Source: Candidatus Omnitrophota bacterium
Lineage (GTDB): Bacteria; Omnitrophota; Gorgyraeia; Gygaellales; Profunditerraquicolaceae
Assembly (NCBI GenBank): GCA_041662125.1
Contig: JBAZTA010000003.1
Coordinates: 264,962-328,961 of the forward strand
Direction: 5' to 3'
DNA length: 64,000 bases
Positions 1 to 64,000 of this stretch are shown one piece after another. Both the position numbers and the translations under genes were made by a program. The notes beneath the pieces are model-generated. The model searched no databases. It saw only the letters and a list, made by a program, of their open reading frames with translations, and was not told the DNA's origin. Each line of letters begins with the position of its first letter. The stretch's first letter is position 1.

Positions 1-28
1 GGGATCTTGGCTGGTGTTATTCATACGC

Positions 29-466
29 CTATTTCCAGGTGTAAGGAATTCTCTTATCGGAAGGCTCTGTCCTTATGATTTCATCCGGGTCGTGAGGAAT
101 ATCTGCGCAGTTGGCGATCAATGAAGGAATTTCTGCTGTGCCTTTAAATCCATACCATAATAGCGCGGGTATCTTAACTAAACAATAATTATCTTCCCCA
201 ATTTCCAGCTCCATACAAACCCCTTGACTGGAAGACTGCGCCCGGTCATCGTATATAACCAAGGCGATCTTTCCTACGGGGACCGCGAAATATTGTGTCA
301 TTTTTAAATGTTTTTTCCAGGCTTTTACTGCACCGCTGTTCACGGTAGAAAAATATATTTCTCCGAATTTGCTAAAATAAGGTGAATCACAACGCATCAT
401 ACGCATGACCTTGCCGCGTTCATCCTGAAGAATTTTTAGTTTTTCTACCAAGACACCATTAACCAT
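29..466 (-). CDS. Small cupin-fold sugar-nucleotide 3,5-epimerase / 3,4-ketoisomerase-like protein (RmlC/FdtA superfamily)
   Basis: 145 aa. 'LQDERGKV' resembles the DxRG substrate-binding motif of the RmlC family. Size and beta-rich pattern resemble FdtA/RmlC-like cupins. Lies directly downstream of CDP-glucose 4,6-dehydratase. Confidence 0.5.
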   Translation of the reverse strand: MVNGVLVEKLKILQDERGKVMRMMRCDSPYFSKFGEIYFSTVNSGAVKAWKKHLKMTQYFAVPVGKIALVIYDDRAQSSSQGVCMELEIGEDNYCLVKIPALLWYGFKGTAEIPSLIANCADIPHDPDEIIRTEPSDKRIPYTWK

Positions 467-469
467 AGG

Positions 470-1600
470 TCACTCTTTTGCCCAGGGAAGATTAACTCTC
501 TTTGCCACAGACACATAAAATTCAATTTGTTTAATGGTAAACTCCAGCATATTGGCATTATTATTCTTGTGTTTATAATATTCTTCATACCATTCAGCTG
601 CCATCTTAATAGTATCGGAAAAAGGAAGCAGCGCGTACCAATCTAAGTATTTAAGAGCTTTATCACTGGAGACTTTTAAAAAAATGCATTCTTTCGTAAC
701 TGGCTGCTGCTTGGAATACTTCCAATTATTAGTGCCACTAAAATATTTTGAGAATGTTTTAATCAGCTCGCCTACTGATTTGCTCATCTTATAGTCAGGC
801 CCGAAATTAAAAGATTCACCGCTTAATTTATTAGATTCCGCGCATTTAGCTCCCAGCCATAAATAACCGCTCAAAGGCTCAAGGACATGCTGCCAGGGCC
901 TGGTCGCCTTAGGATTGCGGACATAGACTGTCTTATTCTGGCTCCATGCCCGAACACAATCAGGCACCAAACGGTCAGTTGCCCAATCACCTCCCCCGAT
1001 AACGTTACCAGCACGGGCGGTAACCATTCTACCCCGTTTATCAAGCCTGTTAAAAAAAGATGAGTGATACGCAAAACTCACCAGCTCAGCACACGCTTTT
1101 GACGCGCTATACGGGTCTTTTCCGCCAAGTACGTCGCTCTCACGGTACCCCCAACTCCATTCCATATTCTTATAACATTTATCACTGGTAATGATCACGG
1201 CAACCGCATCGGATACGTATTTACGCATACATTCCAAAACATTAACCGTCCCTAAAACATTAGTCTCAAATGTCAATTTTGGGTCAGTAAACGCCTTACT
1301 GACGATCGGCTGGGCGGCAAGGTGAAAAATAAAATCCGGTTTATACTGAATAAAGACCTTCCGCAACGCTTCAAAGTTCCTCACATCGCCGTTAATATGC
1401 TTAATATGCTTGTCAATAGAACAGACCGAAAATAAACACGGGTTTGATGGCAGGTAGGCTGAATATCCAATGACCTCTGCCCCTAATAACTTCAGCCAAA
1501 TCGAAAGCCATGACCCTTTAAAGCCGGTATCACCGGTAACTAAAACCCGTTTACCTTGATACGCATTCTTAAATATAGATTTGTTATTTTTTTTCTTCAT
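470..1600 (-). CDS. rfbG: CDP-glucose 4,6-dehydratase
   Basis: 376 aa. N-terminal 'GKRVLVTGDTGFKGSWLSIWL' Rossmann motif is typical of CDP-glucose 4,6-dehydratases. Extended SDR with YxxxK ('YSASKACAEL'). Confidence 0.8.
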   Translation of the reverse strand: MKKKNNKSIFKNAYQGKRVLVTGDTGFKGSWLSIWLKLLGAEVIGYSAYLPSNPCLFSVCSIDKHIKHINGDVRNFEALRKVFIQYKPDFIFHLAAQPIVSKAFTDPKLTFETNVLGTVNVLECMRKYVSDAVAVIITSDKCYKNMEWSWGYRESDVLGGKDPYSASKACAELVSFAYHSSFFNRLDKRGRMVTARAGNVIGGGDWATDRLVPDCVRAWSQNKTVYVRNPKATRPWQHVLEPLSGYLWLGAKCAESNKLSGESFNFGPDYKMSKSVGELIKTFSKYFSGTNNWKYSKQQPVTKECIFLKVSSDKALKYLDWYALLPFSDTIKMAAEWYEEYYKHKNNNANMLEFTIKQIEFYVSVAKRVNLPWAKE

Positions 1601-1648
1601 ATTTTAGCTCCTGAATGCATTATATCGAGTAACGACGAAACCGACAAG

Positions 1649-2779
1649 TCATTTTTTACTAAAGAAATCCTTGATTTTCTTTATAATAAACGCTTGGGTA
1701 TTATTCTTTATATCCGGATGAAGCGGGATGCTCAGCAATTCCTCGTAAATTTCTTCGGTTACCGGTAAATGCTTTCCCTTTGAACCAAAATATGTAAGCA
1801 GATGATTCGGATAATAATGCACGCCGCATTCTATACCGCAACCAAGCAAATAACTCCTTAAATCGTTTCTCTTTCCTTCACGTACCCGGATAGAAAATAT
1901 ATGCGGGACAATTTTCTCATAATCATCAGGAAATAACGTTAATTCTTTTATTGCCGATAATGCCTGAAAATACCGTTTTGCCAGTTTTTGACGGCTTGGT
2001 TTAAATTCATTTTCAAACCTTTTGAATTGCGCAATGCCTATTGCCGCAAATAGATTGCTCATATGATACCGGTACCCCTGGTGAAAAACATCAAACTTCC
2101 AGCTGCGCTCTCCAGAATACCTTTTTTCAGTATCGTTATGCACTCCTAAAAGTCGGGCATCCTTGATTATTCTGATAACTTTTGCATCTTTAGTTACTAT
2201 CGCCCCCCCCTCACCGCAGGTAATATTTTTTATACCATCAAAACTAAAACAAACCACATCTCCAAAAGAACCAACCAGCCTGCCTTTGTAAAAAGTTCCA
2301 AACGCGTGAGCCGCGTCTTCAACAACTCTCAAGCCATGTTTACGGGCAAACGCGTATACCTCATCCAGATTCCCTGTCCTGCTGGCATAATGGACAGGCA
2401 TGATTGCTTTAGTCTTCTTGGTTAATCGACCAGCCGCATCCTTAAGGTCAATAGTCACAGTTGCGGGGAGGATTTCGCAGGGAACAGGCCGCGCGCCTAC
2501 CGCGCTGATAGCCTGAAAACAAGCAACAAAGGTAAGCGACTGCACCAAAACTTCATCTCCGGGCCCGATACCAATGCCCATGAGCGCCAGATGCAATGCC
2601 GCAGTGCCCGAATTAACACAGATGACCTCTCTGCCGCCAAAATACTCACCGAGTGTTTTCTCAAACTCACAGACGAACTTCCCCATACCCAGGTAAGATC
2701 CATCGATAACCTTACCGAGTGCTTTTTTCTCAGCTCTGCCAACGACCGATTTCGAAAGCCGGATCATTTTATTTTTCAT
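1649..2779 (-). CDS. DegT/DnrJ/EryC1/StrS-family PLP-dependent sugar aminotransferase
   Basis: Typical N-terminus 'MIRLSKSVVGRAEKKALGKVIDGSYLGMGKFVCEFEKTL'. Active-site lysine context 'FSFDGIKNITCGEGGAIVT' has Lys rather than His, so aminotransferase rather than E1 dehydrase. Start set at the ATGA-coupled Met; the alternative ATG at 2767 is equally possible. Confidence 0.75.
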   Translation of the reverse strand: MKNKMIRLSKSVVGRAEKKALGKVIDGSYLGMGKFVCEFEKTLGEYFGGREVICVNSGTAALHLALMGIGIGPGDEVLVQSLTFVACFQAISAVGARPVPCEILPATVTIDLKDAAGRLTKKTKAIMPVHYASRTGNLDEVYAFARKHGLRVVEDAAHAFGTFYKGRLVGSFGDVVCFSFDGIKNITCGEGGAIVTKDAKVIRIIKDARLLGVHNDTEKRYSGERSWKFDVFHQGYRYHMSNLFAAIGIAQFKRFENEFKPSRQKLAKRYFQALSAIKELTLFPDDYEKIVPHIFSIRVREGKRNDLRSYLLGCGIECGVHYYPNHLLTYFGSKGKHLPVTEEIYEELLSIPLHPDIKNNTQAFIIKKIKDFFSKK

Positions 2780-4275
2780 CGTACTTTTGACCAATCCTTC
2801 CTGCTGATAAAATTAAATATCTTTTTAAGGAAATACCCTGGATCTTTCAATAATTTTGATATAACCACCGCAATAAAACCAAGAGGATCCTTTTTTAGGA
2901 AAGTAAGTAAAAGAAACCGCTGTCCCTCAGCAAGGATTTTCTTGAGTTTTGTGCCATCCATCACTTCAGTTGAAATAGAGAAACTCCTGATATAAAGGTC
3001 ATCAAGTGAAAAATCAGGCCGCAGGAACCCTTTCTCTTTACATAATTTAAAAAGTTCCGAACCGGGATATGGAGTGGCTATCGATATATGCGGAGTAAAA
3101 ACCCCCAGGCTCGCGGAAAAACGAAAACTTTCCCATATTTGCTCTTGCGTTTCGTACGGCATGCCAACGACCAGAAAAATCCCGATACGCAGCCCTATCT
3201 TTTTCGCATACCTTACCAAGGGCGAGACTTTTTTAAGGTCAAGCGGCTTTTTGATGATCGTATTAAGGACTTTCTGGCTCCCGGACTCAAGAGCGAAATT
3301 AAGAGAATGGCAACCGCTTTGCTTCATTTTATTAATAAGGCTTTCATTTAATGTCCACGCGGCGATTCCATTAGGAGTATCCCAAACCAATCCCAATTTA
3401 TCCCTGCACATCCCCTCAAAAATATTATATGCGCGAGAAGGATCCAGGGTAAGGTTATCATCTTCAAACATAATTTCTTCTATCCCGTATTGAGTTTTCA
3501 AAAAGCTCAGTTCACGCAAAACATTTTCCGGTGAACGCGTGCGAAAAGCGCGCCCCCATACCGCGTAGGCAGAACAGAAAGTGCACTGCGCGGGGCATCC
3601 GCGCGAAGTTATAACAGGCGCGAATCTTTTTTTTCGCCTTTCACCGTGAGAAGACTTTAATCCAAAATACTTCTCCATGCTCAAAAGATGCCAGGCAGGA
3701 AACGGCAGAGCGTCAAGGTCTTCAATGAACCTCTTTTTCGGTATTACCTTGACAACACCCTTATCTTTATATCCGACGCCATCAAGCGTTGAAAAATCTT
3801 GATTTCCCTCAATACATGCTATCAAATCAAGGAGAGTTCTCTCACCTTCCCCCAGAACGACATAATCAACAAACTCATCTGCAAGGACCAACTCGGGCAT
3901 CACCGTAGGATGAGCGCCTCCCGCAAGGGTTATGGTTGCCTGGTCAATTTTCTTAGCAATTTCATAAATTTTATGCGCGCATTTTCGCTGTTTCGTAAAT
4001 AAATTGTTAACGCCAACAATATCCGGCTTGTAGTCGCTGGTAATTGCTTCTATCGTCTCAAAAGGCAAACCGATACGGATTGAGTCTTCCGACACACTGA
4101 CTCTGGTATCCCAACCTTCAATCAAAGCATCAATTATCTTTACTTCAATCCCTTTTTTTTCAAGAACCGCGGCTAAATACCCGAGTCCTAAAGGCGGCAT
4201 AGGATTAATATCGATCCTGTCTTTAAAGGTAATCGCAGGAGGATTAAATAAAAGGACTTTTTTGATCTTTTTCAT
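2776..4275 (-). CDS. B12-binding-domain radical SAM enzyme (class B, putative methyltransferase/other radical tailoring)
   Basis: 499 aa. N-terminal cobalamin-binding-like domain followed by radical SAM CxxxCxxC 'CPAQCTFC'. Confidence 0.75.
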   Translation of the reverse strand: MKKIKKVLLFNPPAITFKDRIDINPMPPLGLGYLAAVLEKKGIEVKIIDALIEGWDTRVSVSEDSIRIGLPFETIEAITSDYKPDIVGVNNLFTKQRKCAHKIYEIAKKIDQATITLAGGAHPTVMPELVLADEFVDYVVLGEGERTLLDLIACIEGNQDFSTLDGVGYKDKGVVKVIPKKRFIEDLDALPFPAWHLLSMEKYFGLKSSHGERRKKRFAPVITSRGCPAQCTFCSAYAVWGRAFRTRSPENVLRELSFLKTQYGIEEIMFEDDNLTLDPSRAYNIFEGMCRDKLGLVWDTPNGIAAWTLNESLINKMKQSGCHSLNFALESGSQKVLNTIIKKPLDLKKVSPLVRYAKKIGLRIGIFLVVGMPYETQEQIWESFRFSASLGVFTPHISIATPYPGSELFKLCKEKGFLRPDFSLDDLYIRSFSISTEVMDGTKLKKILAEGQRFLLLTFLKKDPLGFIAVVISKLLKDPGYFLKKIFNFISRKDWSKVR

Positions 4276-5486
4276 AACAAATTATAGTATTTTTCAGCCA
4301 TAACCCCTGCTTGAAACATATGATTCAACCGATCATAACCCTTTTCAACCATAGTATTGGATAGAGTAGCATTATTCAATATTTGTTTCATGGCGCAAGC
4401 TAATTGTTGAGAATTATTTGGTTCAACAATTAACCCTGCATCACCTAATACTTCAGGAATACCGCCAACGTCAGAAGCGATTACAGGTTTTTTATAAAGC
4501 ATTGCTTCAAGTAAAACCATTCCAAAACTCTCATAATTAATTGAGGGAAAAACAAACACATCAAAGCATTCAATGTATTCCCAGGCAGCATCGAGATACC
4601 CGGTTAAAAAAACCTTTTTTTCAAGGCGAAGCTCTTGGATAAGTTTATTTAAAGTAATTGCGTGCGCAAAAGCATCACTTCCTATAATAACTAGTTTTGA
4701 GTGCGGAAATTCATCCTGAATTTGATAAAACGCCCTGATAAGATATTCGTGGCCTTTTCTTTCCTCATAATCGCCAATGCAACCAATAATTTTGCCTGCT
4801 CCATCTAATTTCAGCGTATTCCTTTTATCTCTCAGGGATAAATGAGCGGTTCTCTCAGTAATAATGCCATTATATATATACGTTATTTTCTGGGCAGTCA
4901 GAAACCTTGTTTCTTTAAGCTGCTTGGCGCAAGAAGAAGAAACACAAATAATTTGCGAACAAGAATGATCAATCCACGCATCTATAATTCGGTCAAAAAT
5001 TCTAAAAGGCCACTGAGAGATCGTAGCGTTGTTGTGGATAACAAGAAATATCTTTTTTATCCTCGCCAATCGAGCGGCAACCACAAAAGAAAGACTTAAT
5101 TCAGCTGCCGGATAGCCGCCATTATGAGAAAATACAACTTCGAATTTATCTTTTTTTAATTTAAAATAGAATATGATTATTGAATATAAAAAAATAGGAA
5201 ATTTTAATACACTCGCTATTTTTCGCAGCTTCCAGCAAAATTGAGAGAAGCCAGAGGTTGCCCCTCTCTTAAGACTTGTGAAATTAATATCGCTCGTAGC
5301 CAATACATGAATTTGTTTTACCTTCAGGCCCCCGGCATCATAGACATACTTTCCTTTATGGCCTTTATTAAGCCACACCTCACAATGATCATTTTTAGCC
5401 GGCCATGCCTTAATCAAATTTACTAAAACGGTATCTACTCCTCCTATTTCCCGGCTCGAATAAAAGAAAACGATTTTTTTAGCCAT
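4272..5486 (-). CDS. Glycosyltransferase family 4 (GT-B, retaining)
   Basis: 404 aa. C-terminal EX7E-type motif region 'FPSINYESFGMVLLEAMLYKKPVIASDVGGIPEVL'. Confidence 0.75.
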   Translation of the reverse strand: MAKKIVFFYSSREIGGVDTVLVNLIKAWPAKNDHCEVWLNKGHKGKYVYDAGGLKVKQIHVLATSDINFTSLKRGATSGFSQFCWKLRKIASVLKFPIFLYSIIIFYFKLKKDKFEVVFSHNGGYPAAELSLSFVVAARLARIKKIFLVIHNNATISQWPFRIFDRIIDAWIDHSCSQIICVSSSCAKQLKETRFLTAQKITYIYNGIITERTAHLSLRDKRNTLKLDGAGKIIGCIGDYEERKGHEYLIRAFYQIQDEFPHSKLVIIGSDAFAHAITLNKLIQELRLEKKVFLTGYLDAAWEYIECFDVFVFPSINYESFGMVLLEAMLYKKPVIASDVGGIPEVLGDAGLIVEPNNSQQLACAMKQILNNATLSNTMVEKGYDRLNHMFQAGVMAEKYYNLL

Positions 5487-5498
5487 CTATGCTTTATA

Positions 5499-6383
5499 TT
5501 AACAAACCAAACATTGCCAACCCCATTGCTTAAATTCTGGAACGCTAAAAGAAGATTCTAAAGAAGCAAGATAATTAGGCGCTCCCGGATTGAGCGCTTC
5601 AAGTGTTTTAAGAGGGATCAATTTCACGCCTTTTATTCCCCAGGATATATAGAAAATAGTATACCCGAATCCCTCTAAATACTTATGCACAGAATCTCCG
5701 GCTCCAACAAGATTTTCATAGACGATATTTTTAATCATCTTTTGCCGTAACAAATTCTGCGCACCTTCCAACACTCTTAACTCATGCCCCTCGACATCAA
5801 TCTTTACCAATGATACGCTCTGCTTTGAAACAATTTCATCTAAGGTAGTTGTCATGGCAGGAATCCCTTGAGATTGATCATCTGAAAGATACGATGTACC
5901 CCAACTTTTCAAAATGTCGTCTTCATTAAAAGAAACAAGGCGTTGTTCTTTTCTTGCATTACTGAGCGCAGCATTAAATATCGTTATTTTTCCTGCTTTT
6001 TTGTTTTGCTTGAACAATTGAACATTATCCTTCAATACACTAAATACAAATTGATGCGGCTCAAAAGCTAAAACAGTCCCGGTTGTCCCACAGCGGCTTG
6101 CCATAATACTCGTCATATACCCGACATTGGCTCCTACATCAATAACCAGATCTCCCGGTTTGATAAGCCTCCACAACACTTCGCTCACCTCTAATTCAAA
6201 AATACACCGGTACCATAACGATAGCCCAACCGCTTCCCGGACATCAACCTTAATTTCCATGCCCCAGGGTAAAGCAAGTTTTCGCATTCTTGCTTTTTTA
6301 CAGAATGTTCCGCGCAACAATCGAATAAACAGTTGTTGCGGCCTGAATACGTAATAAGGTTGAAAAGGATTTCGAATTTTCAT
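5499..6383 (-). CDS. FkbM-family SAM-dependent methyltransferase
   Basis: 294 aa. 'LVIDVGANVGYMTSIMA' is characteristic of FkbM-family MTases. Confidence 0.7.
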   Translation of the reverse strand: MKIRNPFQPYYVFRPQQLFIRLLRGTFCKKARMRKLALPWGMEIKVDVREAVGLSLWYRCIFELEVSEVLWRLIKPGDLVIDVGANVGYMTSIMASRCGTTGTVLAFEPHQFVFSVLKDNVQLFKQNKKAGKITIFNAALSNARKEQRLVSFNEDDILKSWGTSYLSDDQSQGIPAMTTTLDEIVSKQSVSLVKIDVEGHELRVLEGAQNLLRQKMIKNIVYENLVGAGDSVHKYLEGFGYTIFYISWGIKGVKLIPLKTLEALNPGAPNYLASLESSFSVPEFKQWGWQCLVC

Positions 6384-6407
6384 ATAAAAGCAATGTAAGT
6401 ATTGCGG

Positions 6408-7148
6408 TTATTTTTTCAACATAGCTTGCCTTACTCCATACCGTATATCAAGCAACAGCTCCCAGGCATAACGCAAGAATACAGTTACAAGCCTTTTAAG
6501 CTTTTGCGCGATAACCTGTTTTCTTGACATCTTATCAATTGGGTTTTGCGGCTCATCAGAAGTTTGCTGTTGAGGAATTACAAATTTACCGATGCTTTTC
6601 AACTTCTTCGCAACGATCCAGATCACAATATCCTCTCCGCGGGCAGGATCCTTAATAATATTTCCATAAACCGTACTGAACTTTAAATATATGACCTGAA
6701 AATTATTTGATTCCAGCGCACCTCGTATCGCTACAGGATTTAACACATGCAATCCGTGTCCGAAAAATCCGTTTACCGCTGTAACCAACACGTAAGCGCC
6801 GCCAACTTTTACCATACGCAAGCAATTCTCAATGCACTGCCTTGTGTCAAAAACATGTTCTAAACATCCTATATCGAAAACGACATTATATTTCTCATTT
6901 TCTTCTCGGGGAACAGGCAAATTCATATCATATTTTAAATCTGCCCTCTCATCAAAATAATCCAATGTCGAAATCTCAGATACTCCTTTTGCAACCAGCA
7001 ACTCCTTAACATCTTTGTATTCAAATTCATTGGAAGCACCACTTGCGTCAAAAACCTGATACCCAAACATCAAAAAAGGCCCTTTTAAAATTCCCGGGAT
7101 ACTGAATATTTCGTTACAAATAGGCATAAGAGCTTTTGATAACGCCAC
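6408..7148 (-). CDS. Hypothetical protein, methyltransferase-like with degenerate motif I
   Basis: 246 aa. 'VVFDIGCLEHVFD' resembles class-I MTase motif III, but no clear GxGxG. GTG start preceded by strong SD 'AGGAGGAG'. Confidence 0.35.
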   Translation of the reverse strand: MALSKALMPICNEIFSIPGILKGPFLMFGYQVFDASGASNEFEYKDVKELLVAKGVSEISTLDYFDERADLKYDMNLPVPREENEKYNVVFDIGCLEHVFDTRQCIENCLRMVKVGGAYVLVTAVNGFFGHGLHVLNPVAIRGALESNNFQVIYLKFSTVYGNIIKDPARGEDIVIWIVAKKLKSIGKFVIPQQQTSDEPQNPIDKMSRKQVIAQKLKRLVTVFLRYAWELLLDIRYGVRQAMLKK

Positions 7149-7217
7149 AGTTCTCCTCCTGAAATTATTCCAAAACTTTTGTTTCTTAACTCGAGAACGA
7201 TCCCTTGTAAAAACGGC

Positions 7218-8150
7218 TTAATTTTTTTTCATAATAAGTGAAAATAACGCCCCCCCGTAAGGAGAATTGTTTTTAATTTTCCTTGAGAAAAACTTATTAA
7301 TTCCGTTACTACTCTCATTGACCCAAGCTCCTAAATGTTTATAGGTATTTACCGAAATTATCTTAAAATCAGGGAAAAATCTTTCATGCAATTTAAAAGG
7401 GTCAAAACCTTCACCCTTTTCATCAGGATCATGAATATCGACAATTGCGTTTATATCCTTAATAGTCAAATCTTGCCCAACAAGCTTCTTTTCCTTAACA
7501 GCCCAATAAACCTTCTGATTAAAATCCTTTCCTGGCCCAAGCCGTTTACGGAACATCCCCAAAAATATAAGGATATTGCGCGCGATTCTCTTTAATACCA
7601 TCCTTACTTTCACTAAATTTTGGTAAACAAACAAAATAAACGACCTGTTTTGAGAATGTAGTTTATTTCTCTCATGCATTATTATAAAAAGACCTCCCTT
7701 AGTAACATGTTTCCCCAGCCCTGACAAAACTTGCGGGTAATCAGGGATATGATGCAAAACTGAATTCATCGTAATACAATCAACTTTTAAGTCCATCTTG
7801 GAAATTTCAAGCGCGTCGGCTTTTATAAATTCTTTCTTAATCTTATTCAGCGATGCTAAATGTTCTTGTGTAATCTTAAGCATTTTCTCAGATAGATCCG
7901 TACAAATTATCTTGTCGTTTTCTTTCAAATACCCGGATACAAGCATAGGAACAAATCCGGTTCCGGTGCCGATATCAAGGATAGTAAGTTGCTTATCACT
8001 TTTTAAAAAGGTTTGCCCGATCTGTTCCCAGGCGGATTTTTCATCTACATATATTTCCGGATGCCTTTGCACATAATATTGGGCTTCCAGATCATGATAG
8101 ATCTCGTTAACTTCCTTAACTTGAGCGTCGTCTAAAATTATTTTAGCCAT
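7218..8150 (-). CDS. Class I SAM-dependent methyltransferase
   Basis: 310 aa. Motif I 'ILDIGTGTGFVPMLVSGYL'. Confidence 0.75.
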   Translation of the reverse strand: MAKIILDDAQVKEVNEIYHDLEAQYYVQRHPEIYVDEKSAWEQIGQTFLKSDKQLTILDIGTGTGFVPMLVSGYLKENDKIICTDLSEKMLKITQEHLASLNKIKKEFIKADALEISKMDLKVDCITMNSVLHHIPDYPQVLSGLGKHVTKGGLFIIMHERNKLHSQNRSFILFVYQNLVKVRMVLKRIARNILIFLGMFRKRLGPGKDFNQKVYWAVKEKKLVGQDLTIKDINAIVDIHDPDEKGEGFDPFKLHERFFPDFKIISVNTYKHLGAWVNESSNGINKFFSRKIKNNSPYGGALFSLIMKKN

Positions 8151-8181
8151 TATTCAACCCACTAAATCCACGTATCCCGTT

Positions 8182-9318
8182 TTAAGATTCTCTTAATGCC
8201 TGGACAACAATATCTTTTGAAAAACGATTTTCGCTTTCTTTCGAAGTAAGACAACTATACTTATATTTATCATACAAAACCGCATTAACAGCAGGGACCT
8301 GCAATGTTTTAATGCATTCTTCTGAGTCAATATTATACGCCTTTGACCCTAGTGACTTTGAAAGAAATTCCAGGGTCCTGAAGTTGGCCTTTCTCTTAAC
8401 CCGATATTCCTGAGTATAAACAAATATGATCGGTTTACGGTAAAGCACGGCGTATGAAGTAGATGTACTTGACTGCGAAATAACAAATCGGGAATCTTTG
8501 ACCAACTCGCATGTCTTTCCTTCATAACTTAAGCGACCCTTAAAAATATTTTTTTCATACGTAATGCCGGGATGCGCAGCAATGACAACCTTTACTTTAA
8601 AGCTTTTTTCGATAACACTAAAAAAATTATTCAATGATTCATAAAACTTTATAAAATCAAGTTGCTGCATGTTCAAAAGCGACACATCATCATTATACAC
8701 AGGCCCTTCATCTAAAAAAACACAATATTCACCGGCAACGACCCGTTGCGACATATTTTTAGTCAGTTGATAATAATCATAATCCTGATAATTAATATTG
8801 ACTACATGGAAATGATCCTTGAAAGCATCGCCGGTCAAGCGGCCGGCAACAAACACAAGGTCATATTTTCTTATTAAACCTGCCCTTTTGCATACATTCG
8901 CGATGAGGTTTAAAAAAGTTTGGAAAAAAACTGCCGGCCTGATCTTATCGATTATTTTCGTAGTCAAATCCTCTCTCGCATACGCCACCCAGGGAAAATA
9001 AACAGTCTTACACCTTAAACGCGTCATAAGTAAATAGAGAGATATGACCTGCCATCCAAAGTATACCTGCAAAACAAATACGGTACTTTTTAAATCCTCG
9101 TTCTTTAAACGCACTTTCAACTCGTCAAAAGAGTTAATTTCTTTGACATATTCCCGGGATAACGTGTTCTTAAAATGACGGCCTTTAAAATAAATACCTT
9201 TTAAATCCCAATACTCAACAGGTATGCCCGCATCAAGCACATCCTGAATTAACAGGTATCTTTCGATCTGGGGTGTTAAAGCAAAGATTGTGATATAAAT
9301 AACCTTTTTATGAGCCAT
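8182..9318 (-). CDS. Hypothetical GT-B-like transferase (TagF/KpsS/sialyltransferase-like pattern)
   Basis: 378 aa, no canonical motifs. C-terminal half 'KVKVVIAAHPGITYEK...FVISQSSTSTSYAVLYRKPIIFV' resembles the TagF/Capsule_synth family pattern. Confidence 0.3.
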   Translation of the reverse strand: MAHKKVIYITIFALTPQIERYLLIQDVLDAGIPVEYWDLKGIYFKGRHFKNTLSREYVKEINSFDELKVRLKNEDLKSTVFVLQVYFGWQVISLYLLMTRLRCKTVYFPWVAYAREDLTTKIIDKIRPAVFFQTFLNLIANVCKRAGLIRKYDLVFVAGRLTGDAFKDHFHVVNINYQDYDYYQLTKNMSQRVVAGEYCVFLDEGPVYNDDVSLLNMQQLDFIKFYESLNNFFSVIEKSFKVKVVIAAHPGITYEKNIFKGRLSYEGKTCELVKDSRFVISQSSTSTSYAVLYRKPIIFVYTQEYRVKRKANFRTLEFLSKSLGSKAYNIDSEECIKTLQVPAVNAVLYDKYKYSCLTSKESENRFSKDIVVQALRES

Positions 9319-9348
9319 TATGATTATGTGTTTTTTTCATAAAGAACC

Positions 9349-10737
9349 CTACGTTTGCCTAAAACCTCGAAAATCCCTGTTCTTTTTTAAATAGAGATTT
9401 TCAGCCTCTAAGATCATAGCCTTGCATTTTTTACTATAATAGTTTTTCAATAACACCGAATTAGCTTCAAGCAAACAACGATGAAAGTCATCAGCAGAAA
9501 GTTCGGTAAAATTTACGGTTAAAAGATCAGAATTAATATGTTTGTTTTCATAAAAATCCTCGCAATCTCTCAATAAACCTTTTCGGATCGCATAGTAATA
9601 CAGCGGAGACCCGGGATACGGAGTTACCGGCCGGATCGTGCGCATCTGTGAACAATCGTCATATTTCAGCAAGAATTCAACCCCTTTAAACAATGTTTCT
9701 TTGTTTTCTCCGATGTTTCCGAAAATAATGTTATAGCCTGGGCTTATTCCGGCTTTCAAAGTCGCTTCTATCCCCTTGATGATCTGTTGCGTCGTTAATG
9801 ATTTATTCATATTTTTGAGTATCCGGTTATCCATGGCTTCTATGCCATAATTAATAAAAACGCAACCGGATCTTTTCATCAGTTTCAAAACTTCTGGCAG
9901 GGCAAAATTGAGCCTGCCGCAACAAGACCATTTAATATGTAATTTGTTTTTAAGAAAATCGTTGCACAGGCTGGTTATTCGTGCGATCGAAGTCATCAAA
10001 AGTTCGTCAGTGAAAACAATATACTGTATACCGTAATCTTTCTTTAACAGCTTTATTTCTTCAATAATGCCGGCACTGGAGCGGATGCGCAGGCCTTCAT
10101 CCATCCGATAACAAAAATTACATTTAAAATTACACCCTCTGCCGGAAAGAACCGGCATCGCAAAATCACTATTCAATGCGTGAGGCATTCTTAAAAGCCT
10201 ATAATGGTCAATGGGAAACAGATTAAAAGCAGGAAATGGTATGCTGTCAATATTTTCTATAAGGGCACGCCTGGGGTTAATCACAACTTTCTGACCTTCC
10301 CTAAACGCTATTCCCAAAACATTCGAAAACGATGTTTTGTTCTTCAAAGCATTCAGCAATTCAATAACAGTGATCTCGCCTTCCCCCATCACCACAGCAT
10401 CCGCTTGTGTTTTTAAAAGAAAATATTCCGGTTCAGGGGTCGGCCCATGGCCGCCGATAACAAAAAAAGGCCGTTTACGAAGCTCGCGTATTACACGCGA
10501 TATCTTTAACAACTTTCTATATTGATAATACCCCGCGATCACACTAACCCCAACAACATCAAAATGATTCTTTTTCAAATATTCCTTAAGATGCTCTTCC
10601 GGATAATGGGATATGTCCTGATTATAAATTTCTACCTCATGCCCGTTTTGAGATAAAACCGCAGCAATATATGCAAGTCCTTGCGGGAAGAAATGAATAT
10701 AGGCTCCGTTATCATAAATAACCAATAAAATTTTCAT
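9349..10737 (-). CDS. B12-binding-domain radical SAM enzyme (class B)
   Basis: 462 aa. N-terminal B12-binding-like domain and radical SAM 'GCNFKCNFCY'. Paralogous architecture to 2776..4275. Confidence 0.75.
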   Translation of the reverse strand: MKILLVIYDNGAYIHFFPQGLAYIAAVLSQNGHEVEIYNQDISHYPEEHLKEYLKKNHFDVVGVSVIAGYYQYRKLLKISRVIRELRKRPFFVIGGHGPTPEPEYFLLKTQADAVVMGEGEITVIELLNALKNKTSFSNVLGIAFREGQKVVINPRRALIENIDSIPFPAFNLFPIDHYRLLRMPHALNSDFAMPVLSGRGCNFKCNFCYRMDEGLRIRSSAGIIEEIKLLKKDYGIQYIVFTDELLMTSIARITSLCNDFLKNKLHIKWSCCGRLNFALPEVLKLMKRSGCVFINYGIEAMDNRILKNMNKSLTTQQIIKGIEATLKAGISPGYNIIFGNIGENKETLFKGVEFLLKYDDCSQMRTIRPVTPYPGSPLYYYAIRKGLLRDCEDFYENKHINSDLLTVNFTELSADDFHRCLLEANSVLLKNYYSKKCKAMILEAENLYLKKNRDFRGFRQT

Positions 10738-10747
10738 AAAATATCCC

Positions 10748-12259
10748 TTAATGTATCGCAGGTTGCTTTAGAAATAATCTTTTTATATCCTGCCTATCTA
10801 ATTCACTCAAACTGGCATAATATAAACTTAACGAAACGCAATAGATAACAGACATCTCAATAAGTACTGCAAATATGTTCTGAGGGTACCAATACTTCAG
10901 CATAACGGCAGAAGCTAAATACACAAACACATATATCAGCAGATTACCGCGAATTGACCTTTTAAAGTACTCAACAAACTTAATTTTCAGATTTATGAGT
11001 GATATTCGCAGAGTAAAAGGGAAACCTATCAATATCATTGAAACTGTCAAGCCGGCTGCAGGCGCGATGATCCCCAATCTTTTTATAAAAGTAAGGGTCA
11101 AAACTATATTTGCGGCTACAACTCCCAATTGAATAAAAAGAGGTTTTTTCACAACTCCCTTAGCAGAAAGCATACTGCTTGCTAACTCCAAGGTCCCGTT
11201 AAAAAGCCAGAATACTATAATGATCTTTGCGGGCAGGATACTTTCGCGAAAAGTATCCCCCATCCAGTATATAATAAACGGCTCGGCAAAGACAAAGAGC
11301 ATAAGAATGACCGGTAAAAAGGCCGCAGACATATACTTGGTCCCTTTAAAGACAAGCTGCCGTTGTAATTCATGTTCTCCCCTTCCTTCCATTTCAGACG
11401 CTATTGTCCATGGCGGCGCACCGATCGTAGAATTAATTACCCTTAAGTACGATTGAATATTATAGGCAACCGCATAGGTAGATACCGCAGAAAGCGAGAT
11501 ATAATATCCAATAATGAGGTTATGGATTTGAAATAAAAAACTACTAAGCAATGCGCTGACAAAACAAAAAAAACTGAAATTAAATATGAATTTGAAAGTT
11601 TTAAGTTCTGTATAGGGGAAAGTTATCCTAAAATCATACCTTTTCTTGACAATACAATACAAAACCGTACTCCCCAATATGGTTAAAACCTGATTCACGA
11701 TGAATAATTGAACTATCCCGCACCCTGACATCAAGAGGGCATACGTACATATACCATTTAAAATTTGAACGGATATATTAACCGAAGCATCTAAATCCCA
11801 TAAATTTAATCCCTGGATGAAACCGCGGAATGTATTGATCGGCCAAACCAGCAATGCTGACAAAGCTGCTACTATAAAGAGGTCTCGAGCAACAGCAATA
11901 TTCGCAGGCAGAACTTTAAAGAATTTGACAAAGAATACTGAGAAAAAAAACAATAATAACGATACCGTGATGCCTATCAGCACATAAAAGGTGAACGATG
12001 CATTAACGATCTTATTGACACTCTCGTTGTCCTTTTTTCCGTTATACTCGGAAACATACTTAGTCAATGCCGACATTACGCCAAGATCTAAAAGCCCGAA
12101 ATATCCGGTAACAGTCATGGCAACCAAGTAAACTCCGTAAATTTCTTTTCCGACATATTTAACTATAAAAGGAAAAAGAAAGAAAGAGATCGCAACGCTG
12201 GCGATTCGGTTTGCCGCTAAAAAACTGATATTTTTTCCGATGAGGCGTATTTTCGACAT
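10748..12259 (-). CDS. Polysaccharide biosynthesis protein / Wzx-like oligosaccharide flippase (MOP superfamily)
   Basis: 503 aa, about 12-14 predicted TM helices, typical Wzx/MATE-like topology. No soluble domains. Confidence 0.6.
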   Translation of the reverse strand: MSKIRLIGKNISFLAANRIASVAISFFLFPFIVKYVGKEIYGVYLVAMTVTGYFGLLDLGVMSALTKYVSEYNGKKDNESVNKIVNASFTFYVLIGITVSLLLFFFSVFFVKFFKVLPANIAVARDLFIVAALSALLVWPINTFRGFIQGLNLWDLDASVNISVQILNGICTYALLMSGCGIVQLFIVNQVLTILGSTVLYCIVKKRYDFRITFPYTELKTFKFIFNFSFFCFVSALLSSFLFQIHNLIIGYYISLSAVSTYAVAYNIQSYLRVINSTIGAPPWTIASEMEGRGEHELQRQLVFKGTKYMSAAFLPVILMLFVFAEPFIIYWMGDTFRESILPAKIIIVFWLFNGTLELASSMLSAKGVVKKPLFIQLGVVAANIVLTLTFIKRLGIIAPAAGLTVSMILIGFPFTLRISLINLKIKFVEYFKRSIRGNLLIYVFVYLASAVMLKYWYPQNIFAVLIEMSVIYCVSLSLYYASLSELDRQDIKRLFLKQPAIH

Positions 12260-12282
12260 ATACGGGTAAACGTCTTTTAAGA

Positions 12283-13302
12283 TTATTGGTCAGCTCGATT
12301 AGCAGCTTTATTAGACAGAGAAATATTATGAGCGCATATCCGACACATAGGACTGAGATAATAATTCCCTGACTTGTGCTGACCGCGAAGCTCTTGTATC
12401 TTAGGGCAATTCCAGAGATCTTTCAAACTCGCAGTATTAACGTTGCCTATAGTAATATTGCCTGCTACATCAGTGGCACAAACACAAACCGTGCCATCGG
12501 TCATGACAACCAAACGTTGAAAAGGCTGTTTACAGCAATACTCATGGAGCGGAACATTGAACGGATTGTTTTTCTGAATTGACCCGAATTCCTGGCAGTA
12601 AGAAATAGTAATTTCATCTACCCTTTTATGCCAATACTCATAGAACTCTCTTGTCTCATGCCTGTTTATGCCGGATTCAGTATACTGCAATCGAATGAAC
12701 GGTTTTCTTGATTTTCCCCGTATATCGATCAAGTTTTTAATATTCTCAATGACCGCATCATAATCGGCGCCAATTCTGATCTTTTCATACGTCTGCTTGG
12801 TAAATCCATCGATTGAAATAATAAGTTGATCCAGCTTTGCTTCTACAATTTCACGGCCTATATTTTGATTCATCAGCGTCGCGTTCGTTAACGAGGTAAC
12901 TTCCAAAATACCTTTAGATTTCGCATAACGCACCATATCCATAAAGTTTTTATTCAGCATAGGCTCACCCCGCCAGCTTAATTTCAAAGCGGGGATCCTA
13001 TATTTTGCGCATTCATCGGCAATTTTTTTAAAAGTATCCATCGCCATAAGGGGAACTTTCGTAGTCTTTGCTACGGGGAGCGTTTCATCACTCTGAAAAC
13101 ACATAGAACACCGCAGGTTGCAAACATTGGAAGCTTCTGCGATGACATCCAAAGGGTATTTTCCAACTTTAAATTTACCCGGGTAAGCGTTAAAACGATA
13201 ACGATAGATATAAAATTGAGGATTGAATCCCCCTTTTTTGTAGAGGTTAGCTACCTTTGTAAAGAAACCTGCTTTAATCTTCCAGTTTTTCTTAAGTTTC
13301 AT
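12283..13302 (-). CDS. Radical SAM / SPASM-domain protein (paralog A)
   Basis: 339 aa. 'CNLRCSMCFQ' radical SAM motif. C-terminal cysteine-rich SPASM-like region 'CCKQPFQRLVVMTDGTVCVCATD...CRICAHN'. Confidence 0.75.
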   Translation of the reverse strand: MKLKKNWKIKAGFFTKVANLYKKGGFNPQFYIYRYRFNAYPGKFKVGKYPLDVIAEASNVCNLRCSMCFQSDETLPVAKTTKVPLMAMDTFKKIADECAKYRIPALKLSWRGEPMLNKNFMDMVRYAKSKGILEVTSLTNATLMNQNIGREIVEAKLDQLIISIDGFTKQTYEKIRIGADYDAVIENIKNLIDIRGKSRKPFIRLQYTESGINRHETREFYEYWHKRVDEITISYCQEFGSIQKNNPFNVPLHEYCCKQPFQRLVVMTDGTVCVCATDVAGNITIGNVNTASLKDLWNCPKIQELRGQHKSGNYYLSPMCRICAHNISLSNKAANRADQ

Positions 13303-14300
13303 TGCGTATCTCTTTTTGAATCAAAAGAATCGGGACAATCAGCGCATAGATGCATTTTTTTGAAACCTCCCTGCCGGTGAAGCTTTCTTACCTTCTGCAT
13401 TATTTCTCCCGTCCAGATATCGGGAACCGTTTGAGTCAAAACATCGCCGATAACATACCCCTTTTTCATATCCCGAGGACAAAGCGTTGCAGTACCATCA
13501 CTCAATATGGTCAGCCGCCGCCATAATTCCGCGCAACAAAAATTATCATCCTGTTTATAATTTTCCCTATGATAAAGCCTTTCTTCTCCCGTTTTACAGT
13601 CAAGATAACGTAAGATCGCTATACGGTTTAGTTTACCCGCCCAATAAGCTATAAACTTGTTTTTCTCGGATGGGTCATCTTCATCCATTTCAATAAAATT
13701 CGCCTTAATATGCAGCCTTGACTTAGGGTTCTGGTTACGCTGCCTGATCAAATCTTCAACCGCTTGCATGACCTTTTCAAATCTTGCCCCGATTCGTATT
13801 TTTTCGTATCTTTCTTTATCGGCGCTATCCAGAGAAATAATAAGCCTGTCAAGGCCGGATTCGATAAGTTTACGGTTAAAATCATGCCCCAGGAGAGTGC
13901 CATTGGTATGCATGTTCACATCAATAACTCCCTTTTCTTTCGCATATCTGATTACTTCAAAAAGTTGCGGGTACAGGGTCGGTTCTCCTAACCCGGTCAA
14001 ATTAAAAGCGCATAATCCATGCGTGCACGCTTGGTCTAATATTTTTTTTACCAAATTAAGATCCATATATCCTTTACCGGGGATATATGCCTGCCGGGGA
14101 CACATAGGGCATTTTAAGTTACAGACGTCAACCGCAAAAAGGTCTATCTGCAACGGAACCTTATCAACGATCCCGGCTTGCGGATACTGGTCCCATTTCC
14201 TTCGGTATTCGATCCACTTTTTATCATGGAATACCAAACCCGTTTTTTTGTCCGTGCCTAAAACCTCCGGAGAAATACTTTTTACCTTAACCCGTATCAT
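13299..14300 (-). CDS. Radical SAM / SPASM-domain protein (paralog B)
   Basis: 333 aa. 'CNLKCPMCPR'. C-terminal 'CCAELWRRLTILSDGTATLCPRD...CADCPD'. Shares 'YEKIRIGA', 'RYAK.KGV', 'DRLIISLD' with paralog A. ATGA overlap with paralog A. Confidence 0.75.
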   Translation of the reverse strand: MIRVKVKSISPEVLGTDKKTGLVFHDKKWIEYRRKWDQYPQAGIVDKVPLQIDLFAVDVCNLKCPMCPRQAYIPGKGYMDLNLVKKILDQACTHGLCAFNLTGLGEPTLYPQLFEVIRYAKEKGVIDVNMHTNGTLLGHDFNRKLIESGLDRLIISLDSADKERYEKIRIGARFEKVMQAVEDLIRQRNQNPKSRLHIKANFIEMDEDDPSEKNKFIAYWAGKLNRIAILRYLDCKTGEERLYHRENYKQDDNFCCAELWRRLTILSDGTATLCPRDMKKGYVIGDVLTQTVPDIWTGEIMQKVRKLHRQGGFKKMHLCADCPDSFDSKRDTQ

Positions 14301-14312
14301 GTATTAAACACC

Positions 14313-15374
14313 TCAAGGATTTAACGGCGAGCCTTCAATCATGTTCCACCCTAATGGTGTCCCTTTTTTTATATCCTTACGCGCTTTTTTTCCCAGGACC
14401 CTTTCCCAATAACGGGGATGTAAACCGTGCCCGGGCCTTATAGAGCGGATATTATCTTTCGAAAATTTTTCACCTTTAAAGATATCTTTCACTACAAAAA
14501 CAGACCTGCGAAAGACTCGATTTTCTTTTTGTTTTTCCGTGAGTTCATATGAAACCTTTCCTAAAGCTTTTTCTGCGGTTCGTATATCAGAGACCATTGT
14601 CCTGAATTCTGCCGGTTCAGTCGAGAATGAGCAGTCGGGGCCGGGATCTTTTCGGGAAAGCGTAAGATGCTTCTCTATGATACATGCACCCAGGGCTATT
14701 GAGGCTACGGCAACAGCACTGCCTAAGGAGTGGTCGGAAAGCCCAACAGGAAAGCCGTATACTTTTGAAAGATCAGGAATCGTATTCAAATTCATTTCTT
14801 TAGATGGTGCAGGATACGCGCTGGTACACTTAAGCAAAGCTATTTTCCTGTTTCCCTCATTAAGGACAGTTTGAACTGCCTCATCTATTTCTGGCCTAGA
14901 GGCCATGCCGGTTGAGATGATGATAGGCTTTCCGGTTGCAGCGACCTTCTTTAAAAAAGGAATATCTACCAGCTCAAATGAAGCGACCTTATATGCGGGC
15001 ACTTTCATTTTTTCCAAATAATCAACCGATGTAAAATCAAAAGGGGTTGAGAAAAAGTCAAGCCCAAGGCTGTCACAGGCCTTCTTTAATCGGGGATGCC
15101 ATTGCCAGGGCGTAAACGCTTCTTGATAAAGCCGGTAAAGATTTTTTCCCGCCCAAACTGTCCCTTTAATCTTAAAATATTTGTTTTCACAATCGATAGT
15201 CATAGTATCCGGAGTATATGTCTGGATCTTTACCGCATCCGCGCCCGAATCGGCAGCGGCCTTTATAATACGGAGGGCTTTATTAAAACTCATAGCATGA
15301 TTCGCTGACATCTCAGCAATGATATATACCGGCTTCCCTGGGCCTATAGTTTTCTTATTGATCTTTATGTTCAT
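14313..15374 (-). CDS. pseI: Pseudaminic acid synthase (NeuB/PseI family nonulosonate synthase)
   Basis: 'IIAEMSANHAMSFNKALRIIKAAADSGADAVKIQTY' NeuB-family TIM barrel. C-terminal SAF-like domain. Start trimmed to 'MNIKINKK' with an upstream SD-like AAAGG. Confidence 0.8.
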   Translation of the reverse strand: MNIKINKKTIGPGKPVYIIAEMSANHAMSFNKALRIIKAAADSGADAVKIQTYTPDTMTIDCENKYFKIKGTVWAGKNLYRLYQEAFTPWQWHPRLKKACDSLGLDFFSTPFDFTSVDYLEKMKVPAYKVASFELVDIPFLKKVAATGKPIIISTGMASRPEIDEAVQTVLNEGNRKIALLKCTSAYPAPSKEMNLNTIPDLSKVYGFPVGLSDHSLGSAVAVASIALGACIIEKHLTLSRKDPGPDCSFSTEPAEFRTMVSDIRTAEKALGKVSYELTEKQKENRVFRRSVFVVKDIFKGEKFSKDNIRSIRPGHGLHPRYWERVLGKKARKDIKKGTPLGWNMIEGSPLNP

Positions 15375-15390
15375 GAATTTTAACCTTTCA

Positions 15391-16089
15391 TCACCCAAAA
15401 ATACGCAGAGCCATAAATGCTTCGGCAAATAAATAGCCTGATTCTGAACCTCTAACCTTCGCCAGTGCCCTTAAAACTTCAGGCGACCGAGGATGAGGAT
15501 CCAGGCGCGCTTCACCTTTGTAAGTTTGCATTGAATTGATCTTTGCAGTAAGATCTGCTTCGGAAACCTCAACATAGACGTTTGGTTCCCATTGCGCTGG
15601 ACGCAGGTACCCGGTGCTGCTGGGGACTTCACCGCATAAAACAGAGATATGCGCATCGGCCGCCGGCCGCGCAGCAACAACGACCGCATTATGGCAATAT
15701 TGATGGTCAATATTCGTACAATAGCGATGATGGGTCAAGATCAAGTCGGGTTTTACGCGGGCAATAATTGCCTCCATCCAATGGACTATTTCTAACAATG
15801 AACTTTTATCCATTTCATTATCAGCGAATTTCCCAAGATAAATATGTTCCTTTGAAACACCTAAGACAGCACAAGCCTTCTGGCAATCTTTTCTTAATGC
15901 GGAGAGTGCGGCTTTCCTTGATTTTAATGATGCTGCGTTTCGACGGCCATGAATGCCTGTCGCGGGGATCGCGACATGAACCTCTGCGCCAAGACGGGTC
16001 AGTTTTTTGATAGTCGCACCTGCCGCTAATGTCTCATCGTCGGGATGCGCGAAAAGTGTCAAAATGGTAGAATAGTCCTTCAGGATCAT
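15391..16089 (-). CDS. PIG-L/LmbE-family N-acetylglucosaminyl deacetylase
   Basis: 232 aa. 'FAHPDDE' zinc-binding motif of the LmbE/PIG-L family. Confidence 0.75.
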   Translation of the reverse strand: MILKDYSTILTLFAHPDDETLAAGATIKKLTRLGAEVHVAIPATGIHGRRNAASLKSRKAALSALRKDCQKACAVLGVSKEHIYLGKFADNEMDKSSLLEIVHWMEAIIARVKPDLILTHHRYCTNIDHQYCHNAVVVAARPAADAHISVLCGEVPSSTGYLRPAQWEPNVYVEVSEADLTAKINSMQTYKGEARLDPHPRSPEVLRALAKVRGSESGYLFAEAFMALRIFG

Positions 16090-16787
16090 TTCCCTCTCCT
16101 TGATTTAGATTGAGTGATTTTAGCTCGGGCATAAAGCGCGCCTTCGCGCATTACAGGGTGAGAAAATTCATACCGTAAACCACCCTGTTCAATAAATGCC
16201 TTTGGATATTCGTCTGCGTCCAGCATGCGGATATGATCGTAGATCTTTCCCAAGGTTTTATGCTTGAGCGCTATCTTACTTTGATCAGGCCGGCGCCGTA
16301 AAAACATTACCGCTTTACCCTGCTGAGCAACTGGCTTTGGTTCCTGCATGATTATTTCCTTGATCATTTTCGCGATGATCTTTGAAGAACGGATATAAAT
16401 ATCCTGGGCCCTTCCTCGCAATGAAAGCTGCCGTTTAAAATAAACCGGCCCGGCATCTAAGACGCCGGTCATTCTTAATGCCGATATTTTAGTGTTTGTA
16501 AACCCGCGGACGATCAAATTCTGTAGAGGGCTGCCCCCCCGCCCAAACGGGACATCTGTCTCGTGAAAACAAACACATTCATAAGAATTCACGATCGAAG
16601 ATGGCACTCGCTTGCTCCAGTGGGGGAAAAAAATATAACGCGGTTTAAAGCGTTTTATTCTTTCAAGTGTTAAATCTTTTGCAGCGGTAATGAGATGCCA
16701 ATTACCTGGATATTTGCTAATACTATTCCTGTAAGCTTTAATATTCCACGGACGTATTGTTGCAATAATATATACTTTTTTACTCAT
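16086..16787 (-). CDS. Formyltransferase-family protein (putative sugar N-formyltransferase)
   Basis: 233 aa. 'HETDVPFGRGGSPLQN' matches the H-x-S/T-x-L-P-x-x-R-G formyl transferase motif. Lacks the Fmt C-terminal tRNA-binding domain. Confidence 0.65.
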   Translation of the reverse strand: MSKKVYIIATIRPWNIKAYRNSISKYPGNWHLITAAKDLTLERIKRFKPRYIFFPHWSKRVPSSIVNSYECVCFHETDVPFGRGGSPLQNLIVRGFTNTKISALRMTGVLDAGPVYFKRQLSLRGRAQDIYIRSSKIIAKMIKEIIMQEPKPVAQQGKAVMFLRRRPDQSKIALKHKTLGKIYDHIRMLDADEYPKAFIEQGGLRYEFSHPVMREGALYARAKITQSKSRRGK

Positions 16788-16799
16788 GGCATCATATTT

Positions 16800-17519
16800 C
16801 TATTGCTGTTTTTGTAAAGGCACATCATAGTCTAGGCGCCCGGAACGTATGATCGCAAGGCTTTTTGGCCCTTCATTGAAAAGAAGATCAATTGCCGACA
16901 TATGCGATATAAAACCTTCAAACATTTGCTTATATACCGGATGCTCATATCGATGATATACCAGGGTTATCCCTTCTTGAGCAAAGACATTATCTTGTTC
17001 TATATAGTCAGCTGCACGTACGGGAGAAAGATATATGTCAGCCTCCAGATAATGACAAATATTTGTCAACAACTTAACCTTTTCGCCGGAAACTGGGATT
17101 TCGGATGCTCTCATAAGCTTTGTTTTGACTCCAAGCTGTTTTTTTAAGAAATTGATCGTGGCTACGTTTAATGTTAAAAGATACTCCCATGATTGATCAT
17201 AGAGCGCTTTCAACTCATCACAATACTGTTTCCAGTACTCAGCACGTTTATAATACTGTTCAATGGTCCCCCAGTGTTTCCTGCACCACGGTGAAGAATT
17301 GCCGGTCTTTACCTCGTTCATTTTCTGTCCCAAGTTTTGAATAACCGGAACGGTTAACCATTTCGACTGATTTTCTGCCGTCTTAATTCTATTGCGTTGC
17401 TGCCACGCCTGTTTTTCGAACTGAACCGTATCCAATAGTACGAACACATCCGCCGTATCCATGAGGTCAAAATACCCTATCCAGGGCAGATATGTCGGCT
17501 GCATGATTACCGCTATCAT
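16800..17519 (-). CDS. WbqC-family protein (function unknown, O-antigen/nonulosonate clusters)
   Basis: 239 aa. N-terminus 'MQPTYLPWIGYFDLM' is the hallmark of the WbqC-like family. Confidence 0.6.
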   Translation of the reverse strand: MIAVIMQPTYLPWIGYFDLMDTADVFVLLDTVQFEKQAWQQRNRIKTAENQSKWLTVPVIQNLGQKMNEVKTGNSSPWCRKHWGTIEQYYKRAEYWKQYCDELKALYDQSWEYLLTLNVATINFLKKQLGVKTKLMRASEIPVSGEKVKLLTNICHYLEADIYLSPVRAADYIEQDNVFAQEGITLVYHRYEHPVYKQMFEGFISHMSAIDLLFNEGPKSLAIIRSGRLDYDVPLQKQQ

Positions 17520-18559
17520 CTGCGCGCCTCTCTCTTAAGATATGCCAGTAATCTTGAAGCAATACGCACAGTGCCGTTGGACGCAATAAGGTTTTTCCCT
17601 TTATAAGCCATATTTTTTCTCATAGGATAATTTTCTAATAACTCTTCTGCGGCATGTACTATTCTTTCGTCTGAAACATCGCTATGCATTCCCAGGCTTA
17701 CAACAGCACCTGCCGTATCAAAAATCCTCGCCTCTTTCTCCTGTTGCTCGTTTTGTGAAACAACCAGCGCAGGGACACCTAAACAACATGCTTCATACAA
17801 TAACGTACCTGCGCTCAGAAACGCAACGTCCGCTTGAGATAGCGCATCAGCAATGTGAGCTATATTACGGCTTATTATAAATCGGGCATCATTCTTCAGA
17901 ATTGAAGTAATTTTACCAACCTGCGCAACTGCAGCGCCAAGAATGACATGAAACTTGATCGAATGTTTAAGTTTTTTCAACAGAGGCACTACACGTAACA
18001 TTAAATTGCCGGAGTCGCTACCGCCAAAACAGACAAGGACCTTTTTGACTTTCGCGGATATTTTATTTTTTTTAAACGCCAGAGCCGCGAAATCAGGATG
18101 CATGATAATGTAGTCACGCCCGGTTAGATATTTATCTGACGGTATGCCTGGCGTTTTAGGTAAGCCAAGGAGATTAGGGCGAATCAGGTAATCCTGGCCG
18201 TTAAGACCGGGGCCTTCATCGTCAATACAAACGGTCATTCCTGATAATCCTTTTATATGTTTTGCTTCTTTTTGATCAATAGTAAGCAAATCGGCTATTG
18301 CCATATCAAAACGAGCTTCCTTTGGAGAATTCCGCCGGACATAGATATCGTAATCTATATCAGGGATAAACTTCCTGACAACATCTTTATTATTGGTCTC
18401 AATGGTAAAATGGCATTTCGTTAAATTTAAAAAACCCAACATCAATGACCGGCAACGGGACAGATGCCCCAACCCGGTTTTTTTATCAGCATCAACTCTG
18501 AAATATACAGAAACAACCCCTTGAGTGATATGCCCTTTCTTTTTTGTATCATTCACCAT
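17516..18559 (-). CDS. pseG: UDP-2,4-diacetamido-2,4,6-trideoxy-beta-L-altropyranose hydrolase (PseG/SpsG family)
   Basis: 347 aa. 'VYFRVDADKKTGLGHLSRCRSL' matches the GxGHxxRC motif of the PseG family. GT-B-like fold. Confidence 0.75.
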   Translation of the reverse strand: MVNDTKKKGHITQGVVSVYFRVDADKKTGLGHLSRCRSLMLGFLNLTKCHFTIETNNKDVVRKFIPDIDYDIYVRRNSPKEARFDMAIADLLTIDQKEAKHIKGLSGMTVCIDDEGPGLNGQDYLIRPNLLGLPKTPGIPSDKYLTGRDYIIMHPDFAALAFKKNKISAKVKKVLVCFGGSDSGNLMLRVVPLLKKLKHSIKFHVILGAAVAQVGKITSILKNDARFIISRNIAHIADALSQADVAFLSAGTLLYEACCLGVPALVVSQNEQQEKEARIFDTAGAVVSLGMHSDVSDERIVHAAEELLENYPMRKNMAYKGKNLIASNGTVRIASRLLAYLKREARR

Positions 18560-18568
18560 TTTATGGAC

Positions 18569-19342
18569 TCATTGAGCGCTTTTTTTTAAAAAAGACCTGT
18601 CTTTTTCCTTTGATTTCATCAATCCTTCATTCCTCAAAAAACCCTGATTTAATACAGAGAGCCCCGGATTCTTTTCAAGAAGCGCCAAAATATCGTTCAT
18701 ACCAAAACATGGATTGAGTGGATACAACTTTTCATATATGGTTTTTACAAATTCAAAATCTTCTGGTTCATCAACAGTCCAGCGTAAAGCGGAAAGATCC
18801 TTATTCGATGCAAGATTTACTATTTTAAAACGTTTGGGTTGTCCTTCAAAAAAAAGCGAGATGTGTTCTAATTGAGATGGCAATAAAGCCTCACTATGAG
18901 CCTCCTGAAGAGCTTTAAAAGCAAATATCTCTGCATCAAGACCATCGGGATATGTTGGCGGCATACAATTAGTGCCATAATCGCCTTTTTTATTCAGATA
19001 AATGCGCACCAACGCGTCAATAACGCTCATGTCGATCAAAGGGCAGTCTCCGGTAAGGCGGACGATGTGATCGGGTTTAAACTTGAGCGCTGCCTGATAA
19101 AACCGGTCAAGGACATTTTCCAGATTTCCGCAAAAAACGCTCACTTTAAGGCGTTTCCCTAAATCAACAATCTGTCTGTCCTCGGAAGAAGTACTCGTGA
19201 GAACAACTACGCGGTCAATTGTTTCGCAAAGTTTAACACGCTCAATTTCTAATTCTAACATCGGCCTTCCCAAGATCGGTTTGAGGACTTTATTAGGAAA
19301 ACGCTTTGATGACATTCTGGCTTGAATAAATGCTGCTATCAT
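18569..19342 (-). CDS. pseF: Acylneuraminate/pseudaminate cytidylyltransferase-family protein (PseF/SpsF-like)
   Basis: 257 aa. 'IQARMSSKRFPNKVLKPILGRPML' matches the CMP-NeuAc synthetase family N-terminus. Confidence 0.65.
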   Translation of the reverse strand: MIAAFIQARMSSKRFPNKVLKPILGRPMLELEIERVKLCETIDRVVVLTSTSSEDRQIVDLGKRLKVSVFCGNLENVLDRFYQAALKFKPDHIVRLTGDCPLIDMSVIDALVRIYLNKKGDYGTNCMPPTYPDGLDAEIFAFKALQEAHSEALLPSQLEHISLFFEGQPKRFKIVNLASNKDLSALRWTVDEPEDFEFVKTIYEKLYPLNPCFGMNDILALLEKNPGLSVLNQGFLRNEGLMKSKEKDRSFLKKSAQ

Positions 19343-19345
19343 TAC

Positions 19346-20248
19346 TTACCTCATCCAAAGGGTAGGGTTTAAAATCTTTTCATCTACTTGATCAAAATAC
19401 TGCGAGACTAAAGGGAGTAAATTGCGTGCCGGTTTTCTTCCCCAGCTTCCCAGATTCTCCTCTAGCTGTTCAGGTGTTTCTACCCCGATAACCAGTTTTG
19501 CCGTAGGAAATCTTTCTTTTAGATATCCCAATGCTAATTCATGTTTCGTGACATTAAGCTGTTGGGCAAGTGATTTTATTTTTTCAAGCACCGGCTTGGC
19601 AAAAGACATTTGCCCAGAAAGCTCGTTTGGATCCATAAGAATAAGACCCTGAAGAAAAACACTCCGGATATATATCTGCCGGCCCGCTTTCTCTGCCAGT
19701 TCAAAAACTCTCTGCTTCTCAAATCTGCTGTCCAGGATATTAGCAGGTAGTTGCACCATATCAAACCCGTTAATAAGCAACGCTTCTAAAGCTCTTTTGG
19801 GAGAATAAACCGAAACACCTACCTTTTTGATCTTTCCGGACTTAACAAAACTATGCAAAATCTCACCAAGGCCGTTTGGCAACTGACTCAAAAGGTCTTC
19901 TTTATGAAGCATCAATCCATACAAAGATGAAACCCCTAATCTTTCTAAAGACCTATTCAAGGCTTCAGACATGATCTGAGGATCGCAATGGTTGAGTTCA
20001 GGATTGATTTTACTGATAACTTGTGCCTCGTGCGAAATGCTCAGTTGAGAAAATGCCGTTCCCAGCATTTTCTCGCTTCCTCCATAGTCTTGTGCGGTAT
20101 CAAACTCTCTAATCCCATTTTCCCAAGCTGTCCGTATTATTTCAGTCACCCTCGCCTGGTCAGGTTGACCAGTTTTGTTGGCTACACCATACAAAAGTCC
20201 AAACTGTACGGTCCCTAACACAAAGGGATGAAAGTTTCCTGGATTCAT
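19346..20248 (-). CDS. Aldo/keto reductase
   Basis: 300 aa. 'EFDTAQDYGGSEKMLG' AKR signature region. Confidence 0.7.
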   Translation of the reverse strand: MNPGNFHPFVLGTVQFGLLYGVANKTGQPDQARVTEIIRTAWENGIREFDTAQDYGGSEKMLGTAFSQLSISHEAQVISKINPELNHCDPQIMSEALNRSLERLGVSSLYGLMLHKEDLLSQLPNGLGEILHSFVKSGKIKKVGVSVYSPKRALEALLINGFDMVQLPANILDSRFEKQRVFELAEKAGRQIYIRSVFLQGLILMDPNELSGQMSFAKPVLEKIKSLAQQLNVTKHELALGYLKERFPTAKLVIGVETPEQLEENLGSWGRKPARNLLPLVSQYFDQVDEKILNPTLWMR

Positions 20249-20263
20249 AATAAAGAATAATGC

Positions 20264-21580
20264 TTACGTCAGGCGTTTAAAGCCGGCAGTTGACGGTTTT
20301 CCTCTTAATTGAAGCTCAACATCCCCTGTTCTCAAAGCTTTTGAAATATGGGCAAATGTCTCATCGACTGCAATAAGATACCGCTTCACGTGAGACGGCT
20401 GATGTGCGTACATGGAATAAAACGATGTAGACGCCAAAAATCCTCTTTCGAGCATTAATTGTACAAATAACGCCTTTAAAACTAACGTAAAGTCGTATTC
20501 GAACATAAAATGGCTAAGCGGGGCAATCCCGGCAACATGGATCTTTATCCCATGTTTTTCAGCCAGCATCTTCCAGCCTTCCTGGACCTGCTTTCCTACC
20601 AATACCAGATGCTTTCCTACGTCGCATACCTGATGTTTCTTTATGGTCGCCAATGCAGCAGTAGGCCCAATGCGTTCTGTCCACATAGTACTGCTGATAA
20701 ATGTCTTTTGCGCAGCATCCATAAAGCGTTCTTTGCCTATAATCGCAGCTATTGGATAGCCATTGCCTAAAGCTTTTGAGAATACGGCTATATCTGGCTC
20801 AATATCATAAACTAAGTGTGCTCCGCCTGAATTCAGTCGAAACCCGGCAGAAATCTCATCTATCACAAAAACAGCTTTTGTCTTGTCTGCAAGAGAACGA
20901 ACCTCTTTAAAAAACCCCGGTTCAGGCTCATCATCCCGTATGGGCTCCATAACAATAGCAGCCAGATCTTTTCCATGCTGAGCTATAATAGTATTAAGCT
21001 CATCAATATGATTATATCGAAAAGGAATTGCTGTCCCGGTTAAACCTTTCGGGACTCCGCGTGGATCCAATCCTGATAAAAGATGCTCACCTAATGAATC
21101 TTTAGTTCCTAAATTCGCCGAAAGATACCAATCATGCCACCCATGATACCCGCAAAAAGCCACGACATCTTTACCCGTATACGCCCGGGCGATCCTAACA
21201 GCTATAGCCATTGATTCTCCACCAGTGCGGGCATAGCGCACTTTATCTGCCCACGGATGAATCTGACACAGCAAATCAGCAAGTTCAACTTCTTCCGGGC
21301 AATTTAAAGAAGAGCTCGATCCTTTTTTTATCGCTTTACACACAGCTTCATCAACATCATCATCGGCGTAGCCAAGCACATTTGCACCAATGCCGCTGAT
21401 GCTCATGTCAATATACTTATTCCCATCTAAATCCCAAACGTGCGCTCCTTTTGCCTTACTATAATAGCCGGGCCATACTCCGAGTGAAAACTGATCAGGC
21501 CGTTTTGAAAGAAGCTGGGTCATACCGGGTATACGCTGCTTTGCGCGCTGCTGCATTAATTGGCTTTTGCTGGTATTCAT
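20264..21580 (-). CDS. Class III (GSA-aminomutase-like) PLP-dependent aminotransferase
   Basis: 438 aa. 'GAHVWDLDGNKYIDMSISGIGANVLGY' is typical of the class III aminotransferase N-terminal region. No heme-pathway context. Confidence 0.7.
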   Translation of the reverse strand: MNTSKSQLMQQRAKQRIPGMTQLLSKRPDQFSLGVWPGYYSKAKGAHVWDLDGNKYIDMSISGIGANVLGYADDDVDEAVCKAIKKGSSSSLNCPEEVELADLLCQIHPWADKVRYARTGGESMAIAVRIARAYTGKDVVAFCGYHGWHDWYLSANLGTKDSLGEHLLSGLDPRGVPKGLTGTAIPFRYNHIDELNTIIAQHGKDLAAIVMEPIRDDEPEPGFFKEVRSLADKTKAVFVIDEISAGFRLNSGGAHLVYDIEPDIAVFSKALGNGYPIAAIIGKERFMDAAQKTFISSTMWTERIGPTAALATIKKHQVCDVGKHLVLVGKQVQEGWKMLAEKHGIKIHVAGIAPLSHFMFEYDFTLVLKALFVQLMLERGFLASTSFYSMYAHQPSHVKRYLIAVDETFAHISKALRTGDVELQLRGKPSTAGFKRLT

Positions 21581-21597
21581 AATTAACTCCGGGTATT

Positions 21598-22635
21598 TTA
21601 AAGCATACGATCTTTGATCACAGGCCCCTTGGGCAGAAATTCCACACGAGTTCTCATAGCTGTTTCCAAATATTCAGCTGGAGTATAGAGGCGCTCGCCT
21701 ATAAGATTACTCTTGTATTCTATTGGTTTGATGCCATCTTTACGAAAGAGAGAACAACGCAGAGAACCATTTTTACACGCCACATAGACGCCATTTTCAA
21801 AAAGGCGGTAAATAATACCGTATTGAAACGGGTGGAATGTTCCATCAAAAGTAACTGAAGTGGCGCTACGAACTCTGACCTGCTTTCCCATGAGAAACGT
21901 GCTTGCGCCCTTGTAGGGACGGCCAAATGCCTGAGCAAACCGCTCAATTTCTTGGCCAGACCACTTCCAATCAATAAAACCATGTACATCAGTAAGCAGC
22001 CGGGGCATATAAATACTCATATGCTCAGACTGTCCATTACGCTGCAACGGCTTTTTTAATTTTATATCTTGCAGGAGGCTTTTAAATACCCCGTACTCAT
22101 GGATTGATTTTTCATTAAGATAGTCTTCTGGGTATTGGCAACTTACCGGATATTCGAACTCTTTAAGAGCAAGTATATCTCCGTTATCGATCCCCTCATC
22201 AACCAAGTGCCATACTGCATAGCCGACGCGATTACCCTGCATGATCATCCAAGAATAACCTCCACCGCCTCTCTGCTGAGGAAGACGGGAGGAGTGGCCA
22301 TTAATTATCCTGTGGCCAAATCGTTCAATAATATCTTTGCTAAAGATATACGGAGAACCGCTTGAGATGCCGATAGTTTGATCAGTAATAAATTTAAAAA
22401 GGCCGGGGCATTTCTGAAGTGATTCGGCAAAAAAACATTTAATTTTCAGACGCTTAAGAAAAACTTCCCACGTCTCTCCCGTATGAGCAAGCATCTCTGC
22501 CTGACGAGGCCCTGTCAAAACGAGGATCTCATCAAAATGTTTTCCCATAATTATTCGGGACAGAGTTTGACTTGCCCCAAAGAGGACTGCTCGCGAGATA
22601 GTGCCGAAATCGAAATTGCGTTCTCTCATAATCAT
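21598..22635 (-). CDS. Formyltransferase-family protein with C-terminal extension (putative sugar N-formyl/acyl transferase)
   Basis: 345 aa. 'IINGHSSRLPQQRGGGGYSW' formyl transferase catalytic motif. C-terminal about 120 aa of unknown function. Confidence 0.6.
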   Translation of the reverse strand: MIMRERNFDFGTISRAVLFGASQTLSRIIMGKHFDEILVLTGPRQAEMLAHTGETWEVFLKRLKIKCFFAESLQKCPGLFKFITDQTIGISSGSPYIFSKDIIERFGHRIINGHSSRLPQQRGGGGYSWMIMQGNRVGYAVWHLVDEGIDNGDILALKEFEYPVSCQYPEDYLNEKSIHEYGVFKSLLQDIKLKKPLQRNGQSEHMSIYMPRLLTDVHGFIDWKWSGQEIERFAQAFGRPYKGASTFLMGKQVRVRSATSVTFDGTFHPFQYGIIYRLFENGVYVACKNGSLRCSLFRKDGIKPIEYKSNLIGERLYTPAEYLETAMRTRVEFLPKGPVIKDRML

Positions 22636-22667
22636 ACCTCAAATTTTAAATTAAAATTATTAAATAC

Positions 22668-23825
22668 CTATAGTAGTTTAAGGACCGCTAAAATAACCCG
22701 GGCAACATCATTATCTGTCATCGCGGGAAAAAGAGGCAAAGACAAACATTCTTTATAATACTTTTCAGCCTCGGGAAAATCCTTCCTGGAAAAATGAAAA
22801 TTCTTTTCATAAAAAGGTTGGCGGTACACAGGGATATAATGCACCTGGGTGCCGACACCTTCCCAAGTGAGCTTCTCAATAAACTCCTTCCGTGACAACT
22901 TTAGCTTCGCAAAATCGATACGCACGACATATAAATGGTACGCGCACAATGCATCATCCGTAGTAACCGGACGCAGGCAGGAATGTTTTTTGAACGCGGC
23001 ATTATAGAGTGAAACAATATGCCGGCGCCGGGCAATAAAACTCTCGATCTTCCTTAATTGGCTTATCCCCAGGGCAGCTTGAATATCCGTCAAACGATAA
23101 TTAAACCCCAGTTGGCGCATCTCATAGTACCAGGGCCCGGGGCTATTTTTTATTAAAAGAGGGCTTCTCGTAACTCCGTGCGACCGCAGGCAACAAAGAA
23201 AGTCATACAATTTTTTATTATTCGTCATGACCGCCCCCCCCTCACCGGTCGTAATCGTTTTAACCGGATGAAAAGAAAAAATAGTCATGTCTGAATATTT
23301 ACCATTACCGACTCGACTGCCGTCAAGATAGCGGCTGCCGATCGCATGAGCGGCATCTTCGATCACAAAACAATTCTTACGTTTGGCAAAAGCGGATATT
23401 TCTTTCATCAGAGCAGGACGTCCTGCAAAATGGACAGGGATAATGACCTTGGTATCCTTTCGAATAACGCCTTCCAGGGCCCCCAATGATACATTCACCG
23501 TTTCTGCATCGATATCCGCAAACAAGGGAATAATACCGTTATACACCAAAGCATTCACCGACGCCAAAAAAGTGATCGGCGATGTAACACCAGTCGCCCC
23601 CTTCTTCAGGCCAAGTGCAGCTACTGCCAAATGAAGGGCGGCTGTGCCGCTGGAGACAGCAACACAATACTTCGCGCCAGTATATGCGCACAACGCGCGT
23701 TCAAATTCAAAAACACGCGGGCCTTGCGTTAAAAATTGACTTTTAAGAACCTTCACTATTGATAGGACATCATCATCATCGATCAGTTGTCTTCCATAGG
23801 GCAGGCAGGAACGAATGCGTTTCAT
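22668..23825 (-). CDS. pseC: UDP-4-amino-4,6-dideoxy-N-acetyl-beta-L-altrosamine transaminase (DegT family)
   Basis: 'LPYGRQLIDDDDVLSIVKVLKSQFLTQGPRVFEFE' and Lys motif 'FSFHPVKTITTGEGGAVMT'. Immediately follows pseB. Alternative upstream Met at 23840. Confidence 0.8.
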   Translation of the reverse strand: MKRIRSCLPYGRQLIDDDDVLSIVKVLKSQFLTQGPRVFEFERALCAYTGAKYCVAVSSGTAALHLAVAALGLKKGATGVTSPITFLASVNALVYNGIIPLFADIDAETVNVSLGALEGVIRKDTKVIIPVHFAGRPALMKEISAFAKRKNCFVIEDAAHAIGSRYLDGSRVGNGKYSDMTIFSFHPVKTITTGEGGAVMTNNKKLYDFLCCLRSHGVTRSPLLIKNSPGPWYYEMRQLGFNYRLTDIQAALGISQLRKIESFIARRRHIVSLYNAAFKKHSCLRPVTTDDALCAYHLYVVRIDFAKLKLSRKEFIEKLTWEGVGTQVHYIPVYRQPFYEKNFHFSRKDFPEAEKYYKECLSLPLFPAMTDNDVARVILAVLKLL

Positions 23826-23826
23826 A

Positions 23827-24828
23827 TCAGTGTGCCTCATTTTTTAGATTTTTAACCATATCGGCAAGCTCATCAAGGCTGAGGCGCTCCCGATTCAAGT
23901 CACTGCGGTACTCAAAACCACCCGGTAAAGGTTTTCCGCGTTTATATTTCGAAAAGGCTTCATCTAAATACAAAAACTGCGGCAACACAACATAATATTC
24001 CTTAAGATCAAAAGCTATGCGCGCCTCGTCTTCAGAAATCAATGTTTCATGGATCTTTTCACCAGGACGGATACCGATCGGTTTTAATCGGCACTCCGGC
24101 TCAATAGCCTTTGCTAAATCCACTACCCGCATAGACGGGATCTTAGGAATAAAAATCTCACCGCCAACAGATTCGTCCAATGCTTTGAGCACCAAATCAA
24201 CGCCTTGATCAAGTGTTATCCAAAAACGCGTCATTCGTTCATCGGTAATTGGAAATTCTTTAATACCCCGATTCTTGAGCTCTAGGAAAAAAGGGATCAC
24301 ACTTCCCCTGGACCCGACAACATTTCCATAACGCACGACTGAAAATTTTACCCGGGCGCCGCCATACGCATTCGCCGCGACAAAGAGCTTCTCAGCAACA
24401 AGTTTGGTAGCGCCATAAAGATTAGCCGGGCTAACGGCCTTATCCGTTGACAAAGCGATAACTTTCTTAACTCCAGCGTCAATGGCCACATCAACGATAT
24501 TATTAGCGCCATCGACATTGGTTCTGACCGCTTCAGTGGGATTGTATTCCAAGGCAGGTACCTGTTTCAAAGCAGCAGCATGAATAATATAGTCAACTCC
24601 TTCAAAAGCGCGGTGCATACGATTTTTATCGCGGATATCTCCGATAAAATAACGCATAGATGGATACTGTTTATCCGAGAAAATCTTTTCCATCTCATGC
24701 TGTTTATATTCATCACGGCTGAAAATGATCAGTTTTGCCGGTTTATACCGTTTGAGCACTATTTCTGTGAATTTATGCCCAAAAGACCCTGTTCCCCCAG
24801 TAATTAAAATAGTCTTATTATTTAACAT
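23827..24828 (-). CDS. pseB: UDP-N-acetylglucosamine 4,6-dehydratase (inverting), PseB/FlaA1 family
   Basis: 333 aa. 'MLNNKTILITGGTGSFGHKFTEIVL' PseB/CapD-like N-terminus. Strong SD 'AAGAAGGGG' upstream. Confidence 0.85.
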   Translation of the reverse strand: MLNNKTILITGGTGSFGHKFTEIVLKRYKPAKLIIFSRDEYKQHEMEKIFSDKQYPSMRYFIGDIRDKNRMHRAFEGVDYIIHAAALKQVPALEYNPTEAVRTNVDGANNIVDVAIDAGVKKVIALSTDKAVSPANLYGATKLVAEKLFVAANAYGGARVKFSVVRYGNVVGSRGSVIPFFLELKNRGIKEFPITDERMTRFWITLDQGVDLVLKALDESVGGEIFIPKIPSMRVVDLAKAIEPECRLKPIGIRPGEKIHETLISEDEARIAFDLKEYYVVLPQFLYLDEAFSKYKRGKPLPGGFEYRSDLNRERLSLDELADMVKNLKNEAH

Positions 24829-24848
24829 AAACCCCTTCTTTTTTAGAT

Positions 24849-24866
24849 TTACTCAAAATTGAGTAA
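24849..24866. promoter_or_regulatory. Perfect 18-bp palindrome TTACTCAA-AA-TTGAGTAA in the pseB leader (candidate operator)
   Basis: Read directly: 8-bp arms are exact reverse complements. Located about 20-40 nt upstream of the pseB ATG and downstream of a TATAAT overlapping the upstream stop. Confidence 0.35.
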
Positions 24867-24916
24867 TACAAACTTAACCTCGCCCCGATTTATGGTTTAA
24901 TTATATCATATCTTCT

Positions 24917-26362
24917 CTATTCCTTGATCTCAGGCTTACCTAAACCTTTTTTTTCAAAAACAAAATAGAGAATAATGCCCAAGAAAATAGGCAAAATCTG
25001 CATGCGGTAACGGCAAACGGTACCCAAATTATAACCGACAAACCCATAAGCAATTGACCAAACCACAATTAAAGAAATTGCCCATATGAAAAAGGGGGTA
25101 AATAATTCACGCCAGCGAACCTTAAAAACAGCAATAATAAATAAAATCAGTAAGACAGTGTCTTCAAGGCCAGCCATGAGCCCGAAAATATTTTTAACCT
25201 CTCCCGGCAAAGGCCTGAATAAAACCGTAAATACCCCGCGAGGGACAAAAAGAGCCAAATCTTTGAGTCCTCGGTATTTAATCTTTACAGTCACCCCTGA
25301 ATTTTCATCAATTGCAGTCTCATACGCCGGCTTATTTTCACCCACAGGATCCTTAGGATCACGAGCCAAAGCGTTATCACCGGAATCTGCTTTTTTAAAC
25401 ATTTTACCATCAGGTTTTGCTTCAAGCAGACTACCCCCGATTGAAAATGTTGTGAATCTTTTATTAGCAAAAATTGAAAGATCCTTGAACGATTTAAGAT
25501 AAAATATCTTCGTGACCCCATGAGTTGAAAACACCAATATTATGATTGAAGAAACAAAAACTAACACATAACCTATTTTTTTAAAACTATTTCTATTCAA
25601 ACACATCATACGGACTACCATTAACAAAACGGGCAAGCCTAAAATAATTCCCAGCCATAAGCGGATATATACCGAAGTGATCAACCCCAAAATTATAAAC
25701 ACGGAAGAAGAAAACGATTCAGTTCTTATTAACTTGACGACGCCATAGCTATAGACGGCTATGGCGATAAGGAGAATCGGTTCTTTGCCGATAACAGAAG
25801 ACCAAAAAAGTATCGATGGGAATAATGCAAAGACGTATAAAAGGCGCACGATATCTCTTCGCAAAAACTCAGCCGCAGCAAGATAAAAAACATAGCAGGC
25901 AAAAAGGCCGATCATTCCAAAACTTGCCTTTATAGCATGAAACGAGTCAAGGAAACTGTTACGCAGGACCTGAATAAGTAATATCACCGGATTGGATGGC
26001 CCCAGGACCTCCATCCTTCTCCATTCGCGGATATGATGCGTAGCAGCGTTAAAATACCCATATGAATCAACCTGATAATGGTGCTCGTAAAAAAGCATCA
26101 AACCAAGCATGACAAAACACTTCACCATCCAAATATAGCCGAGAGCTTTCTTATGAGCTGATGGCACAGGCCAAAAATATATCGTAACTCCCAAAAAAGC
26201 CGCCCATGCTACCCCGATCACATAATCTAAACGGATATTCTTTTGCGGTATACGTTTACCCAAAATCTCAACCAGCTTTAAAAAATGCGGCAGCGTATAA
26301 ACAAAAACTAAAAACCCGACCACTATTAACAAAATTAAAAAAAGATTATTCTTTTTCAACAC
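24917..26362 (-). CDS. Polytopic membrane protein with large soluble loop (possible Wzy-like polymerase/ligase or membrane glycosyl/acyl transferase)
   Basis: About 480 aa with at least 10 hydrophobic segments and a roughly 130-aa hydrophilic loop. No ATG near the 5' end, so GTG/TTG start at about 26362/26359 was inferred just after the upstream stop. Confidence 0.35.
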   Translation of the reverse strand: MLKKNNLFLILLIVVGFLVFVYTLPHFLKLVEILGKRIPQKNIRLDYVIGVAWAAFLGVTIYFWPVPSAHKKALGYIWMVKCFVMLGLMLFYEHHYQVDSYGYFNAATHHIREWRRMEVLGPSNPVILLIQVLRNSFLDSFHAIKASFGMIGLFACYVFYLAAAEFLRRDIVRLLYVFALFPSILFWSSVIGKEPILLIAIAVYSYGVVKLIRTESFSSSVFIILGLITSVYIRLWLGIILGLPVLLMVVRMMCLNRNSFKKIGYVLVFVSSIIILVFSTHGVTKIFYLKSFKDLSIFANKRFTTFSIGGSLLEAKPDGKMFKKADSGDNALARDPKDPVGENKPAYETAIDENSGVTVKIKYRGLKDLALFVPRGVFTVLFRPLPGEVKNIFGLMAGLEDTVLLILFIIAVFKVRWRELFTPFFIWAISLIVVWSIAYGFVGYNLGTVCRYRMQILPIFLGIILYFVFEKKGLGKPEIKE

Positions 26363-26372
26363 AACACCTTTT

Positions 26373-27413
26373 TTAGTTGTCCTTGCATAAAAAATGCCAA
26401 TATGGCAGTGTATCAGAAATAACCACACTTTTAAATGAATCCTGCAACGCGGCAATATCTTTCTTACTAAACCGTTGTTCTATACGCGTAAAAAACCGGT
26501 CATAAACATCTTGACGGATCCGCGCAAGCGTTTTTCCTCTATAGCCTTCATACAGCGGGACAGAACAACGCAAATTCATTTTATGCAACAAAGCTCCGAG
26601 TGAAATTAACGGAAGATACACGGTAATTGCGACAACACTGGTAAATACTGACCGGAAAAATTCATTTCTAACATGCGATACCGCTAAACGGACCATGGTT
26701 ACCAGGGAAAGTAAAACTTGGAAAAATCTCGGCCGGTTATCAAGTGAATAATACAAATATATCAAAAGAGCAGGTGAATAACTTTTAAGTTTTCTGACGG
26801 TTGCCAAAGCGTTAACCGGCATATGGTGCAAAACACCAAGACAAAACAGGAAATCAGCGAACGGGGTTGCAAAGGGGAGACAATTGATATCAGCCATAAA
26901 AAAAATAGCATTATCGCGGCGGCGCAGGTTCCTGCGGGCCACAAAGATCGCTTCTGAAAAATCAACAAGCACCAATTCACGGCAGGCATCCCCAAGGAAA
27001 TAACTCCAGCGGCCGATACCGCAACCTAAATCGCAGACACGCGCATGCTTCAAATCGTCAATATTGACGAGGTCAAAATATTGTGAAAACTCTTCTCTAT
27101 GCTCAGGTAAAATATCGGGAAACTGCTGCCATTCTGACCCAAAGGTAAATTGGATATCTTCCGCGAAATCAGCTGAAACAGCAGTTTTTTTAATACTGCC
27201 GGCCAGCCTTTTTTGAAGCGCAGGCGGATATTGATCAGGCTCAAGCAAGATAATAACATCATCAACAATCGGATACCTGCGATTGTTGACAATAAGTAAA
27301 TCACCTTTAAGCTCGATATTGCGGGTTCCAAAAATATCTTTCAGGCTAGCGATCTTATTGTCATAAAATAGAGTTTTTCCGGGCTTTACACTATTTTGTT
27401 TAAGCTCGTTCAT
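26373..27413 (-). CDS. Class I SAM-dependent methyltransferase with hydrophobic C-terminal extension
   Basis: 346 aa. Motif I 'VCDLGCGIGRWSYFL'. C-terminal about 100 aa hydrophobic. Confidence 0.65.
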   Translation of the reverse strand: MNELKQNSVKPGKTLFYDNKIASLKDIFGTRNIELKGDLLIVNNRRYPIVDDVIILLEPDQYPPALQKRLAGSIKKTAVSADFAEDIQFTFGSEWQQFPDILPEHREEFSQYFDLVNIDDLKHARVCDLGCGIGRWSYFLGDACRELVLVDFSEAIFVARRNLRRRDNAIFFMADINCLPFATPFADFLFCLGVLHHMPVNALATVRKLKSYSPALLIYLYYSLDNRPRFFQVLLSLVTMVRLAVSHVRNEFFRSVFTSVVAITVYLPLISLGALLHKMNLRCSVPLYEGYRGKTLARIRQDVYDRFFTRIEQRFSKKDIAALQDSFKSVVISDTLPYWHFLCKDN

Positions 27414-28329
27414 GCAATTCCTTTATGGTGCGTTTAATGCCATCTCTCAGAGAAAGCGACGGCGACCAATGAATAAGGTTTTTTAAGTGAGTTACGTCAG
27501 CATAGCTTTGCGGTTGAGCAGGTTCATCACTGCGCATAGGCCGGGCGCCAAATTTTAACTTCTCTCTATCGCCACCAAGCAACTTCCAAAAAAGCAAAAC
27601 AAAATCTTTAACTTTAATAACAGTGCCGCGGCCTAAGTTGACTACGGTTGATCCTTCTACAGAATTGCTTATCTTCAGGAGGCCTTCTCCTGCTTCTGAA
27701 ACATGGATATAATCACGATAGTGTTCACAGGGGCTTAATTGCACATCCTTATTCAGAAGAAACGACTGATATAATTCATTGATGAGAGATCCTGGCCTCT
27801 GCCCTGCTCCGTACACATAAAACGTCCTCACATGAACATATGTTTTTCCATACGCAGAAGCACTTTTTAATCCAAACTTTGCAACTTCAATCTTGGCCTT
27901 TGCGTAATTAGTAAGGCGTCCTTGAGGGAGAGAATCTTCGCACAAAAGGCCGGTGCGTGAACCATACTCATTCATGGAACCGATGAACACAAATTTCTTC
28001 AGGCCAAGCCGGAAGAGCGTTTCTATCAAGGTCTTTGACGCCTGAAGATTCTCACCTAAATGCATAGCAGATTCGGGCAAAGCCATATCTCCCCAGCCCG
28101 AATGGATAAAACAATCCGGCAGGCCAATTCGTTCAACCTTTGATTTAATATCACGCTCGCTTAAATAATCAAGGGTGTGACACAAAAATTCTTTCGCTGG
28201 CGCCTCACTCTTTCCCGGGAGCTGATTTGAAAAACAACTGACTTCTCTACCGGCATTTTTAAGCAGGCGAGCCAAAACACTGCCGATGAAACCTCGAGAA
28301 CCGGTTAACCAAATTTTATGTATTGGCAT
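27400..28329 (-). CDS. NAD(P)-dependent epimerase/dehydratase-family (SDR) sugar-nucleotide reductase/epimerase
   Basis: 'IWLTGSRGFIGSVLARLL' Rossmann motif. 'YAKAKIEV' YxxxK. Confidence 0.7.
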   Translation of the reverse strand: MPIHKIWLTGSRGFIGSVLARLLKNAGREVSCFSNQLPGKSEAPAKEFLCHTLDYLSERDIKSKVERIGLPDCFIHSGWGDMALPESAMHLGENLQASKTLIETLFRLGLKKFVFIGSMNEYGSRTGLLCEDSLPQGRLTNYAKAKIEVAKFGLKSASAYGKTYVHVRTFYVYGAGQRPGSLINELYQSFLLNKDVQLSPCEHYRDYIHVSEAGEGLLKISNSVEGSTVVNLGRGTVIKVKDFVLLFWKLLGGDREKLKFGARPMRSDEPAQPQSYADVTHLKNLIHWSPSLSLRDGIKRTIKELHERA

Positions 28330-28341
28330 ATCTTTTGTGCT

Positions 28342-29280
28342 TCACCCCAGCCCTAACTGACGCATCACCTTCGGATGGTCGATTTCAAACTGATCGGCAT
28401 GAGGACGTAAACACGCATCATCTTTTGTGCGAGTCACTAGTACGACATTACCAGGATTGATTACCTGTTGGGCCTCAACCGCCAGATGCAGCCAGGAACC
28501 GTTCACACTTTTTGAATCATCAAGCACCAGAAGTTTCTTGGTACGCCGGACGTTGTTTAAAATCGTACTCCAATTGACCGGAAGCATGGCATTGACAGAA
28601 AAAAGCGTTGCGTCAAGACCATGTTTTTTTAGGTCATGGTAAAGCAAGAGCCCCTGCGGAAAGGAAAAGTTAAAACAGGCAATCGTCAGGCCACTGCCAT
28701 GGGAATATTGGAATATTTCGGCGTTTTCATCACAGGAAACACCCTCAGTTGTTTCCAAAACCTCCTGGCGGCATAGGCGCTGACTGATACCGATAATACG
28801 AAAACCGGGAGCAATGAGATGTTTACTCAAAATGAATTCCGCGTCAGCTTTATTCGTGATCGCATACCCGGGAATACGGGCAATGGAACAAAAATCAGCA
28901 AAATTATTCAAAGAGGATTGCGGCCCTTCATAGCCGCTATCAACAACGACATTGACTATAGTAAAAGAACTTCGAGCCTTCCTGCCCCTGACCAAGTTAT
29001 AGGTATTCACAAGCTGGTCGATACCCAGGAGCAGGAAATCCTGCTGTTTCATGAAAAATATTGATGAAACCCCGTTCAGCATTAAACCAAACCCCGTCCC
29101 CACAAGGGTATTTTCGCAATTAGGGGTATTCAAAACAAACTGGCCGTCTTGATTTTTGAGGCCTTTGGTCAGGCCTCCGATACAGCTTCCGGCGGCGATA
29201 TTTTGCCCAAACATGACTAATGGCTTAATTTCAGAAACTCGCTGCCGGATCAATCCATTGATGTGCGTAATATAATTCAT
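28342..29280 (-). CDS. Thiamin-diphosphate-dependent E1 component beta-subunit-like protein (transketolase-like Pyr/C-terminal domains)
   Basis: 312 aa. N-terminal region aligns in pattern with pyruvate/acetoin dehydrogenase E1-beta ('...FGQNIAAGSCIGGLTKGL...NTPNCENTLVGTGFGLMLNG'). ATGA-coupled to the E1-alpha-like gene. Confidence 0.65.
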   Translation of the reverse strand: MNYITHINGLIRQRVSEIKPLVMFGQNIAAGSCIGGLTKGLKNQDGQFVLNTPNCENTLVGTGFGLMLNGVSSIFFMKQQDFLLLGIDQLVNTYNLVRGRKARSSFTIVNVVVDSGYEGPQSSLNNFADFCSIARIPGYAITNKADAEFILSKHLIAPGFRIIGISQRLCRQEVLETTEGVSCDENAEIFQYSHGSGLTIACFNFSFPQGLLLYHDLKKHGLDATLFSVNAMLPVNWSTILNNVRRTKKLLVLDDSKSVNGSWLHLAVEAQQVINPGNVVLVTRTKDDACLRPHADQFEIDHPKVMRQLGLG

Positions 29281-30206
29281 CCAAGCTCCTTGCGTACGTC
29301 CGCCAGGACGTTTTTCGCCAGCGTCTTTAGAAAATCATTTTCAAAATGTTTAGTCAAAACATATACGGGATCTCCCTCTGTCTCCTCAATGACCGGCCAA
29401 TCAGATAATTCTACCGTGGGAGCTGCCCCCGCATGATAATTAATATATTTTCCTTCAGGATACTCATCGGTCTTCATACGCCAGTCACCAAGGGTGCGAA
29501 GGGAAACTTCAATGATTACCGGAGTTTTTTCAGCCAGTGCTTTTGCGCGCGCTTTCTCCAGCAGCGGGATATATTCAAAAACGTCATTTCCTTTAATTAA
29601 TTCATATGGTATTTTAAAAGCAGAGGCAAAACGATCGAGCGCTATATCGCATCTGCGCTCATGGATCTCTGTTGCCAAGGACCAATTATTGTTCTCGACA
29701 ATAATCAATGCCGCAGTAGCATATGTCTTCATCATCAGTAAGCTCTCTTGGAAAACCCCTTCTTCAATAGCCCCATCACCGATGACAACGATAGCCACAC
29801 CTTTTGTTTTCTTAACGGTGTTTCCTAAGGCTACACCGGTAGCAACAGCCATTTGGTTCCCCAGGATACTTGAGGTATACAAAACTCTTTTCTCCTCATT
29901 GTAAAGGTTCATGCATCCCAATTGGCCGCCAGCCTCTCCTGAATCAAGGCATAAGTATTCAGCGATCTTTTGTTTTAATGAAGGGCTGAGCGCCAAATTA
30001 TAATGGATATTCCGGTGCGTCAATAATAACCAGTCGTTTTCTTTCATTATAGAAGCCAGCGCTACCGCTATAGCCTCATGCCCTAATGCCAAGTGAACCG
30101 GGATTTTAAATTGTTTTTGTTTATTTCCCTGGTTTACCAGCATCTGGCAGAACCGAAGACGCAAGACTTCCCGAGCATTTTTTTTATTATCTTTTTTAGT
30201 AGGCAT
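29277..30206 (-). CDS. Thiamin-diphosphate-dependent E1 component alpha-subunit-like protein
   Basis: 309 aa. 'GHEAIAVALASI' (GQEA-like). ThDP-binding 'GDGAIEEGVFQESL...ENNNWS'. Confidence 0.7.
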   Translation of the reverse strand: MPTKKDNKKNAREVLRLRFCQMLVNQGNKQKQFKIPVHLALGHEAIAVALASIMKENDWLLLTHRNIHYNLALSPSLKQKIAEYLCLDSGEAGGQLGCMNLYNEEKRVLYTSSILGNQMAVATGVALGNTVKKTKGVAIVVIGDGAIEEGVFQESLLMMKTYATAALIIVENNNWSLATEIHERRCDIALDRFASAFKIPYELIKGNDVFEYIPLLEKARAKALAEKTPVIIEVSLRTLGDWRMKTDEYPEGKYINYHAGAAPTVELSDWPVIEETEGDPVYVLTKHFENDFLKTLAKNVLADVRKELG

Positions 30207-30213
30207 AGGTTTT

Positions 30214-31110
30214 TTATTTTTTATTACGTTTTAACCCTAAAAAATCGCTCACTGATTGAAGGCCAACCGTAAGCCCAATTGAAGGAGAAAACTTAAGCAG
30301 GCGTTTTGCTTTTTCATCGCTGACAATCCGCACGCTTACCTGTTGCGGAGTTTTTTCTACAACACGGGGGTTGCGAGCAAGCAACTTTTTTGCTGTTTCG
30401 ATACAATCACCAAGGCTAACTAGTTCCTGCCCCTGAACATTAATGATCTCAAAGCCCTTCAGGCCGATCGAAGCGATTACCGCAGCCGCAATATCCGTTA
30501 CATGAATAAAACGCCGCCCTGTTTTCAGAGATCCGACTGACACCTCATCTTGAGTCGCAACCGTATTTAAAAGTGATTCGACAGCTGACCAGTTATCTTT
30601 TCGCGGCCCATAGACAATACCAAAACGTAATATCGTAACCGGGCAGAATCCACGCAGATACTTCTGGCGAAGGTTAGCTTCGCTGACTAACTTCGAGAGA
30701 GCGTATTCAGAGCTCAAACGCGCGATATCAATCACATCATCTTCTTTTTTTGCCACACCATCTTCAAAACGGTCATAGACCCATTCAGAAGAAGCAAAAA
30801 TAAATTGTTTAGCTCCTTTTGCCTTTGCCGCATCCATAAGATTAAGCGTGCCCATGACATTAACATCAAAACAGGTATACGCCTTATCCTTACAATCCGC
30901 GTCGCGCGATATTGCTGCTAAATGCACTACAGCATCAACGCCCTCAGGTATGTTTTCCGCGATTTTTCCCGAACGGATATCCGCGACAGAACATCCTGCT
31001 TGAGCTGTATCAACTAAATCTACTCCAACGATCTCAATACCTTGAGCGCGCGCAAGACGTAAAACTTCTTTCCCGATAAAACTTCCACAACCAGTTACAA
31101 AGATTTTCAT
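30214..31110 (-). CDS. NAD-dependent epimerase/dehydratase-family protein
   Basis: 298 aa. 'IFVTGCGSFIGKEVLRLA'. 'YALSKLVSE' YxxxK. Confidence 0.7.
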   Translation of the reverse strand: MKIFVTGCGSFIGKEVLRLARAQGIEIVGVDLVDTAQAGCSVADIRSGKIAENIPEGVDAVVHLAAISRDADCKDKAYTCFDVNVMGTLNLMDAAKAKGAKQFIFASSEWVYDRFEDGVAKKEDDVIDIARLSSEYALSKLVSEANLRQKYLRGFCPVTILRFGIVYGPRKDNWSAVESLLNTVATQDEVSVGSLKTGRRFIHVTDIAAAVIASIGLKGFEIINVQGQELVSLGDCIETAKKLLARNPRVVEKTPQQVSVRIVSDEKAKRLLKFSPSIGLTVGLQSVSDFLGLKRNKK

Positions 31111-31139
31111 TCCAAACTCCCCTTTTCAATAAGACAAGC

Positions 31140-32231
31140 CTACTTTTTAACGCTTTCAAATAATCGATCCCACTGCAAAAGATACTGTTCTTGGCTATAC
31201 TCGGTTTCTGCGATTTTAAGGCCGGCAAGGCCTGCAGCCTTTCTTGCATCCGCGCCAAGGATCAACTTTTCCAATTTTTCATACCAGTCCTGGTTATTCT
31301 TGCAATATAACGGCATCCCGATTTTCTCCATGATGCGCGTGTACGTTGGTATAGCAGAAACAACGCAGGGCATACCCATTCTCCAGAAAAACAATAATTT
31401 GTTTTCCGGTTTACCGCGCATAAGCGGATCAGCGGTGTCCAGAGGAATAACAGCAATATCGCATCCGGTTATCAGGCGGGAAACGTCTTGCTTATTCCAC
31501 TGATAGAGATACACCAAAGAATCATTACCGCTTACCGTATTGGCATGATACTCTGAGCCAAAAATGCGCTGCAGCTGTTTAACCATGGAGACCTTTTTAA
31601 AACGATTCATGTATCGGCCATATTCCAGGTCGGTAATGACATATAAAGACAACGGGTATTTCGCCTTGAGTTGTATCAATACATCTTTTATCCCCGCCAA
31701 TGCTGCCGCATTCTCAGGCCGGCCTTCCCAAACAAGTTTTATCTTTTCCGGTTGCGCGTAATCATTTTTAACGCGGCTTGCGATCTTTTGATGGAATTCC
31801 AAGATAACATGGACATTCCGGCAATATTCCTGAATATCGTGCTTCTGTTCGAGAGTAGAACACATAACCGCGTCGGCGCGCCTGCACATGTCTTTAATGG
31901 CATCAGCGTAATTCAGCCGTAACGACCGGTGTTCTCCGACGCAGAATTTGGCAAAACCCCGCAAAGCTCCTTTGAGGTCAAAGCCGGATACCGCTAAATA
32001 GGAATCTACAAGCATATAAATAAGCTTGGTTTTTCTCCTTGGGAAACGGTTCCAAAAGCTTAAATCGACCTGAGGAGTCAAGACCACAATATCATATTCT
32101 TTATTCGGGTCAGCTATTTCAAATGGAATATTTCGTTTACGCGCGTAATAAACGAAATTCCTCAAGTCAAAAGGATGTAACGATGGGCTTCTGAATGGCA
32201 CATAACCAATGCTAAAACCGGATAAATCCAT
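31140..32231 (-). CDS. Hypothetical protein, possible GT-B-fold glycosyltransferase
   Basis: About 363 aa. C-terminal 'CDIAVIPLDTADPLMRGKPENKLLFFWRMGMPCVVSAIP' resembles the GT1/GT4 donor-binding region. Start uncertain; the ORF-track Met at 32309 would overlap hddA by 50 nt. Confidence 0.35.
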   Translation of the reverse strand: MDLSGFSIGYVPFRSPSLHPFDLRNFVYYARKRNIPFEIADPNKEYDIVVLTPQVDLSFWNRFPRRKTKLIYMLVDSYLAVSGFDLKGALRGFAKFCVGEHRSLRLNYADAIKDMCRRADAVMCSTLEQKHDIQEYCRNVHVILEFHQKIASRVKNDYAQPEKIKLVWEGRPENAAALAGIKDVLIQLKAKYPLSLYVITDLEYGRYMNRFKKVSMVKQLQRIFGSEYHANTVSGNDSLVYLYQWNKQDVSRLITGCDIAVIPLDTADPLMRGKPENKLLFFWRMGMPCVVSAIPTYTRIMEKIGMPLYCKNNQDWYEKLEKLILGADARKAAGLAGLKIAETEYSQEQYLLQWDRLFESVKK

Positions 32232-32259
32232 AGGTATTTTATCGCAGCAAGACTGCGCT

Positions 32260-33252
32260 TTAAACCGCCGATTGATCGTAATAGGTGATCCGCGTTCCTG
32301 CGTTCTCAAATTTAAAAGGAAGGCGATAGAGATTATTCAGGGCATGCGCAACTGCCGGCTGTTTTTTCGGTTCTACAAAAAACAGCAGAAATCCGCCTCC
32401 GCCTGCTCCAAGCAGTTTACCTCCCAGCGCCCCTGCCGATAAAGCACGGTTATAATACCCATCGATTTCCGAAGAAGAAATTTCATCGGTTATACTCTTT
32501 TTTAAAAGCCACCCTTTATGCAATAAACGCCCAAATTCGCGTATATCAGCGCCGCTGGAAAGGATCTCACGCAAAGGAGCGACTAAATCCCTCATTGCAA
32601 CAAGCACATGCCGCTTCTCTTGGGTCTTGGTGTTTTGAACAGATAAAATATCGTGCGCATCGCGCTTTATCGCGGTATAAAACAACATCAGATGATTTTC
32701 AATAGTTTCTTTTATTTCAGGGCGGTAAAAAACCGGGTCGACCGAAACAGTGCCGTCAGTATGAAAGGTAAAGACATTAAGGCTCCCATACGCGGCAGCG
32801 TAATGGTCTTGCTTGCCGATAGTGCGCTTCAAAACATCGATCTCAAGGCGTGAAGCCATTCCGGCTAAGACGCCTTTGGTTACCATTTTCCCTTTTAATG
32901 CAAAAAGCGCATGCAAGAGTCCTACGGCGAAAGAACTCGAAGACCCTAAGCCGGTATTAGCAGGTATATCGGCAAACGTGGAAACTTCAAGCGGAATATC
33001 TAAATCCATCATCTTCAAGGCTTCACGTACGATCGGATGTTCGATATCTTCAATCTTATCCTTAAACTCGACCTTACTCCAATTGATACGGAACTTATAT
33101 TCTGAAATAGCAGTCTGGCGTTTTACCGCCACATAAATATACTTATCAATACCGGTGCTGATGACCTGCCCTTCTTCTTTTAAATAAAACTCCGGCAAAT
33201 CGGTGCCACCGCCGGCAAAACTGATTCGAAAAGGAGTCCTTGATAGTATCAT
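32260..33252 (-). CDS. hddA: D-glycero-alpha-D-manno-heptose 7-phosphate kinase (GHMP kinase, HddA type)
   Basis: 330 aa. N-terminus 'MILSRTPFRISFAGGGTDLPEFY' matches the HddA/fucokinase-type GHMP kinases. ATP-binding 'NTGLGSSSSF'. Confidence 0.75.
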   Translation of the reverse strand: MILSRTPFRISFAGGGTDLPEFYLKEEGQVISTGIDKYIYVAVKRQTAISEYKFRINWSKVEFKDKIEDIEHPIVREALKMMDLDIPLEVSTFADIPANTGLGSSSSFAVGLLHALFALKGKMVTKGVLAGMASRLEIDVLKRTIGKQDHYAAAYGSLNVFTFHTDGTVSVDPVFYRPEIKETIENHLMLFYTAIKRDAHDILSVQNTKTQEKRHVLVAMRDLVAPLREILSSGADIREFGRLLHKGWLLKKSITDEISSSEIDGYYNRALSAGALGGKLLGAGGGGFLLFFVEPKKQPAVAHALNNLYRLPFKFENAGTRITYYDQSAV

Positions 33253-34469
33253 GCGCTCACCAAATTATCAAATGCTTCAGATACATTTTTAAATACATAC
33301 CGCGGCCTTTCATCCGGTTGGAGTTTTTTTAATTCATCGACTGGCCCCGTATAAACACAGGCGCATCCGGCCTGATACGCTGCCTGGCAGTCCCGGGAAT
33401 CATCTCCAATAAAAAAAGTTTTATCTAACCGAAAGAGCCATTTACGGGAGGCCTCAAAGAAAAGCCCTGGTTGGGGCTTACGGCAAAAACATTTCTCTTC
33501 CCAGTGGTGCGGGCAAACAAAAATATCTATAATAGGGATCCCTTGATCTTCAAGAGCCCGCTTCATTCGTTTATGAATATCATCAACTGCTTCCCGCGTT
33601 ACCAACCCTCGGGCTATGCCTGCCTGGTTAGAAATGACAATAAACGAATAACCGGCTAAACTGAGCTTTTTCATTCCTTCGACATTTTCCCGCATGAATG
33701 AAAAAGCATCCCATGAAGACACATATTCACCGCGCAAAGCCTTATTATTTATGACTCCATCACGGTCAATCAGCAGGATTTTCTTTGGGCATAAATACTT
33801 TTGGGCCACCTTCAAACGATCCATGTCTGAGATACTGTAATACGCATCCAAAACGAGCATCCCAGCCACTTCTCCCGCCGATACCAACTTGTTTATTATA
33901 TCAGAAAAACTTACCTTTGAACAAGTATAATATTTGAATATTTTCTTACTGACAACCATATACCCCAGCTCAACCAAATCCAATCCTTGAGCCTGGCGGG
34001 ACGTATCATAAGCTTCTACAATCCCGCATTCTCCCAATCGAATATTGCCGTTTTCTTTAGGCGTAACTATAAAACTAAGCAGCTTTTTGTGCTGATTGTA
34101 AAACGATACGCTTTTTTTTAAGCTAAAGACGAGGAAATTATCACTATACAAAAGTAAAAAATGTTCCTGGAGCATATCCCGGGCTTCAAAAAGCCTTCTG
34201 CCGGTCTCCCATTCTGCCGGCCCATGAGAATAGAGTATCCTCAATCCCAGTTTTTCTCCATCTCCGAAATAATTACGGATCTGCTCTCCCAAATACCCTG
34301 TCATCAAAAGAATTTCGCTAATACCGTTATCTTTAAGCTGCTCCAGAAGATACTGTAAAAAAGGAACGCCGTTAATCATGACCATCGGCTTAGGCATCGT
34401 GTCTGTTATCGGGCGTAACCGTACCCCTAATCCGCCGCAAAATATAGCCGCCTGCTTAGGAGAAACCAT
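33249..34469 (-). CDS. Bifunctional heptose-1-phosphate nucleotidyltransferase (HddC-like) / D,D-heptose 1,7-bisphosphate phosphatase (GmhB-like HAD) fusion
   Basis: 406 aa. N-terminal 'AAIFCGGLGVRLRPITDTMPKPMVMINGVPFLQYL' sugar-1-P nucleotidyltransferase. C-terminal 'ILLIDRDGVINN' HAD motif I. Confidence 0.7.
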   Translation of the reverse strand: MVSPKQAAIFCGGLGVRLRPITDTMPKPMVMINGVPFLQYLLEQLKDNGISEILLMTGYLGEQIRNYFGDGEKLGLRILYSHGPAEWETGRRLFEARDMLQEHFLLLYSDNFLVFSLKKSVSFYNQHKKLLSFIVTPKENGNIRLGECGIVEAYDTSRQAQGLDLVELGYMVVSKKIFKYYTCSKVSFSDIINKLVSAGEVAGMLVLDAYYSISDMDRLKVAQKYLCPKKILLIDRDGVINNKALRGEYVSSWDAFSFMRENVEGMKKLSLAGYSFIVISNQAGIARGLVTREAVDDIHKRMKRALEDQGIPIIDIFVCPHHWEEKCFCRKPQPGLFFEASRKWLFRLDKTFFIGDDSRDCQAAYQAGCACVYTGPVDELKKLQPDERPRYVFKNVSEAFDNLVSA

Positions 34470-35343
34470 GTTTTTTCCTTAATTCCTTGATTGTTTCTTT
34501 AATACCTTTTTCAAGCGGCATCAAAGGTTTCCAACTTGTTTTACCGCGCAAGCGTGAAACATCCGCCCAAAACCCGTCTTTACCATTACCATTTGTTTTC
34601 TCCGGTAATTCACCTTTGTAGCCTGCGGCCTGGGCAACATACTGGCAAACTCGGACAACCGGCGTTTGGACGCCTGAACCTATATTAAAAACACCGTTTA
34701 TGCCTTCAGCCTCAATCAAAGCCTTTATTGCCAGAGCTACATCAGAAACATGAATAAAATCACACACAGTGTTTGGATTCTTAACTACCGGTTCCTTCCC
34801 TTTTGCAAAAGCCGCATAACATAGGGGTATCAATGAAGTTTCTCTTTGTCCGGGGCCATAAACAAAAAACATCCTTCCCCAGATAAAATTAACATTCCGC
34901 TGACGTGATAAACTCTCCCCTACCATTCTTACACTTGTTTTAAAAGAAGCAAAGAGGCTTACTTCCTCAGGAATTTGATCCTCTTTTACAGGGCCGTTGA
35001 GATTTCCATACTCCCAACACGTACCCGCCGAGAAAATCTTTTTACACCCGTTTAAGGTGAGGTATTCAAACAACAAAGCGCTTATAGTAAAGTTTTCCAA
35101 ACAGCGTGCGAAAGAATAGTCAGGCAACCCTTTCCAGGCCAAATGACAACAAGCTTCAGGAGCAAAATCCAAAACAGATTTTCCCCAAGCCGAGATATCG
35201 GCCAAATCCGCCTTAAGAGAGGTGACTTTTCTATTGGGGATAGAGACTTCATTTGTGTCCAGCAAAAGCAGTTCATGGCGTGATAAAAGAGGGACAAGGT
35301 GTTTTCCGATAAATCCCGTTGCTCCCGTGATTAAAATACGCAT
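34456..35343 (-). CDS. NAD-dependent epimerase/dehydratase-family reductase (RmlD/GDP-fucose-synthase-like)
   Basis: 295 aa. 'ILITGATGFIGKHLVPLL'. Paralogous to 41669..42580 ('LAW...GTCxEYG'). Confidence 0.65.
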   Translation of the reverse strand: MRILITGATGFIGKHLVPLLSRHELLLLDTNEVSIPNRKVTSLKADLADISAWGKSVLDFAPEACCHLAWKGLPDYSFARCLENFTISALLFEYLTLNGCKKIFSAGTCWEYGNLNGPVKEDQIPEEVSLFASFKTSVRMVGESLSRQRNVNFIWGRMFFVYGPGQRETSLIPLCYAAFAKGKEPVVKNPNTVCDFIHVSDVALAIKALIEAEGINGVFNIGSGVQTPVVRVCQYVAQAAGYKGELPEKTNGNGKDGFWADVSRLRGKTSWKPLMPLEKGIKETIKELRKKHGFS

Positions 35344-35354
35344 AGATTATTCTC

Positions 35355-35915
35355 TTAAAAAGTATTTTTCGCTTTCGAAACTATCTGTGGGTCAAAATCA
35401 GGATAACTGCGGTCTTTTTCAGAAATAACACGGGGTTCCACAGGCCATGTAAACTTGAACATAGGATCATTATAACGCAATCCTTTATAGGCTTCTGGAA
35501 CATAATATTCAGACATGTAATACAAAATCGAGGTATCGTCTTTAAGCGTTAGATAACCATTCGCGCAGCCTGCAGGAAGGTGCAGGCTCACAGGCTCCTC
35601 TGCATTCAGCTCAACCGATATCCATTTTAGAAAGGTAGCCGAATCTGGCCTTAGGTCGACAATAATATCATAGATAGCGCCGGAAATGCAGAGCATGGTT
35701 TTATGCTCAGAATAGGGTTTAAGCTGATAATGCATGCCCCGCAAGGTATGCGACTTGCTGTTCTGGGAAACATTGGTCTGCAGGATCCTTGCTTCCAATC
35801 CGTTGCTCTCAAATTCTTTCTTGCAGAAATGCCTGAAGAACATACCCCGGCTATCTTTAAACGGCTCTGCTTCGATAAGAAAAACTCCCGGGATTTTTTG
35901 TTTATAAAATTTCAT
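35355..35915 (-). CDS. NDP-4-keto-6-deoxy-sugar 3,5-epimerase (RmlC family cupin)
   Basis: 186 aa. 'GVFLIEAEPFKDSRGMFFRHF' RmlC signature region. Confidence 0.75.
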   Translation of the reverse strand: MKFYKQKIPGVFLIEAEPFKDSRGMFFRHFCKKEFESNGLEARILQTNVSQNSKSHTLRGMHYQLKPYSEHKTMLCISGAIYDIIVDLRPDSATFLKWISVELNAEEPVSLHLPAGCANGYLTLKDDTSILYYMSEYYVPEAYKGLRYNDPMFKFTWPVEPRVISEKDRSYPDFDPQIVSKAKNTF

Positions 35916-35917
35916 AT

Positions 35918-37165
35918 TTAGAGTGAAATAGTGTACGGCTCATGAGGCAACGGTATAATGATCTTACCGTGAAAATGATACTTGTTCTTTAACAGTGCTA
36001 AAATTTCAGATTTAAAGTTCCATGCCAACAAAACAATTGTATCGGGCTTTAAAGCAAAGGCTTCTTGCGGGGAGACGATCAGAATATTTGTCCCTGCCGT
36101 ATAGGTATTATGCTTCAAGGGGTTCTGGTCAGCGATACAAACCAAATATTCATTATTGATCGCGCAATAATTAAGCAGTGTTGAGCTGCGTGCTGAAGCG
36201 CCATATCCAATGATAGTTTTTCCTGTTTTGAATTCTGCATCCAGCAATTTGGTTAATTTCTTACGATGTGCCAAGCAATCGCGCGCAAACGCCTTCCACA
36301 GTGTCAATGTATTTAACCCTATTTCTTTCTCACAGAGGATCTTTTGTTTCAAACCCTTTGAATGGGCTTTTTTCTTGTCGTCATGGGTAAAATAGACCAC
36401 CAAAGAACCGCCGCTGATCGGACTTTTCATGAGGTCATAAACCGCTAAACCATGCTGCCTGAGCAAAAACATAATGCTCTTGAGCGAAAAATAGAACAAA
36501 TGTTCATGATAAATAGAATCATACTGCAGGCCGTTTACAATCTCTTGAGCATAATGAAACTCTATCGCACCAACCCCCTCGCAGCCCAGGCAGCATTTTA
36601 TCCCTGCAATAACTTCATGGATTAAAGCAACATGAGGGATAACATTACGGGCAAAAACAAAATCTGCCGCGCCTTGGGTTGCAACAATCTTATGAGCGAC
36701 CGTTTCATTAAAGAATTCTGCCTGCGTCGGTATGCCCTGCTTTCGAGCAAGAGATGCGATATTCTCGGCAGGATCTATACCTTGAACCTTACAACCCTGT
36801 TCCCGGAATGCTTTTAAGAAGGTACCGTCATTACTGGCAATTTCCACAACAAAAGGTTTGTGTGATTTTAAGTGTTTTTTCGCCGCTTGGAAGAAAATAC
36901 CTGCATACTCCTTTGCAGTGGCAGATGTGCCGGTCACCCAAACATAGTGTTTAAACAAGAGCTCTGGATTAACGGTCTGGGTCAACTGAATAGTAGTACA
37001 ATGAGCGCATCGGCAAAGCGCAAGCGCAAATTTTGGCAGTTCTCTAGAAAGGTTCTTGCGAAGGGTGTTCGCAGGAGGCTGCGCGCCTAAATCAAGAAAT
37101 GTTTTGATCAAACCACTTTTACAGATACGGCAGCGCGTGATCGATTCCGATAACTTTTTTGGCAT
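35918..37165 (-). CDS. NDP-hexose C-methyltransferase (TylC3/NovU-type, zinc-ribbon + class I MTase + C-terminal domain)
   Basis: N-terminal 'CRICKSGLIKTFLDLGAQPPAN' matches the CxxC...LDLG.QP.AN start of the C-methyltransferase family. Start trimmed to 'MPKKLSE' to avoid overlap. Confidence 0.65.
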   Translation of the reverse strand: MPKKLSESITRCRICKSGLIKTFLDLGAQPPANTLRKNLSRELPKFALALCRCAHCTTIQLTQTVNPELLFKHYVWVTGTSATAKEYAGIFFQAAKKHLKSHKPFVVEIASNDGTFLKAFREQGCKVQGIDPAENIASLARKQGIPTQAEFFNETVAHKIVATQGAADFVFARNVIPHVALIHEVIAGIKCCLGCEGVGAIEFHYAQEIVNGLQYDSIYHEHLFYFSLKSIMFLLRQHGLAVYDLMKSPISGGSLVVYFTHDDKKKAHSKGLKQKILCEKEIGLNTLTLWKAFARDCLAHRKKLTKLLDAEFKTGKTIIGYGASARSSTLLNYCAINNEYLVCIADQNPLKHNTYTAGTNILIVSPQEAFALKPDTIVLLAWNFKSEILALLKNKYHFHGKIIIPLPHEPYTISL

Positions 37166-37169
37166 GCTT

Positions 37170-38222
37170 TTAGGCTTCTTCCTGATCTTCAATGCTATAT
37201 CGCAGCTCGTTATCAAGCTGGCGCGACTGAAGCATATACTCCAGCTGTTTTAAACGGTTAGTCATTCTACCCCTGAATTGATCTTCATTGAATTTAACTT
37301 TCTTGAAAAACTCAACCAGCTCTTCTCCGCCTCTGATTAAATCCCATTCAGGCTTAAAATAATCTTTCAAAACTGTCAATATCTTCTTAAAACTGACACG
37401 GTATGTCCGGGAATCTTTCCCGTGCTCGCCGGTAAAAATAAGTTTACTCCCCTTTACGGCCTTCTGCGCTGCTTCCCCAAGGTCTCTGACCGTAAAATTG
37501 CCGTTAGGGATACCGACATTAAATGATTGATTCGCAACCAGGTCTTTTGGCGCTTCTAACCCCGCGATAAAAGCACTTGAAACATCCCTGATATGCACCA
37601 CCGGCCTCCAGGGTGTTCCGTCGCTTTTAATCTCAATCTTACCCGTCGTGTAAGCACACCCTACCAGGCTGTTATAAACAATATCGCAGCGCAGCCGCGG
37701 GCTTGCCCCAAAGACAGTTGATGGACGAAAAGCAACAACTACAAAATCCCGGGTTCCCAGCTCCCGCAGCTTCAATTCAGCAAGCCATTTTGTTTTCGCA
37801 TAGACCGTAATAGGATTCTTTTCACTTGTATCTTCATCCAGCTCGCCTTCTACATTTGAGACCCCATACATACTCTGGGATGATGAATATATAAAGCGTT
37901 TAACTCCCGCCTTTTTTGCTAAAGCAGCTAAGGAAACCGTCGCATGAAAATTTATTTCTTCAGTCAAACGCGGTTCCAACGCGCCTAAGGGGTCGTTAGA
38001 AAGCCCGGCTAAATGGATAACAGCATCAAAACCTTCAACATCCCCCAACACAATATCCCGAATATCTTTCCTGATCATGGTATATGCATGCTTTGCCGGA
38101 AACAGGCTGTTTTGGGCGTAATAATCAACATCATACCCAACAATGTCGTAGCCCTTCTCGATCAACATTCCTGTTAATACACTCCCAATATATCCTCGGT
38201 CACCCGTAACCAGAATTTTCAC
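37170..38222 (-). CDS. NAD-dependent epimerase/dehydratase-family protein (GalE/WcaG-like)
   Basis: 350 aa. GTG start with SD 'GAGGT'. 'ILVTGDRGYIGSVLTGML'. 'YAKTKWLAE'. Paralog of 53447..54454. Confidence 0.7.
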   Translation of the reverse strand: MKILVTGDRGYIGSVLTGMLIEKGYDIVGYDVDYYAQNSLFPAKHAYTMIRKDIRDIVLGDVEGFDAVIHLAGLSNDPLGALEPRLTEEINFHATVSLAALAKKAGVKRFIYSSSQSMYGVSNVEGELDEDTSEKNPITVYAKTKWLAELKLRELGTRDFVVVAFRPSTVFGASPRLRCDIVYNSLVGCAYTTGKIEIKSDGTPWRPVVHIRDVSSAFIAGLEAPKDLVANQSFNVGIPNGNFTVRDLGEAAQKAVKGSKLIFTGEHGKDSRTYRVSFKKILTVLKDYFKPEWDLIRGGEELVEFFKKVKFNEDQFRGRMTNRLKQLEYMLQSRQLDNELRYSIEDQEEA

Positions 38223-38278
38223 GTAATTACCTCGATTTGCTAAAAATCTTTTAACGCTTTCTTTAGTACAAGAATAAA

Positions 38279-38307
38279 ATTATATACCTGCCTTCCGGTA
38301 AAGTCAA
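38279..38307 (-). promoter_or_regulatory. Near-consensus sigma70-type promoter TTGACT-N17-TATAAT (minus strand)
   Basis: Read from the reverse complement of the 129-bp gap: 'ggTTGACTttaccggaaggcaggtaTATAATttt'. The -10 element sits about 57 nt upstream of the GTG of the epimerase at 38222. Confidence 0.5.
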
Positions 38308-38351
38308 CCCCGTTTCAAATATTGGCAGAATGATTTTTCAAGAAAATATTT

Positions 38352-39506
38352 TTATACTGATTCTTTTACGTTTTGCTTATTGATCCAGTCGGCGAATTCT
38401 TTTATATTCGAAATATCTTTCAAAAGGATCGCCCCCTGCCAGAGGCTTTGCACTTTAGACTTCTTTGCGCCTGCCAAGAGAAGAAATAAGCGCTGCCAAC
38501 TCTGCGTATCAAAAAATATCGTCAATACGCACAACCAGTCAAAAAAAGACAATTTTCCCATCCAGCGGATAATATCACCCCCAGAAGCAGCCCGGGAACG
38601 ATACTGCAGATACCAGGAATAAACCTGCCGACGCACGTAATTTGCCCGGCTGATCTCAACAGCACTCAAAAGCTCAGGATAATTAGTCTTGAGAAGTTGC
38701 AGCCACACATACATGCAATTATTAAGCTCAATCCCCGCAAGCCTGCCTTTGAAATCAGAATTTATCCCTAAATATTTCTTGCCTTCATCCTGTTTGTCGC
38801 TATACACGTAATGGCCAAAGGATTTAGGAGAAACCCCGACTACCAGCATTTTTTCAGGAAGAAATACCCAGGAATTAACGGTCAACAATAAAGAATTTAA
38901 CGCGTAATGGTCAGGAAATGGCGGTTGAAAAGCCCCACCCTTGATCGTATTCATTGCTTTGCGCGACATTAATGTCGTCTGCATATTCAGAGGGATACGA
39001 TTACGGAAAGAGAACATGTCACGGACAATTGAAAGCCTTTTTTCCGTTAAAATTAATCCTTCTCTTGTGAAATCCGGCCCAAAATTAAAAAAAGGATCTT
39101 TATAAAAACTATTGGCGTTTCCGCTAATTGAATGAGGCGCTACATAACTATACGCGTTATAGGTGACACAGTCAGGATCATGATACGCATGTAAGACTTC
39201 TGCCATGCGGGAAAAATATCCCGGAAGCAGGCAATCATCATCACCCATCATCAATACATAATCGCCGCGGCTCGACTGGAGCGCACGATTCCAATTCTCG
39301 GTCACACACACCGGTTCTTCTAACGTCACCACTTTCAGGCGCTTATCAGAGATAAAAGAATGAATAACTTTTTTAGTTTCATCGGTATTGGCATTATCAG
39401 AAACGACTAACTCCATATCCTGGTACGGCTCATCTAAGATAGAATGCATGCAATGCGAGAGGAAACGCCCTCCGTTACGAGTAGGCAGCAGCACAGAAAA
39501 TTTCAC
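38352..39506 (-). CDS. Glycosyltransferase family 2
   Basis: 384 aa. 'SVLLPTRNGGRFLSHCMHSIL' and 'VVSDNANTDETKKV' (DxD region) of the GT2 family. Confidence 0.75.
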   Translation of the reverse strand: MKFSVLLPTRNGGRFLSHCMHSILDEPYQDMELVVSDNANTDETKKVIHSFISDKRLKVVTLEEPVCVTENWNRALQSSRGDYVLMMGDDDCLLPGYFSRMAEVLHAYHDPDCVTYNAYSYVAPHSISGNANSFYKDPFFNFGPDFTREGLILTEKRLSIVRDMFSFRNRIPLNMQTTLMSRKAMNTIKGGAFQPPFPDHYALNSLLLTVNSWVFLPEKMLVVGVSPKSFGHYVYSDKQDEGKKYLGINSDFKGRLAGIELNNCMYVWLQLLKTNYPELLSAVEISRANYVRRQVYSWYLQYRSRAASGGDIIRWMGKLSFFDWLCVLTIFFDTQSWQRLFLLLAGAKKSKVQSLWQGAILLKDISNIKEFADWINKQNVKESV

Positions 39507-40756
39507 TTCTTATTCTCCTTATCTTTAAGATTCAGATATATTTCTTCAACATAACCGCTCCTGACCCATGAAGCATTTCTCCCAAGGCGTTTAAAACCCC
39601 CTACCTGAGCAACAACTTCAGGCACCCATACCTGCGGTTTTCCATGCACGATACTATAAGCTTCATGATTATAACTGAAAAATATGCCGCGCAGGCGCTT
39701 TTTCGCAAACGAGATATACGCGCTTACGATTTCTTCCGACATCTCCGGCATGCTGTTTTCATTCACCAACACATCGATATCCTGCTTTATTGCCGGCTCA
39801 AAAGCAACATTCGGCAGGATAGATATACAAGCGCTTGATTGGTCAATTTCTCCGTATAACTTCACCTGCCTTACGGTGAACGCCTGCGATAAAAAATATC
39901 CCTGCAACACGTTTATTAACGGCAAATCAATAATAGTATACGTTCTGATCTTAAGGTCCTTAAGTTTCAACAACCAATACGCTAATCCTCCAAAACCAGC
40001 GCCAATTTCCAGCAGATTGAGCTCATTGCCTGCTGTAACATTCAAATGATCCCGGGCAGCCTGACTGATACGCAGTGCGACATAAAGATGTTCAGGATGT
40101 TCCATAGTTATTAACGAACTATTCGCTTTAACGCCGTAGGGACTGCCTATATCAGGGAATCCTATTGAGATGCCCAAACAGGCTTCGATTTGAGAGACAA
40201 CTGCTGTAATCCCGTCCTTTAAACCATACGCTCTAAGCCCTTGTTGAGTAGATTCAGCGCGTACCAAACCCAAGTATTCCGCCAATGAAACCACATTGTC
40301 TTGATATTTCAATGACCAGATTTTACTTCCTATCCGGCTCTTGGAATGTTCCACTAAACTCCCCGAAGCTAAACCATACACAAAATCCTCCCGGAACATC
40401 CTGGATAAAAGCAAAGCTAATTCGTGCGCGTTTCCTCTCTCAACAACAGTCATAAGCTTCCCGGAATAACGCTTAAGGCCTTCTGACCAGATCAGGCTCG
40501 TATTGTTTTCTGGCGTTGATCTCTCAGCGGTAGCTTTACGATACGCGGCGATCAAACGTTCACATAAAACCACGTCTTCTTGAGATACCTCTTTAGCCTT
40601 ATTGTATATGATTTTCAACGTAGGGACCTTTTTTAAATTAAAAACCCAAAGATAGTGCTTCAAATATTTAAGCAGATCATAATTTATAAGCGAAACCCCC
40701 ATCGCCCGGGAGAGCCTGCTGTTGAGGATTTTTTTTATACTGTTCTTTAAAAACAT
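39503..40756 (-). CDS. Putative SAM-dependent (sugar O-)methyltransferase, large LIC12133-like type
   Basis: 417 aa. Motif I 'LLEIGAGFGGLAYWLL' in the C-terminal half. Long N-terminal domain of unknown function. Confidence 0.45.
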   Translation of the reverse strand: MFLKNSIKKILNSRLSRAMGVSLINYDLLKYLKHYLWVFNLKKVPTLKIIYNKAKEVSQEDVVLCERLIAAYRKATAERSTPENNTSLIWSEGLKRYSGKLMTVVERGNAHELALLLSRMFREDFVYGLASGSLVEHSKSRIGSKIWSLKYQDNVVSLAEYLGLVRAESTQQGLRAYGLKDGITAVVSQIEACLGISIGFPDIGSPYGVKANSSLITMEHPEHLYVALRISQAARDHLNVTAGNELNLLEIGAGFGGLAYWLLKLKDLKIRTYTIIDLPLINVLQGYFLSQAFTVRQVKLYGEIDQSSACISILPNVAFEPAIKQDIDVLVNENSMPEMSEEIVSAYISFAKKRLRGIFFSYNHEAYSIVHGKPQVWVPEVVAQVGGFKRLGRNASWVRSGYVEEIYLNLKDKENKK

Positions 40757-40770
40757 TTTTGTATCTCTGA

Positions 40771-41658
40771 TTAAGGTTTGATTTTTTGAAAAACAACCGT
40801 ATAGGCGCTGCTTTTACCTTTCAGGCGGTCAAACACATTCATGGGCAGGGCAACAAGATACCCCAAACAAAAAGCTAACTTCTGAAACAAACGGCTGGAG
40901 CATCGATTCATCAGATACCGCTGCCAGCCAAATCTATTCCAACTTCGTGCGCCTTTATCATTAAAACTAACCAGCATCGGTTCTAATCCTAAAGGCTTCA
41001 TGTGTTTTATCAAAAGCTCAAGCGGGATCAAACAAAGGTGCCGAGGCGCATCCACATGAGGCCAGCATGCTCCCTGAAACCGGAATTGCGCTGCAGCAGG
41101 ATTCGGCGTTGCTATTAAAAAGACCCCTTTATCATTAAGCTTTTGCGCTGCCTTGGAAATAAATTCCCACGGAAACGGCAAATGTTCGATCACATGCCAT
41201 AAGGCGATCACATCATAGTTTTTTGCCGAGTCAAGGGCTGTATGCGGCGAATTACTTTGTACGGTTTTAACGCCAATGGTGTTACGTAAAAACTCGCAGC
41301 ACTTCTTTTCCTTCTCAATTACTTCCACATCAAAACCTGCAGTTTTTGCCTGATACGCGAAAATTCCAAATCCCGGGCCAACTTCAAGCAGGCGTCCGGT
41401 TTTGACAAAAGCAGTGACCATTGCAAGCTGATACGCCTCTTTACGGGCGACTGATCTTACTTTTTCTACTGTCGGCGGACAATAATACTCATCCCCATAA
41501 TACGCATCAAGGTCAACAGGGATATTTGACAAAAAGATCAATTGGCACTCAAAACACAACCGATAGTCAAAAATTTCGCCGGAAACTTTCCTGTTCACAT
41601 CTTTGGTTTTAAACACGATGCCAGAATCTTTTTTACAGCGGGGACAGGTTTCCTGCAT
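40771..41658 (-). CDS. Class I SAM-dependent methyltransferase with N-terminal zinc-ribbon
   Basis: 'CPRCKK...CFECQ' and motif I 'LLEVGPGFGIFAYQA'. Start uncertain; the track Met at 41724 overlaps the upstream gene by 56 nt. Confidence 0.6.
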   Translation of the reverse strand: MQETCPRCKKDSGIVFKTKDVNRKVSGEIFDYRLCFECQLIFLSNIPVDLDAYYGDEYYCPPTVEKVRSVARKEAYQLAMVTAFVKTGRLLEVGPGFGIFAYQAKTAGFDVEVIEKEKKCCEFLRNTIGVKTVQSNSPHTALDSAKNYDVIALWHVIEHLPFPWEFISKAAQKLNDKGVFLIATPNPAAAQFRFQGACWPHVDAPRHLCLIPLELLIKHMKPLGLEPMLVSFNDKGARSWNRFGWQRYLMNRCSSRLFQKLAFCLGYLVALPMNVFDRLKGKSSAYTVVFQKIKP

Positions 41659-41668
41659 AAACTTTATT

Positions 41669-42580
41669 TTATCCTTTCGGCACCGTAAGCTTCCACCAGG
41701 CAATGGTCTTATCAAGGGCTTCATTCATACTGAATTTAGGTGACCAATTGACTTGGTCTTTTAATCTCTTAACAGAGGCGATCAAAACCGATGGCTCATC
41801 AGGTGAAACCTTAAGTAACCCAAATTTCACTAAAGCAGGCCGGCCGACCTTTCCGGCAATAAGGCCAATGATATCTTTTATTGAAACAGCTTCACCTGAG
41901 CCGATATTAACTGCCCCTTCGATAGTGCTTTCCAGGATGGATACAAACGCTCCAGCGACATCTTCGACGTATAAAAAATCGCGTTTTTGGCTGCCTGACG
42001 AACAAGCCACCTCTTTACCCTGCAAAAGAGAACAAATAACCGACGGCACTAACCGGGCGGGATGTTCTCCCGGCCCGTAAACGAAAAAAATCCTTCCCCA
42101 GGCCCAGCTCAAATGAGTTTCCAGAGAAAATTCTTCCAACTTCCGACGAAACTCATTTTTACACCTACCATATACAGTCGCTGGCGCTAAAGGAGTCGCT
42201 GTCTCATCGCAGCATTCTTTTGTCCAATCATACTCAGCGCAGGTACCCGCCGCAACAACGCGTATTCCACCGTACTTTTGAAAAGTACGGGCTAAAAACA
42301 GGCTTGCCTGGACCCAATCATAATTCTCTTGAGCAGTCCAATATTTTTTATGCTCTGTATACCAGGCTAAATGCAATAAATGAGTCGGTTTTACCTTCTG
42401 CATCAACGCTTCTATATCAGAAGTGTTAAGTAAATCCGCCTGGTGCCATACAATCTCATTCTTTGGAGATTGATCATTGAGAAGCGAAACAGCATGGACT
42501 TCATAGCCTTTTTCAATAAGTAATGGTAACAGGTGTCTTCCAATAAAACCTTGAGATCCGGTAACCAGGATTTTCTTCAT
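41669..42580 (-). CDS. NAD-dependent epimerase/dehydratase-family reductase
   Basis: 303 aa. 'ILVTGSQGFIGRHLLPLL'. Paralog of 34456..35343. Confidence 0.65.
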   Translation of the reverse strand: MKKILVTGSQGFIGRHLLPLLIEKGYEVHAVSLLNDQSPKNEIVWHQADLLNTSDIEALMQKVKPTHLLHLAWYTEHKKYWTAQENYDWVQASLFLARTFQKYGGIRVVAAGTCAEYDWTKECCDETATPLAPATVYGRCKNEFRRKLEEFSLETHLSWAWGRIFFVYGPGEHPARLVPSVICSLLQGKEVACSSGSQKRDFLYVEDVAGAFVSILESTIEGAVNIGSGEAVSIKDIIGLIAGKVGRPALVKFGLLKVSPDEPSVLIASVKRLKDQVNWSPKFSMNEALDKTIAWWKLTVPKG

Positions 42581-42615
42581 ATTCTTTTAAAGCGGCACGC
42601 GCCTGTGATCACGTA

Positions 42616-45270
42616 TCAATCGGCGTCATCGTTTAACAAAAAAGCATATTTTCTTAAAAAATCCCTGCCGATCCTTGATAGCGAACCATATGAATAATGC
42701 GTAGGATTCATCAACGCTTTAAAACGGCTCTGCAGCAGTTCATCTTCTTTTCCATAGGTAAGCAAACCGTCTTTTTTATCTAACATTTCCAAGGCCAATT
42801 CACGGATATCAGCCGGAGTATTTTCGTGAGGGCTGGCCCCGGCCCGGACAAATAAATGGTCAAACAAAAAATGGCCAAGGGGTGATTGAAGAACCTCTTT
42901 GAAACGTAAATAGCGTTTTTCTTTTTCTGACCATATAAGTTTCGGGATTCCGATATCATCGGCCCCGTACGGCAGGGATCCGCAGAGATGCGCGTAATTA
43001 GCGATTGCCGCAGAAACACCAAAAATACTGGCAACGTGGTATAAACCGGAATCACTTCCCAGAAAAAATTTACAACTGGCGCAAAGAAAAACATCAAGCT
43101 GTTGGCTTTTATTTTTTGAATGCGCATAATCGATAACATGTTCCTGGTAAGGCAGCGGCTTCATGGTCGCATCACCCATACGCACAACCCATCCTCCCCT
43201 CTTCACAATAGCCTCAACCGCTAAAAGATAATTATTGATATCGGCGTTACGCAGCGACTGGTTAACCTGGCCAAGATACCCATCTTCCCGGCAATGCAGG
43301 CAGACAAACCATGCACCCTGCGGCATACCTTGTTCCTCAAGAAAGGCCTGCCCGCGTTTACGGTCAGTTTCGCTTAATTTCAGAAGCGGCGGACGGCTAG
43401 CGAATTTCTTTTGAATTTCAGGAAAATACGCTGCCCCTTCAGAAAAAGCAAAACGATACGTTGCATACCCGGTCAGTTGATTACGGGCCAGCGGCTCCAA
43501 TAACGAACAAAGCCAGGCAGAACGAATAATGCGAAGATATTTTTCCCAATATCCTAAAAGATGAGCGTTAGAAACCTTACCAGGATGCGCAAGAAGGATC
43601 GTATTGTATTGAGGCCTCATACCCAGTATACCCTCTTTCAGATAACCATCGATCTCAATACAAAGATGCCCAATCGCCCGCTCAGACAAATAAATAAATC
43701 TTACATTAAACAGCCTGCAGATCGGATAGCAAACGATACCTGCAGCCTGACAAAATACTTTATAAATAATCTGCTGCGCGGCTTTTCCCACACAATATAA
43801 AATCCCTTTTTCTTTTAATCTACGGATAAAATATTCATTCCGCAGCGATAATTCCAGCTGTTCAAGGTTATCCTTATGCCACAACCTTCGGCAGCGCTGC
43901 CAGGTCAATACGACAAAAGGAAAAACAAGCAGATTAACTGCTAAAAAACTCCAGGACATCCCCTCTACCCCATAACGACGCCCTAAAACAACCGTGCAGA
44001 AACCGGTAACAATACCAAAAGTTAATGATATCCATAAAAGCGGTTCTCTCTTATGCGCTCTTAAATAGGCGGAAAGCGGCAAGGTCAATGTTGAGATACC
44101 TTGTGCAGCCAGAAAAACAGCTACAGGTAACGGAGATAAAATACGCGATGAGAATGGGTGGCCCGCCTGGTAAAGCATAAATACCAAGAACCACACCATT
44201 ACAGAAACACCCGCGGTTATAACCGTAAAGATCCTCGTTGTCCTCCAAAAAAGCTCATCAAGTTTTTTATAATCTTTTCGGGCGATCAAAATCCCGAATT
44301 GGGGGACCCGGGGAGATAACCACGCTGCCGCGATACCGGCAATAGCGCCGATAACACTCCAGGTCATGCCAAATTGTCCAGCAATAACCGGCCCGTGATA
44401 CCGAAAAAGTATTGGAGTAAAAAGAGAAAAAACAAAATATCCGCTGATCCAACTCAGCGCTATCCTCCATTGCATAGGAAGGATCTCTTTGCGCCAGTCA
44501 ATACGGCATGCGGATGGCTTGGTAAAAAGAAGTGTTTTAATAAATCCGCTGTATCGATATTTAAAGAATATAACGGAACATATAATAATTGAAGCGACAG
44601 AAAGCGAAGCTGCCCACAATCGCGCGCCGGCAAGTATAGCGATCCAAACAGTTAAACTTGAAACTATTCCCTGCAGGAACCGGTATGTGTAAACCGAGGC
44701 AACTTGATTACAGCCCTCCAAGATTGACCACAGAGGGATGAAACAAACAATAATGCCGGTAAGAAAACACAGCGTAAACCAAGGTAATGGCCAATCCACA
44801 CTGGAAATTGCTGAATGCGAGAAAAAAACATATCCTCCCAGGCCTAAACCAAAAGCAATGATACATCCGCCAACCAGATACCAGCGGCTCGTAATATGCG
44901 CTAAACTGATTAACCGTGATAAAGCAGCACTATCTCCCGTAATACCCCGGTCTTTATCTAAACGTAATTTCGACCACTCGTGACTGGCGAATTGGATAAT
45001 AACGGTCCCCAGCCCTAATTCCACAAAAATTTGCAACGCTAACAAACTGCTGAAAGTATAATAATATCCCTGGTATTCAGGAGAAAAGCGAAGCGTTATT
45101 AATAACGCCGTCAACGGACCGGCAATAATACTCCACCCTCTGCTTAAAATTCCAAAAAAAACAGGGCGGTCAACCTCAAACTTTGACAAAAGATTGATTA
45201 TCCGGTCTTTAAACAAAACTGCGATCGATTTCTTTTTATAGAGGGCCGATTCCATCAGTTTAGATTTCAT
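42616..45270 (-). CDS. Fusion protein: N-terminal Wzx/MOP-like polytopic membrane domain + C-terminal soluble transferase-like domain
   Basis: 884 aa. Residues about 1-480 contain at least 12 hydrophobic helices. Residues about 480-884 are hydrophilic with conserved Cys/His and no canonical motif ('...GAWFVCLHCREDGYLG...FLGSDSGLYHV...'). Confidence 0.5.
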   Translation of the reverse strand: MKSKLMESALYKKKSIAVLFKDRIINLLSKFEVDRPVFFGILSRGWSIIAGPLTALLITLRFSPEYQGYYYTFSSLLALQIFVELGLGTVIIQFASHEWSKLRLDKDRGITGDSAALSRLISLAHITSRWYLVGGCIIAFGLGLGGYVFFSHSAISSVDWPLPWFTLCFLTGIIVCFIPLWSILEGCNQVASVYTYRFLQGIVSSLTVWIAILAGARLWAASLSVASIIICSVIFFKYRYSGFIKTLLFTKPSACRIDWRKEILPMQWRIALSWISGYFVFSLFTPILFRYHGPVIAGQFGMTWSVIGAIAGIAAAWLSPRVPQFGILIARKDYKKLDELFWRTTRIFTVITAGVSVMVWFLVFMLYQAGHPFSSRILSPLPVAVFLAAQGISTLTLPLSAYLRAHKREPLLWISLTFGIVTGFCTVVLGRRYGVEGMSWSFLAVNLLVFPFVVLTWQRCRRLWHKDNLEQLELSLRNEYFIRRLKEKGILYCVGKAAQQIIYKVFCQAAGIVCYPICRLFNVRFIYLSERAIGHLCIEIDGYLKEGILGMRPQYNTILLAHPGKVSNAHLLGYWEKYLRIIRSAWLCSLLEPLARNQLTGYATYRFAFSEGAAYFPEIQKKFASRPPLLKLSETDRKRGQAFLEEQGMPQGAWFVCLHCREDGYLGQVNQSLRNADINNYLLAVEAIVKRGGWVVRMGDATMKPLPYQEHVIDYAHSKNKSQQLDVFLCASCKFFLGSDSGLYHVASIFGVSAAIANYAHLCGSLPYGADDIGIPKLIWSEKEKRYLRFKEVLQSPLGHFLFDHLFVRAGASPHENTPADIRELALEMLDKKDGLLTYGKEDELLQSRFKALMNPTHYSYGSLSRIGRDFLRKYAFLLNDDAD

Positions 45271-46303
45271 TCATTCTAACCAGTACGCGCCCGGCGGCTG
45301 TATGCTCCATGAATCTCAGAGCTTCATTAATATCTTCTAACTCGTAAACGCGGCAAATCAATTTCCCCAGGTTAAGTTTACCTGCAATGGCGAATTTTGC
45401 GAACTTCGGGATATCCCTGTCCGGCTGTGTTTCTCCTCCCCAGCTACCAATGATCCGTTTACCTTTAATAAAATCAAACGGGTCTATGTGGATCTTTTGG
45501 CCTTCACTGAGATTACCAGCAATAACACATAAGCCTCCCTTATCCTTCACTGATTTAAAAGCAAATTCCATCGATTCTTTTTTTCCCGCACATTCAAACG
45601 AAAAGTCAGCTCCGCGAGGCAAAATTAAGCCGAGAGCTGCCAAAACATCTTCTTTTTGAGCATGTATGGTATGCGTGGCGCCAAAAGATCTTGCCAAAGT
45701 AAGCCGCTCATCAGAAATATCAACTGCAATAATAATTTCAGCTTCATTCAAGCAGGCAGCCAGAAGGGCGCTTAAGCCGATCCCCCCCATCCCAAAAATA
45801 ACCACACTGCTTCCTTTTTTAACCTGAGCAGTATTTATTACAATGCCGGCGCCTGTAGGGATCGCACAACCCAACAATGCTGCTTGGTCAAGGGCCAGCT
45901 CATTTGGTATTTTGACTAAGCGGTTTTCAGAAACAACCGCTTTGGTCAAAAACGTAGAGATCGCGCCGGAATTGATCAGCCTTCCGTCAAGCGCCTTATA
46001 CGCAGCCGAGGGAATATCTAACCCATTGCCTTTGATCCAGGTCAAAACAACGCGGTCTTTCGGCTTAACCTTAGTTACGCCCTCTCCAATAGCTTCGACT
46101 ACCCCGGAACCTTCATGCCCCAAGGTATGCGGAAGAAACTTATCTTCTCCTTTTAAACCATGGATCTCATTTAACTGGGAATGACAGATCCCGCTGTAAG
46201 CGACATTGACAAGCACCTGGCCGTGTTTGAGAGGCGGAACATTAAGTTTTTCAAGAATCAAAGGCCTGTTTATTTGAGTTAATACTGCCGCGGTAGTTTC
46301 CAT
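45260..46303 (-). CDS. Zinc-dependent medium-chain alcohol/polyol dehydrogenase
   Basis: 'GICHSQLNEIHG' and 'GHEGSGVVEAIGEGV' Zn-ADH signatures. 'GMGGIGLSAL' Rossmann. Start trimmed to 'METTAAVL' with SD AGGAG. Confidence 0.7.
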   Translation of the reverse strand: METTAAVLTQINRPLILEKLNVPPLKHGQVLVNVAYSGICHSQLNEIHGLKGEDKFLPHTLGHEGSGVVEAIGEGVTKVKPKDRVVLTWIKGNGLDIPSAAYKALDGRLINSGAISTFLTKAVVSENRLVKIPNELALDQAALLGCAIPTGAGIVINTAQVKKGSSVVIFGMGGIGLSALLAACLNEAEIIIAVDISDERLTLARSFGATHTIHAQKEDVLAALGLILPRGADFSFECAGKKESMEFAFKSVKDKGGLCVIAGNLSEGQKIHIDPFDFIKGKRIIGSWGGETQPDRDIPKFAKFAIAGKLNLGKLICRVYELEDINEALRFMEHTAAGRVLVRMNEI

Positions 46304-46334
46304 AGAGTATTCTCCTGCATAAATTAGAGAGTGT

Positions 46335-47006
46335 TTAATCAGCAATAAACCACCAGTAATCACCGTTAAAACCTACTTCTGAAAACAGCTTTTTCCAATC
46401 ATCAACATGCATCATCGTCTCGGCAGTAAGCACCCATTTAAAAAGATTCTCACGTTCCAGGTCATTGCGCCAGGCATCAACAGTAATATAGCTGTGGCCG
46501 CGCGAAACCCGTTCTATTTCACGCAGAGAATTTTTAAGGCGTTCAAGCGGAAGGTTATGTATCGAATTTATGGAAATAACCAGGTCAAAACTTTTATCGG
46601 GAAAGGGCAGTATTTCAGCGCTTGCTATCTTAAGATATGGTTTAACATCTTCCAGGGCATTTTCAATCGCGTAGCGGCTGACATCGACACCGGCGATTGC
46701 AGCTTTCGGCAACGCTACTTTAAAATCATAAAGGAGGAAGCCTTTCGCGCATCCAATATCCAAGACCGCGGCATTATCGGGTAAATGATAATATTCTATC
46801 AAGCGTTTCACGACCAGTTTCCAACGTCCGTCATACTTGTAACCGCCGTACCCGCACTTTCTATCACCGTCAAAAAAATCTTTACCGAACTCTTTAGCGA
46901 GTTTAATAATATCCTTTGTTTTCTCTTGCGCGCGCCGATCATAATCTCGCGCGGTCTTTGGATGTGAATCTAATAAATTGATCTCTTTTCCCATATTCAG
47001 TATCAA
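46335..47006 (-). CDS. Class I SAM-dependent methyltransferase
   Basis: 223 aa. 'VLDIGCAKGFLLYDF'. Confidence 0.7.
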   Translation of the reverse strand: MILNMGKEINLLDSHPKTARDYDRRAQEKTKDIIKLAKEFGKDFFDGDRKCGYGGYKYDGRWKLVVKRLIEYYHLPDNAAVLDIGCAKGFLLYDFKVALPKAAIAGVDVSRYAIENALEDVKPYLKIASAEILPFPDKSFDLVISINSIHNLPLERLKNSLREIERVSRGHSYITVDAWRNDLERENLFKWVLTAETMMHVDDWKKLFSEVGFNGDYWWFIAD

Positions 47007-47027
47007 CGCCTCCCTATCGTTTATCCA

Positions 47028-48812
47028 TTATGTATTAACAGACGATTCGTGGGAGGCAACGATCATAGCTTCCCTGAACTCCCCACGATCCAAAAGCGGT
47101 TCAGAATCTTCTAACGCCCTGCCAAACTTCACTTGAGGCAATACCTTTTCATCAGTATGGATCTCAACATTACAAAAGGCCGGACAGTCTGTTTCAAGGG
47201 TATCGACTATTCCGGCGTTGAGATCCTTTTGAGCAGTGATCTGAGTTGTTTTATAACCATAAGCTTTCGCTACTTTAATAAAATCAGGAAATGCTAAGCC
47301 ACTTTCTACTGTAGAAGCAACATATCGGCTGGAAAACCATTGATCCTGCGTCTGTTTGATCATGCTGTACCCATGATTATTGATCAAGAATATCTTTATC
47401 GGTAGATCATGCCGTATAACAGTAGCAAGCTCCTGGATATTCATCTGTAAGCCCCCGTCACCGGTAACACATATTATACGTTTTTTCCCCAGTGCAAAAC
47501 AAGCCCCGATACTGGCCGGCAAAGCATACCCCATAGGAGTATTATTGAAAGCGCTGAAAAGCTTTTGTTTTTTCTTAAACTCAAAGCCTTGCGACATCCA
47601 CGCCACACTACAGCCGGTATCGAGAAATACAACATCACCTTCTTTAAGTTTTTCTGAGAGTCGTTTAACAAACACATAAGGATTAACTTTCTTTTCTTTC
47701 AACGCCTGCTGGCTGCACACCGGATATTTCTTCTTCCACAGGCCGATCTTTTTTACCCAGTCATGAATATCTTCCGGCACTGCCTGTTGAATTCTTTTAT
47801 GCATAGCCAAAAGGAATTCTTTGGCATCTTGATTGATCAAGAGTTCAACATCAAGGCCTAAAACTTTAAATTTCTTGAGTTCATGGATATCAACATCAAC
47901 AACGATCTTCTTGGCTTCCCGCGCGAATGTTGACAACGGAGAACCGGCTTCACGGGTATCCAGGCGTGCTCCGATAGAAAGGACCAGGTCAGCGTTTTGA
48001 ACAGCAAAGTTGCCATAGCGGCTCCCGTGTGTCCCAAAAGATCCGACTAAGAAAGGATGATGTTCAGGAAATAAATAACGCATAGCCCAGGTAGGAACAA
48101 CCGGGACCCTTACATCTTCGACAAAACGCAACGCTTCTTTTTCCGCGTTGGCAAGATAAACGCCCCACCCCAGAATTATAACAGGCCGTTCTGCTTTATG
48201 GAGCATACCGGCACAGGCATCGATCTGTTTTTGAAAAGCTGCAGTAGCAGTTCTTATTTTCGGAGGGATAAAAGATACTAAGCTATCCGGATCGATTTCC
48301 TGCCTTTGCAGGTTATCGGGAACATCGACCAAAACCGGCCCCGGCCTGCCGGACTTGGCAAGATATACGGCTTTTTCAAGTTCATAACGGATACGTTTAG
48401 CATCACGCACTTTAACCGCATATTTAGTGACCGGTTTAAAGATTTCAACCACATCAGTCTCCTGAAAGCCCAACTGCCGTATCCCTAAATTCCCTTTACA
48501 ACGAAAAGTCGCGACCTGGCCGGTTATAAAAAGCGTAGGAATAGAATCATAATACGAACAACAGACGCCCGTGAGCATATTCGTTGCTCCCGGCCCACTA
48601 GTCGAAATAGCGGCTCCCAAGTTCCCCGTAGCCCGGGAATATCCATCAGCAGCCATAGCGCACGCCTGTTCATGCTGCATGCATATATAGTCGATCCCTT
48701 TGGCCTTGGCAATTGAATCGATCAGATGAGCGGCAGCTCCGCCGGTTACGGCAAAAACATGCCTCATGCCCTGTTTCTTTAAAAAATATGCTATATAGTC
48801 AGACAGCTTCAT
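47028..48812 (-). CDS. Thiamin-diphosphate enzyme of the acetolactate-synthase-large-subunit family (YerE-like branched-sugar synthase candidate)
   Basis: 594 aa. N-terminal 'HVFAVTGGAAAHLIDSI...GPGATNMLTGV' Pyr domain. C-terminal ThDP motif 'GDGGLQMNIQELATV'. No ilvN/ilvC neighbours. Confidence 0.65.
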   Translation of the reverse strand: MKLSDYIAYFLKKQGMRHVFAVTGGAAAHLIDSIAKAKGIDYICMQHEQACAMAADGYSRATGNLGAAISTSGPGATNMLTGVCCSYYDSIPTLFITGQVATFRCKGNLGIRQLGFQETDVVEIFKPVTKYAVKVRDAKRIRYELEKAVYLAKSGRPGPVLVDVPDNLQRQEIDPDSLVSFIPPKIRTATAAFQKQIDACAGMLHKAERPVIILGWGVYLANAEKEALRFVEDVRVPVVPTWAMRYLFPEHHPFLVGSFGTHGSRYGNFAVQNADLVLSIGARLDTREAGSPLSTFAREAKKIVVDVDIHELKKFKVLGLDVELLINQDAKEFLLAMHKRIQQAVPEDIHDWVKKIGLWKKKYPVCSQQALKEKKVNPYVFVKRLSEKLKEGDVVFLDTGCSVAWMSQGFEFKKKQKLFSAFNNTPMGYALPASIGACFALGKKRIICVTGDGGLQMNIQELATVIRHDLPIKIFLINNHGYSMIKQTQDQWFSSRYVASTVESGLAFPDFIKVAKAYGYKTTQITAQKDLNAGIVDTLETDCPAFCNVEIHTDEKVLPQVKFGRALEDSEPLLDRGEFREAMIVASHESSVNT

Positions 48813-49510
48813 CGTTTAATTGCATTATTACGCATACCTGCTCCTAGCGCCCAAATATAATGACACATCGGGGCATAACCGGTATGCACAACTTCATCAT
48901 TCATGCCGAACATAAAAACATTTTTACAATATTTCTCAATAAGGTTCTTCAAAGCGCTCATACTTTTTAAATTTATATGTTGGACTTGGCTGCGGGGAGT
49001 TGCGTACGCAGAAGCAGTAATATTCGGTGTTCCCACGATCAATACGCCATCCGGATTCAAACATCGCACGAGGTTACGCATAAATGCTTTTTCTTTTCGA
49101 GGTTCAAGATGCTCGATCACATCGATCATAAATATGGCATCAACTTTTAAGCGTGGCGAATTTTTATTAAGATCCACGTGCACATACTCTACATTCTTTA
49201 AATGAGCGAGCCTCTGGCGATTGCCGTCTAAGAGGCGCATATCCCAATCAGCCGCGTAAACCTTTTTGACTGCCGCAGATATGATCGAGAGCCCAAAACC
49301 ATCTCCTGAGCCGATCTCCATGACCGTATCTTTACCTTCAAGCATCTTCGCGCAAAATTTATAGCGCGCAAGCACAAAACTCATATGTTTAGGGTCGTGC
49401 ACCAGGCTGTATGATGTCCAAGGCCCAAGCGTGATCTCAGGAGTGTTAAATTGATACTCAGTCCCTTCTGTATACGCCTGTTCTGCTGATTGTATTGATC
49501 TCTTCTTCAT
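48809..49510 (-). CDS. Class I SAM-dependent methyltransferase
   Basis: 233 aa. 'VMEIGSGDGFGLSIIS'. Confidence 0.7.
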   Translation of the reverse strand: MKKRSIQSAEQAYTEGTEYQFNTPEITLGPWTSYSLVHDPKHMSFVLARYKFCAKMLEGKDTVMEIGSGDGFGLSIISAAVKKVYAADWDMRLLDGNRQRLAHLKNVEYVHVDLNKNSPRLKVDAIFMIDVIEHLEPRKEKAFMRNLVRCLNPDGVLIVGTPNITASAYATPRSQVQHINLKSMSALKNLIEKYCKNVFMFGMNDEVVHTGYAPMCHYIWALGAGMRNNAIKR

Positions 49511-49540
49511 ATAAGCCCCTCTTTTGGTAAAGAAATACTC

Positions 49541-50359
49541 TTAAGAATTCTTAAACCGCCTTAACTTAAATTTATTTGGGTCACGCCGTAATTGTTGGAT
49601 CAACGTTTTCCCGCCATTCCTCCAGGCGTCATGCACTACAGAAATATTGCGCCCGCCCATCACAGCCCTGCCTTGTTTTATGCACCAATTAATACACTCG
49701 AAAATATCATCATGAGAAGTCCCCGGGTCAGCCGAACTTAAGAAGTTAATTGTCCGCCCGTAACTTTTACCTGCAGCCTTAGGGTTCTTTAACGTCTGAT
49801 TCAATATCTTAGTCCTGACCCATCCCGGGCCCACAATAAAAACATTTAAACCGGTGTTTTCGTCATCTAAAAGTTCACAGGCTTTCATTAAGAATATCTT
49901 GGAAGCGCAATAGGCGGAATAATGCGTCATCGCACTATTGGTGCCGCCTCCGGTGAAAAAAACAACATGAGCAGTTGCCCTTTTTTTACGGTACTGGTAG
50001 ATACTGTGCAAAAAACGCAGCTGTCCCAGGCAATTGACAGTAACTGATTTCTCCCAGGCATCAAAATCAGTTTTAAAGAAATCGCCAACCGGCTCAAGCG
50101 TGCCGGCACATGATATAAAAATATCCCACCCCTTTTGTAAACGCCCATAAGCGGCAGCGGCCATTTTTATATCCGCCTGAGAAGATATGTCGCATCGAAA
50201 AAGTTTTAAGTTTTTGCCCATGGACAAATCTGCGACAGAAGATTTCCTGCGGTATGTGCCAGCGACATAAAAATTCTCATGCGCCAGATAGCGCTTCGCT
50301 AATTCTTTGCCGATATCGCTTCCAACGCCAAGAATGAAAATATTTTTTTTCTCCATCAA
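49541..50359 (-). CDS. Short-chain dehydrogenase/reductase (classical SDR)
   Basis: 272 aa. 'IFILGVGSDIGKELAKRY' TGxxxGxG-like. 'YCASK' YxxxK. Confidence 0.65.
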   Translation of the reverse strand: MMEKKNIFILGVGSDIGKELAKRYLAHENFYVAGTYRRKSSVADLSMGKNLKLFRCDISSQADIKMAAAAYGRLQKGWDIFISCAGTLEPVGDFFKTDFDAWEKSVTVNCLGQLRFLHSIYQYRKKRATAHVVFFTGGGTNSAMTHYSAYCASKIFLMKACELLDDENTGLNVFIVGPGWVRTKILNQTLKNPKAAGKSYGRTINFLSSADPGTSHDDIFECINWCIKQGRAVMGGRNISVVHDAWRNGGKTLIQQLRRDPNKFKLRRFKNS

Positions 50360-50380
50360 AAACGGTTTTTAGTTTAACTG

Positions 50381-51379
50381 CTATGGTTTATGGATATACT
50401 CTAACGGCTCTTTTATAATATCATTCCAGCTGCCCGTTACCCAATTTACGACTTCTTCGAGGCCATCGTTTAAGGCGATAGTTGGCCTCCAGCCAAGCTC
50501 TTTCCTGGCCTTACTCGAATCAATAACATAGGCGGCATCCTGGCCAAGGCGCTCCTCAACAGATTTTGCCGCTTTTTCAAACGGAACCTTTAATTTTTCA
50601 CACATAGTCTTAACCACATCGCTAACCGCCACCCCTTCATCAGGTGAAAGATGATAGATTTCGCCGGTTTTTCCTTTTTCCATAGCCAAAAGCTCTCCGC
50701 GCGATATATCGCGGATATGGATATATGATTTAACGGCTTTACCGCCGCCATGCAATTCTATCAGCCTGCCTGATTTTATATAAATAGCGGAACGCGGGAT
50801 AATTTTAAATAACTGCTGATGCGCCCCGTAAACGTTGGTGGACCGGATCATGACCAGTGGAAACTTAAAATTCTTTACAAAAGTAAATAATGAAAGGTCA
50901 CCCGCTGCTTTTGAGGCGGCATATGGGGTACTCGGGTTAAGGGGTGCATCTTCCTTAATTGTCCCGCTGCAGGTCCCGTAAACTTCCGGAGAAGAGATAT
51001 GGACATACTTCTTAAGGAAGGAACAGTTTTTAAGGAAATCAGCCAACTCAGTGATAGCAACAGCATTGGTTTGAAACCATTGACCTGGATTTTTCCAGCT
51101 GGGAGCAACTTCACTTTGAGCTGCGAAATTAACCACATACTCAGGCTCAAAATCCGCTAGAGTCTTACGCACGCCGGCCATATCTTTATTGAGATCAAGC
51201 TGCATAAATCTAAAGTCAGGCTGCGCATGCCTTTTATACGCCAGGAACAACGCGCTTTTCTCAGGGGAACGGCTGATACCGACGACCGAATATTGTTTTT
51301 TTTCCAATAACAAGTCGACAAAATCGCTTCCTGAGAATGAATTACTGCCTATCACGACTACTTTAACTTTATTCGCCAT
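50381..51379 (-). CDS. NDP-sugar 4,6-dehydratase-like extended SDR (RmlB/GMD family)
   Basis: 332 aa. 'VVVIGSNSFSGSDFVDLLL'. 'ISSPEVYG'. 'YAASKAAGDL'. 'STNVYGAHQ' parallels the RmlB 'SNNYGPYQ'. Confidence 0.6.
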   Translation of the reverse strand: MANKVKVVVIGSNSFSGSDFVDLLLEKKQYSVVGISRSPEKSALFLAYKRHAQPDFRFMQLDLNKDMAGVRKTLADFEPEYVVNFAAQSEVAPSWKNPGQWFQTNAVAITELADFLKNCSFLKKYVHISSPEVYGTCSGTIKEDAPLNPSTPYAASKAAGDLSLFTFVKNFKFPLVMIRSTNVYGAHQQLFKIIPRSAIYIKSGRLIELHGGGKAVKSYIHIRDISRGELLAMEKGKTGEIYHLSPDEGVAVSDVVKTMCEKLKVPFEKAAKSVEERLGQDAAYVIDSSKARKELGWRPTIALNDGLEEVVNWVTGSWNDIIKEPLEYIHKP

Positions 51380-51390
51380 GCTCTCTCCTC

Positions 51391-52455
51391 TTAAAAAGGG
51401 CCGGTAAAATTCTTATCCGGCACATCAAGGGGCGTTTCAGGATCAATACCCAGCGCTGATTCTGTCAGTTGAGACTTATTCAAAAGGCAGCGCACTTCAT
51501 TAACGATATCGATGGTCCGCGGATAATAATGGTTAGCCAATGCCCAGCTCGTTGGCGTAGGCACGTCAGGAAAAGCCAGGCGGCGCGGCGCTGCCTTAAG
51601 AGCAGCAAAACTCTTTTCTGACGCCAAAGCAATAATCTCAGCAGAAACGCCAAAACTTTTCCATGCCCCATCTACGACCAATAACCGTCCGGTCTTCTCC
51701 AGAGAGGCCGCTATCGCCTCTTCGTCAAGCGGCTTTATGGTCCGCAGATCAACTATTTCGATATCAATGCCATCTTCAGAGAGTAAACGAGCGGCTTTCA
51801 TCACTTCTAACGTCGTGTAGGATGAAGTCACCACCGTCACATCGCGGCCTATCTTCATAATACGCGCTTTTCCGATAGGAACCGTAAACATCTCTTTCGG
51901 GACATCGCCGAATGTTCCATGGAGCCAACGATGTTCAATATAGATTACCGGATTATCATCCTGGATAGCTGATATTAACAATCCTTTAGCATCCGAAGGA
52001 GTCGTGGGCATAACTACTTTAAGCCCGGGGATGTGCGCAAAAAGCGCTTGCAAGCTTTGAGAATGCTGCGGCCCCTGGCCCCATCCTCTGCCGACAAGCA
52101 GGCGTATCACTAAAGGCACGCTCATTTTTGAACCAAACATGTAATGCCATTTCGCGGCATTATTGATTATCTGGTCCAAAGATAAAAGCATAAAATCGAT
52201 CCGCTGGTGCGTCATGATCGGACGCATACCAACCAACGCAGAACCGATAGCTATACCAGTCATTGCGTTTTCTGCTACCGGCATATCTAAGACGCGCACT
52301 CGGCCAAACTTTTCCTGCAGGCCTAAGGTCGTCCCAAAAACACCTTTAGGGTCGGGAACACCTAATCCAATAATATAAACAGACGCATCAGACTCCATAC
52401 ATTGCGTAGTTGCTTCAAGCACTGCATTCGCGTATGTTATTTCTCTCGCCATCAA
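51391..52455 (-). CDS. Thiamin-diphosphate-dependent E1 beta-subunit-like protein (second copy)
   Basis: 354 aa. 'VYIIGLGVPDPKGVFGTTLGLQEKFG..RVLDMPVAENAMTGIAIG' is a typical E1-beta N-terminus. Confidence 0.7.
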   Translation of the reverse strand: MMAREITYANAVLEATTQCMESDASVYIIGLGVPDPKGVFGTTLGLQEKFGRVRVLDMPVAENAMTGIAIGSALVGMRPIMTHQRIDFMLLSLDQIINNAAKWHYMFGSKMSVPLVIRLLVGRGWGQGPQHSQSLQALFAHIPGLKVVMPTTPSDAKGLLISAIQDDNPVIYIEHRWLHGTFGDVPKEMFTVPIGKARIMKIGRDVTVVTSSYTTLEVMKAARLLSEDGIDIEIVDLRTIKPLDEEAIAASLEKTGRLLVVDGAWKSFGVSAEIIALASEKSFAALKAAPRRLAFPDVPTPTSWALANHYYPRTIDIVNEVRCLLNKSQLTESALGIDPETPLDVPDKNFTGPF

Positions 52456-52470
52456 ATATATTCCTCTTGG

Positions 52471-53436
52471 TTACGCATAAACACCGGTAAAAGCTTCACC
52501 CGGCTTCGGGAACGGGCTTTTTTGGGCAAAGCTAACGGCTTCATTGATCTCTAATTGGATACCAGTTTTATATTCATTAATGATCTTAGCAGTGATACTC
52601 CCCTTATGAAGCAACTTTCTCTGGTAGGTTTCCAGCGGACAACGCTTACACCAGCGGGAAAATTCAATTTCTGTCCGATAACCCAGTTCATTATCAAAGT
52701 TTGGGCCACAATGTTCCCTGAAACGATAGGTATCAAACTGCAAATAATACGGGCCCCTGAGGCTACGCGCGTACATAACAGCTTTTTTTGCAGCTTTAAA
52801 AACATATTCGACATCATTGCCGTCACCTTCTTCACCCTCAACACCAAAACCACGCGCAATCGAAAGATTATTACGTTTTTTAGGCTGACGCACGGAAAGC
52901 GGAGAATATACCGAAAAATAGTTATTTTCACAGACAAAGATCACAGGAAGTTTCTTAAGCGCGGCAAAATTCAAGCTTTCCGCGAACACCCCTTCTTCAG
53001 TAGCAGCATCGCCGAAAAATGCAACGCTGATAGAATGCTCTTTTTTCATCTGTATCCCAAAAGCGACACCCGCGGCAACAGGAATAATACCTGCGACAAT
53101 AGGAGTAGACCCCAGTATTCCGGCATCAAGATCAACCAAATGCATGGAACCGCCCTTGCCGCCTGAACACCCATTCTCTTTACCGTAAATCTCAGAGAAC
53201 ATAGCCTTAAGGCTTCCTCCCTTAGCAAGGTAATGGCCATGAGAACGATGATTGCTTAACACATAATCTTTTTTCAACAGATTCGCGCAGAGGCCAGCGG
53301 CAACTGCTTCCTGGCCGATACACAGATGCACCGGGCAGCGCATCTGCCACTGAGTATACACTCTGGCAATTGCCTCTTCAACCATGCGGATACGCAGCAT
53401 TTGGTAATACAAAGAAAGGGCGCTATCTTTTCTCAT
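52471..53436 (-). CDS. Thiamin-diphosphate-dependent E1 alpha-subunit-like protein (second copy)
   Basis: 321 aa. 'GQEAVAAGL'. ThDP motif 'FFGDAATEEGVFAESLN...CENNYFS'. Confidence 0.7.
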   Translation of the reverse strand: MRKDSALSLYYQMLRIRMVEEAIARVYTQWQMRCPVHLCIGQEAVAAGLCANLLKKDYVLSNHRSHGHYLAKGGSLKAMFSEIYGKENGCSGGKGGSMHLVDLDAGILGSTPIVAGIIPVAAGVAFGIQMKKEHSISVAFFGDAATEEGVFAESLNFAALKKLPVIFVCENNYFSVYSPLSVRQPKKRNNLSIARGFGVEGEEGDGNDVEYVFKAAKKAVMYARSLRGPYYLQFDTYRFREHCGPNFDNELGYRTEIEFSRWCKRCPLETYQRKLLHKGSITAKIINEYKTGIQLEINEAVSFAQKSPFPKPGEAFTGVYA

Positions 53437-53446
53437 GAGTGATTAA

Positions 53447-54454
53447 TTATTTTAGTTTTATTGCCTGCATCGTCTTGATATTATAGTATCGCTTATCAAC
53501 GAGGGGATTCGGTATTTTTCCTGCCTTAAAGGCACTGCAGAGATCTTCTACTGCTTCCTGGACTGATCTTTTAGCAACAAACCCAAGCTCTTTTTTTATC
53601 TTTTCAGAGGATACATGGTAGGAACGGTTATCGTCGCTCGGGGTGACCTCGATCTTTAAATCTTTTTTCCCAAGCGTTTTTGATACTACCCGATAGACGA
53701 CATCGGCGATCTCTTTCATCTTCATATTATGGTATCCGGCATTAAATATCTTTCCGTTAATCTGCTCGTCACTATACTCAAGAGTTAAAACATAGAGGTC
53801 AGTCATATCTTCAATATGAATATTAGGCCGCTTCTGTTCTCCTCCATAAACCGGAATATTGCCAAGATTTACTGCTTTATTGGTAAGGATATTGACAGAC
53901 AGGTCAAGGCGCAGCCGCGGCGAATATCCGCAGACCGTTGCCGGGCGCAGGATCAATACCACAAAACCTTTTGTTCGCTCTTTTAAAAGGTAATCTTCAC
54001 AGAGAGCTTTATATTTCGAATAATCAGTCAAAGGCTGGAGCGGCAAGTCCTCAGTGACATTATCTTCTTCTTTGATCCCGTAAACGCTGGAACTTGAAGC
54101 ATAAATAAATCGTTTGACCCCTGCTTTTTTAGAAAGATCCACAAGCGTAACAAAAGCGTCATAATTGATCGATTTGCCGAGCGCCGGGTCTAATTCATAA
54201 CTGGGGTCATTGGAAATACAGGCAAGATGGATCACCGCGTCAATATTTACGAGTTCCCGCTTTAATAGATCTTTATCCCGGATATCTCCTTTAACCTGTT
54301 TGAGCTGCGGATGTCCCTTTACCGAGTCCAAAACATCATCCCCGTAAATATACAGGTCAAGGACACTGACGGAATATCCTTTTTTAAGCAGTTTCGGCAC
54401 TAATACGGCACCCACATAACCGGCTCCTCCGGTAACTAAAATATTCTTAAGCAT
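53447..54454 (-). CDS. NAD-dependent epimerase/dehydratase-family protein
   Basis: 335 aa. 'ILVTGGAGYVGAVLVPKLL'. 'YSKYKALCE'. Paralog of 37170..38222. Confidence 0.7.
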   Translation of the reverse strand: MLKNILVTGGAGYVGAVLVPKLLKKGYSVSVLDLYIYGDDVLDSVKGHPQLKQVKGDIRDKDLLKRELVNIDAVIHLACISNDPSYELDPALGKSINYDAFVTLVDLSKKAGVKRFIYASSSSVYGIKEEDNVTEDLPLQPLTDYSKYKALCEDYLLKERTKGFVVLILRPATVCGYSPRLRLDLSVNILTNKAVNLGNIPVYGGEQKRPNIHIEDMTDLYVLTLEYSDEQINGKIFNAGYHNMKMKEIADVVYRVVSKTLGKKDLKIEVTPSDDNRSYHVSSEKIKKELGFVAKRSVQEAVEDLCSAFKAGKIPNPLVDKRYYNIKTMQAIKLK

Positions 54455-54460
54455 TGGCTT

Positions 54461-55039
54461 TTACTCCTTCTTAGTATCGGCAATACTATCCAGCACATAA
54501 TGTAATAGAGAATGATGCATGATCTCTACATGGCTATATGCCTTTGCAGGCACATAAAAATTCAGGTCACCTGATGCGCGCAGCGGGTTCTCAGGAAGGA
54601 ATCCCGAAAAACTCACTACCAAGACTCCTTTCCTTCTGGCCGCTCTCACCGCAGCTAAAATATTGGGAGATTTCCCTGAGCTGCTGATCGCAACCAGGAT
54701 ATCGCCCTTATCCGCGAAAAGCTCAAGCGGTTTTTCAAACACATGGTCATAACCAAAATCGTTTGAGATACAGGTCAAAAGCGACGAATCATTAAAAGCT
54801 ATACCGCGGATACCCGCGTGCTTGGAAAAATCAACCGCCATGTGGCTGGAAATAGCCGCGCTGGCTCCGTTACCGATAAAGATAAGTTTTTTATTCCTGA
54901 GAGCGCAAGCCATAAACAAATCGGCAATTTTCTCAAAGCCTTTTTGCGTAGTAATTACCTTGCCGGTTTTATCCGTAATTATAATATTGTGCGTCAGCCC
55001 CCGTAAAACTTCATAGTAAGACTCGATTTTCTTATGCAT
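54461..55039 (-). CDS. gmhA: Sedoheptulose-7-phosphate isomerase (SIS domain, GmhA)
   Basis: 192 aa. 'LIFIGNGASAAISSHMAVDF' SIS phosphosugar-binding motif. 'SSSGKSPN'. Confidence 0.8.
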   Translation of the reverse strand: MHKKIESYYEVLRGLTHNIIITDKTGKVITTQKGFEKIADLFMACALRNKKLIFIGNGASAAISSHMAVDFSKHAGIRGIAFNDSSLLTCISNDFGYDHVFEKPLELFADKGDILVAISSSGKSPNILAAVRAARRKGVLVVSFSGFLPENPLRASGDLNFYVPAKAYSHVEIMHHSLLHYVLDSIADTKKE

Positions 55040-55044
55040 ATGAT

Positions 55045-56571
55045 TTATTTTAGTATAGTGGTAATAAATTTCTTAAGATCGATCGGGTCAACCGGGTCAC
55101 GGTTACAAATGATCTGCACCGCCAGCGCCCCGACCGCGTTCCCGATAAAAACGACTAAATCCTGAGGCACCCCCAATGCTACTAACGGCGCGGTAAAAGC
55201 AAAAAAAGCATCTCCCGCTCCGATCGGATCAACGACACTGGTAGCCAAAGCAGGAGCATTTAAAAACTCCTTTTTGTTATTAATGCTCAAAGCCCCAAAA
55301 CTTCCTCTGGTAATGATCAAATTATCACAATGGATCTTACGGGAGACCTTTTTCATGATTCCACCCAGCTCACCAGCCTTATCGTGGGCAGCATAGCGGA
55401 TCTCCAGTTCATCCAATGCCGCGTAATCAACATTAGAATAGCGGGTAATAAAATTAAAGCCCATATTCGCGCCGTTAGTCTGAGTATTCACCGCCAGAAA
55501 CTTTGCCTTTTTGCAGATGGACCGCGCCAGGTTATCAGACAAGAAGCCGTGCCCGAAATCAGAAACAACGACTAAATCATAATCCGAGACCATATGTTTT
55601 AATTTCGCCTGTATCTTCTTTTCCACGTCGTTGGGAAGCGGGGAATCATTCAAATAGCATATTTCAAAAAGTTTTTGGTTAGCGTTCACGAAACGGCGTT
55701 TTACGATCGTCTTACTATCAGGCCTTTCGAAATTAACCAGTTTAACGTTGGCCTTCATTTTCTCGCTCAAAAACCCGGCAAACGCTTTATTGTCGTTGCC
55801 TGAGAGCGTAACCAGCGTCACATCTTTTGCCAATCCCGCGATATGATTGGAAACAGCAAGAGATCCTCCGGCGAACGATTCTTCAGAGGCATACTTATAA
55901 ACAACGACATTGCTCTTGCGCGACTTATCAAGAGCTTCACAATAATGGTATTGATCAATAATAGCTTCCCCGATGACCAGGACTTTGAGTTTCTTGATCT
56001 TTTCCAGCGTTTCAAATATATAATCAAGTGGATACTGAGCTGCTATCCCTTTTAAATAAGCCCTGGTTTCTTCAGGAAAAACCTGCATATGCTCATTGAT
56101 CAATTTTGAAGAGCTAAAGGTTATATCATGGGTAAAAGCGATCCTGCCTCCGACAGAAACAATCGCTTCCTCTTCTTCTGAGATCTTGCCGGTAACATCT
56201 TTGCTCTTATTAACATAATCCTGGCCTTTCACATAGACATGGGGTTTAAGCATTTTTATGCATTCTGTGGCTGTGGGAGCAGGATTAATAGCGACATAAT
56301 CAACCGTACTAAACGCTGCCAAGGTCTCAGCGCGCAGGTTCTCATTAAAGATAGGCCTTCCCGGGCCTTTTCTGACAAACGGGTCAGAGGTTACGGTAAC
56401 GATCAAAACATCGCCTTCTTTTTTCGCGGAAGCAAGGTGACGGATATGGCCCGGATGGATCAGGTCAAAAACACCGTGGCAATGGACAACCGTCTTATTT
56501 TGTTTCTTTAAACCGGCGATAATGGTTTTGAGTTCCTGCAATTTCTTGATCTTCTTGTATATCTTTTCCAT
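55045..56571 (-). CDS. Bifunctional heptose-1-phosphate nucleotidyltransferase / heptose-7-phosphate kinase (HldE-like, inverted domain order)
   Basis: 508 aa. N-terminal cytidylyltransferase-like 'HCHGVFDLIHPGHIRHL' (RfaE domain-II type). C-terminal PfkB carbohydrate-kinase motif 'DPIGAGDAFFA'. Confidence 0.7.
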   Translation of the reverse strand: MEKIYKKIKKLQELKTIIAGLKKQNKTVVHCHGVFDLIHPGHIRHLASAKKEGDVLIVTVTSDPFVRKGPGRPIFNENLRAETLAAFSTVDYVAINPAPTATECIKMLKPHVYVKGQDYVNKSKDVTGKISEEEEAIVSVGGRIAFTHDITFSSSKLINEHMQVFPEETRAYLKGIAAQYPLDYIFETLEKIKKLKVLVIGEAIIDQYHYCEALDKSRKSNVVVYKYASEESFAGGSLAVSNHIAGLAKDVTLVTLSGNDNKAFAGFLSEKMKANVKLVNFERPDSKTIVKRRFVNANQKLFEICYLNDSPLPNDVEKKIQAKLKHMVSDYDLVVVSDFGHGFLSDNLARSICKKAKFLAVNTQTNGANMGFNFITRYSNVDYAALDELEIRYAAHDKAGELGGIMKKVSRKIHCDNLIITRGSFGALSINNKKEFLNAPALATSVVDPIGAGDAFFAFTAPLVALGVPQDLVVFIGNAVGALAVQIICNRDPVDPIDLKKFITTILK

Positions 56572-56575
56572 AACC

Positions 56576-57574
56576 TTATTCCTTACTTAAGAAATGAAAC
56601 CAATCTTTGGTGGCTTCGTTAATGGATTCAGGCGTCCATACCGGCGCCCTTTTCCAATAATCAATATTTTTCAGTAAAATCGAGACGCCTTTTTCCAAAG
56701 AAACTTCAGGCGACCATTTAAGTTTTGCCCTGATCTTTGCAATATCAGCAAACGTGCAATCAGGTTCACCCGGCCTTTTGGGAATATACGTAACCGGCCC
56801 CGCTAAAAGCTCAACCAGCCGCTTGACGCTATAGGTATTGCCGCTGCCAACATTGAATATTTCATTCCTACAATCTGACTCTGCCGCAGCAAGAAACGCA
56901 GATGCAACGTCTCCGGCATACGTAAAATCACGGGTTTGCAAACCATCCCCTACCACCGTAAAAGGTTTACCCGCCAATTTCTGAGCGAGAAATACGCCAA
57001 AAACTGCTCCATAGGTTCCCGAAGTACGAGACCGCGGGCCATACACATTAAACAACCGTAACGATACAACCGGCAATTTATATACCTGGCCCCAATGCAA
57101 CGCAATCGACTCTCCTAAATATTTAGTAAGCGCGTAAGGATACTGCGGCCGGATATCCGCAGTCTCAGGGGTGGGAAACGTATCAGGGATGCCATAACAA
57201 GATGATGAAGCGGTATACACAAACTTTGTAAGCTTGGGGCAAACTTGCCGGACAACTTCCAGGACACTTATTGTCCCATCAACATTAGCACGGTGATACG
57301 TCAGCGGATTAACGATCGAAGGGACAATATCTGCCAAAGCAGCCAAATGGAACACACAAGAAACATCTTTAAAATACGGCTTTATTTTCTTCATATCGTT
57401 TACATCTGACTCTACCAGAGTCAGCGCCGGATTACCTTTCAAAAAGTCAAGGTTATCAGGCCTACCCGTTGAGAAATTATCAATGACGCAAACCCGGTAC
57501 CCTTTTTCCAGCAATACTTCAGTTACGTGGCTGCCGATAAACCCGGCGCCGCCGGTAACAACCGCATTTTTCAT
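56576..57574 (-). CDS. NAD-dependent epimerase/dehydratase (GalE/UXS-like extended SDR)
   Basis: 332 aa. 'AVVTGGAGFIGSHVTEVLL'. 'DNFSTGRPDNL'. 'YALTKYLGE'. Confidence 0.7.
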   Translation of the reverse strand: MKNAVVTGGAGFIGSHVTEVLLEKGYRVCVIDNFSTGRPDNLDFLKGNPALTLVESDVNDMKKIKPYFKDVSCVFHLAALADIVPSIVNPLTYHRANVDGTISVLEVVRQVCPKLTKFVYTASSSCYGIPDTFPTPETADIRPQYPYALTKYLGESIALHWGQVYKLPVVSLRLFNVYGPRSRTSGTYGAVFGVFLAQKLAGKPFTVVGDGLQTRDFTYAGDVASAFLAAAESDCRNEIFNVGSGNTYSVKRLVELLAGPVTYIPKRPGEPDCTFADIAKIRAKLKWSPEVSLEKGVSILLKNIDYWKRAPVWTPESINEATKDWFHFLSKE

Positions 57575-58821
57575 ACTTTCTCCAGCACTTCTTTTGAATG
57601 AATTTTTAATTGAGGAATAGCGGTCACAAATTCACCTCCCCATTCCCGGATAAACGACATTTGTTCCATGATCTCTTCTTTAATGTTCCAGGGCAAGATC
57701 AAGACATAATCAGGCTTGGTTTCTTTTATTTTCTCCGGATTTTCAATAGGGATATGGCTTCCGGGGAGAAAACTCCCTTGTTTATGCGGATTTTTATCTA
57801 CCGTATAGGGAATATCAGCCGTACCTATACCGCAATAATTTAAAAATGTGTTTCCTTTCGCAGGGGCACCGTATCCAACAATAGTCTTTCGCTGGCGTTT
57901 AAGACCGGCGAGAAAATCAATGGTGTCTTGTTTAATCCTTTGCACGTTATTTTGGAATGCTCTATACGCATGAATACTGCCAAAACCGCCAGCCAATTCT
58001 TTAGCCTTGAGAGCAGATACCCTGTTTGAAACTCCTTTTTCCTGATCAGAGGAATGGCGAGCATAGATCCGTAACGACCCTCCATGAGTCGGCAGCTCTT
58101 CGACGTCAAATATCGTTAGCGCCTGTCGCGTAAATATTTTTTCTACGGTAATAAAAGAAAGGTAGGAAAAATGCTCATGATAAATAGTATCAAATTGATT
58201 ACCCTGGACCAGCTGCATCAAATGTGGGAATTCCATCGTAATAACTCCCGCCGGCTTTAAAAGGATCTTCAGGCCTTTGACGAAATCATTGATATCCGGG
58301 ACATGCGCCAGGACATTATTGCCTACCAGCAGGTCGGCAGCAAACCCTTCCTCTTTTAACCGTTTGGCAGTGGCTTCGCTAAAAAAAATCACTTGCGTAG
58401 GAACGCCGCTGCGATTAGCAACTAAAGCGACATTAGCCGCCGGTTCGATCCCCAGGACAGGGATCCCCTTATCGATAAAATTCTTCAACAGGCAACCATC
58501 ATTGCTGGCTATTTCAACAACTCGCGAGGTCCCGGAAAGAGAAAACATGCTCGCCATTTGATCAGCGTAAGCTTTTGTGTGTTTAAGCCAGGTATCTGAA
58601 TAAGAAGAAAAATAAGCATAATCGCTGAAGATCTTCTCCGGGCTTTCATATTCAGGAAGCTGCACCAGGAAACAATCCCCGCAGACATAAACATCCAACG
58701 GGAAACGAAGCTCTTTACGCTGCACATCTTGCTTACGCAAAAAGGCATTTGATAACGCAGACTCCCCCAGAGAGACAAAAAGAGTTTCTAATCTGCTGCT
58801 ACAAAACCTGCACTGCATCAA
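57571..58821 (-). CDS. NDP-hexose C-methyltransferase (TylC3-type), second copy
   Basis: 416 aa. 'CRFCSSRLETLFVSLGESALSNAF' N-terminal zinc-ribbon/substrate region of the C-methyltransferase family. Confidence 0.65.
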   Translation of the reverse strand: MMQCRFCSSRLETLFVSLGESALSNAFLRKQDVQRKELRFPLDVYVCGDCFLVQLPEYESPEKIFSDYAYFSSYSDTWLKHTKAYADQMASMFSLSGTSRVVEIASNDGCLLKNFIDKGIPVLGIEPAANVALVANRSGVPTQVIFFSEATAKRLKEEGFAADLLVGNNVLAHVPDINDFVKGLKILLKPAGVITMEFPHLMQLVQGNQFDTIYHEHFSYLSFITVEKIFTRQALTIFDVEELPTHGGSLRIYARHSSDQEKGVSNRVSALKAKELAGGFGSIHAYRAFQNNVQRIKQDTIDFLAGLKRQRKTIVGYGAPAKGNTFLNYCGIGTADIPYTVDKNPHKQGSFLPGSHIPIENPEKIKETKPDYVLILPWNIKEEIMEQMSFIREWGGEFVTAIPQLKIHSKEVLEKV

Positions 58822-58836
58822 TATATAAAGTAGGAT

Positions 58837-59610
58837 TTATTTCCATATTTTCCAAGGCGCCTCATCAGATCTCCAGAGCCTATCTAACTCAACCTTGTCG
58901 CGCAACGTATCCATGCATTTCCAAAACCCGCCGTGCTTGTAAGCGTTAAGTTGTTTACGCGTCGATAATTGTTCCAAAGACTCTTTCTCCCAAATACTCT
59001 CATCATTCTTGATATAATCAAATACTCCCGGTTCCAATACAAAAAACCCGCCATTAACCCAGTCACCATCTCCTTGGGGCTTTTCCCGAAACGAAAGGAC
59101 ATTATGCTTATCATCTAAAGCCAGCGCTCCAAAACGGGCATACGGTTTGACCGCGGTAACGGTCGCGAGTTTTCCTTTCTTTTTATGAAACTCCACAAGT
59201 TTCTTTATGTTAACGTTGCTGACGCCGTCGCCGTAAGTCAACATGAACGTATTATCCGCGATGTAATTTTTGATACGTTTGATCCTGCCTCCTGTCATCG
59301 TATTTAAGCCCGTATCAATCAGCGTAACTTTCCATGGCTCTGCTTTTGACCCCAAAACTTTAATTTTATTCTTCTCTAAATCAATGGTCACATCGCTGGA
59401 ATGTAAAAAGATATTCGCGAAATATTCTTTGATCATAAACCCCTTATATCCAAGGCATATAATAAAATCGTTAAAACCATAACTTGAAAAAATCTTCATA
59501 ATGTGCCACAGGATCGGCTTCTCTCCAATTTCTACCATTGGCTTGGGCTTTAAATCGGTTTCTTCGCTTAAACGAGACCCGATCCCACCAGCTAAAATAA
59601 CCACTTTCAT
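58837..59610 (-). CDS. rfbF: Glucose-1-phosphate cytidylyltransferase
   Basis: 257 aa. 'VVILAGGIGSRLSEETDLKPKPMVEIGEKPILWHIM' is highly characteristic of the RfbF/DdhA family. Confidence 0.8.
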   Translation of the reverse strand: MKVVILAGGIGSRLSEETDLKPKPMVEIGEKPILWHIMKIFSSYGFNDFIICLGYKGFMIKEYFANIFLHSSDVTIDLEKNKIKVLGSKAEPWKVTLIDTGLNTMTGGRIKRIKNYIADNTFMLTYGDGVSNVNIKKLVEFHKKKGKLATVTAVKPYARFGALALDDKHNVLSFREKPQGDGDWVNGGFFVLEPGVFDYIKNDESIWEKESLEQLSTRKQLNAYKHGGFWKCMDTLRDKVELDRLWRSDEAPWKIWK

Positions 59611-59770
59611 TCTTATGCTCCTTTTAAGATCACAACCTTCTGCACCTCAAAAGATTACAACAAAATTCTCTCCACCGCTTTATATGCTTATTAAATGCAG
59701 CTTAATTTATGCAAGAAAATATCCCTTTTTTTGTTTAGAAACTAACGAGTTTCGAGACAAATATCGTTAT

Positions 59771-59798
59771 ATTATACCGCTCCAAGCAAACAAATCAA
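59771..59798 (-). promoter_or_regulatory. Candidate sigma70-type promoter TTGATT-N16-TATAAT (minus strand) upstream of rfbF
   Basis: Reverse complement of the gap reads 'cTTGATTtgtttgcttggagcggTATAATataac'. Located about 160 nt upstream of the rfbF start. A GAAACT-aacg-AGTTTC hairpin lies in the leader. Confidence 0.35.
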
Positions 59799-59811
59799 GC
59801 TTTTTAGATAT

Positions 59812-59970
59812 TTAGAACAAAGTATAAATAAACGGGGCAACGCTAGAAGACTCAAAGAAAATAATGAGGAATCCAAGCAATAACAACATGATAACAATAG
59901 GGGTAAGCCACCAGCGTTTCCTTACTTTTAAGAAATCCCACAATTCTTTAACTAACGCTATCTTTCCCAT
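59812..59970 (-). CDS. Small single-TM protein, SxtK/DUF5989-like (conserved carbamoyltransferase-associated ORF; absent from the ORF track)
   Basis: Hand-translated 52 aa: MGKIALVKELWDFLKVRKRWWLTPIVIMLLLLGFLIIFFESSSVAPFIYTLF. Conserved '...WxFLKxRKxWWLxPI...APFIYTLF' pattern. Confidence 0.6.
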   Translation of the reverse strand: MGKIALVKELWDFLKVRKRWWLTPIVIMLLLLGFLIIFFESSSVAPFIYTLF

Positions 59971-59981
59971 AAAAACTCCTT

Positions 59982-60383
59982 TTAATACTGTTTTTCAAAA
60001 TTTCCCTCTTCCCCATTTTCAGGATTACTCACCCAGTATGAAGATCCCGGTTTGGCTGTCTTTACATCCAGAAACTCTTTGCGCAGTGCCTTCATCACAA
60101 AACTAAGAGGAAACAATATACCATAAAAAATGCCAAAAAGTATGATCCGAATATTAAGCCAGCTAAGAACAGTACCAATCTTGACTGCCAGGAAATAATC
60201 AAAACGCATGTATCGGGGCAAGAAAACCGCGCAAATCAAAACAACAAGAGCGCAAACATTAAAACAAAAAGACAAAAGCATATTTCCTTGCAGAAATTTA
60301 AGTATACCCCACAATAACAGTAAAACGGCCGTTGATAGACCAAATCTCTTTACTTTAGAAAGTTCAATCCGGTTCAAATTCAT
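59982..60383 (-). CDS. SxtJ-like small membrane protein (carbamoyltransferase-associated)
   Basis: 133 aa, 3-4 TM segments. 'KRFGLSTAVLLLLWGIL'. Overlaps the carbamoyltransferase stop by 20 nt. Sits between the carbamoyltransferase and the SxtK-like ORF. Confidence 0.5.
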   Translation of the reverse strand: MNLNRIELSKVKRFGLSTAVLLLLWGILKFLQGNMLLSFCFNVCALVVLICAVFLPRYMRFDYFLAVKIGTVLSWLNIRIILFGIFYGILFPLSFVMKALRKEFLDVKTAKPGSSYWVSNPENGEEGNFEKQY

Positions 60384-62193
60384 TACTCTTTCCTCTCTTA
60401 TTCAAAGGTTTTTGCTGTTGAGCCTTATCTACCAGAAAACTACCCATCATAAGATAATCCATATCAGTGCGCATAAAACACTCATAGGCTTCTTGAGGTG
60501 AACAAACAATTGGCTCTCCCCGCACATTAAATGAAGTATTGATCACCATAGGGCAAGCCGTCAAAGAATAAAACTCGTTAATCAGATCGTAAAACAACCA
60601 ATTAGATTCTAACGTGACAGTTTGCAGGCGCGCCGAATAATCGACGTGAGTAACCGCCGGGATCTCTGATCTTTTAATCTTCAACTTATTTATTCCCGAG
60701 AGCCTGTTTTGCTCTTCACGGATAGGAAGGCGCAATCTTTCCTTAAGAGGGACCGTCATAAGCATATAGGGGCTATCGCCGTCAAAATCAAAGTAGTCCC
60801 TCGCTTTATCAGCTAATACCGCCGGCGCGAAAGGACGAAACGATTCCCTGAATTTGATCTTAACGTTAAGCATTGACTGCATGGTAAGGCTGCGAGGATC
60901 CGCTACAATAGACCGGTTGCCTAAAGCGCGCGGGCCAAATTCCATTCGCCCCTGAAACCAACCCAAAACTTTTTGCTCGGCAATGATCCGGGCAGCTACC
61001 TTTGCTTGCTGCACCCTTTCTATAGCCTCATAAACAACCCCCTGTTCTTTGAGGAAAACCTCGATCTTGGCATTACTGAACTCAGGCCCCAGTAACGACG
61101 AACGCATCGCGTCATGGACGCCATCAGCAAGCCTTTCTTTTCTTAAATACCCATACCATGCCGCAAACGCTGCCCCCAGAGCGCCTCCTGCGTCTGTCGC
61201 AGCAGGCTGCACCCATATTTTCTTAAAAGGGCCGTCTTTGGCGATCAAACCGTTAGCCACGCAATTTAAGGCGACACCTCCTGCCAGGCACAAATATTTC
61301 TGGCCTGTTTGTCTATAGACATGCCGCGCGATTTTAAGCATTATTTCTTCAGTCACGGCCTGTATTGAACGGGCAATATCCATATGGCGCTGTTCCAGAA
61401 CGTCTTTATCCGGCCTGCGGGGTTTTCCGCCGAATAAAACGTGGAATTTATTATTGGTCATGGTTAAACCAACACAATAATTAAAATATTTCATATTTAA
61501 CTGAAACGAGCCATCTTCTTTTATATCCACCAATTCTTTTTTAATTACGTCAACATAGGCTGGTTCTCCGTAAGGCGCTAACCCCATAAGCTTATATTCG
61601 CCGGAATTCACGCGAAACCCGACATAGTAAGTAAATGCTGAATAAAGCAGCCCTAACGAATGAGGGAATTTGATCTGTTCAACAAGCGATATACGATTCC
61701 CTTTTCCAATTCCAAAACTGGCAGTCACCCATTCACCCACCCCATCCATAGTTAAAATCGCTGCTTCCTCGAATGGGCTGGGATAAAAGGCGCTTGCCGC
61801 GTGAGATTCATGGTGGCCGTTAAACAATATCCGGGGATGGTGTGAAACTTTTTCTTCAATGAGGCTTTTTATGAATAGTTTTTGCTTAGCCCATACGGGC
61901 ATCGATTTTGAAAAAGAAAGAAAACCGCGGGGGGCATACTGAAAATACGTCGCAAGAAGCCTTTCAAATTTTATAAAAGGCTTTTCGTAAAAACTAATAT
62001 AGTTTATTTCTTGGGGACTGATACCTACTTCACGCAGGCAATAGGAGATCGCCTGTTCAGGAAAATCCGCGTCATGCTTTTTACGGGTAAACCGCTCTTC
62101 CTGGGCTGCGGCAATGATCACACCGTTTTTCAAGAGGGCGGCGGCAGAATCATGATAAAAGGCAGATATTCCCAGGATATAAATATCGCGCAT
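60364..62193 (-). CDS. O-carbamoyltransferase, NodU/CmcH family
   Basis: 'ILGISAFYHDSAAALLKNGVIIAAAQEERFTRKKHD' is the canonical N-terminus of the NodU/CmcH/TobZ family. About 609 aa. Start trimmed to 'MRDIYILG'. Confidence 0.8.
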   Translation of the reverse strand: MRDIYILGISAFYHDSAAALLKNGVIIAAAQEERFTRKKHDADFPEQAISYCLREVGISPQEINYISFYEKPFIKFERLLATYFQYAPRGFLSFSKSMPVWAKQKLFIKSLIEEKVSHHPRILFNGHHESHAASAFYPSPFEEAAILTMDGVGEWVTASFGIGKGNRISLVEQIKFPHSLGLLYSAFTYYVGFRVNSGEYKLMGLAPYGEPAYVDVIKKELVDIKEDGSFQLNMKYFNYCVGLTMTNNKFHVLFGGKPRRPDKDVLEQRHMDIARSIQAVTEEIMLKIARHVYRQTGQKYLCLAGGVALNCVANGLIAKDGPFKKIWVQPAATDAGGALGAAFAAWYGYLRKERLADGVHDAMRSSLLGPEFSNAKIEVFLKEQGVVYEAIERVQQAKVAARIIAEQKVLGWFQGRMEFGPRALGNRSIVADPRSLTMQSMLNVKIKFRESFRPFAPAVLADKARDYFDFDGDSPYMLMTVPLKERLRLPIREEQNRLSGINKLKIKRSEIPAVTHVDYSARLQTVTLESNWLFYDLINEFYSLTACPMVINTSFNVRGEPIVCSPQEAYECFMRTDMDYLMMGSFLVDKAQQQKPLNKRGKSNEFEPD

Positions 62194-62198
62194 AAGTT

Positions 62199-63296
62199 TT
62201 ACTTCTTTCGTTTCATACGCTCTTTCCAAGCGGCATAGATCTCTCGCACGGAATCTTCAAGGGTATAGGTATGCTTCCATGCAGGATACTGTTCTTTAAA
62301 CTTGGAAACATCACTGATCCACCAAATATGGTCACCTTGACGAGGTACAGCGGCATAGTGGCAGCTCATTTTATCCCCCGAAACCTTTTCGCAAAGCGCA
62401 CGTGCCTCCCGGATTGAAACATGAGCAAAGCGCCCGCCTCCGATGTTATAAACTTCGCCCTGCCGCGGTTTTTTATAAAACTGATAAAAGGCAGAAACCA
62501 GATCGTAGGCGTGTATAGTATCACGGACCTGTTTACCTTGGTAACCGTTGATCACGTAGGTGCGTTTTGAAATACAGCATTGAACCATATATGACAAAAA
62601 CCCATGCATTTTGACTCCGGACTGAGCAGGGCCACTCACACATCCAAGCCTAAAAACGCCTGTTTTAAGGCCGAAATATTTTCCATATTCCTGAGTCATC
62701 ATATCAGCTGAAAGCTTAGATACTCCCATTAAACTATGCATACATTGATCAACGGGCATTGTTTCATTAATGCCTTTATAATAGGCATGCCTTTTCGACA
62801 GGTCATAACGACTCTCTGATTCTTCAAAAGGCAGATCATTTGGCCTGTCGCCATAAACTTTATTGGTAGAAGTAAGGATAAATACTGCGCGGGGACAATG
62901 TCGCCTCAGCGCCTCTAGTATACCTACTGTCGAACGGGCATTAATATCAAAATCAACCAGCGGCGCTGATGCAGCCCAATCATGAGACGGTTGAGCTGCC
63001 GTGTGAACGACTAATTGTATAGAACTTTTATACTTCTTAAAAAGTGAATTGATCTTATTTTGGTCGCGGATATCAAACCAAGCCTGGCGGTACCGGGGAA
63101 GATCCTTCACAAGCATATCGCGGGTTTTGAGTATACTGCCGCCCTTGCCAAAAAAGGTTTGACGCATGTTATTATCGATCCCAATTACATCAAAGCCTTT
63201 TTCACAAAAAAAACGGGCTGTCTGGGAACCGATGAGCCCGCAAGAGCCAGTAACTATTACGATTGGCACGATTTCAAGTCTCCAGTCTCTGAGCAA
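62199..63296 (-). CDS. CDP-paratose/tyvelose 2-epimerase-family (RfbE-like) extended SDR
   Basis: 365 aa. 'STNKVYGD' and 'NGYQGKQVRDTIHAYDLV...YNIGGG' match RfbE signature stretches. Confidence 0.65.
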   Translation of the reverse strand: MLRDWRLEIVPIVIVTGSCGLIGSQTARFFCEKGFDVIGIDNNMRQTFFGKGGSILKTRDMLVKDLPRYRQAWFDIRDQNKINSLFKKYKSSIQLVVHTAAQPSHDWAASAPLVDFDINARSTVGILEALRRHCPRAVFILTSTNKVYGDRPNDLPFEESESRYDLSKRHAYYKGINETMPVDQCMHSLMGVSKLSADMMTQEYGKYFGLKTGVFRLGCVSGPAQSGVKMHGFLSYMVQCCISKRTYVINGYQGKQVRDTIHAYDLVSAFYQFYKKPRQGEVYNIGGGRFAHVSIREARALCEKVSGDKMSCHYAAVPRQGDHIWWISDVSKFKEQYPAWKHTYTLEDSVREIYAAWKERMKRKK

Positions 63297-63306
63297 ACCT
63301 GAAAAT

Positions 63307-64000
63307 TTAACGGTTCTTGTAAAAAGCTGAAATATCTTCGCGTTTACTCGATAACCACTCTTGATGCTTGCGGCACCAGATGATAGTCGAACGTAATCCG
63401 GCAGGCAAATTAACCCTGGCTTTCCAGGCGATCTGGCGTTTCAGTTTCGATGAATCAAGGCGATAACGTATATCGTGGCCAGGCCTGTCTTTGACAAATT
63501 CTATCCTGCTCTGAGGAAGCGTTAAAATCGATAAGATCATTTTTGCTACTTCAATATTTTGTTTTTCGATACCGCTTCCCAGATTATAAACTTCGCCAAC
63601 GGTACCTTTCTTCATAATAGTAAGGATACCCAAAGCGCAATCTTCAACATAAAGCCATTCACGGACGTTTTTACCGTCCGCGTAAAGCGGCATTTTCTCA
63701 TTATGGAATAATTTCATGACCGAAAGGGGGATAAATTTCTCCGGATACTGCCAGGGCCCATAATTATTGCTGGGCCGAATGATGATCGCAGGAAAACGAT
63801 AGGTGCGCACATATGATTTTATCAGCAGGTCGGCAGCTGCCTTGGAAGCCGCATAGGGGCTGCTCGGATTAAGGGGGTCATTTTCAACAAATTTACCGCG
63901 CGCAATATCGCCATAGACCTCATCAGTTGAAATATGCACAAAACGTTTTACCCCAAACATGCGGGAAACAGCCAAAAGGACTTCTGTCCCGAGAATATTT
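63307..64000 (-). CDS. rmlB: dTDP-glucose 4,6-dehydratase (partial; N-terminus beyond window edge)
   Basis: 'HISTDEVYGD', 'SPYAASKAAADLL', 'SNNYGPWQYPEKFIP' RmlB motifs. The reading frame stays open to position 64000 ('NILGTEVLLAVSRMFG...'), so the gene is 5'-truncated. Confidence 0.8.
   Translation of the reverse strand, partial: NILGTEVLLAVSRMFGVKRFVHISTDEVYGDIARGKFVENDPLNPSSPYAASKAAADLLIKSYVRTYRFPAIIIRPSNNYGPWQYPEKFIPLSVMKLFHNEKMPLYADGKNVREWLYVEDCALGILTIMKKGTVGEVYNLGSGIEKQNIEVAKMILSILTLPQSRIEFVKDRPGHDIRYRLDSSKLKRQIAWKARVNLPAGLRSTIIWCRKHQEWLSSKREDISAFYKNR

Follow-up and report, generated by a model that had tools for sequence, protein, structure and literature searches.

Organization of the Locus

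The window (the whole 64-kb stretch of DNA analysed here) contains an unbroken series of 60 minus-strand ORFs of at least 100 amino acids which, with one 52-amino-acid ORF encoding a DUF5989 protein, gives 61 genes, in agreement with the approximately 61 successive ORFs of the original prediction (Table 1). Of a 62nd gene, cut by the left edge, only the initial 24 bases fall inside the window. The coding density is as high as had been claimed, and with corrected starts it is 98.1% of the window rather than about 95%. Fifteen gene overlaps are present, including ten four-base start/stop overlaps; nine of these are ATGA and one is GTGA, where at least ten ATGA overlaps had been counted. The intergenic gaps have a median of 11 bp and only four exceed 50 bp. 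Neither tRNA nor tmRNA genes occur in the window, nothing in Rfam matches it at the gathering score, and transposase and integrase families are missing among the 61 products, as anticipated for a region said to be free of RNA genes and mobile elements. Repeats longer than 43 nt are also absent from the window, and there are no terminator-like sites in its intergenic regions. Since two strong sigma-70-like sites are present in the largest gaps, the pattern matches suggest several transcription units, not one operon, and transcription probably proceeds from several promoters, all in the same direction.

Table 1. Features of the window, all on the minus strand (-)
Feature	Position	Assignment	Score or basis
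GT2 gene start	1..24	8 codons (MNNTSQDP), rest beyond left edge	
ORF1	29..466	small cupin, RmlC-like, candidate NDP-ketohexose epimerase/isomerase	PF00908 23.5 bits, cut-off 27
ORF2	470..1600	CDP-glucose 4,6-dehydratase	TIGR02622 447.7 bits, cut-off 278
ORF3	1649..2779	DegT/DnrJ/EryC1 sugar aminotransferase	
ORF4	2776..4275	B12-binding radical SAM enzyme	nearest solved structure sugar diol-dehydratase AprD4
ORF5	4272..5486	GT4 glycosyltransferase	
ORF6	5499..6383	FkbM-family methyltransferase	
ORF7	6408..7148	unassigned, faint class-I methyltransferase similarity	E about 1e-3
ORF8	7218..8150	class-I SAM methyltransferase	
ORF9	8182..9318	no family match, GT-B (GT1-like) fold	predicted structure, pLDDT 92.6
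ORF10	9349..10737	B12-binding radical SAM enzyme	
ORF11	10748..12259	Wzx-type flippase, ~12-14 TM helices	Polysacc_synt/MATE
ORF12	12283..13302	radical SAM/SPASM enzyme	
ORF13	13299..14300	radical SAM/SPASM enzyme	ORF12 paralog, 32% identity
ORF14	14313..15374	pseudaminic acid synthase PseI	TIGR03586 492 bits, cut-off 340
ORF15	15391..16089	PIG-L family de-N-acetylase	
ORF16	16086..16787	formyltransferase-like protein	Formyl_trans_C_2
ORF17	16800..17519	WbqC-family protein	
ORF18	17516..18559	PseG-like UDP-sugar hydrolase, under cut-off	TIGR03590 124 bits, cut-off 153.6
ORF19	18569..19342	CMP-sugar cytidylyltransferase, nonulosonate or Kdo type	
ORF20	19346..20248	aldo/keto reductase	
ORF21	20264..21580	class-III aminotransferase, GSA aminomutase-like	
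ORF22	21598..22635	formyltransferase, N- and C-terminal domains	
ORF23	22668..23840	PseC aminotransferase	TIGR03588 484 bits, cut-off 423.5
ORF24	23827..24828	PseB, inverting UDP-GlcNAc 4,6-dehydratase	TIGR03589 505 bits, cut-off 408
ORF25	24917..26362	polytopic membrane protein, compact ALG/PimE/ArnT type	GT-C fold
ORF26	26373..27413	class-I SAM methyltransferase	
ORF27	27400..28329	extended SDR	
ORF28	28342..29280	diverged E1-beta-like subunit	pairs with ORF29
ORF29	29277..30206	ThDP-dependent E1-alpha-like subunit	GDG...NN motif
ORF30	30214..31110	extended SDR	
ORF31	31140..32231	large uncharacterised family, weak GT candidate	faint GT1 C-terminal similarity
ORF32	32260..33252	GHMP kinase	HddA-like, under cut-off
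ORF33	33249..34469	sugar-1-phosphate nucleotidyltransferase + GmhB-like HAD phosphatase fusion	
ORF34	34456..35343	extended SDR	
ORF35	35355..35915	RmlC-type 3,5-epimerase	TIGR01221 156.4 bits, cut-off 155.75
ORF36	35918..37165	NDP-sugar C-methyltransferase	Methyltransf_13/14 architecture
ORF37	37170..38222	extended SDR	
Promoter-like site	38279..38307	sigma-70-like, TTGACT-17-TATAAT, 129-bp gap upstream of ORF37	11/12, pattern match only
ORF38	38352..39506	GT2 glycosyltransferase	
ORF39	39503..40756	NanM-like putative sugar O-methyltransferase	TIGR04371 60 bits, cut-off 44
ORF40	40771..41658	class-I SAM methyltransferase	
ORF41	41669..42580	extended SDR	
ORF42	42616..45270	Wzx-like 12-TM domain (~residues 1-460) + TIGR04372 glycosyltransferase domain (653-854)	
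ORF43	45260..46303	Zn-dependent alcohol dehydrogenase, candidate side-chain ketoreductase	
ORF44	46335..46994	class-I SAM methyltransferase	
ORF45	47028..48812	YerE/JanthE-like ThDP carboligase	ALS superfamily
ORF46	48809..49510	class-I SAM methyltransferase	
ORF47	49541..50356	classical short-chain dehydrogenase	
ORF48	50381..51379	RmlB-like NDP-hexose 4,6-dehydratase-type SDR	under cut-off
ORF49	51391..52452	E1-beta (transketolase-like) subunit	
ORF50	52471..53436	ThDP-dependent E1-alpha subunit	
ORF51	53447..54454	extended SDR	
ORF52	54461..55039	SIS-domain GmhA-like sugar-phosphate isomerase	under cut-off
ORF53	55045..56571	HldE-like bifunctional enzyme	reversed order: nucleotidyltransferase, then PfkB kinase
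ORF54	56576..57574	extended SDR	
ORF55	57571..58818	NDP-hexose 3-C-methyltransferase	TylC3/KijD1/TcaB9 type
ORF56	58837..59610	glucose-1-phosphate cytidylyltransferase	TIGR02623 427 bits, cut-off 300
Promoter-like site	59771..59798	sigma-70-like, TTGATT-16-TATAAT, 201-bp gap upstream of ORF56	10/12, pattern match only
DUF5989	59812..59970	membrane peptide, 52 aa	in only large gap
ORF57	59982..60383	SxtJ-like small membrane protein	
ORF58	60364..62193	O-carbamoyltransferase	NodU/TobZ/NovN/GdmN family
ORF59	62199..63269	extended SDR	
ORF60	63307..64000	RmlB-type dTDP-glucose 4,6-dehydratase	5' end beyond window

Extent and Integrity of the Locus

JGI contig Ga0376277_0000172 (395,841 bp), which belongs to a landfill groundwater-well MAG of Candidatus Omnitrophota, matches the window at 100% identity, as do Logan contigs; the NCBI entries identical to the ORF42 and ORF9 products are also Candidatus Omnitrophota. 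The locus runs past both edges, as predicted, and is at least 76 kb long, neither of its ends being reached in the 76 kb of readable sequence. Upstream, past the right edge, are rmlA, rmlD, and the remainder of the rmlB gene that had been noticed to be cut there (ORF60 is 326 amino acids in full, and rmlD and rmlA precede it). Downstream, past the left edge, are genes encoding a GT2, an AsnB-like protein, a GT4, a PF00953 transferase (10 TM helices), a WbpM-like protein, a Wzy_C protein (83.9 bits), and a B12 radical SAM enzyme. The window is the middle part of a surface-sugar locus, probably of the O-antigen/capsule type.

The same architecture is found on a related contig, with an ORF42 homolog of 82% identity, and in the MAGs GCA_028712255.1 and SO_2017_LW4_142. 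The contig that holds the window is metagenome derived, and some of its enzyme families (E1, ALS-like, class-III aminotransferase) serve primary metabolism as well, but it is scarcely credible that the block is an assembly chimera or consists mainly of primary metabolism misread as glycan genes. The JGI and Logan assemblies agree at 100% identity, composition is uniform along the window (GC 0.37-0.45 with negative GC skew throughout), and gene order is kept in three other MAGs or contigs. Furthermore, E2/E3 and IlvN partners are absent from the locus, and ORF45 falls under the ALS cut-off and is nearest to a YerE-like enzyme.

Nucleotide-Sugar Modules

The nonulosonate module is of the pseudaminate type that had been proposed, with PseB, PseC, and PseI above curated cut-offs and the PseG and PseF candidates under theirs. 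ORFs 14-24 would produce a CMP-pseudaminic acid derivative whose N-acyl groups may be remodelled by the products of the deacetylase, formyltransferase, and aminotransferase genes. CDP-hexose activation is likewise upheld by curated cut-offs (ORF56 and ORF2); these enzymes would form CDP-4-keto-6-deoxyglucose, which could then be C-methylated by ORF55 and aminated by ORF3. A carbon side branch may be added to the CDP-sugar by the ThDP enzymes (YerE-like ORF45 and the E1 pair ORF49/50) and then reduced by ORF43 and ORF47. ORF45 scores 364 bits against JanthE, a YerE-like enzyme (PMC12188165), versus 313 bits against the best ALS, and ORF43 is linked to homologs of the ORF42 N-terminal half in approximately 25 of 80 loci.

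The predicted dTDP-hexose activation is present and becomes complete only when 1.5 kb past the right edge is added; rmlA, rmlD, rmlB, and ORF35 would make dTDP-rhamnose-type sugars. In a relative, the ORF1 homolog carries PF00908. A heptose pathway is probably present as well, with the genes assigned to GDP/ADP-heptose activation matching only below the curated cut-offs. Substrates are guesses for the heptose genes, for PseG and PseF, and for most SDRs, since all of these score below curated cut-offs. ORFs 52-53 and 32-33 may yield one or two nucleotide-heptoses or related sugars, which could be reworked by the SDRs, RmlC-type epimerase, and second C-methyltransferase of ORFs 34-37. The cytoplasmic modules would supply five or six activated modified sugars.

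Tailoring Enzymes

The claim of about 30 tailoring enzymes is supported. It correctly listed four radical SAM enzymes (two B12-binding and two SPASM), three ThDP systems (ORF28/29, ORF45, and ORF49/50), two C-methyltransferases, two formyltransferases (formyltransferase-like proteins), and a carbamoyltransferase. SDRs are as abundant as stated, with 12 extended and one classical member in place of 11, while the figure of at least nine SAM methyltransferases was a slight overcount, seven being firm and one weak besides the C-methyltransferases. The O- and C-methyltransferases, radical SAM enzymes, AsnB-like amidotransferase, and carbamoyltransferase would decorate the sugar unit.

E1-like pairs, C-methyltransferases, and numerous SDRs occur in orthosomycin-type clusters as well. 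Several enzymes have their nearest characterised homologs in antibiotic pathways, namely TylC3/TcaB9 for ORF55, NovN/TobZ for ORF58 (of the NovN/GdmN/TobZ group), and AprD4, and E1 pairs of the AviB1/B2 type belong to such a pathway (PMC4753412). It is nevertheless very unlikely that the block is a secondary-metabolite cluster making an oligosaccharide or an aminoglycoside-like natural product. PKS, NRPS, aglycone, oxygenase, resistance, and regulator genes are all absent, and the block has Pse genes and a GT-C enzyme along with a Wzx, a Wzy_C protein, and an initiating transferase of family PF00953.

Proposed Assembly and Export of the Glycan

The original prediction found no exporter, initiating phosphoglycosyltransferase, or Wzy. 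The first was an error, since the window encodes both a Wzx (ORF11) and, in ORF42, a Wzx-like N-terminal half; the PF00953 WecA-type initiating transferase and the Wzy_C protein lie just past the left edge, 5-9 kb beyond it together with the WbpM-like dehydratase. Genes for Wzz, Wza/Wzc, a WaaL-specific protein, or an ABC exporter were not seen across the 76 kb. Glycosyltransferases are more numerous than the three to five proposed: ORF5, ORF38, and the C-terminal half of ORF42 are recognized by sequence, and ORF9 (Foldseek matches GtfB, OleD, and CalG4, E 1.6e-8) and ORF25 by fold. Further candidates are ORF31 (weak) and, past the left edge, a GT2, a GT4, and the initiating transferase. ORF25 has the fold of a GT-C glycosyltransferase and is not a Wzy.

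The same-strand locus probably directs synthesis of a surface glycan that is lipid-linked and heavily tailored and is made by a Wzx-dependent O-antigen/capsule-type route. The WbpM-like enzyme would form a UDP-2-acetamido-2,6-dideoxyhexose, and the WecA/WbpL-type transferase would start the unit, with undecaprenyl phosphate as its carrier. About seven glycosyltransferases would lengthen the unit, ORF11 would flip the finished unit across the membrane, the Wzy_C protein would polymerise or ligate the glycan, and ORF25 may add a residue on the periplasmic side.

The Wzy_C (PF04932) family also covers ligases and O-oligosaccharyltransferases such as PglL/PilO, the fold of ORF25 also matches oligosaccharyltransferases, and pseudaminic acid is a typical constituent of protein glycans. 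The product could therefore be a protein glycan (pilin, S-layer, or general O-glycosylation) rather than part of lipid A-core or capsule, with the Wzy_C protein as a PglL-type oligosaccharyltransferase, but this is improbable. ORF25 (481 amino acids) is without the large C-terminal periplasmic domain of PglB/AglB/STT3 and has ALG12 as its best fold match, and pilin, flagellin, maf, and S-layer genes are absent from the 76 kb. In addition, the initiating transferase beside the WbpM-like dehydratase is reminiscent of wbpL-wbpM, the gene pair found at the 3' end in O-antigen loci of Pseudomonas aeruginosa.

It is conceivable, if on balance doubtful, that the locus is a composite of at least two separate glycan pathways placed side by side on one strand and sharing precursor genes, for example an O-antigen and a second lipid-linked sugar for periplasmic decoration or capsule. 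Two Wzx-type domains are encoded (ORF11 and ORF42), strong promoter-like sites occupy the 129-bp and 201-bp gaps, and the GT-C enzyme requires its own polyprenyl-phosphate-sugar donor. Modules also vary independently among relatives: ORFs 50-31 are a conserved cassette in related Omnitrophota and the nonulosonate, flippase, and glycosyltransferase part is variable, with the nonulosonate module and Wzx replaced in SO_2017_LW4_142. However, just one initiating transferase is seen in 76 kb, and approximately eight to nine glycosyltransferases roughly match five to six sugar pathways, consistent with a single complex repeat unit. CDP-pathway genes are found at 59 kb (ORF56) and at 1 kb (ORF2) and therefore tie the two ends of the window together.

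The description of a single, exceptionally decorated glycan locus holds for the contiguous same-strand arrangement, and "exceptionally" is tempered by the rfb loci of Leptospira, which exceed 100 kb (PMC13111663). Its two Wzx-like proteins and the pair of good promoter-like sites could point to more than one product. Rather than a new kind of system, the locus is a known kind on an outsized scale, with an unusual wealth of sugar-modifying enzymes.

Organization and extent of the locus

In the window, 60 ORFs of 100 aa or more follow one another on the minus strand (ORF1 to ORF60, numbered by rising coordinate); the plus strand has only short ORFs embedded in these. Start codons were revised by ribosome-binding-site spacing and homolog lengths, and a 52-aa DUF5989 ORF was added in the one large gap, so that the window contains 61 genes and, from a 62nd gene (GT2), the opening 8 codons. 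With the revised starts, the intergenic gaps have a median of 11 bp and exceed 50 bp in four cases only, and there are 15 overlaps in total, including nine of the ATGA type and one GTGA. No tRNA gene, tmRNA gene, Rfam family at gathering score or repeat above 43 nt occurs in the window, and no transposase or integrase family occurs among its products. The original prediction described the stretch correctly as a block of about 61 minus-strand ORFs with at least 10 start/stop overlaps and no RNA genes or mobile elements; the coding density, which it put at about 95%, is 98.1%. Recent internal duplication was considered as the source of the many SDR, methyltransferase, and radical SAM genes and was rejected, since no two paralogs share more than 39% identity.

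The GC content of the window is 0.37 to 0.45, and GC skew is negative throughout. ORFs 5 to 12 are lower in GC (0.35 to 0.40, versus a mean of 0.43 for the rest) and encode a GT4 protein, methyltransferases, a GT-B protein, a B12-binding radical SAM enzyme, a Wzx protein, and a SPASM enzyme; a drop in GC of this kind is usual where an O-antigen locus has its serotype-specific centre.

The whole window matches the 395,841-bp JGI contig Ga0376277_0000172 (sample 3300037810) with 100% identity, at about 264,962-328,961, and two Logan contigs from run SRR18595301 match it equally well. Proteins identical to ORF42 and ORF9 are entered at NCBI under Candidatus Omnitrophota bacterium. The sample, "SO_2017 GW1," comes from a groundwater well in a landfill study (bioRxiv 10.1101/2024.05.30.596742). 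An assembly chimera is very unlikely. The flanking sequence was read for 9.5 kb past the left, downstream edge (L001) and for only 1.5 kb past the right, upstream edge (L003). An exact-match 34-mer search gave no hit in the species genomes. The predicted continuation beyond both edges is borne out, as L001 carries more glycan genes and L003 completes rmlB. The locus is at least 76 kb long, with both boundaries beyond the sequence read.

Positions of features in the window, in its flanks, and in relatives
Feature	Sequence	Position	Strand	Description
GT2 gene, first 8 codons	window	1-24		continues in L001
ORFs 5-12	window	4272-13302		lower-GC centre
Radical SAM/SPASM paralogs	window	12283-14300	-	tandem pair
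ORF25	window	24917-26362	-	GT-C fold
ORF29/28	window	28342-30206	-	second E1 alpha/beta-like pair
Sigma-70-like match	window	38,307-38,279	-	
Hairpin-plus-T-run excess	window	40001-60000		
ORF42	window	42616-45270	-	884 aa, Wzx-like/TIGR04372 fusion
ORF53	window	55045-56571	-	HldE-like
Sigma-70-like match	window	59,798-59,771	-	
SxtJ-like and DUF5989 proteins	window	59812-60383	-	small membrane proteins
PF00953 (WecA/WbpL-type) initiating transferase	L001	15737-16741	same	about 4.1-5.1 kb past left edge; 334 aa, 10 predicted TM helices
WbpM/PglF-like membrane dehydratase	L001		same	after PF00953 gene
Wzy_C (PF04932) protein	L001	18591-19862	same	83.9 bits
Further B12 radical SAM gene	L001		same	end of L001, runs off sequence
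rmlB (completed), rmlD, rmlA 3' end	L003			1.5 kb upstream of right edge
ORF42 C-terminal-half copy	GCA_028712255.1 (L023)	12586-13851		421 aa, stand-alone
ORF25 paralogs	SO_2017_LW4_142 (L104)	8562-11329		two in tandem

Sigma-70-like promoter matches in the window are no more numerous than in shuffled sequence; the two best minus-strand matches fall exactly in the two largest gaps. No terminator-like site is present in any intergenic gap. Hairpin-plus-T-run matches show a mild excess in one 20-kb part of the window (35 versus 22.7 ± 4.3 in shuffles), all weak and all inside genes. A candidate RfaH ops antitermination element was rejected, as its one match lies inside ORF18 and equals chance expectation. 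The locus is best read from these signals as one co-directional block with putative internal promoters.

Pathways for activated sugars

All products were compared with Pfam and most with NCBIfam. Only about 10 of the 61 reach a curated family threshold (the cut-offs cited below), and the others can be placed only in superfamilies. Three enzymes of the pseudaminic acid pathway exceed their curated cut-offs: PseB (ORF24, 505 bits), PseC (ORF23, 484 bits), and PseI (ORF14, 492 bits). The window contains no GNAT that could serve as PseH, and the formyltransferase-like proteins ORF16 and ORF22 stand in its place. The PseG candidate, ORF18, reaches 124 bits where the cut-off is 153.6, and the PseF candidate, ORF19, matches the generic CTP_transf_3 family only, with a PseF score of 33 bits.

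The CDP-glucose pathway is represented by glucose-1-phosphate cytidylyltransferase (ORF56, 427 bits versus a cut-off of 300) and CDP-glucose 4,6-dehydratase (ORF2, 448 versus 278). The E1/E3 system for C-3 deoxygenation (RfbH/DdhC plus DdhD) was not found; the RfbH model, with a cut-off of 423, gives at best 181 bits (ORF23) and 148 bits (ORF3). RmlA to RmlD of the dTDP-L-rhamnose pathway are all present, three of the four at or past the right edge. RmlC (ORF35) is borderline above its cut-off, RmlB (ORF60, 326 aa when completed) is assigned by Pfam and RmlD by PF04321, and RmlA, of which the sequence covers the C-terminus only, was identified by translation.

All four activities of an NDP-heptose pathway have candidates at the family level, each of them below its cut-off: GmhA (ORF52, 92 bits versus 209), HldE (ORF53, 187 versus 521), HddA (ORF32, 152 versus 600), and GmhB (146 versus 178, in ORF33, an HddC-GmhB fusion). 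Their substrate could be another sugar phosphate instead. In ORF53 the nucleotidyltransferase domain (residues 18 to 159) precedes the PfkB kinase domain (residues 188 to 500), the reverse of the order in Escherichia coli HldE. A homolog 46% identical to ORF53 adjoins an ORF54-like SDR gene in an Elusimicrobia MAG (L065).

Tailoring enzymes and possible carbon branching

The tailoring enzymes of the window include 12 extended SDRs and one classical SDR, seven firm SAM methyltransferases and one weak one, two C-methyltransferases, four radical SAM enzymes (two B12-binding and two SPASM), two formyltransferase-like proteins, one carbamoyltransferase, and three ThDP systems (ORF28/29, ORF45, and ORF49/50). 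ORF45 scores higher against JanthE (PDB 8rph, 364 bits), a YerE-like aldehyde-ketone carboligase (PMC12188165), than against the best acetolactate synthase (313 bits), and it keeps the ThDP motif GDG-x24-NN. Biosynthetic acetolactate synthase was rejected as an assignment for ORF45, since the protein scores 452 bits against an equivalog cut-off of 538, is nearer to JanthE, and has no small subunit (IlvN) encoded in the locus. ORF45, a three-domain enzyme of the ALS superfamily in a keto-sugar context, has the features of a YerE-like ThDP carboligase, its activity being predicted.

ORF50 and ORF49 form an E1 alpha/beta pair (289 bits for alpha; 321.3 bits for beta, borderline against a cut-off of 321). 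ORF29/28 is a second, diverged pair, the beta member of which (ORF28) is missed by Pfam at default thresholds and is 24.5% identical to ORF49. No E2 or E3 partner is encoded in the 76 kb. By analogy with AviB1/AviB2, we infer that both pairs may catalyze two-carbon branching of sugars (PMC4753412).

PF08421 and PF08484 are found on both ORF36 and ORF55. Over its full length, ORF55 matches the sugar 3-C-methyltransferases TylC3 (264.6 bits), TcaB9 (223.5 bits), and KijD1. ORF58 (Carbam_trans_N, 341 bits; Carbam_trans_C, 239 bits) has the O-carbamoyltransferases GdmN, NovN, and TobZ as its nearest solved structures, and its gene is directly followed by those for the SxtJ-like and DUF5989 proteins. 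ORF39 is a NanM-like sugar O-methyltransferase above the curated cut-off, and the nearest solved relative of ORF4 is the sugar diol-dehydratase AprD4. Between PseI and Wzx stand the tandem radical SAM/SPASM paralogs, which are 32% identical and which the closest relative has as well. A search for a characterised counterpart that modifies sugars gave none, only a weak SPASM-domain similarity to BtrN.

The locus combines chemistry known separately elsewhere, namely Pse synthesis, YerE- and AviB1/B2-type branching, TylC3-type C-methylation, and TobZ/NovN-type carbamoylation. YerE-type branching is known in Gram-negative O-antigens, and AviB1/B2-type E1 pairs are described for antibiotic pathways of Gram-positive bacteria (PMC4753412; see also PMC9306805). 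The antibiotic-type enzymes would suit a natural-product cluster; they stand here beside a flippase and an initiating transferase, and such a cluster is highly improbable.

Assembly and export machinery

The original prediction held that the window encodes no exporter, which is not the case. ORF11 matches PF01943, PF13440, and MatE and has about 12 to 14 TM helices; as a Polysacc_synt/MATE-type Wzx flippase (MOP superfamily), it places an exporter inside the window, and residues ~1 to 460 of ORF42 are Wzx-like as well. An initiating transferase and Wzy were also predicted to be missing. This holds within the window, and an initiating transferase of the PF00953 family is found past the left edge, where the genes follow on the same strand in the order GT2, AsnB-like amidotransferase, GT4, PF00953, WbpM/PglF-like, Wzy_C, and B12 radical SAM. 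Besides Wzy polymerases, the Wzy_C family (PF04932) takes in ligases and O-oligosaccharyltransferases, and the Wzy_C protein is a candidate Wzy. No Wzz chain-length regulator and no Wza or Wzc is encoded in the window, L001, or L003; such genes may be present nearer the ends of the locus, beyond the sequence read.

There are about eight to nine glycosyltransferases in total, in line with the five or six sugar pathways. Several products, in place of one, are a less likely alternative. ORF9 has no family match and is modelled (pLDDT 92.6) with a GT1-like GT-B fold, and ORF31, from a large uncharacterised family, resembles GT1 no more than faintly. ORF25 is polytopic, has a GT-C fold, and carries a conserved acidic residue in its first extracytoplasmic loop; its family has no match in the Pfam copy used, and PF26516 is found on a few homologs. 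ORF25 was rejected as a candidate Wzy since its fold is GT-C.

ORF42 is a fusion of a 12-TM Wzx-like domain (ORF42-N) and a C-terminal TIGR04372 glycosyltransferase domain, which scores above the curated cut-off. Stand-alone homologs of ORF42-N are about 490 aa long and are annotated as O-antigen export proteins. In other relatives the membrane domain is fused to a GT2 protein or to a methyltransferase. In GCA_028712255.1, the copy of the ORF42 C-terminal half, 54% identical, directly follows the fusion gene.

ORF42-N was surveyed in 80 genome loci with 10-kb flanks (ORF25 and ORF42 are spaced 17 kb apart in the locus), in taxa that include Omnitrophota, Nitrospirota, Acidobacteriota, Planctomycetota, Desulfobacterota, and Proteobacteria. 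Homologs of ORF43 (Zn-ADH) and ORF44 (methyltransferase) accompany it in about 25 of the 80 loci each, those of ORF56 and ORF2 of the CDP-glucose pathway and of ORF45 (ThDP) in about 20 each, and those of the E1 pair in 7; the complete ORF42 fusion is present in only 8. Since ORF56 and ORF2 are 58 kb apart, these linkages tie the two ends of the window functionally. The neighbourhoods point to a widespread, uncharacterised CDP-hexose branching pathway that would have its own flippase-like partner.

Proposed route of synthesis

The enzyme families suggest a route that would start in the cytoplasm with five or six activated sugars. One would be derived from CMP-pseudaminate by remodelling of its N-acyl groups; others would come from CDP-4-keto-6-deoxyglucose through C-methylation, amination, and ThDP-dependent branching; and the rest would be heptose-type and dTDP-rhamnose-type sugars and a UDP-2-acetamido-2,6-dideoxyhexose. 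The PF00953 enzyme would begin the unit on undecaprenyl phosphate, and about seven more glycosyltransferases would lengthen it while methyl-, carbamoyl-, formyl-, and amidotransferases and radical SAM enzymes decorate it. Wzx would then flip the unit, the Wzy_C protein would carry out polymerisation or ligation, and the GT-C enzyme would add a residue outside the membrane from a polyprenyl-phosphate donor.

The conserved cassette of ORF56/55/2 and ORF50 to ORF43 may make an undescribed CDP-linked sugar that is C-methylated and carbon-branched, and the branching may involve two ThDP systems, the E1 pair and the YerE-like enzyme. ORF42 may be a self-contained loader and flipper, its TIGR04372 domain loading polyprenyl phosphate and its Wzx-like domain flipping the product, and ORF25 may join the flipped sugar to the polymer in the periplasm. 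The combined proposal, in which the fused loader-flippase and the GT-C enzyme attach the new branched CDP-sugar, is a speculative one that we think unlikely to hold as a whole. If true, it would describe a decoration system of three parts, Gtr/Arn-like and assembled from unrelated families, which many phyla would share by way of ORF42-N homologs and their CDP, ThDP, ADH, and methyltransferase neighbours.

Members of the Omnitrophota are uncultured and mostly ultra-small, and their cell surface is essentially unknown. At 76 kb or more, such a locus takes up a few percent of a ~2-Mb genome. So much of the genome devoted to glycan genes on one strand implies strong selection on surface chemistry, possibly for evasion of phages or predators or for host attachment. 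The locus opens no new class of system; it is a compact source of enzymes without curated assignment, among them a GT-C family and a GT-B family (neither with a Pfam model) and the flippase-glycosyltransferase fusion. The recurring CDP-hexose/ThDP cassette could yield new branched sugars and biocatalysts.

Comparison with known systems

The locus behaves like a Wzx/Wzy-type O-antigen or capsule locus. It shares with those of the Pseudomonas aeruginosa B-band and other Wzx/Wzy O-antigens a Wzx protein, a WecA/WbpL-family initiator beside a membrane-bound UDP-GlcNAc 4,6-dehydratase of the WbpM type, an AsnB-like amidotransferase, and a lower-GC centre containing the flippase and glycosyltransferases, and with some serotypes pseudaminic acid. 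B-band clusters carry wzx/wzy and end, on the 3' side, in wbpL-wbpM. Unlike these loci, the present one is three to five times longer, has no Wzz in the 76 kb read, and possesses a GT-C enzyme, four radical SAM enzymes, and three ThDP systems. A protein glycan might be assembled in place of LPS or capsule, as the Wzy_C family includes O-oligosaccharyltransferases; this seems improbable.

Like the capsule heptose-modification genes of Campylobacter jejuni, the locus combines a sugar-phosphate isomerase, a kinase, a phosphatase, and a nucleotidyltransferase, after which come SDRs and a cupin epimerase resembling RmlC, and it shares PseB, PseC, and PseI of the C. jejuni Pse pathway. It differs in that its heptose-type genes score below cut-off, the domain order of ORF53 is reversed, the window has no GNAT PseH, and the 76 kb read contain no KpsMT ABC exporter.

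In the Leptospira rfb (LPS O-antigen) locus, most genes lie on one strand. It is likewise very long, with many sugar-tailoring genes and a Wzx/Wzy-type route, but belongs to another phylum and differs in gene content; we know of no report in it of a cassette joining an E1 pair to a YerE-like enzyme or of a Wzx-glycosyltransferase fusion. The Leptospira locus is reported to vary from ~4 kb to >100 kb between strains (PMC13111663) and provides a precedent for the size of the present one.

The pathways to yersiniose and erwiniose (YerE/YerF), acyl-branched sugars of Gram-negative O-antigens that are made in CDP-linked form, resemble the locus in CDP-glucose formation and 4,6-dehydration, a YerE-like carboligase, and nearby NAD(P)H reductases (PMC9306805; PMC4753412). 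Unlike them, the locus is without DdhC/DdhD 3-deoxygenation and adds AviB1/AviB2-type E1 pairs and a TylC3-type C-methyltransferase.

Variation among relatives

On a JGI contig where the ORF42 homolog is 82% identical, the genes from E1-alpha to AsnB/GT4 follow almost the order of the window, with local differences: a GNAT gene follows PseC, the second heptose-type block is missing, and B12 radical SAM and NUDIX genes are added. ORFs 50 to 31 are found in order, at 53 to 90% amino acid identity, in the MAGs GCA_028712255.1 and SO_2017_LW4_142 (L024 and the overlapping L104), the latter from the same landfill as the window. In SO_2017_LW4_142, one B12 radical SAM gene replaces ORFs 30 to 27, a different NeuB-type module takes the place of Pse, Wzx is just 40% identical to ORF11, and the GT-C gene is duplicated, the tandem paralogs being 47% and 44% identical to ORF25. 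Comparison with the relatives thus reveals a stable scaffold in which an upstream cassette is conserved and the nonulosonate, flippase, and glycosyltransferase part varies. This arrangement is the pattern of a serotype-determining locus.

The pattern agrees with preprints on Omnitrophota that describe hypervariable polysaccharide cassettes of about 25 to 26 kb, with one variable surface locus per genome (bioRxiv 10.64898/2026.05.20.726742, 10.64898/2026.06.07.730766). Those cassettes come from the same phylum and likewise form a single variable surface-polysaccharide locus per genome; they are about one-third the size of the present locus and are described as carrying Wzc, a ligase, AlgI/J, and a heptosyltransferase rather than Pse, CDP, and ThDP modules. 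An ORF42 homolog ~80% identical, with the same neighbours, is also present on a 9-kb contig labelled "uncultured Planctomycetales" (L025, CAZPNW010000169.1), which probably points to faulty binning or labelling, or alternatively to a recent transfer.

What the first reader, a model, noticed from the sequence alone, without database searches (positions are those of the whole stretch)
29..4275. Left-edge CDP-sugar sub-block: RfbG + DegT aminotransferase + cupin + second B12-radical SAM
Seen: CDP-glucose 4,6-dehydratase, a Lys-containing DegT aminotransferase, a 145-aa RmlC/FdtA-like cupin and a B12-radical SAM ('CPAQCTFC') are ATGA-coupled with a GT4. Together with rfbF at 58837 this indicates a CDP-4-keto-6-deoxyglucose branch. 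Inference: a CDP-linked amino-dideoxyhexose, possibly radical-methylated. This is not the classical 3,6-dideoxyhexose route, because no E1/E3 (DdhC/DdhD) is present. The window starts inside this block, so more genes may lie to the left.
Basis: partly seen in the sequence, partly recalled or inferred. Interest (0 to 1): 0.55.

Follow-up and report, generated by a model that had tools for sequence, protein, structure and literature searches.

The report
CDP-amino-sugar cassette with B12 radical-SAM enzyme
The left edge of this window carries a gene cassette, conserved in many uncultured anaerobic bacteria, that most likely makes a CDP-carried amino-deoxy sugar, probably methylated by a vitamin-B12 radical enzyme, a type of sugar pathway I could not find described.

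Summary
On the minus strand, GT4, a B12-type radical SAM, a Lys-containing DegT aminotransferase, CDP-glucose 4,6-dehydratase (RfbG) and a 145-aa cupin form one tight block. Only the first two junctions are ATGA overlaps. The window is part of a 396-kb Candidatus Omnitrophota contig. The block continues leftwards with GT2, an AsnB-like amidotransferase, GT4, WecA-like, PglF-like and Wzy-like genes and a third B12-rSAM.

Comparative genomics gives the main evidence. RfbF-RfbG-cupin is a conserved core in 80 genomes from many phyla. A DegT orthologue sits directly upstream in 13 of them, in the slot an SDR reductase occupies in sister loci. The rSAM orthologue is immediately followed by this DegT in 17 other loci (Omnitrophota, Nitrospirota, Nitrospinota, Chloroflexota, Clostridia).

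No E1/E3 genes are present, and the second DegT is PseC.

Best reading: CDP-glucose is converted to the 4-keto-6-deoxy sugar, the cupin epimerises it (closest functional fold: WbcA), DegT transaminates it, the rSAM C-methylates it, and GT2 transfers it.

The product, the cupin reaction and the rSAM chemistry are inferred. An AprD4/DesII-like role for the rSAM is not excluded.

It is a new variant of a known kind, of moderate interest.

The parts
4272..5486 (-). GT4-family glycosyltransferase, first gene of the tight block. Its stop overlaps the rSAM start (ATGA).
   Evidence: PF00534 124.7 bits and PF13439 54.6 bits. A GT4 orthologue lies upstream of the rSAM in L004, L034, L090, L091 and L166.
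2776..4275 (-). Radical SAM enzyme (499 aa) with an N-terminal B12-binding domain. Proposed cobalamin-dependent C-methyltransferase acting on the sugar.
   Evidence: PF02310 79.4 bits and PF04055 73.7 bits. CxxxCxxC at residues 227-234. Best NCBIfam family is NF038361 (SD_1168) at 299.6 bits, below the 575 cut-off. AF2 model pLDDT 91.2. Foldseek: AprD4 TM 0.71/0.77, TsrM 0.67. An orthologue lies directly upstream of the DegT orthologue in 17 other loci.
1649..2779 (-). DegT/DnrJ/EryC1-family PLP aminotransferase (376 aa from ATG 2779; an alternative TTG start lies at 2794). Proposed to transaminate the CDP-keto-6-deoxyhexose.
   Evidence: PF01041 323.5 bits. Lys184 aligns with ArnB Lys188 and is invariant in 16 orthologues. 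Family profile against PDB: ArnB 320 bits, perosamine synthase 264, QdtB 251, E1 176. ATGA overlap with the rSAM stop.
470..1600 (-). CDP-glucose 4,6-dehydratase (RfbG/DdhB).
   Evidence: TIGR02622 447.7 bits against a cut-off of 278.45. GxxGxxG ('GDTGFKG') and YxxxK ('YSASK') are visible in the translation. It is the only such gene in the window.
29..466 (-). 145-aa RmlC-like cupin of the uncharacterised 3EJK family. Proposed CDP-4-keto-6-deoxyhexose epimerase (less likely a 3,4-ketoisomerase).
1..24 (-). First 8 codons of a GT2 glycosyltransferase (315 aa, cut by the window edge). Proposed transferase for the CDP-sugar.
   Evidence: L001 11577-12524 is identical DNA. PF00535; TuaG/EpsE/PglI-like, not ArnC/GtrB-like. 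An orthologue (>=150 bits) follows the cupin in 26/80 genomes and in every rSAM-DegT locus with downstream DNA.
58837..59610 (-). Glucose-1-phosphate cytidylyltransferase (RfbF/DdhA), which supplies CDP-glucose. It is displaced 57 kb from the cassette.
   Evidence: TIGR02623 427.3 bits against a cut-off of 300.25. In related loci RfbF sits between DegT and RfbG or just after the cupin.
8182..9318 (-). 378-aa protein of unknown family that travels with the cassette in Omnitrophota-type loci. Possibly a glycosyl- or phospho-transferase. Membership of the system is tentative.
   Evidence: No Pfam, NCBIfam or PDB hit. Orthologues lie upstream of GT4-rSAM in L004, L034, L090 and L166. Remote similarity to the C-terminal part of the ~600-aa TIGR04326-like proteins that sit upstream of rSAM/DegT elsewhere (hhalign probability 80%, E = 1.4e-5).

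Best explanation
The block is one copy of a widely conserved but uncharacterised cassette, rSAM-DegT-(RfbF)-RfbG-cupin-GT2, that builds and transfers a CDP-activated amino-6-deoxyhexose.

Proposed steps:
1. RfbF makes CDP-D-glucose. (Shown at family level.)
2. RfbG makes CDP-4-keto-6-deoxy-D-glucose. (Shown at family level.)
3. The 145-aa cupin rearranges the keto-sugar. Most likely it epimerises at C3 and/or C5, as the CDP-specific epimerase WbcA does. (Inferred.)
4. DegT transaminates the keto group, probably at C4, giving a CDP-4-amino-4,6-dideoxyhexose. (Inferred from the catalytic Lys, the synteny, and its occupying the slot an SDR holds in sister loci.)
5. The B12-binding radical SAM adds a methyl group to an unactivated carbon of this sugar as an optional decoration. 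(Inferred.)
6. The GT2 that starts at window position 24 transfers the sugar to the growing glycan. (Inferred from synteny.)

Sub-confidences: the CDP-keto sugar as the DegT substrate, about 0.75; the cupin as an epimerase rather than an isomerase, about 0.6; the rSAM as a methyltransferase acting on this sugar, about 0.45.
For: Family assignments above curated cut-offs for RfbF and RfbG.

DegT has the PLP lysine, invariant in 16 orthologues.

Cupin-anchored scan of 80 genomes:
- RfbG orthologue upstream of the cupin in 50, plus 15 with a weaker dehydratase-like SDR.
- RfbF present in 65.
- DegT orthologue (>=350 bits) directly upstream of RfbF/RfbG-cupin in 13, and never together with a 'cupin then SDR' arrangement.
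- In 8 of the 9 GT2-type loci that lack DegT, an SDR occupies the slot just before RfbF or RfbG; in the four read in detail it shares the 4-nt overlap with RfbF that two DegT-type loci show.
- DegT-type and SDR-type loci are intermixed in one cupin clade.

rSAM-anchored scans: the orthologue is followed at once by the DegT orthologue in L084, L085, L086, L089, L090, L092 and L093, in L164 (Clostridia), L165 (Chloroflexota) and L166, and in L004, L005, L018, L034, L056 and L075, with one methyltransferase gene between them in L043. The CDP character persists in these distant cassettes: RfbF scores 333.7 bits against a cut-off of 300, and the dehydratases have TIGR02622 as their best match at 226-235 bits.

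DegT family profile ranks C4-aminotransferases first: ArnB 320 bits, perosamine synthase 264, against QdtB/DesV at about 250.

rSAM: the N-terminal domain passes PF02310 (79.4 against 32.1). The closest family is the SD_1168 methyltransferase family (300 bits over residues 3-424), whereas the AprD4 family scores 96 bits on the rSAM core only. SD_1168 clusters with the sugar/CMP-substrate C-methylases Fom3, MoeK5, GenK and Fms7 (PMC9204698).

Loci with DegT but no rSAM exist (6 of 13), with the same RfbG, cupin and GT2. This fits an add-on decoration.
Against: - No biochemistry exists for any member, and the organism is an uncultured MAG.
- The best structural match of the rSAM model is AprD4, a cobalamin-independent diol dehydratase (TM 0.71/0.77). 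Reviews warn that AprD4-like enzymes sit inside the 'B12-rSAM' similarity network (PMC12931638).
- The rSAM scores well below the cut-off of every curated family.
- By sequence alignment the cupin lacks the RmlC catalytic Tyr (aligned to Ala118) and Lys (aligned to Gln58), and it has no C-terminal Asp region. Its chemistry may therefore differ. The alignments disagree with one another about the catalytic His.
- In L089 and L090 the rSAM-DegT-GT2 genes occur with no RfbG or cupin between them, and in L088 the rSAM is followed directly by RfbG.
- In this window RfbF lies 57 kb away, next to a TylC3-type C-methyltransferase. The single RfbG may therefore feed more than one branch.
- C4 rather than C3 amination rests only on similarity ranking.
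Confidence: 0.55

Rival explanations
1. The radical SAM is not a methyltransferase. It is a cobalamin-independent radical lyase or dehydratase of the AprD4 or DesII type. Working with DegT, it would remove a hydroxyl or amino group, giving an E1/E3-independent route to a further deoxygenated CDP-sugar (for example a 3-keto-4,6-dideoxy or 3-deoxy-4-amino sugar).
For: AprD4 is the best PDB sequence hit (rSAM core, E = 7e-20) and the best fold match over the full length (TM 0.71/0.77). AprD4-like proteins that lack cobalamin are known to sit inside the B12-rSAM similarity network. From my own knowledge, DesI/DesII is a precedent for a DegT aminotransferase paired with a radical SAM in sugar deoxygenation.
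Against: The AprD4 family model covers only residues 184-421 and scores 95.7 bits against a cut-off of 500, while the SD_1168 methylase family covers residues 3-424 at 299.6 bits. The N-terminal domain passes PF02310. It aligns with the cobalamin domains of TsrM, TokK and OxsB but not with the N-domain of AprD4, which scored -2.1. No DesII-named family is among the 25 NCBIfam hits. No extra reductase or second aminotransferase co-varies with the rSAM to process a keto product, and rSAM-less loci keep the same DegT, cupin and GT2.
Confidence: 0.18
2. The rSAM is a genuine cobalamin-dependent methylase, but its substrate is not the CDP-sugar. It would act on the lipid-linked oligosaccharide, on the finished glycan or on another sugar of this very large cluster. 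Its adjacency to DegT would then reflect co-inheritance within glycan islands.
For: The cluster holds at least three B12-rSAMs, two SPASM rSAMs and many SAM methyltransferases. L089 and L090 keep rSAM-DegT-GT2 without RfbG or the cupin between them.
Against: The rSAM then DegT order, often with overlapping stop and start codons, is kept in 17 other loci from at least five phyla whose surrounding genes differ. The paralogous rSAM at 9349-10737 shows no such link. Rearrangement across phyla should have broken an adjacency that was merely co-inherited.
Confidence: 0.17
3. DegT serves the PglF/WbpM-like UDP-GlcNAc 4,6-dehydratase found 6 genes further left, making a bacillosamine-type UDP-sugar. 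RfbG and the cupin would then make only a CDP-6-deoxyhexose for other branches.
For: A PglF-like gene (613 aa; PseB model 205 bits) and a WecA-like gene lie downstream. The best NCBIfam hits of DegT are UDP-sugar enzymes: PseC at 264 bits and ArnB at 252 bits.
Against: Most loci with the DegT orthologue have no PglF homologue within 10 kb, while RfbF/RfbG are immediately adjacent. DegT replaces an SDR in the same slot of the CDP cassette. No SDR reductase accompanies RfbG and the cupin here to finish a 6-deoxyhexose.
Confidence: 0.05
4. This is a classical 3,6-dideoxyhexose (abequose/paratose/tyvelose/ascarylose) pathway in which the DegT-like protein is the E1 dehydrase.
For: RfbF and RfbG are the first two enzymes of that route. 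A YerE-like ThDP enzyme at 47028-48812 recalls yersiniose synthesis.
Against: The catalytic Lys is present and invariant. There is no CxC motif and only one conserved Cys, so no [2Fe-2S] site. The RfbH model scores 148.5 bits against a cut-off of 423, and E1 structures rank about 40th. No E3-type reductase gene appears among the ORFs of 140 aa or more in the window or in the genes called over the 10 kb to its left.
Confidence: 0.02

Closest known systems
CDP-6-deoxy-D-gulose pathway of Yersinia enterocolitica O:8 (DdhA, DdhB, WbcA epimerase, WbcB reductase)
   Different: The cupin belongs to another, shorter family (145 against 178 aa; 18% identity; 3EJK family) without the canonical Tyr and Lys by alignment. 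Here the reductase is replaced by an aminotransferase and a radical SAM is added.
NDP-4-amino-4,6-dideoxyhexose and 4-amino-pentose pathways on dTDP, GDP or UDP (perosamine synthase Per, ArnB, WecE/VioA, PseC/PglE)
   Same: The logic is the same: a 4,6-dehydratase followed by a DegT-family Lys aminotransferase acting on the 4-keto sugar. ArnB and perosamine synthase are the closest solved relatives of the DegT.
   Different: The carrier nucleotide is CDP. I found no paper with 'CDP-4-amino', 'CDP-3-amino', CDP-viosamine or CDP-perosamine in 8 million full texts. DegT is below the cut-off of every named equivalog.
Cobalamin-dependent radical SAM C-methyltransferases of sugar or CMP-linked substrates (GenK, GenD1 with aminotransferase GenS2, Fms7, MoeK5, Fom3) and the orphan SD_1168
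   Same: The architecture matches: an N-terminal B12 domain plus a CxxxCxxC rSAM core. SD_1168 is the closest curated family, and it clusters with these enzymes. From my own knowledge and PMC4340712, the gentamicin garosamine pathway pairs a DegT-type aminotransferase with a B12-rSAM C-methylase on the same sugar ring.
   Different: Those enzymes act on aminoglycoside pseudo-oligosaccharides, moenomycin or HEP-CMP, not on a nucleotide hexose destined for a cell-surface glycan. The score of 299.6 is well below the 575 cut-off. The physiological substrate of SD_1168 is itself unknown.
AprD4 (radical SAM 1,2-diol dehydratase, apramycin) and DesI/DesII (desosamine C4 deoxygenation)
   Same: AprD4 is the best structural match of the rSAM model and acts on an amino sugar. 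DesI/DesII is an aminotransferase plus rSAM pair acting on an NDP-4-keto-6-deoxyhexose.
   Different: The N-terminal domain here is sequence-similar to true cobalamin domains and not to that of AprD4. The AprD4 family model scores only 95.7 bits against a cut-off of 500. The partner enzymes of those pathways (AprD3 reductase, DesV) have no counterpart in the cassette.
Classical CDP-3,6-dideoxyhexose pathway (DdhA-D; E1/E3)
   Same: It shares RfbF/DdhA and RfbG/DdhB and the CDP-4-keto-6-deoxyglucose intermediate.
   Different: There is no E1 (Lys instead of His, and no Fe-S cysteines) and no E3. The branch goes to amination instead of C3 deoxygenation.

Membership tests
CDP-glucose 4,6-dehydratase (TIGR02622, RfbG/DdhB) | Whole-protein score above the curated equivalog cut-off | tested here: met
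   447.7 bits against 278.45, covering profile positions 2-351 of 352.
CDP-glucose 4,6-dehydratase (TIGR02622, RfbG/DdhB) | Extended-SDR NAD-binding GxxGxxG motif and catalytic YxxxK | tested here: met
   'VTGDTGFKGSW' and 'YSASK' are present in the translation.
Glucose-1-phosphate cytidylyltransferase (TIGR02623, RfbF/DdhA) | Whole-protein score above the curated equivalog cut-off | tested here: met
   427.3 bits against 300.25, full length.
DegT/DnrJ/EryC1 sugar aminotransferases | PF01041 fold-type I domain with the PLP-binding lysine | tested here: met
   323.5 bits. Lys184 aligns with ArnB Lys188; the 4OCA K188A mutant shows Ala in that column. Lys184 is invariant in 16/16 orthologues.
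E1 dehydrase (DdhC/AscC/RfbH) | His in place of the PLP lysine, plus a conserved cysteine set for a [2Fe-2S] cluster | tested here: not met
   Lys is present. There is no CxC motif, and only Cys177 is conserved. NF011936 RfbH scores 148.5 against 423. E1 structures score 176 bits against 320 for ArnB.
RmlC-type NDP-4-keto-6-deoxyhexose epimerases (PF00908) | Domain score above the Pfam gathering threshold | tested here: not met
   23.5 bits against 27 for this protein, although most homologues carry a precomputed PF00908 hit.
RmlC-type NDP-4-keto-6-deoxyhexose epimerases (PF00908) | RmlC jelly-roll fold | tested here: met
RmlC-type NDP-4-keto-6-deoxyhexose epimerases (PF00908) | Catalytic His base and Tyr acid (with Lys and an Asp partner), as described in PMC9095892 | tested here: inconclusive
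   Profile alignments put the RmlC Tyr on Ala118 and the Lys on Gln58, and the C-terminal Asp region is absent. The His column differs between alignments. No coordinates were available for a superposition.
FdtA/QdtA 3,4-ketoisomerases | Sequence membership and closest fold | tested here: not met
Cobalamin-dependent (class B) radical SAM methyltransferases | CxxxCxxC radical SAM core preceded by an N-terminal B12-binding Rossmann domain | tested here: met
   PF04055 73.7 bits, PF02310 79.4 bits against a cut-off of 32.1. C227-x3-C231-x2-C234. The model is confident, pLDDT 91.2.
Cobalamin-dependent (class B) radical SAM methyltransferases | Cobalamin actually bound, and methyl transfer (SAH plus 5'-dAdo produced) | not testable with these tools
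   Needs purified protein. AprD4 shows that a Rossmann-like N-domain need not bind cobalamin.
SD_1168 family (NF038361) | Score above the curated cut-off | tested here: not met
   299.6 bits against 575. The more distant relatives L094 and L096 also fail, at 307 and 270 bits.
AprD4-family radical SAM diol dehydratase (NF033070) | Score above the curated cut-off over the whole protein | tested here: not met
   95.7 bits against 500, covering residues 184-421 only. It is nevertheless the best fold match.

The most novel reading that the evidence does not exclude
The cassette encodes the first CDP-linked amino-sugar pathway and the first cobalamin-dependent radical SAM enzyme that C-methylates a nucleotide-activated hexose for a cell-surface glycan. 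The product would be a C-methyl-branched (or chain-extended) 4-amino-4,6-dideoxyhexose. The pathway uses a new RmlC-fold cupin subfamily with a non-canonical catalytic set, and it is spread across at least five phyla of mostly uncultured anaerobes. It would also suggest the physiological substrate class of the orphan SD_1168-like clade.
Probability: 0.35. Interest if true: 0.7.

Novelty: new variant of a known kind. Interest (0 to 1): 0.55.

Why it matters
Nucleotide-sugar biochemistry currently treats CDP-hexoses as precursors of 3,6-dideoxy and a few 6-deoxy or branched sugars. A CDP-carried amino sugar would add a branch point.

The rSAM family here has thousands of members with no assigned substrate. 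A conserved genetic partner (a DegT aminotransferase within a CDP-glucose module) gives a concrete and cheap in-vitro hypothesis for it. It may also help with the related enzyme SD_1168, whose physiological role is unknown.

The 145-aa cupin family has had a crystal structure (3EJK) since 2008 but no function. Its near-obligate pairing with RfbF and RfbG now points to its substrate.

The carriers are Omnitrophota, Nitrospirota, Chloroflexota and other uncultured anaerobes, whose surface glycans are unexplored.

Tried and rejected
- **Classical E1/E3 route.** Rejected by the Lys/His and cysteine tests and by the absence of any E3-like gene (Pfam of all ORFs).
- **DegT as partner of the PglF-like dehydratase.** Rejected by synteny in other genomes.
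- **Downstream GT2 as an ArnC/GtrB-type polyprenyl-phosphate transferase** (suggested by the ArnB similarity). Rejected: it matches TuaG/EpsE/PglI-type GT2s.
- **Second DegT (22668-23840) as part of the system.** Rejected: it is PseC, at 484 bits against 423.
- **SDR at 56576-57574 as a second CDP-glucose dehydratase.** Rejected: TIGR02622 scores 53 bits.
- **AsnB-like gene correlated with DegT.** Not upheld: only 1 of 9 DegT-type loci with full flanks has it.
- **Residue-level assignment of the cupin active site.** hmmsearch, phmmer and hhalign gave conflicting alignments.
- **Literature.** There were no hits for a CDP-amino sugar, and none for a cupin or radical SAM linked to CDP-sugar genes. 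The one 'CDP-amino' hit concerned CDP-threonine. The WbcA paper itself could not be read.
- **Exact-protein look-ups.** Four genes in the right half of the window found nothing, probably because the start-codon calls differ.
- **Promoter and terminator scan of 1-12500.** Not above shuffled expectation.
- **Genomic context of SD_1168.** Could not be retrieved with the remaining caps.

Full report
**Observation**

The window is 100% identical to the reverse complement of part of JGI metagenome contig Ga0376277_0000172 (395,841 bp). NCBI names that contig a Candidatus Omnitrophota MAG. Every gene of 140 aa or more that is not a shadow ORF lies on the minus strand. The whole 64 kb, and at least 10 kb beyond its left end, is one glycan-biosynthesis island.

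In transcription order they are:
- GT4, 5486-4272.
- Radical SAM with a B12-binding domain, 4275-2776: PF02310 79.4 bits, PF04055 73.7 bits, CPAQCTFC at residues 227-234.
- DegT aminotransferase, 2779/2794-1649: PF01041 323.5 bits.
- CDP-glucose 4,6-dehydratase, 1600-470: TIGR02622 447.7 bits against a cut-off of 278.
- A 145-aa cupin, 466-29: PF00908 23.5 bits, just under the cut-off of 27.

ATGA overlaps join GT4 to the rSAM, and the rSAM to DegT if DegT starts at ATG 2779 as JGI calls it. The other junctions are spacers of 48, 3 and 4 nt. RfbF at 58837-59610 is an equivalog-level glucose-1-phosphate cytidylyltransferase, at 427.3 bits against 300.

To the left of the window the operon continues with a GT2 (its ATG is at window position 24), an AsnB-like amidotransferase, GT4, a WecA-like gene, a PglF-like gene, a Wzy_C protein and a third B12-rSAM.

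**No classical 3,6-dideoxy route**

I scanned the listed ORFs of 140 aa or more against Pfam, either directly or through the precomputed tables of the identical loci. Only two DegT-family genes exist. The second, at 22668-23840, is PseC (484 bits against 423) and sits inside a NeuB/nonulosonic-acid block. No E3-type reductase is present.

The DegT of the finding carries the PLP lysine. Lys184 aligns with ArnB Lys188, and the 4OCA K188A mutant shows Ala in that same column. Lys184 is invariant in 16 orthologues. Only one cysteine is conserved and there is no CxC motif. The RfbH model scores 148 bits against 423.

**Comparative genomics anchored on the cupin**

The cupin family is large: 3474 clusters at E < 1e-5, with the listed top 120 at 60-81% identity. 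A scan of one genome per GTDB species returned 80 loci from Omnitrophota, Nitrospirota, Planctomycetota-labelled MAGs, Desulfobacterota, Acidobacteriota, Chloroflexota, Bacillota, Proteobacteria, Elusimicrobiota and DPANN archaea.

I searched the window's proteins against all ORFs of these loci:
- An RfbG orthologue (>=250 bits) lies just upstream of the cupin in 50 loci. Another 15 have a weaker dehydratase-like SDR.
- RfbF is present in 65.
- The gene straight after the cupin is an SDR in 25 loci and a GT2 in 25.

RfbF-RfbG-cupin is therefore an old, conserved core. In its commonest form (with SDR and GT2) it has the logic of the Yersinia enterocolitica CDP-6-deoxy-D-gulose pathway: DdhA, DdhB, the WbcA epimerase and the WbcB reductase (PMC9095892 Table 1).

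An orthologue of the window's DegT (>=350 bits) sits directly upstream of RfbF/RfbG-cupin in 13 loci, and never in loci of the 'cupin then SDR' type. In 8 of the 9 GT2-type loci that lack DegT, an SDR occupies the slot just before RfbF or RfbG. In the four read in detail it shares the 4-nt overlap with RfbF that two DegT-type loci show. DegT-type and SDR-type loci are intermixed in one clade of the cupin tree.

This is the usual signature of two alternative fates of a 4-keto sugar, reduction or transamination. It ties DegT to the CDP module and not to the PglF-like gene, which is absent from most of these loci. Counting a second, downstream-DegT variant, 25 of the 80 cupin loci have an adjacent DegT-family gene.

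**Comparative genomics anchored on the radical SAM**

The rSAM orthologue (>=400 bits) lies upstream of DegT in 7 of the 13 loci. It is directly adjacent in six, and one methyltransferase gene intervenes in L043.

A scan of metagenome contigs with an rSAM alignment found 13 orthologous loci. DegT follows the rSAM in L084, L085, L086, L089, L090, L092 and L093, and L092 and L093 carry the cassette further (rSAM-DegT-RfbF-RfbG, plus cupin and GT2 in L092). L088 is the one exception, where RfbG follows the rSAM directly. The other five contigs end too soon or encode more distant relatives. Hits at about 30% identity have no sugar genes nearby and belong to another family.

Three further orthologues chosen from the protein search give the same order with independent Pfam tables: B12-rSAM, DegT, RfbF where present, RfbG-like SDR, cupin, GT2. 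They come from a Clostridia MAG, a Chloroflexota genome and a JGI contig. In these distant cassettes RfbF still passes its cut-off (333.7 against 300). The shorter dehydratases still match TIGR02622 best, at 226-235 bits.

In L089 and L090, RfbG and the cupin are missing between DegT and GT2, so the tightest unit is rSAM-DegT-GT2. The GT2 is a soluble Leloir-type enzyme (TuaG/EpsE/PglI-like) with a DxD motif and a hydrophobic tail. It is not ArnC/GtrB-like.

**The cupin**

Its only close solved relative is 3EJK (E = 1.5e-39), a structural-genomics entry labelled 'dTDP sugar isomerase' with no associated function. A family profile finds RmlC structures at E = 6e-7 to 1e-4 and QdtA only at 0.035.

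Epimerase is therefore the better guess. However, the RmlC catalytic Tyr aligns with a nearly invariant Ala118, the Lys aligns with Gln58, and the C-terminal Asp region is absent. The alignments also disagree about the His. Invariant residues H53, C120, H125 and E129, and the nearly invariant Y105, are candidates for a different catalytic set. I could not superpose coordinates.

**The aminotransferase**

A profile of 16 orthologues ranks ArnB first (320 bits), followed by a glutamine:scyllo-inositol transaminase (304), TlmJ (272), perosamine synthase (264), and then the C3 enzymes QdtB and DesV (about 250). E1 scores 176. This leans towards C4 amination but does not prove it.

**The radical SAM**

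By sequence, the closest curated family is the SD_1168 family, at 299.6 bits over residues 3-424 against a cut-off of 575. HpnJ scores 162 bits. The AprD4 family scores 95.7 bits, on the rSAM core only. [quoted passage not shown] It clusters with Fom3, MoeK5, HpnJ, GenK and Fms7 (PMC9204698).

By fold (model pLDDT 91.2), the best match is AprD4 (TM 0.71/0.77), just ahead of TsrM (0.67), the glutamine methylase 9CCB, OxsB, TokK and CysS. A 2026 review warns that AprD4 does not bind cobalamin although it sits inside the B12-rSAM similarity network.

Three points favour a real cobalamin domain:
- The clear PF02310 hit.
- The N-terminal domain aligns with TsrM, TokK and OxsB but not with AprD4, whose N-domain scored -2.1.
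- The N-terminal domain is strongly conserved, including an invariant 'GGAH'.

Two points favour a decorating reaction such as methylation. Six DegT-type loci work without the rSAM while keeping the same RfbG, cupin and GT2. No reductase or second aminotransferase co-varies with the rSAM.

**Model and rivals**

The best model has six steps:
1. RfbF makes CDP-glucose.
2. RfbG makes CDP-4-keto-6-deoxyglucose.
3. The cupin epimerises it.
4. DegT forms a CDP-4-amino-4,6-dideoxyhexose.
5. The rSAM C-methylates it.
6. GT2 transfers it to the glycan.

Steps 1 and 2 are shown at family level. Steps 3 to 6 are inferred.

The rivals are:
- An AprD4/DesII-like lyase role for the rSAM (0.18).
- A methylase acting on the glycan rather than on the nucleotide sugar (0.17).
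- DegT serving the PglF-like enzyme (0.05).
- The classical dideoxy route (0.02).

In this window the single RfbG may also feed other branches. RfbF is followed by a TylC3-type C-methyltransferase and an SDR, and a YerE-like ThDP enzyme is present.

**Novelty**

Full-text searches of about 8 million papers found no 'CDP-4-amino', 'CDP-3-amino', CDP-viosamine or CDP-perosamine. They also found no paper linking CDP-glucose genes with a radical SAM.

The parts belong to known superfamilies, and the dehydratase-aminotransferase logic is classical. What is new is the CDP carrier for an amino sugar, the conserved coupling to a B12-type radical SAM, and the function-less cupin subfamily. I rate it a new variant of a known kind, with moderate interest (0.55). 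It is a well-defined and widely distributed target for enzymology rather than a surprise in principle.

Noticed in passing
window 12283-24828 (minus strand): A complete-looking pseudaminic/nonulosonic-acid block. It contains a PseB-like SDR (23827-24828), PseC (22668-23840; 484 bits against 423), a formyltransferase, a class-III aminotransferase, an aldo-keto reductase, a CMP-sugar synthetase-like CTP_transf_3, WbqC, a second formyltransferase-like protein, a PIG-L deacetylase, NeuB and two SPASM radical SAMs (12283-14300). These are followed by Wzx and the first B12-rSAM (9349-10737).
   Followed up: partly
window 35355-37216, 47028-48812, 51391-53436, 57571-58821: Machinery for branched-chain sugars: two TylC3-type C-methyltransferases (PF08421+PF08484), one of them directly after rfbF; a canonical RmlC (191 bits); a YerE/acetolactate-synthase-like ThDP enzyme; and E1 alpha/beta ThDP pairs. 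L066, L069 and L021 also have a TylC3-type methyltransferase homologue (>=200 bits) in the same locus as the cupin, which hints at CDP-linked C-methyl or two-carbon-branched sugars.
   Followed up: partly
window 59812-62229 (minus strand): A carbamoyltransferase (621 aa) is followed by two small membrane proteins, one SxtJ-like (133 aa, PF19588 26.5 bits) and one DUF5989 (52 aa, 81.6 bits). This is the same trio as SxtI/J/K of saxitoxin clusters, here just upstream of rfbF in a glycan island.
   Followed up: partly
window 42616-45270 (minus strand): An 884-aa protein that appears to fuse an O-unit-flippase-like membrane domain (NF041503, residues 40-387) to a TIGR04372-family glycosyltransferase domain (residues 653-854; 203 bits).
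   Followed up: no
L005 2805-6189; L018 2611-5159; L025 4280-6846; L087 3871-5754; L089 6045-7823; L164 849-6903: In other phyla the rSAM-DegT pair is directly preceded by a homologous ~590-645-aa protein of unknown function. This protein is a weak relative of the TIGR04326 'surface carbohydrate biosynthesis protein'. It is often accompanied by a CTP_transf_3 cytidylyltransferase, a HAD or IMPase phosphatase, a SIS domain protein and dehydrogenases. The window lacks it, but its unknown 378-aa protein (8182-9318) shows remote similarity to the C-terminal part (hhalign probability 80%).
   Followed up: partly
L028, L035, L046, L047, L049, L053, L058, L063, L067: A second amino-sugar variant of the cupin cassette: RfbF, a divergent dehydratase-like SDR (about 110-145 bits to RfbG), the cupin, and then a different DegT-family gene placed downstream of the cupin. 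Cupin cassettes also occur in DPANN archaea (L028, L032, L037, L069), though only L028 of these shows the downstream DegT.
   Followed up: no
L001 19859-21131 (left of the window): A third B12-binding radical SAM gene follows the Wzy_C-like gene. This island therefore encodes at least three B12-type and two SPASM-type radical SAM enzymes, plus about ten SAM-dependent methyltransferases.
   Followed up: no
window 1601-1648: The only sizeable spacer inside the block (48 nt, between DegT and RfbG) contains a sigma-70-like match (TTGTCG-17-TATAAT, 10 of 12) and an AGGAG ribosome-binding site. Promoter-like matches in the region are no more frequent than in shuffled sequence.
   Followed up: partly
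window 40771-59610: Exact-sequence look-ups of four proteins from the right half of the window found no record, although the left half is on record from two assemblies (JGI and Logan SRR18595301). The cause is probably different start-codon calls. I did not resolve it.
   Followed up: no

Follow-up and report, generated by a model that had tools for sequence, protein, structure and literature searches.

A widespread, unnamed family of class I methyltransferase-fold proteins with a remodeled motif I, represented in a glycan island of Candidatus Omnitrophota

The closest known systems to the protein described here, the 246-aa product of a gene in a Candidatus Omnitrophota MAG, are methyltransferases of the Methyltransf_11/12/23 type (UbiG, juvenile hormone acid methyltransferase, RebM, NodS, and PDB 3l8d). 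Our protein differs from them in having G-[YFR]-Q and an insertion in place of GxGxG, in lacking a helix between beta2 and beta3 in its structural model, and in carrying a loop (H131-G-x-H134) and a PQQ motif of its own. GxGxG is not essential for SAM binding, as illustrated by TPMT, an active class I methyltransferase whose motif I has a single glycine; however, TPMT is a small-molecule S-methyltransferase with no detectable sequence relationship to the Omnitrophota protein. METTL14 and Trm6 are non-catalytic methyltransferase-fold partners with a non-canonical cofactor motif that act together with a catalytic methyltransferase (METTL3 and Trm61, respectively). Each of these is tied to a single partner with which it co-evolves, and its cofactor-binding residues are gone, whereas the methyltransferases neighboring our family vary and its D63 and D74 are near-invariant. 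WbdD, a polysaccharide-terminating methyltransferase, is anchored to the membrane through an amphipathic helix at its C terminus, and our protein also ends in a cationic amphipathic helix, but WbdD combines kinase and methyltransferase in one large protein, has a coiled-coil ruler, and keeps a canonical motif I, and no homology between the two was detected. We found in the literature no characterized glycan methyltransferase devoid of GxGxG and nothing specific on this Omnitrophota cluster. Source annotations include no characterized member of the family either, its proteins being called "hypothetical" or, generically, "SAM-dependent methyltransferase."

The window, that is, the whole stretch of 64,000 nucleotides that was analyzed (GCA_041662125.1 JBAZTA010000003.1:264962-328961), contains 58 sizeable ORFs, all on the minus strand and covering 97% of its length. 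Pfam and NCBIfam scans identify it as a giant sugar/glycan island with many SDR epimerases/dehydratases, DegT aminotransferases, formyltransferases, GT2 and GT4 glycosyltransferases, Wzx flippases, a nonulosonic-acid block (PseB-like, DegT, PseG-like, NeuB, CMP-transferase), thiamine-diphosphate and E1 alpha/beta enzymes, and a carbamoyltransferase. Ten of the 58 genes code for methyltransferase-fold proteins, counting our protein and two C-methyltransferases (Table 1), an enrichment with a binomial P of 1.6e-8 or 8e-6 under assumed background rates of 1.5% and 3%, respectively. The methylation overload described in the original prediction is real, and the sequence features on which that prediction rested are largely correct. 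All seven ORFs that it had recognized by their motif I are matched by curated models, and the two C-methyltransferases and two B12-radical-SAM enzymes that it had listed were all found with Pfam, the products of the latter two being 28% identical to each other. Such an enrichment is expected of a sugar-tailoring island and is no anomaly in itself; a hypermethylated glycan is a plausible product of the island.

Several other genes of the island are worth describing. The block at 14313-24828 (minus strand) looks like a complete nonulosonic-acid pathway of the pseudaminic/legionaminic type, with PseB-like, DegT, two formyltransferase-like, class-III aminotransferase, aldo-keto reductase, CMP-cytidylyltransferase, PseG-like, WbqC, PIG-L deacetylase, and NeuB genes, which implies an N-formylated or otherwise unusual nonulosonate. 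Among the nucleotide-sugar genes lie two E1 alpha/beta pairs, transketolase-like, and a ThDP enzyme resembling acetolactate synthase (28342-30206, 47028-48812, and 51391-53436, minus strand), which may point to branched-chain sugars with a two-carbon branch, as in yersiniose or aldgarose. Directly downstream of a Wzx flippase gene are tandem radical-SAM/SPASM paralogs of 339 and 333 aa (12283-14300, minus strand), an unusual cargo in a glycan locus; a similar rSAM-SPASM gene adjoins a homolog of our protein in a Chloroflexi locus (L017). An 884-aa fusion (42616-45270, minus strand) combines an N-terminal Wzx-like O-unit flippase (NF041503, E 2e-12) with a C-terminal TIGR04372-family glycosyltransferase domain (E 2.5e-60). 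Directly downstream of the NodU/CmcH-type carbamoyltransferase gene (60364-62229) there are two small hydrophobic ORFs of 52 and 133 aa (59812-59970 and 59982-60383, minus strand), which may resemble the DUF5989/SxtJ pair of small membrane proteins often found beside such carbamoyltransferases.

Three further ORFs, all on the minus strand, could not be placed in a family. The first (8182-9318, 378 aa), between the Methyltransf_31 and B12-radical-SAM genes, has no Pfam or NCBIfam match at E<=0.1, and phmmer found a counterpart in none of the related loci searched. The second (31140-32309, 389 aa) has only a faint GT1-like C-terminal match (E 0.004). The third (24917-26455, 512 aa) probably starts further downstream than its maximal TTG start, since the latter overlaps the upstream methyltransferase gene by 83 nt.

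Table 1. Features of the 246-aa protein, its gene, and the methyl-transfer genes and adjacent glycosyltransferase gene of the island
Feature	Position	Strand	Basis or remark
Class I methyltransferase-fold protein, unnamed family, GxQ motif I, 246 aa	6408..7148	-	
Shine-Dalgarno AGGAGG	7155..7160	-	Direct sequence reading; 6 nt 5' of GTG at 7148-7146
Motif-I equivalent FLMFGYQ, residues 25-31	7056..7076	-	hhalign mapping and conservation; beta1, then G29, Q31
Post-I region ISTLDYFD, residues 59-66	6951..6974	-	beta2 ending in D63; model strand E59-62
Motif II equivalent KYDMNLP, residues 72-78 (D74, N76, P78)	6915..6935	-	Conservation and alignments
Motif III VVFDIGCLEHVFD, residues 89-101	6846..6884	-	Sub-threshold Pfam Methyltransf_12/31/11 matches over residues 80-125
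Family-specific loop after beta5 GFFGHGLHVLNP, residues 127-138 (H131, G132, H134)	6735..6770	-	
P192-Q193-Q194 motif after last strand	6567..6575	-	P 223/236, Q 197/236, Q 230/236
C-terminal cationic amphipathic helix, residues 209-245	6414..6524	-	Model helix H209-245, 37 residues
B12-binding radical SAM enzyme	2776..4275	-	Pfam B12-binding and Radical_SAM
GT4 glycosyltransferase	4272..5486	-	Pfam Glycos_transf_1 3.7e-36
FkbM-family methyltransferase; downstream neighbor	5499..6383	-	PF05050 1.8e-20, TIGR01444 5.8e-27
Canonical class I methyltransferase, Methyltransf_31/12, UbiE-like; upstream neighbor	7218..8150	-	Pfam 9.4e-17
B12-binding radical SAM enzyme	9349..10737	-	Pfam
Class I methyltransferase, Methyltransf_25	26373..27413	-	
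NDP-sugar C-methyltransferase type, Methyltransf_13 and Methyltransf_14	35918..37216	-	
Putative sugar O-methyltransferase, NanM-type	39503..40756	-	TIGR04371, 60 bits vs cut-off 44; no Pfam match
Class I methyltransferase, Methyltransf_23, N-terminal CxxC	40771..41724	-	
Class I methyltransferase, Methyltransf_11	46335..47006	-	
Class I methyltransferase, Methyltransf_12	48809..49510	-	
NDP-sugar C-methyltransferase type, Methyltransf_13 and Methyltransf_14	57571..58821	-	

The gene of the 246-aa protein is a maximal ORF with a GTG start, and its product is identical to the NCBI entry "hypothetical protein WDL87_06495" of Candidatus Omnitrophota. The start is credible, considering the Shine-Dalgarno sequence in front of it and the N terminus of the protein (MALSK), which lines up with the MAILK of its homologs. 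The original prediction had described a protein at this position with a motif-III-like segment and without GxGxG, and in this it agrees with our reading of the ORF: VVFDIGCLEHVFD is present, G.G.G is absent from the whole protein, and the sole G.G is the GHG at residue 130. No Pfam or NCBIfam model matches the protein at its curated cut-off. The best Pfam match, Methyltransf_12, scores 19.9 bits against a cut-off of 30 and aligns residues 80-117 to positions 56-96 of the 98 of the profile, and none of FkbM (Methyltransf_21), NanM (TIGR04371), LIC12133-type, or DUF268 models is among its Pfam/NCBIfam matches at E<=0.1. Some relatives reach E values of 1e-7 to 1e-8 on Pfam methyltransferase models; among 25 members of the superfamily, 13 match Methyltransf_12 and 11 match Methyltransf_23, with a best E of 7.8e-8. 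In sequence-profile searches of the PDB, the alignments with UbiG and juvenile hormone acid methyltransferase extend over motifs II-IV only, so that motif I is not mappable in this way.

A word-indexed search recovered at least 125 homologs with 37-73% identity, nearly all of them without annotation. An exhaustive profile search over 1.84 billion representatives, in which each cluster is defined at 50% identity, matched 4,655 representative clusters with E<=1e-3; 2,710 of these reach E<=1e-10 and 82 reach E<=1e-30. In species-representative genomes, 57 loci carry the family, distributed among Omnitrophota, Patescibacteria, Planctomycetota, Acidobacteriota, Actinomycetota (including cultured Micromonospora), Chloroflexota, Nitrospirota, deltaproteobacteria, Verrucomicrobiota, and one nanoarchaeon. 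The family is large and horizontally mobile, and within its known superfamily it can best be regarded as a new variant that has no name yet. A sister group of longer proteins (280-310 aa, e.g., Prosthecobacter debontii SAMN02745166_01914), likewise uncharacterized, is 21-30% identical to our protein and shares with it the motifs LGRQ, SxD, HDLN-P-P, D-G-[TS]-LEH-[VI]-F, GHGFY-FSP, NGF, and PQQSDY, but has an insertion of ~40 residues after motif I and another C-terminal tail.

Conservation was assessed over 236 sequences of the family. D63, G94, E97, and H98 are each present in 235 of them, H131 and G132 in 233, D92 in 232, N148 in 231, Q194 in 230, G29 and N76 in 229, D74 in 226, and P78 in 216. 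About a dozen essentially invariant positions in 236 sequences indicate strong constraint on a functional protein and not decay. The protein, which had been taken for a degenerate copy, is thus an intact member of its family.

The position of motif I was obtained by aligning the profile of these 236 sequences with that of 18 canonical methyltransferases from the window and related loci. With hhalign, the two profiles align over residues 19-165 of our protein (probability 95.9%, E 5.6e-9), placing G29 on the first glycine of GSGDG, D63 on the post-I Asp, and D74 on the motif II Asp. Instead of E/D-x-G-x-G-x-G, the aligned region, at the end of model strand E25-28, reads F-G29-Y-Q31-V and continues into a 12-residue insertion; Q31 takes the place of the second glycine. 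Q31 is found in 186 of the 236 sequences, with Gly outside the five commonest residues at this position, and the insertion ranges from 12 to ~50 residues, being much longer in some subgroups. A shallower comparison (a 47-sequence profile against a single methyltransferase) had put DIGC on motif I with a probability of 4.8%, and was discarded as spurious once the deeper pair of profiles gave 95.9%.

The remaining motifs align with those of canonical enzymes. D63 ends the strand formed by residues 59-62, where the post-I acidic residue of class I methyltransferases contacts the ribose hydroxyls; the motif II equivalent aligns with "QMDIS" of juvenile hormone acid methyltransferase and with "VDLN" of the Methyltransf_12 protein of the window; and DIGCLEHV, with D92 and G94, aligns with motif III. 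The earlier claim that only motif III had been retained was too narrow, as the profile-profile alignment and the family conservation show that G29, D63, and D74-M-N76 are kept as well. The model is alpha/beta, with a seven-stranded sheet in which strand 7 is antiparallel. Its structure and four of the five sequence motifs place the protein in the class I methyltransferase fold superfamily, and judging from the alignments the cofactor-contact loops other than the glycine loop are kept and near-invariant. Since it departs from the canonical glycine loop and reaches the threshold of no curated family, it should be assigned to none of Methyltransf_11/12/23, FkbM, NanM, or DUF268.

Two further regions of the protein deserve mention. 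The loop at residues 127-138, with His (171 of 236 sequences) or Tyr (56 of 236) at position 134, is a candidate acceptor-binding or catalytic loop; its local pLDDT is ~74, and the lowest values of the core (~73-74) fall on the two loops with the strongest conservation, the rest of the model being confident. The C-terminal helix, confined to the closest relatives, has a hydrophobic moment of 0.5-0.65 and 11 K/R against 2 D/E, and no hydrophobic stretch of transmembrane grade was found in it. We propose that it is either a membrane-interface anchor or an oligomerization helix.

The interpretation that we favor, with moderate confidence, is that the 246-aa protein works on its own as a SAM-dependent methyltransferase of glycans, probably of the O-methyltransferase type, with a remodeled motif I and a cationic amphipathic C-terminal helix. 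The family would act in the tailoring of surface polysaccharides or other glycans. Its glycine-rich GxGxG loop has been replaced by h-h-h-G-[YFR]-Q-[DE] followed by the variable insertion, while the other positions of cofactor contact are kept, namely D63 after beta2, D74/N76 after beta3, and D92-I-G94 after beta4. SAM would occupy the usual cleft along the C-terminal edge of the sheet, with Q31 and the inserted loop taking over the contacts of the glycine loop, and the methyl group would be transferred to a sugar hydroxyl or, less probably, to an amine. Since the loops containing E97/H98/D101 and H131-G-x-H134 are invariant and follow beta4 and beta5, where the acceptor sites of class I enzymes are located, they are candidates for the acceptor site and the general base. 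By analogy with WbdD, the C-terminal helix may hold the enzyme at the cytoplasmic face of the membrane, where lipid-linked glycans are assembled. The three adjacent methyltransferases (starting at 7218, 6408, and 5499), beside a GT4 gene, might carry out different methylations of the same or neighboring residues.

The genomic context of the family was examined at 13 distinct homolog loci with precomputed Pfam annotation, counting methyltransferase neighbors within 6 kb. Most of them are polysaccharide loci with GT4/GT2, Wzx flippase, Bac_transf, and nucleotide-sugar enzymes; the exceptions include an NRPS/P450-type cluster (L006) and a locus with only Glyco_transf_92 besides methyltransferases (L066), and at a third (L007) there was neither a methyltransferase nor a glycan gene within 6 kb of the homolog. 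FkbM-type genes are present at 8 of the 13 loci, and B12-radical-SAM genes recur in several. In all, at 12 of the 13 the surrounding 6 kb include between one and four further methyltransferase genes, which often lie next to the family gene or overlap it. An alternative count with a motif-I regular expression, which gave a methyltransferase neighbor at 14 of 44 loci, was rejected as an underestimate (at L045, which is the same locus as L071, it recovered one methyltransferase where Pfam recovered three), and the transfer of window annotations to homolog loci with phmmer was too insensitive for many neighbors.

Two groups of loci show particular arrangements. In three deltaproteobacterial MAGs (L068, L070, and L071), members of a subgroup of the family with a ~40-residue insertion after motif I are found in a conserved cassette made of FkbM (L068/L071) or Methyltransf_23 (L070), GNAT, Bac_transf, a small ORF, the family gene, and Methyltransf_23, with TylF next in L068/L071 and both GT2 and Wzx present in L070/L071; the cassette forms a syntenic methylated-polysaccharide module of its own. 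In Micromonospora sp. DT53 (L006/L046), the homolog lies outside a glycan locus, near genes for an adenylation-PCP protein, a P450, a thioesterase, a Methyltransf_25 protein, and an aminoacyl-tRNA-synthetase-like protein. The family may therefore also serve in natural-product tailoring.

Several observations speak against an enzyme. The most diagnostic SAM-binding element, the glycine-rich loop, is altered in the whole family, with a Gln and the insertion at the place where it would wrap around the cofactor. The protein stays below the cut-off of all curated models, resembles solved methyltransferases over motifs II-IV only, and belongs to a family of which no characterized member was found. 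Its two most conserved loops are the least confidently modeled of the core, and proteins with this fold but another chemistry are among its top structural matches. The methyltransferases found nearby at 12 of 13 loci would also fit an accessory role. Hence, the protein could be a non-catalytic scaffold, activator, or acceptor-specificity subunit for a neighboring canonical methyltransferase, as in METTL14/METTL3 or Trm6/Trm61, a possibility that had been raised for it originally and that we consider unlikely. Besides the loss, family-wide, of two of the three glycines of motif I and the insertion that follows, the best argument for it is this recurrent setting, to which the window itself conforms, with the gene placed between two methyltransferases. 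However, an all-against-all BLAST comparison of the adjacent methyltransferases from 11 loci separated them into unrelated groups. They belong to different families (Methyltransf_31, _23, _11, _25, TylF, and FkbM), and from one locus to another their similarity is <30% or absent, whereas the family protein keeps an identity of 40-50% throughout. The product of the gene at 7218 in the window matched by BLAST none of the methyltransferases adjacent to homologs elsewhere. Clustering of the neighboring ORFs of ~50 loci revealed no conserved partner gene, the most frequent family, GT4, being found in nine, and L007 has no methyltransferase nearby.

With unrelated adjacent methyltransferases and no neighbor family in more than nine of the ~50 loci, no fixed, co-evolving catalytic partner exists across these loci. 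As to the cofactor residues, the glycines of motif I are lost, but there is near-invariance of the Asp residues of the post-I position (D63) and motif II (D74) and of many polar side chains lining the predicted cleft, which to our knowledge is not the pattern of known pseudo-methyltransferases. The proposal of a scaffold or specificity subunit is not supported by these results. Methyltransferases of different regiospecificity often cluster for the synthesis of multiply methylated sugars, as in spinosyn (SpnH/I/K) or the mycobacterial glycopeptidolipids (Rmt/Fmt), so that methyltransferase-rich neighborhoods can be explained without a scaffold.

A broader change of function, mirrored in the remodeled cofactor loop, also has to be considered, in which the proteins with the GxQ motif I would form a widespread but so far unrecognized class of glycan-locus proteins, either promiscuous non-catalytic adaptors or enzymes of a non-methyl sugar chemistry. 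Either version would explain the near-constant setting among several unrelated methyltransferases, and an adaptor would recruit whichever of them the locus carries to a lipid-linked acceptor at the membrane, but we regard a real change of function of this kind as rather improbable. It is likewise unlikely that the methyltransferase fold serves here for another chemistry, with SAM/SAH or an adenosine-containing ligand having only a structural role, or with aminocarboxypropyl transfer or a SpnF/LepI-type rearrangement as the reaction; SpnF, a cyclase that has this fold and a chemistry other than methyl transfer, is among the top structural matches of our protein. Finally, that the gene is a decaying paralog or pseudogene of one of the methyltransferases of the window, kept by chance, is extremely improbable: the sub-threshold Pfam matches over half a domain would fit decay, but the ORF is intact and has a strong ribosome-binding site, the model is confidently folded, no paralog was found in the window, and thousands of homologs across phyla keep the near-invariant residues, the size of the family in the profile search and the conservation in 236 sequences being an effective refutation.

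Divergent class I methyltransferases in glycan clusters are unsurprising in themselves, but the systematic replacement of motif I in such a widespread family is useful both for annotation and for understanding the plasticity of SAM binding. We are dealing with thousands of clusters at 50% identity from many phyla and at least one archaeon, captured by no curated model and mostly called "hypothetical." For annotation pipelines, the family can be described by the signature h-L-x-h-G-[YFR]-Q ... D ... D-[ML]-N-x-P ... D-I-G-x-L-E-H-V-F-[DN] ... G-H-G-x-[HY]-x-F-x-P ... P-Q-Q. It also offers a clean case for testing to what extent motif I can be eroded in a class I methyltransferase with SAM binding preserved. 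For the Omnitrophota genome, the reading of this gene as a pseudo-enzyme is corrected, and the island becomes an unusually dense set of intact methyl-transfer enzymes, which bears on the variable surface polysaccharide cassettes described for Omnitrophota (bioRxiv 10.64898/2026.06.07.730766).
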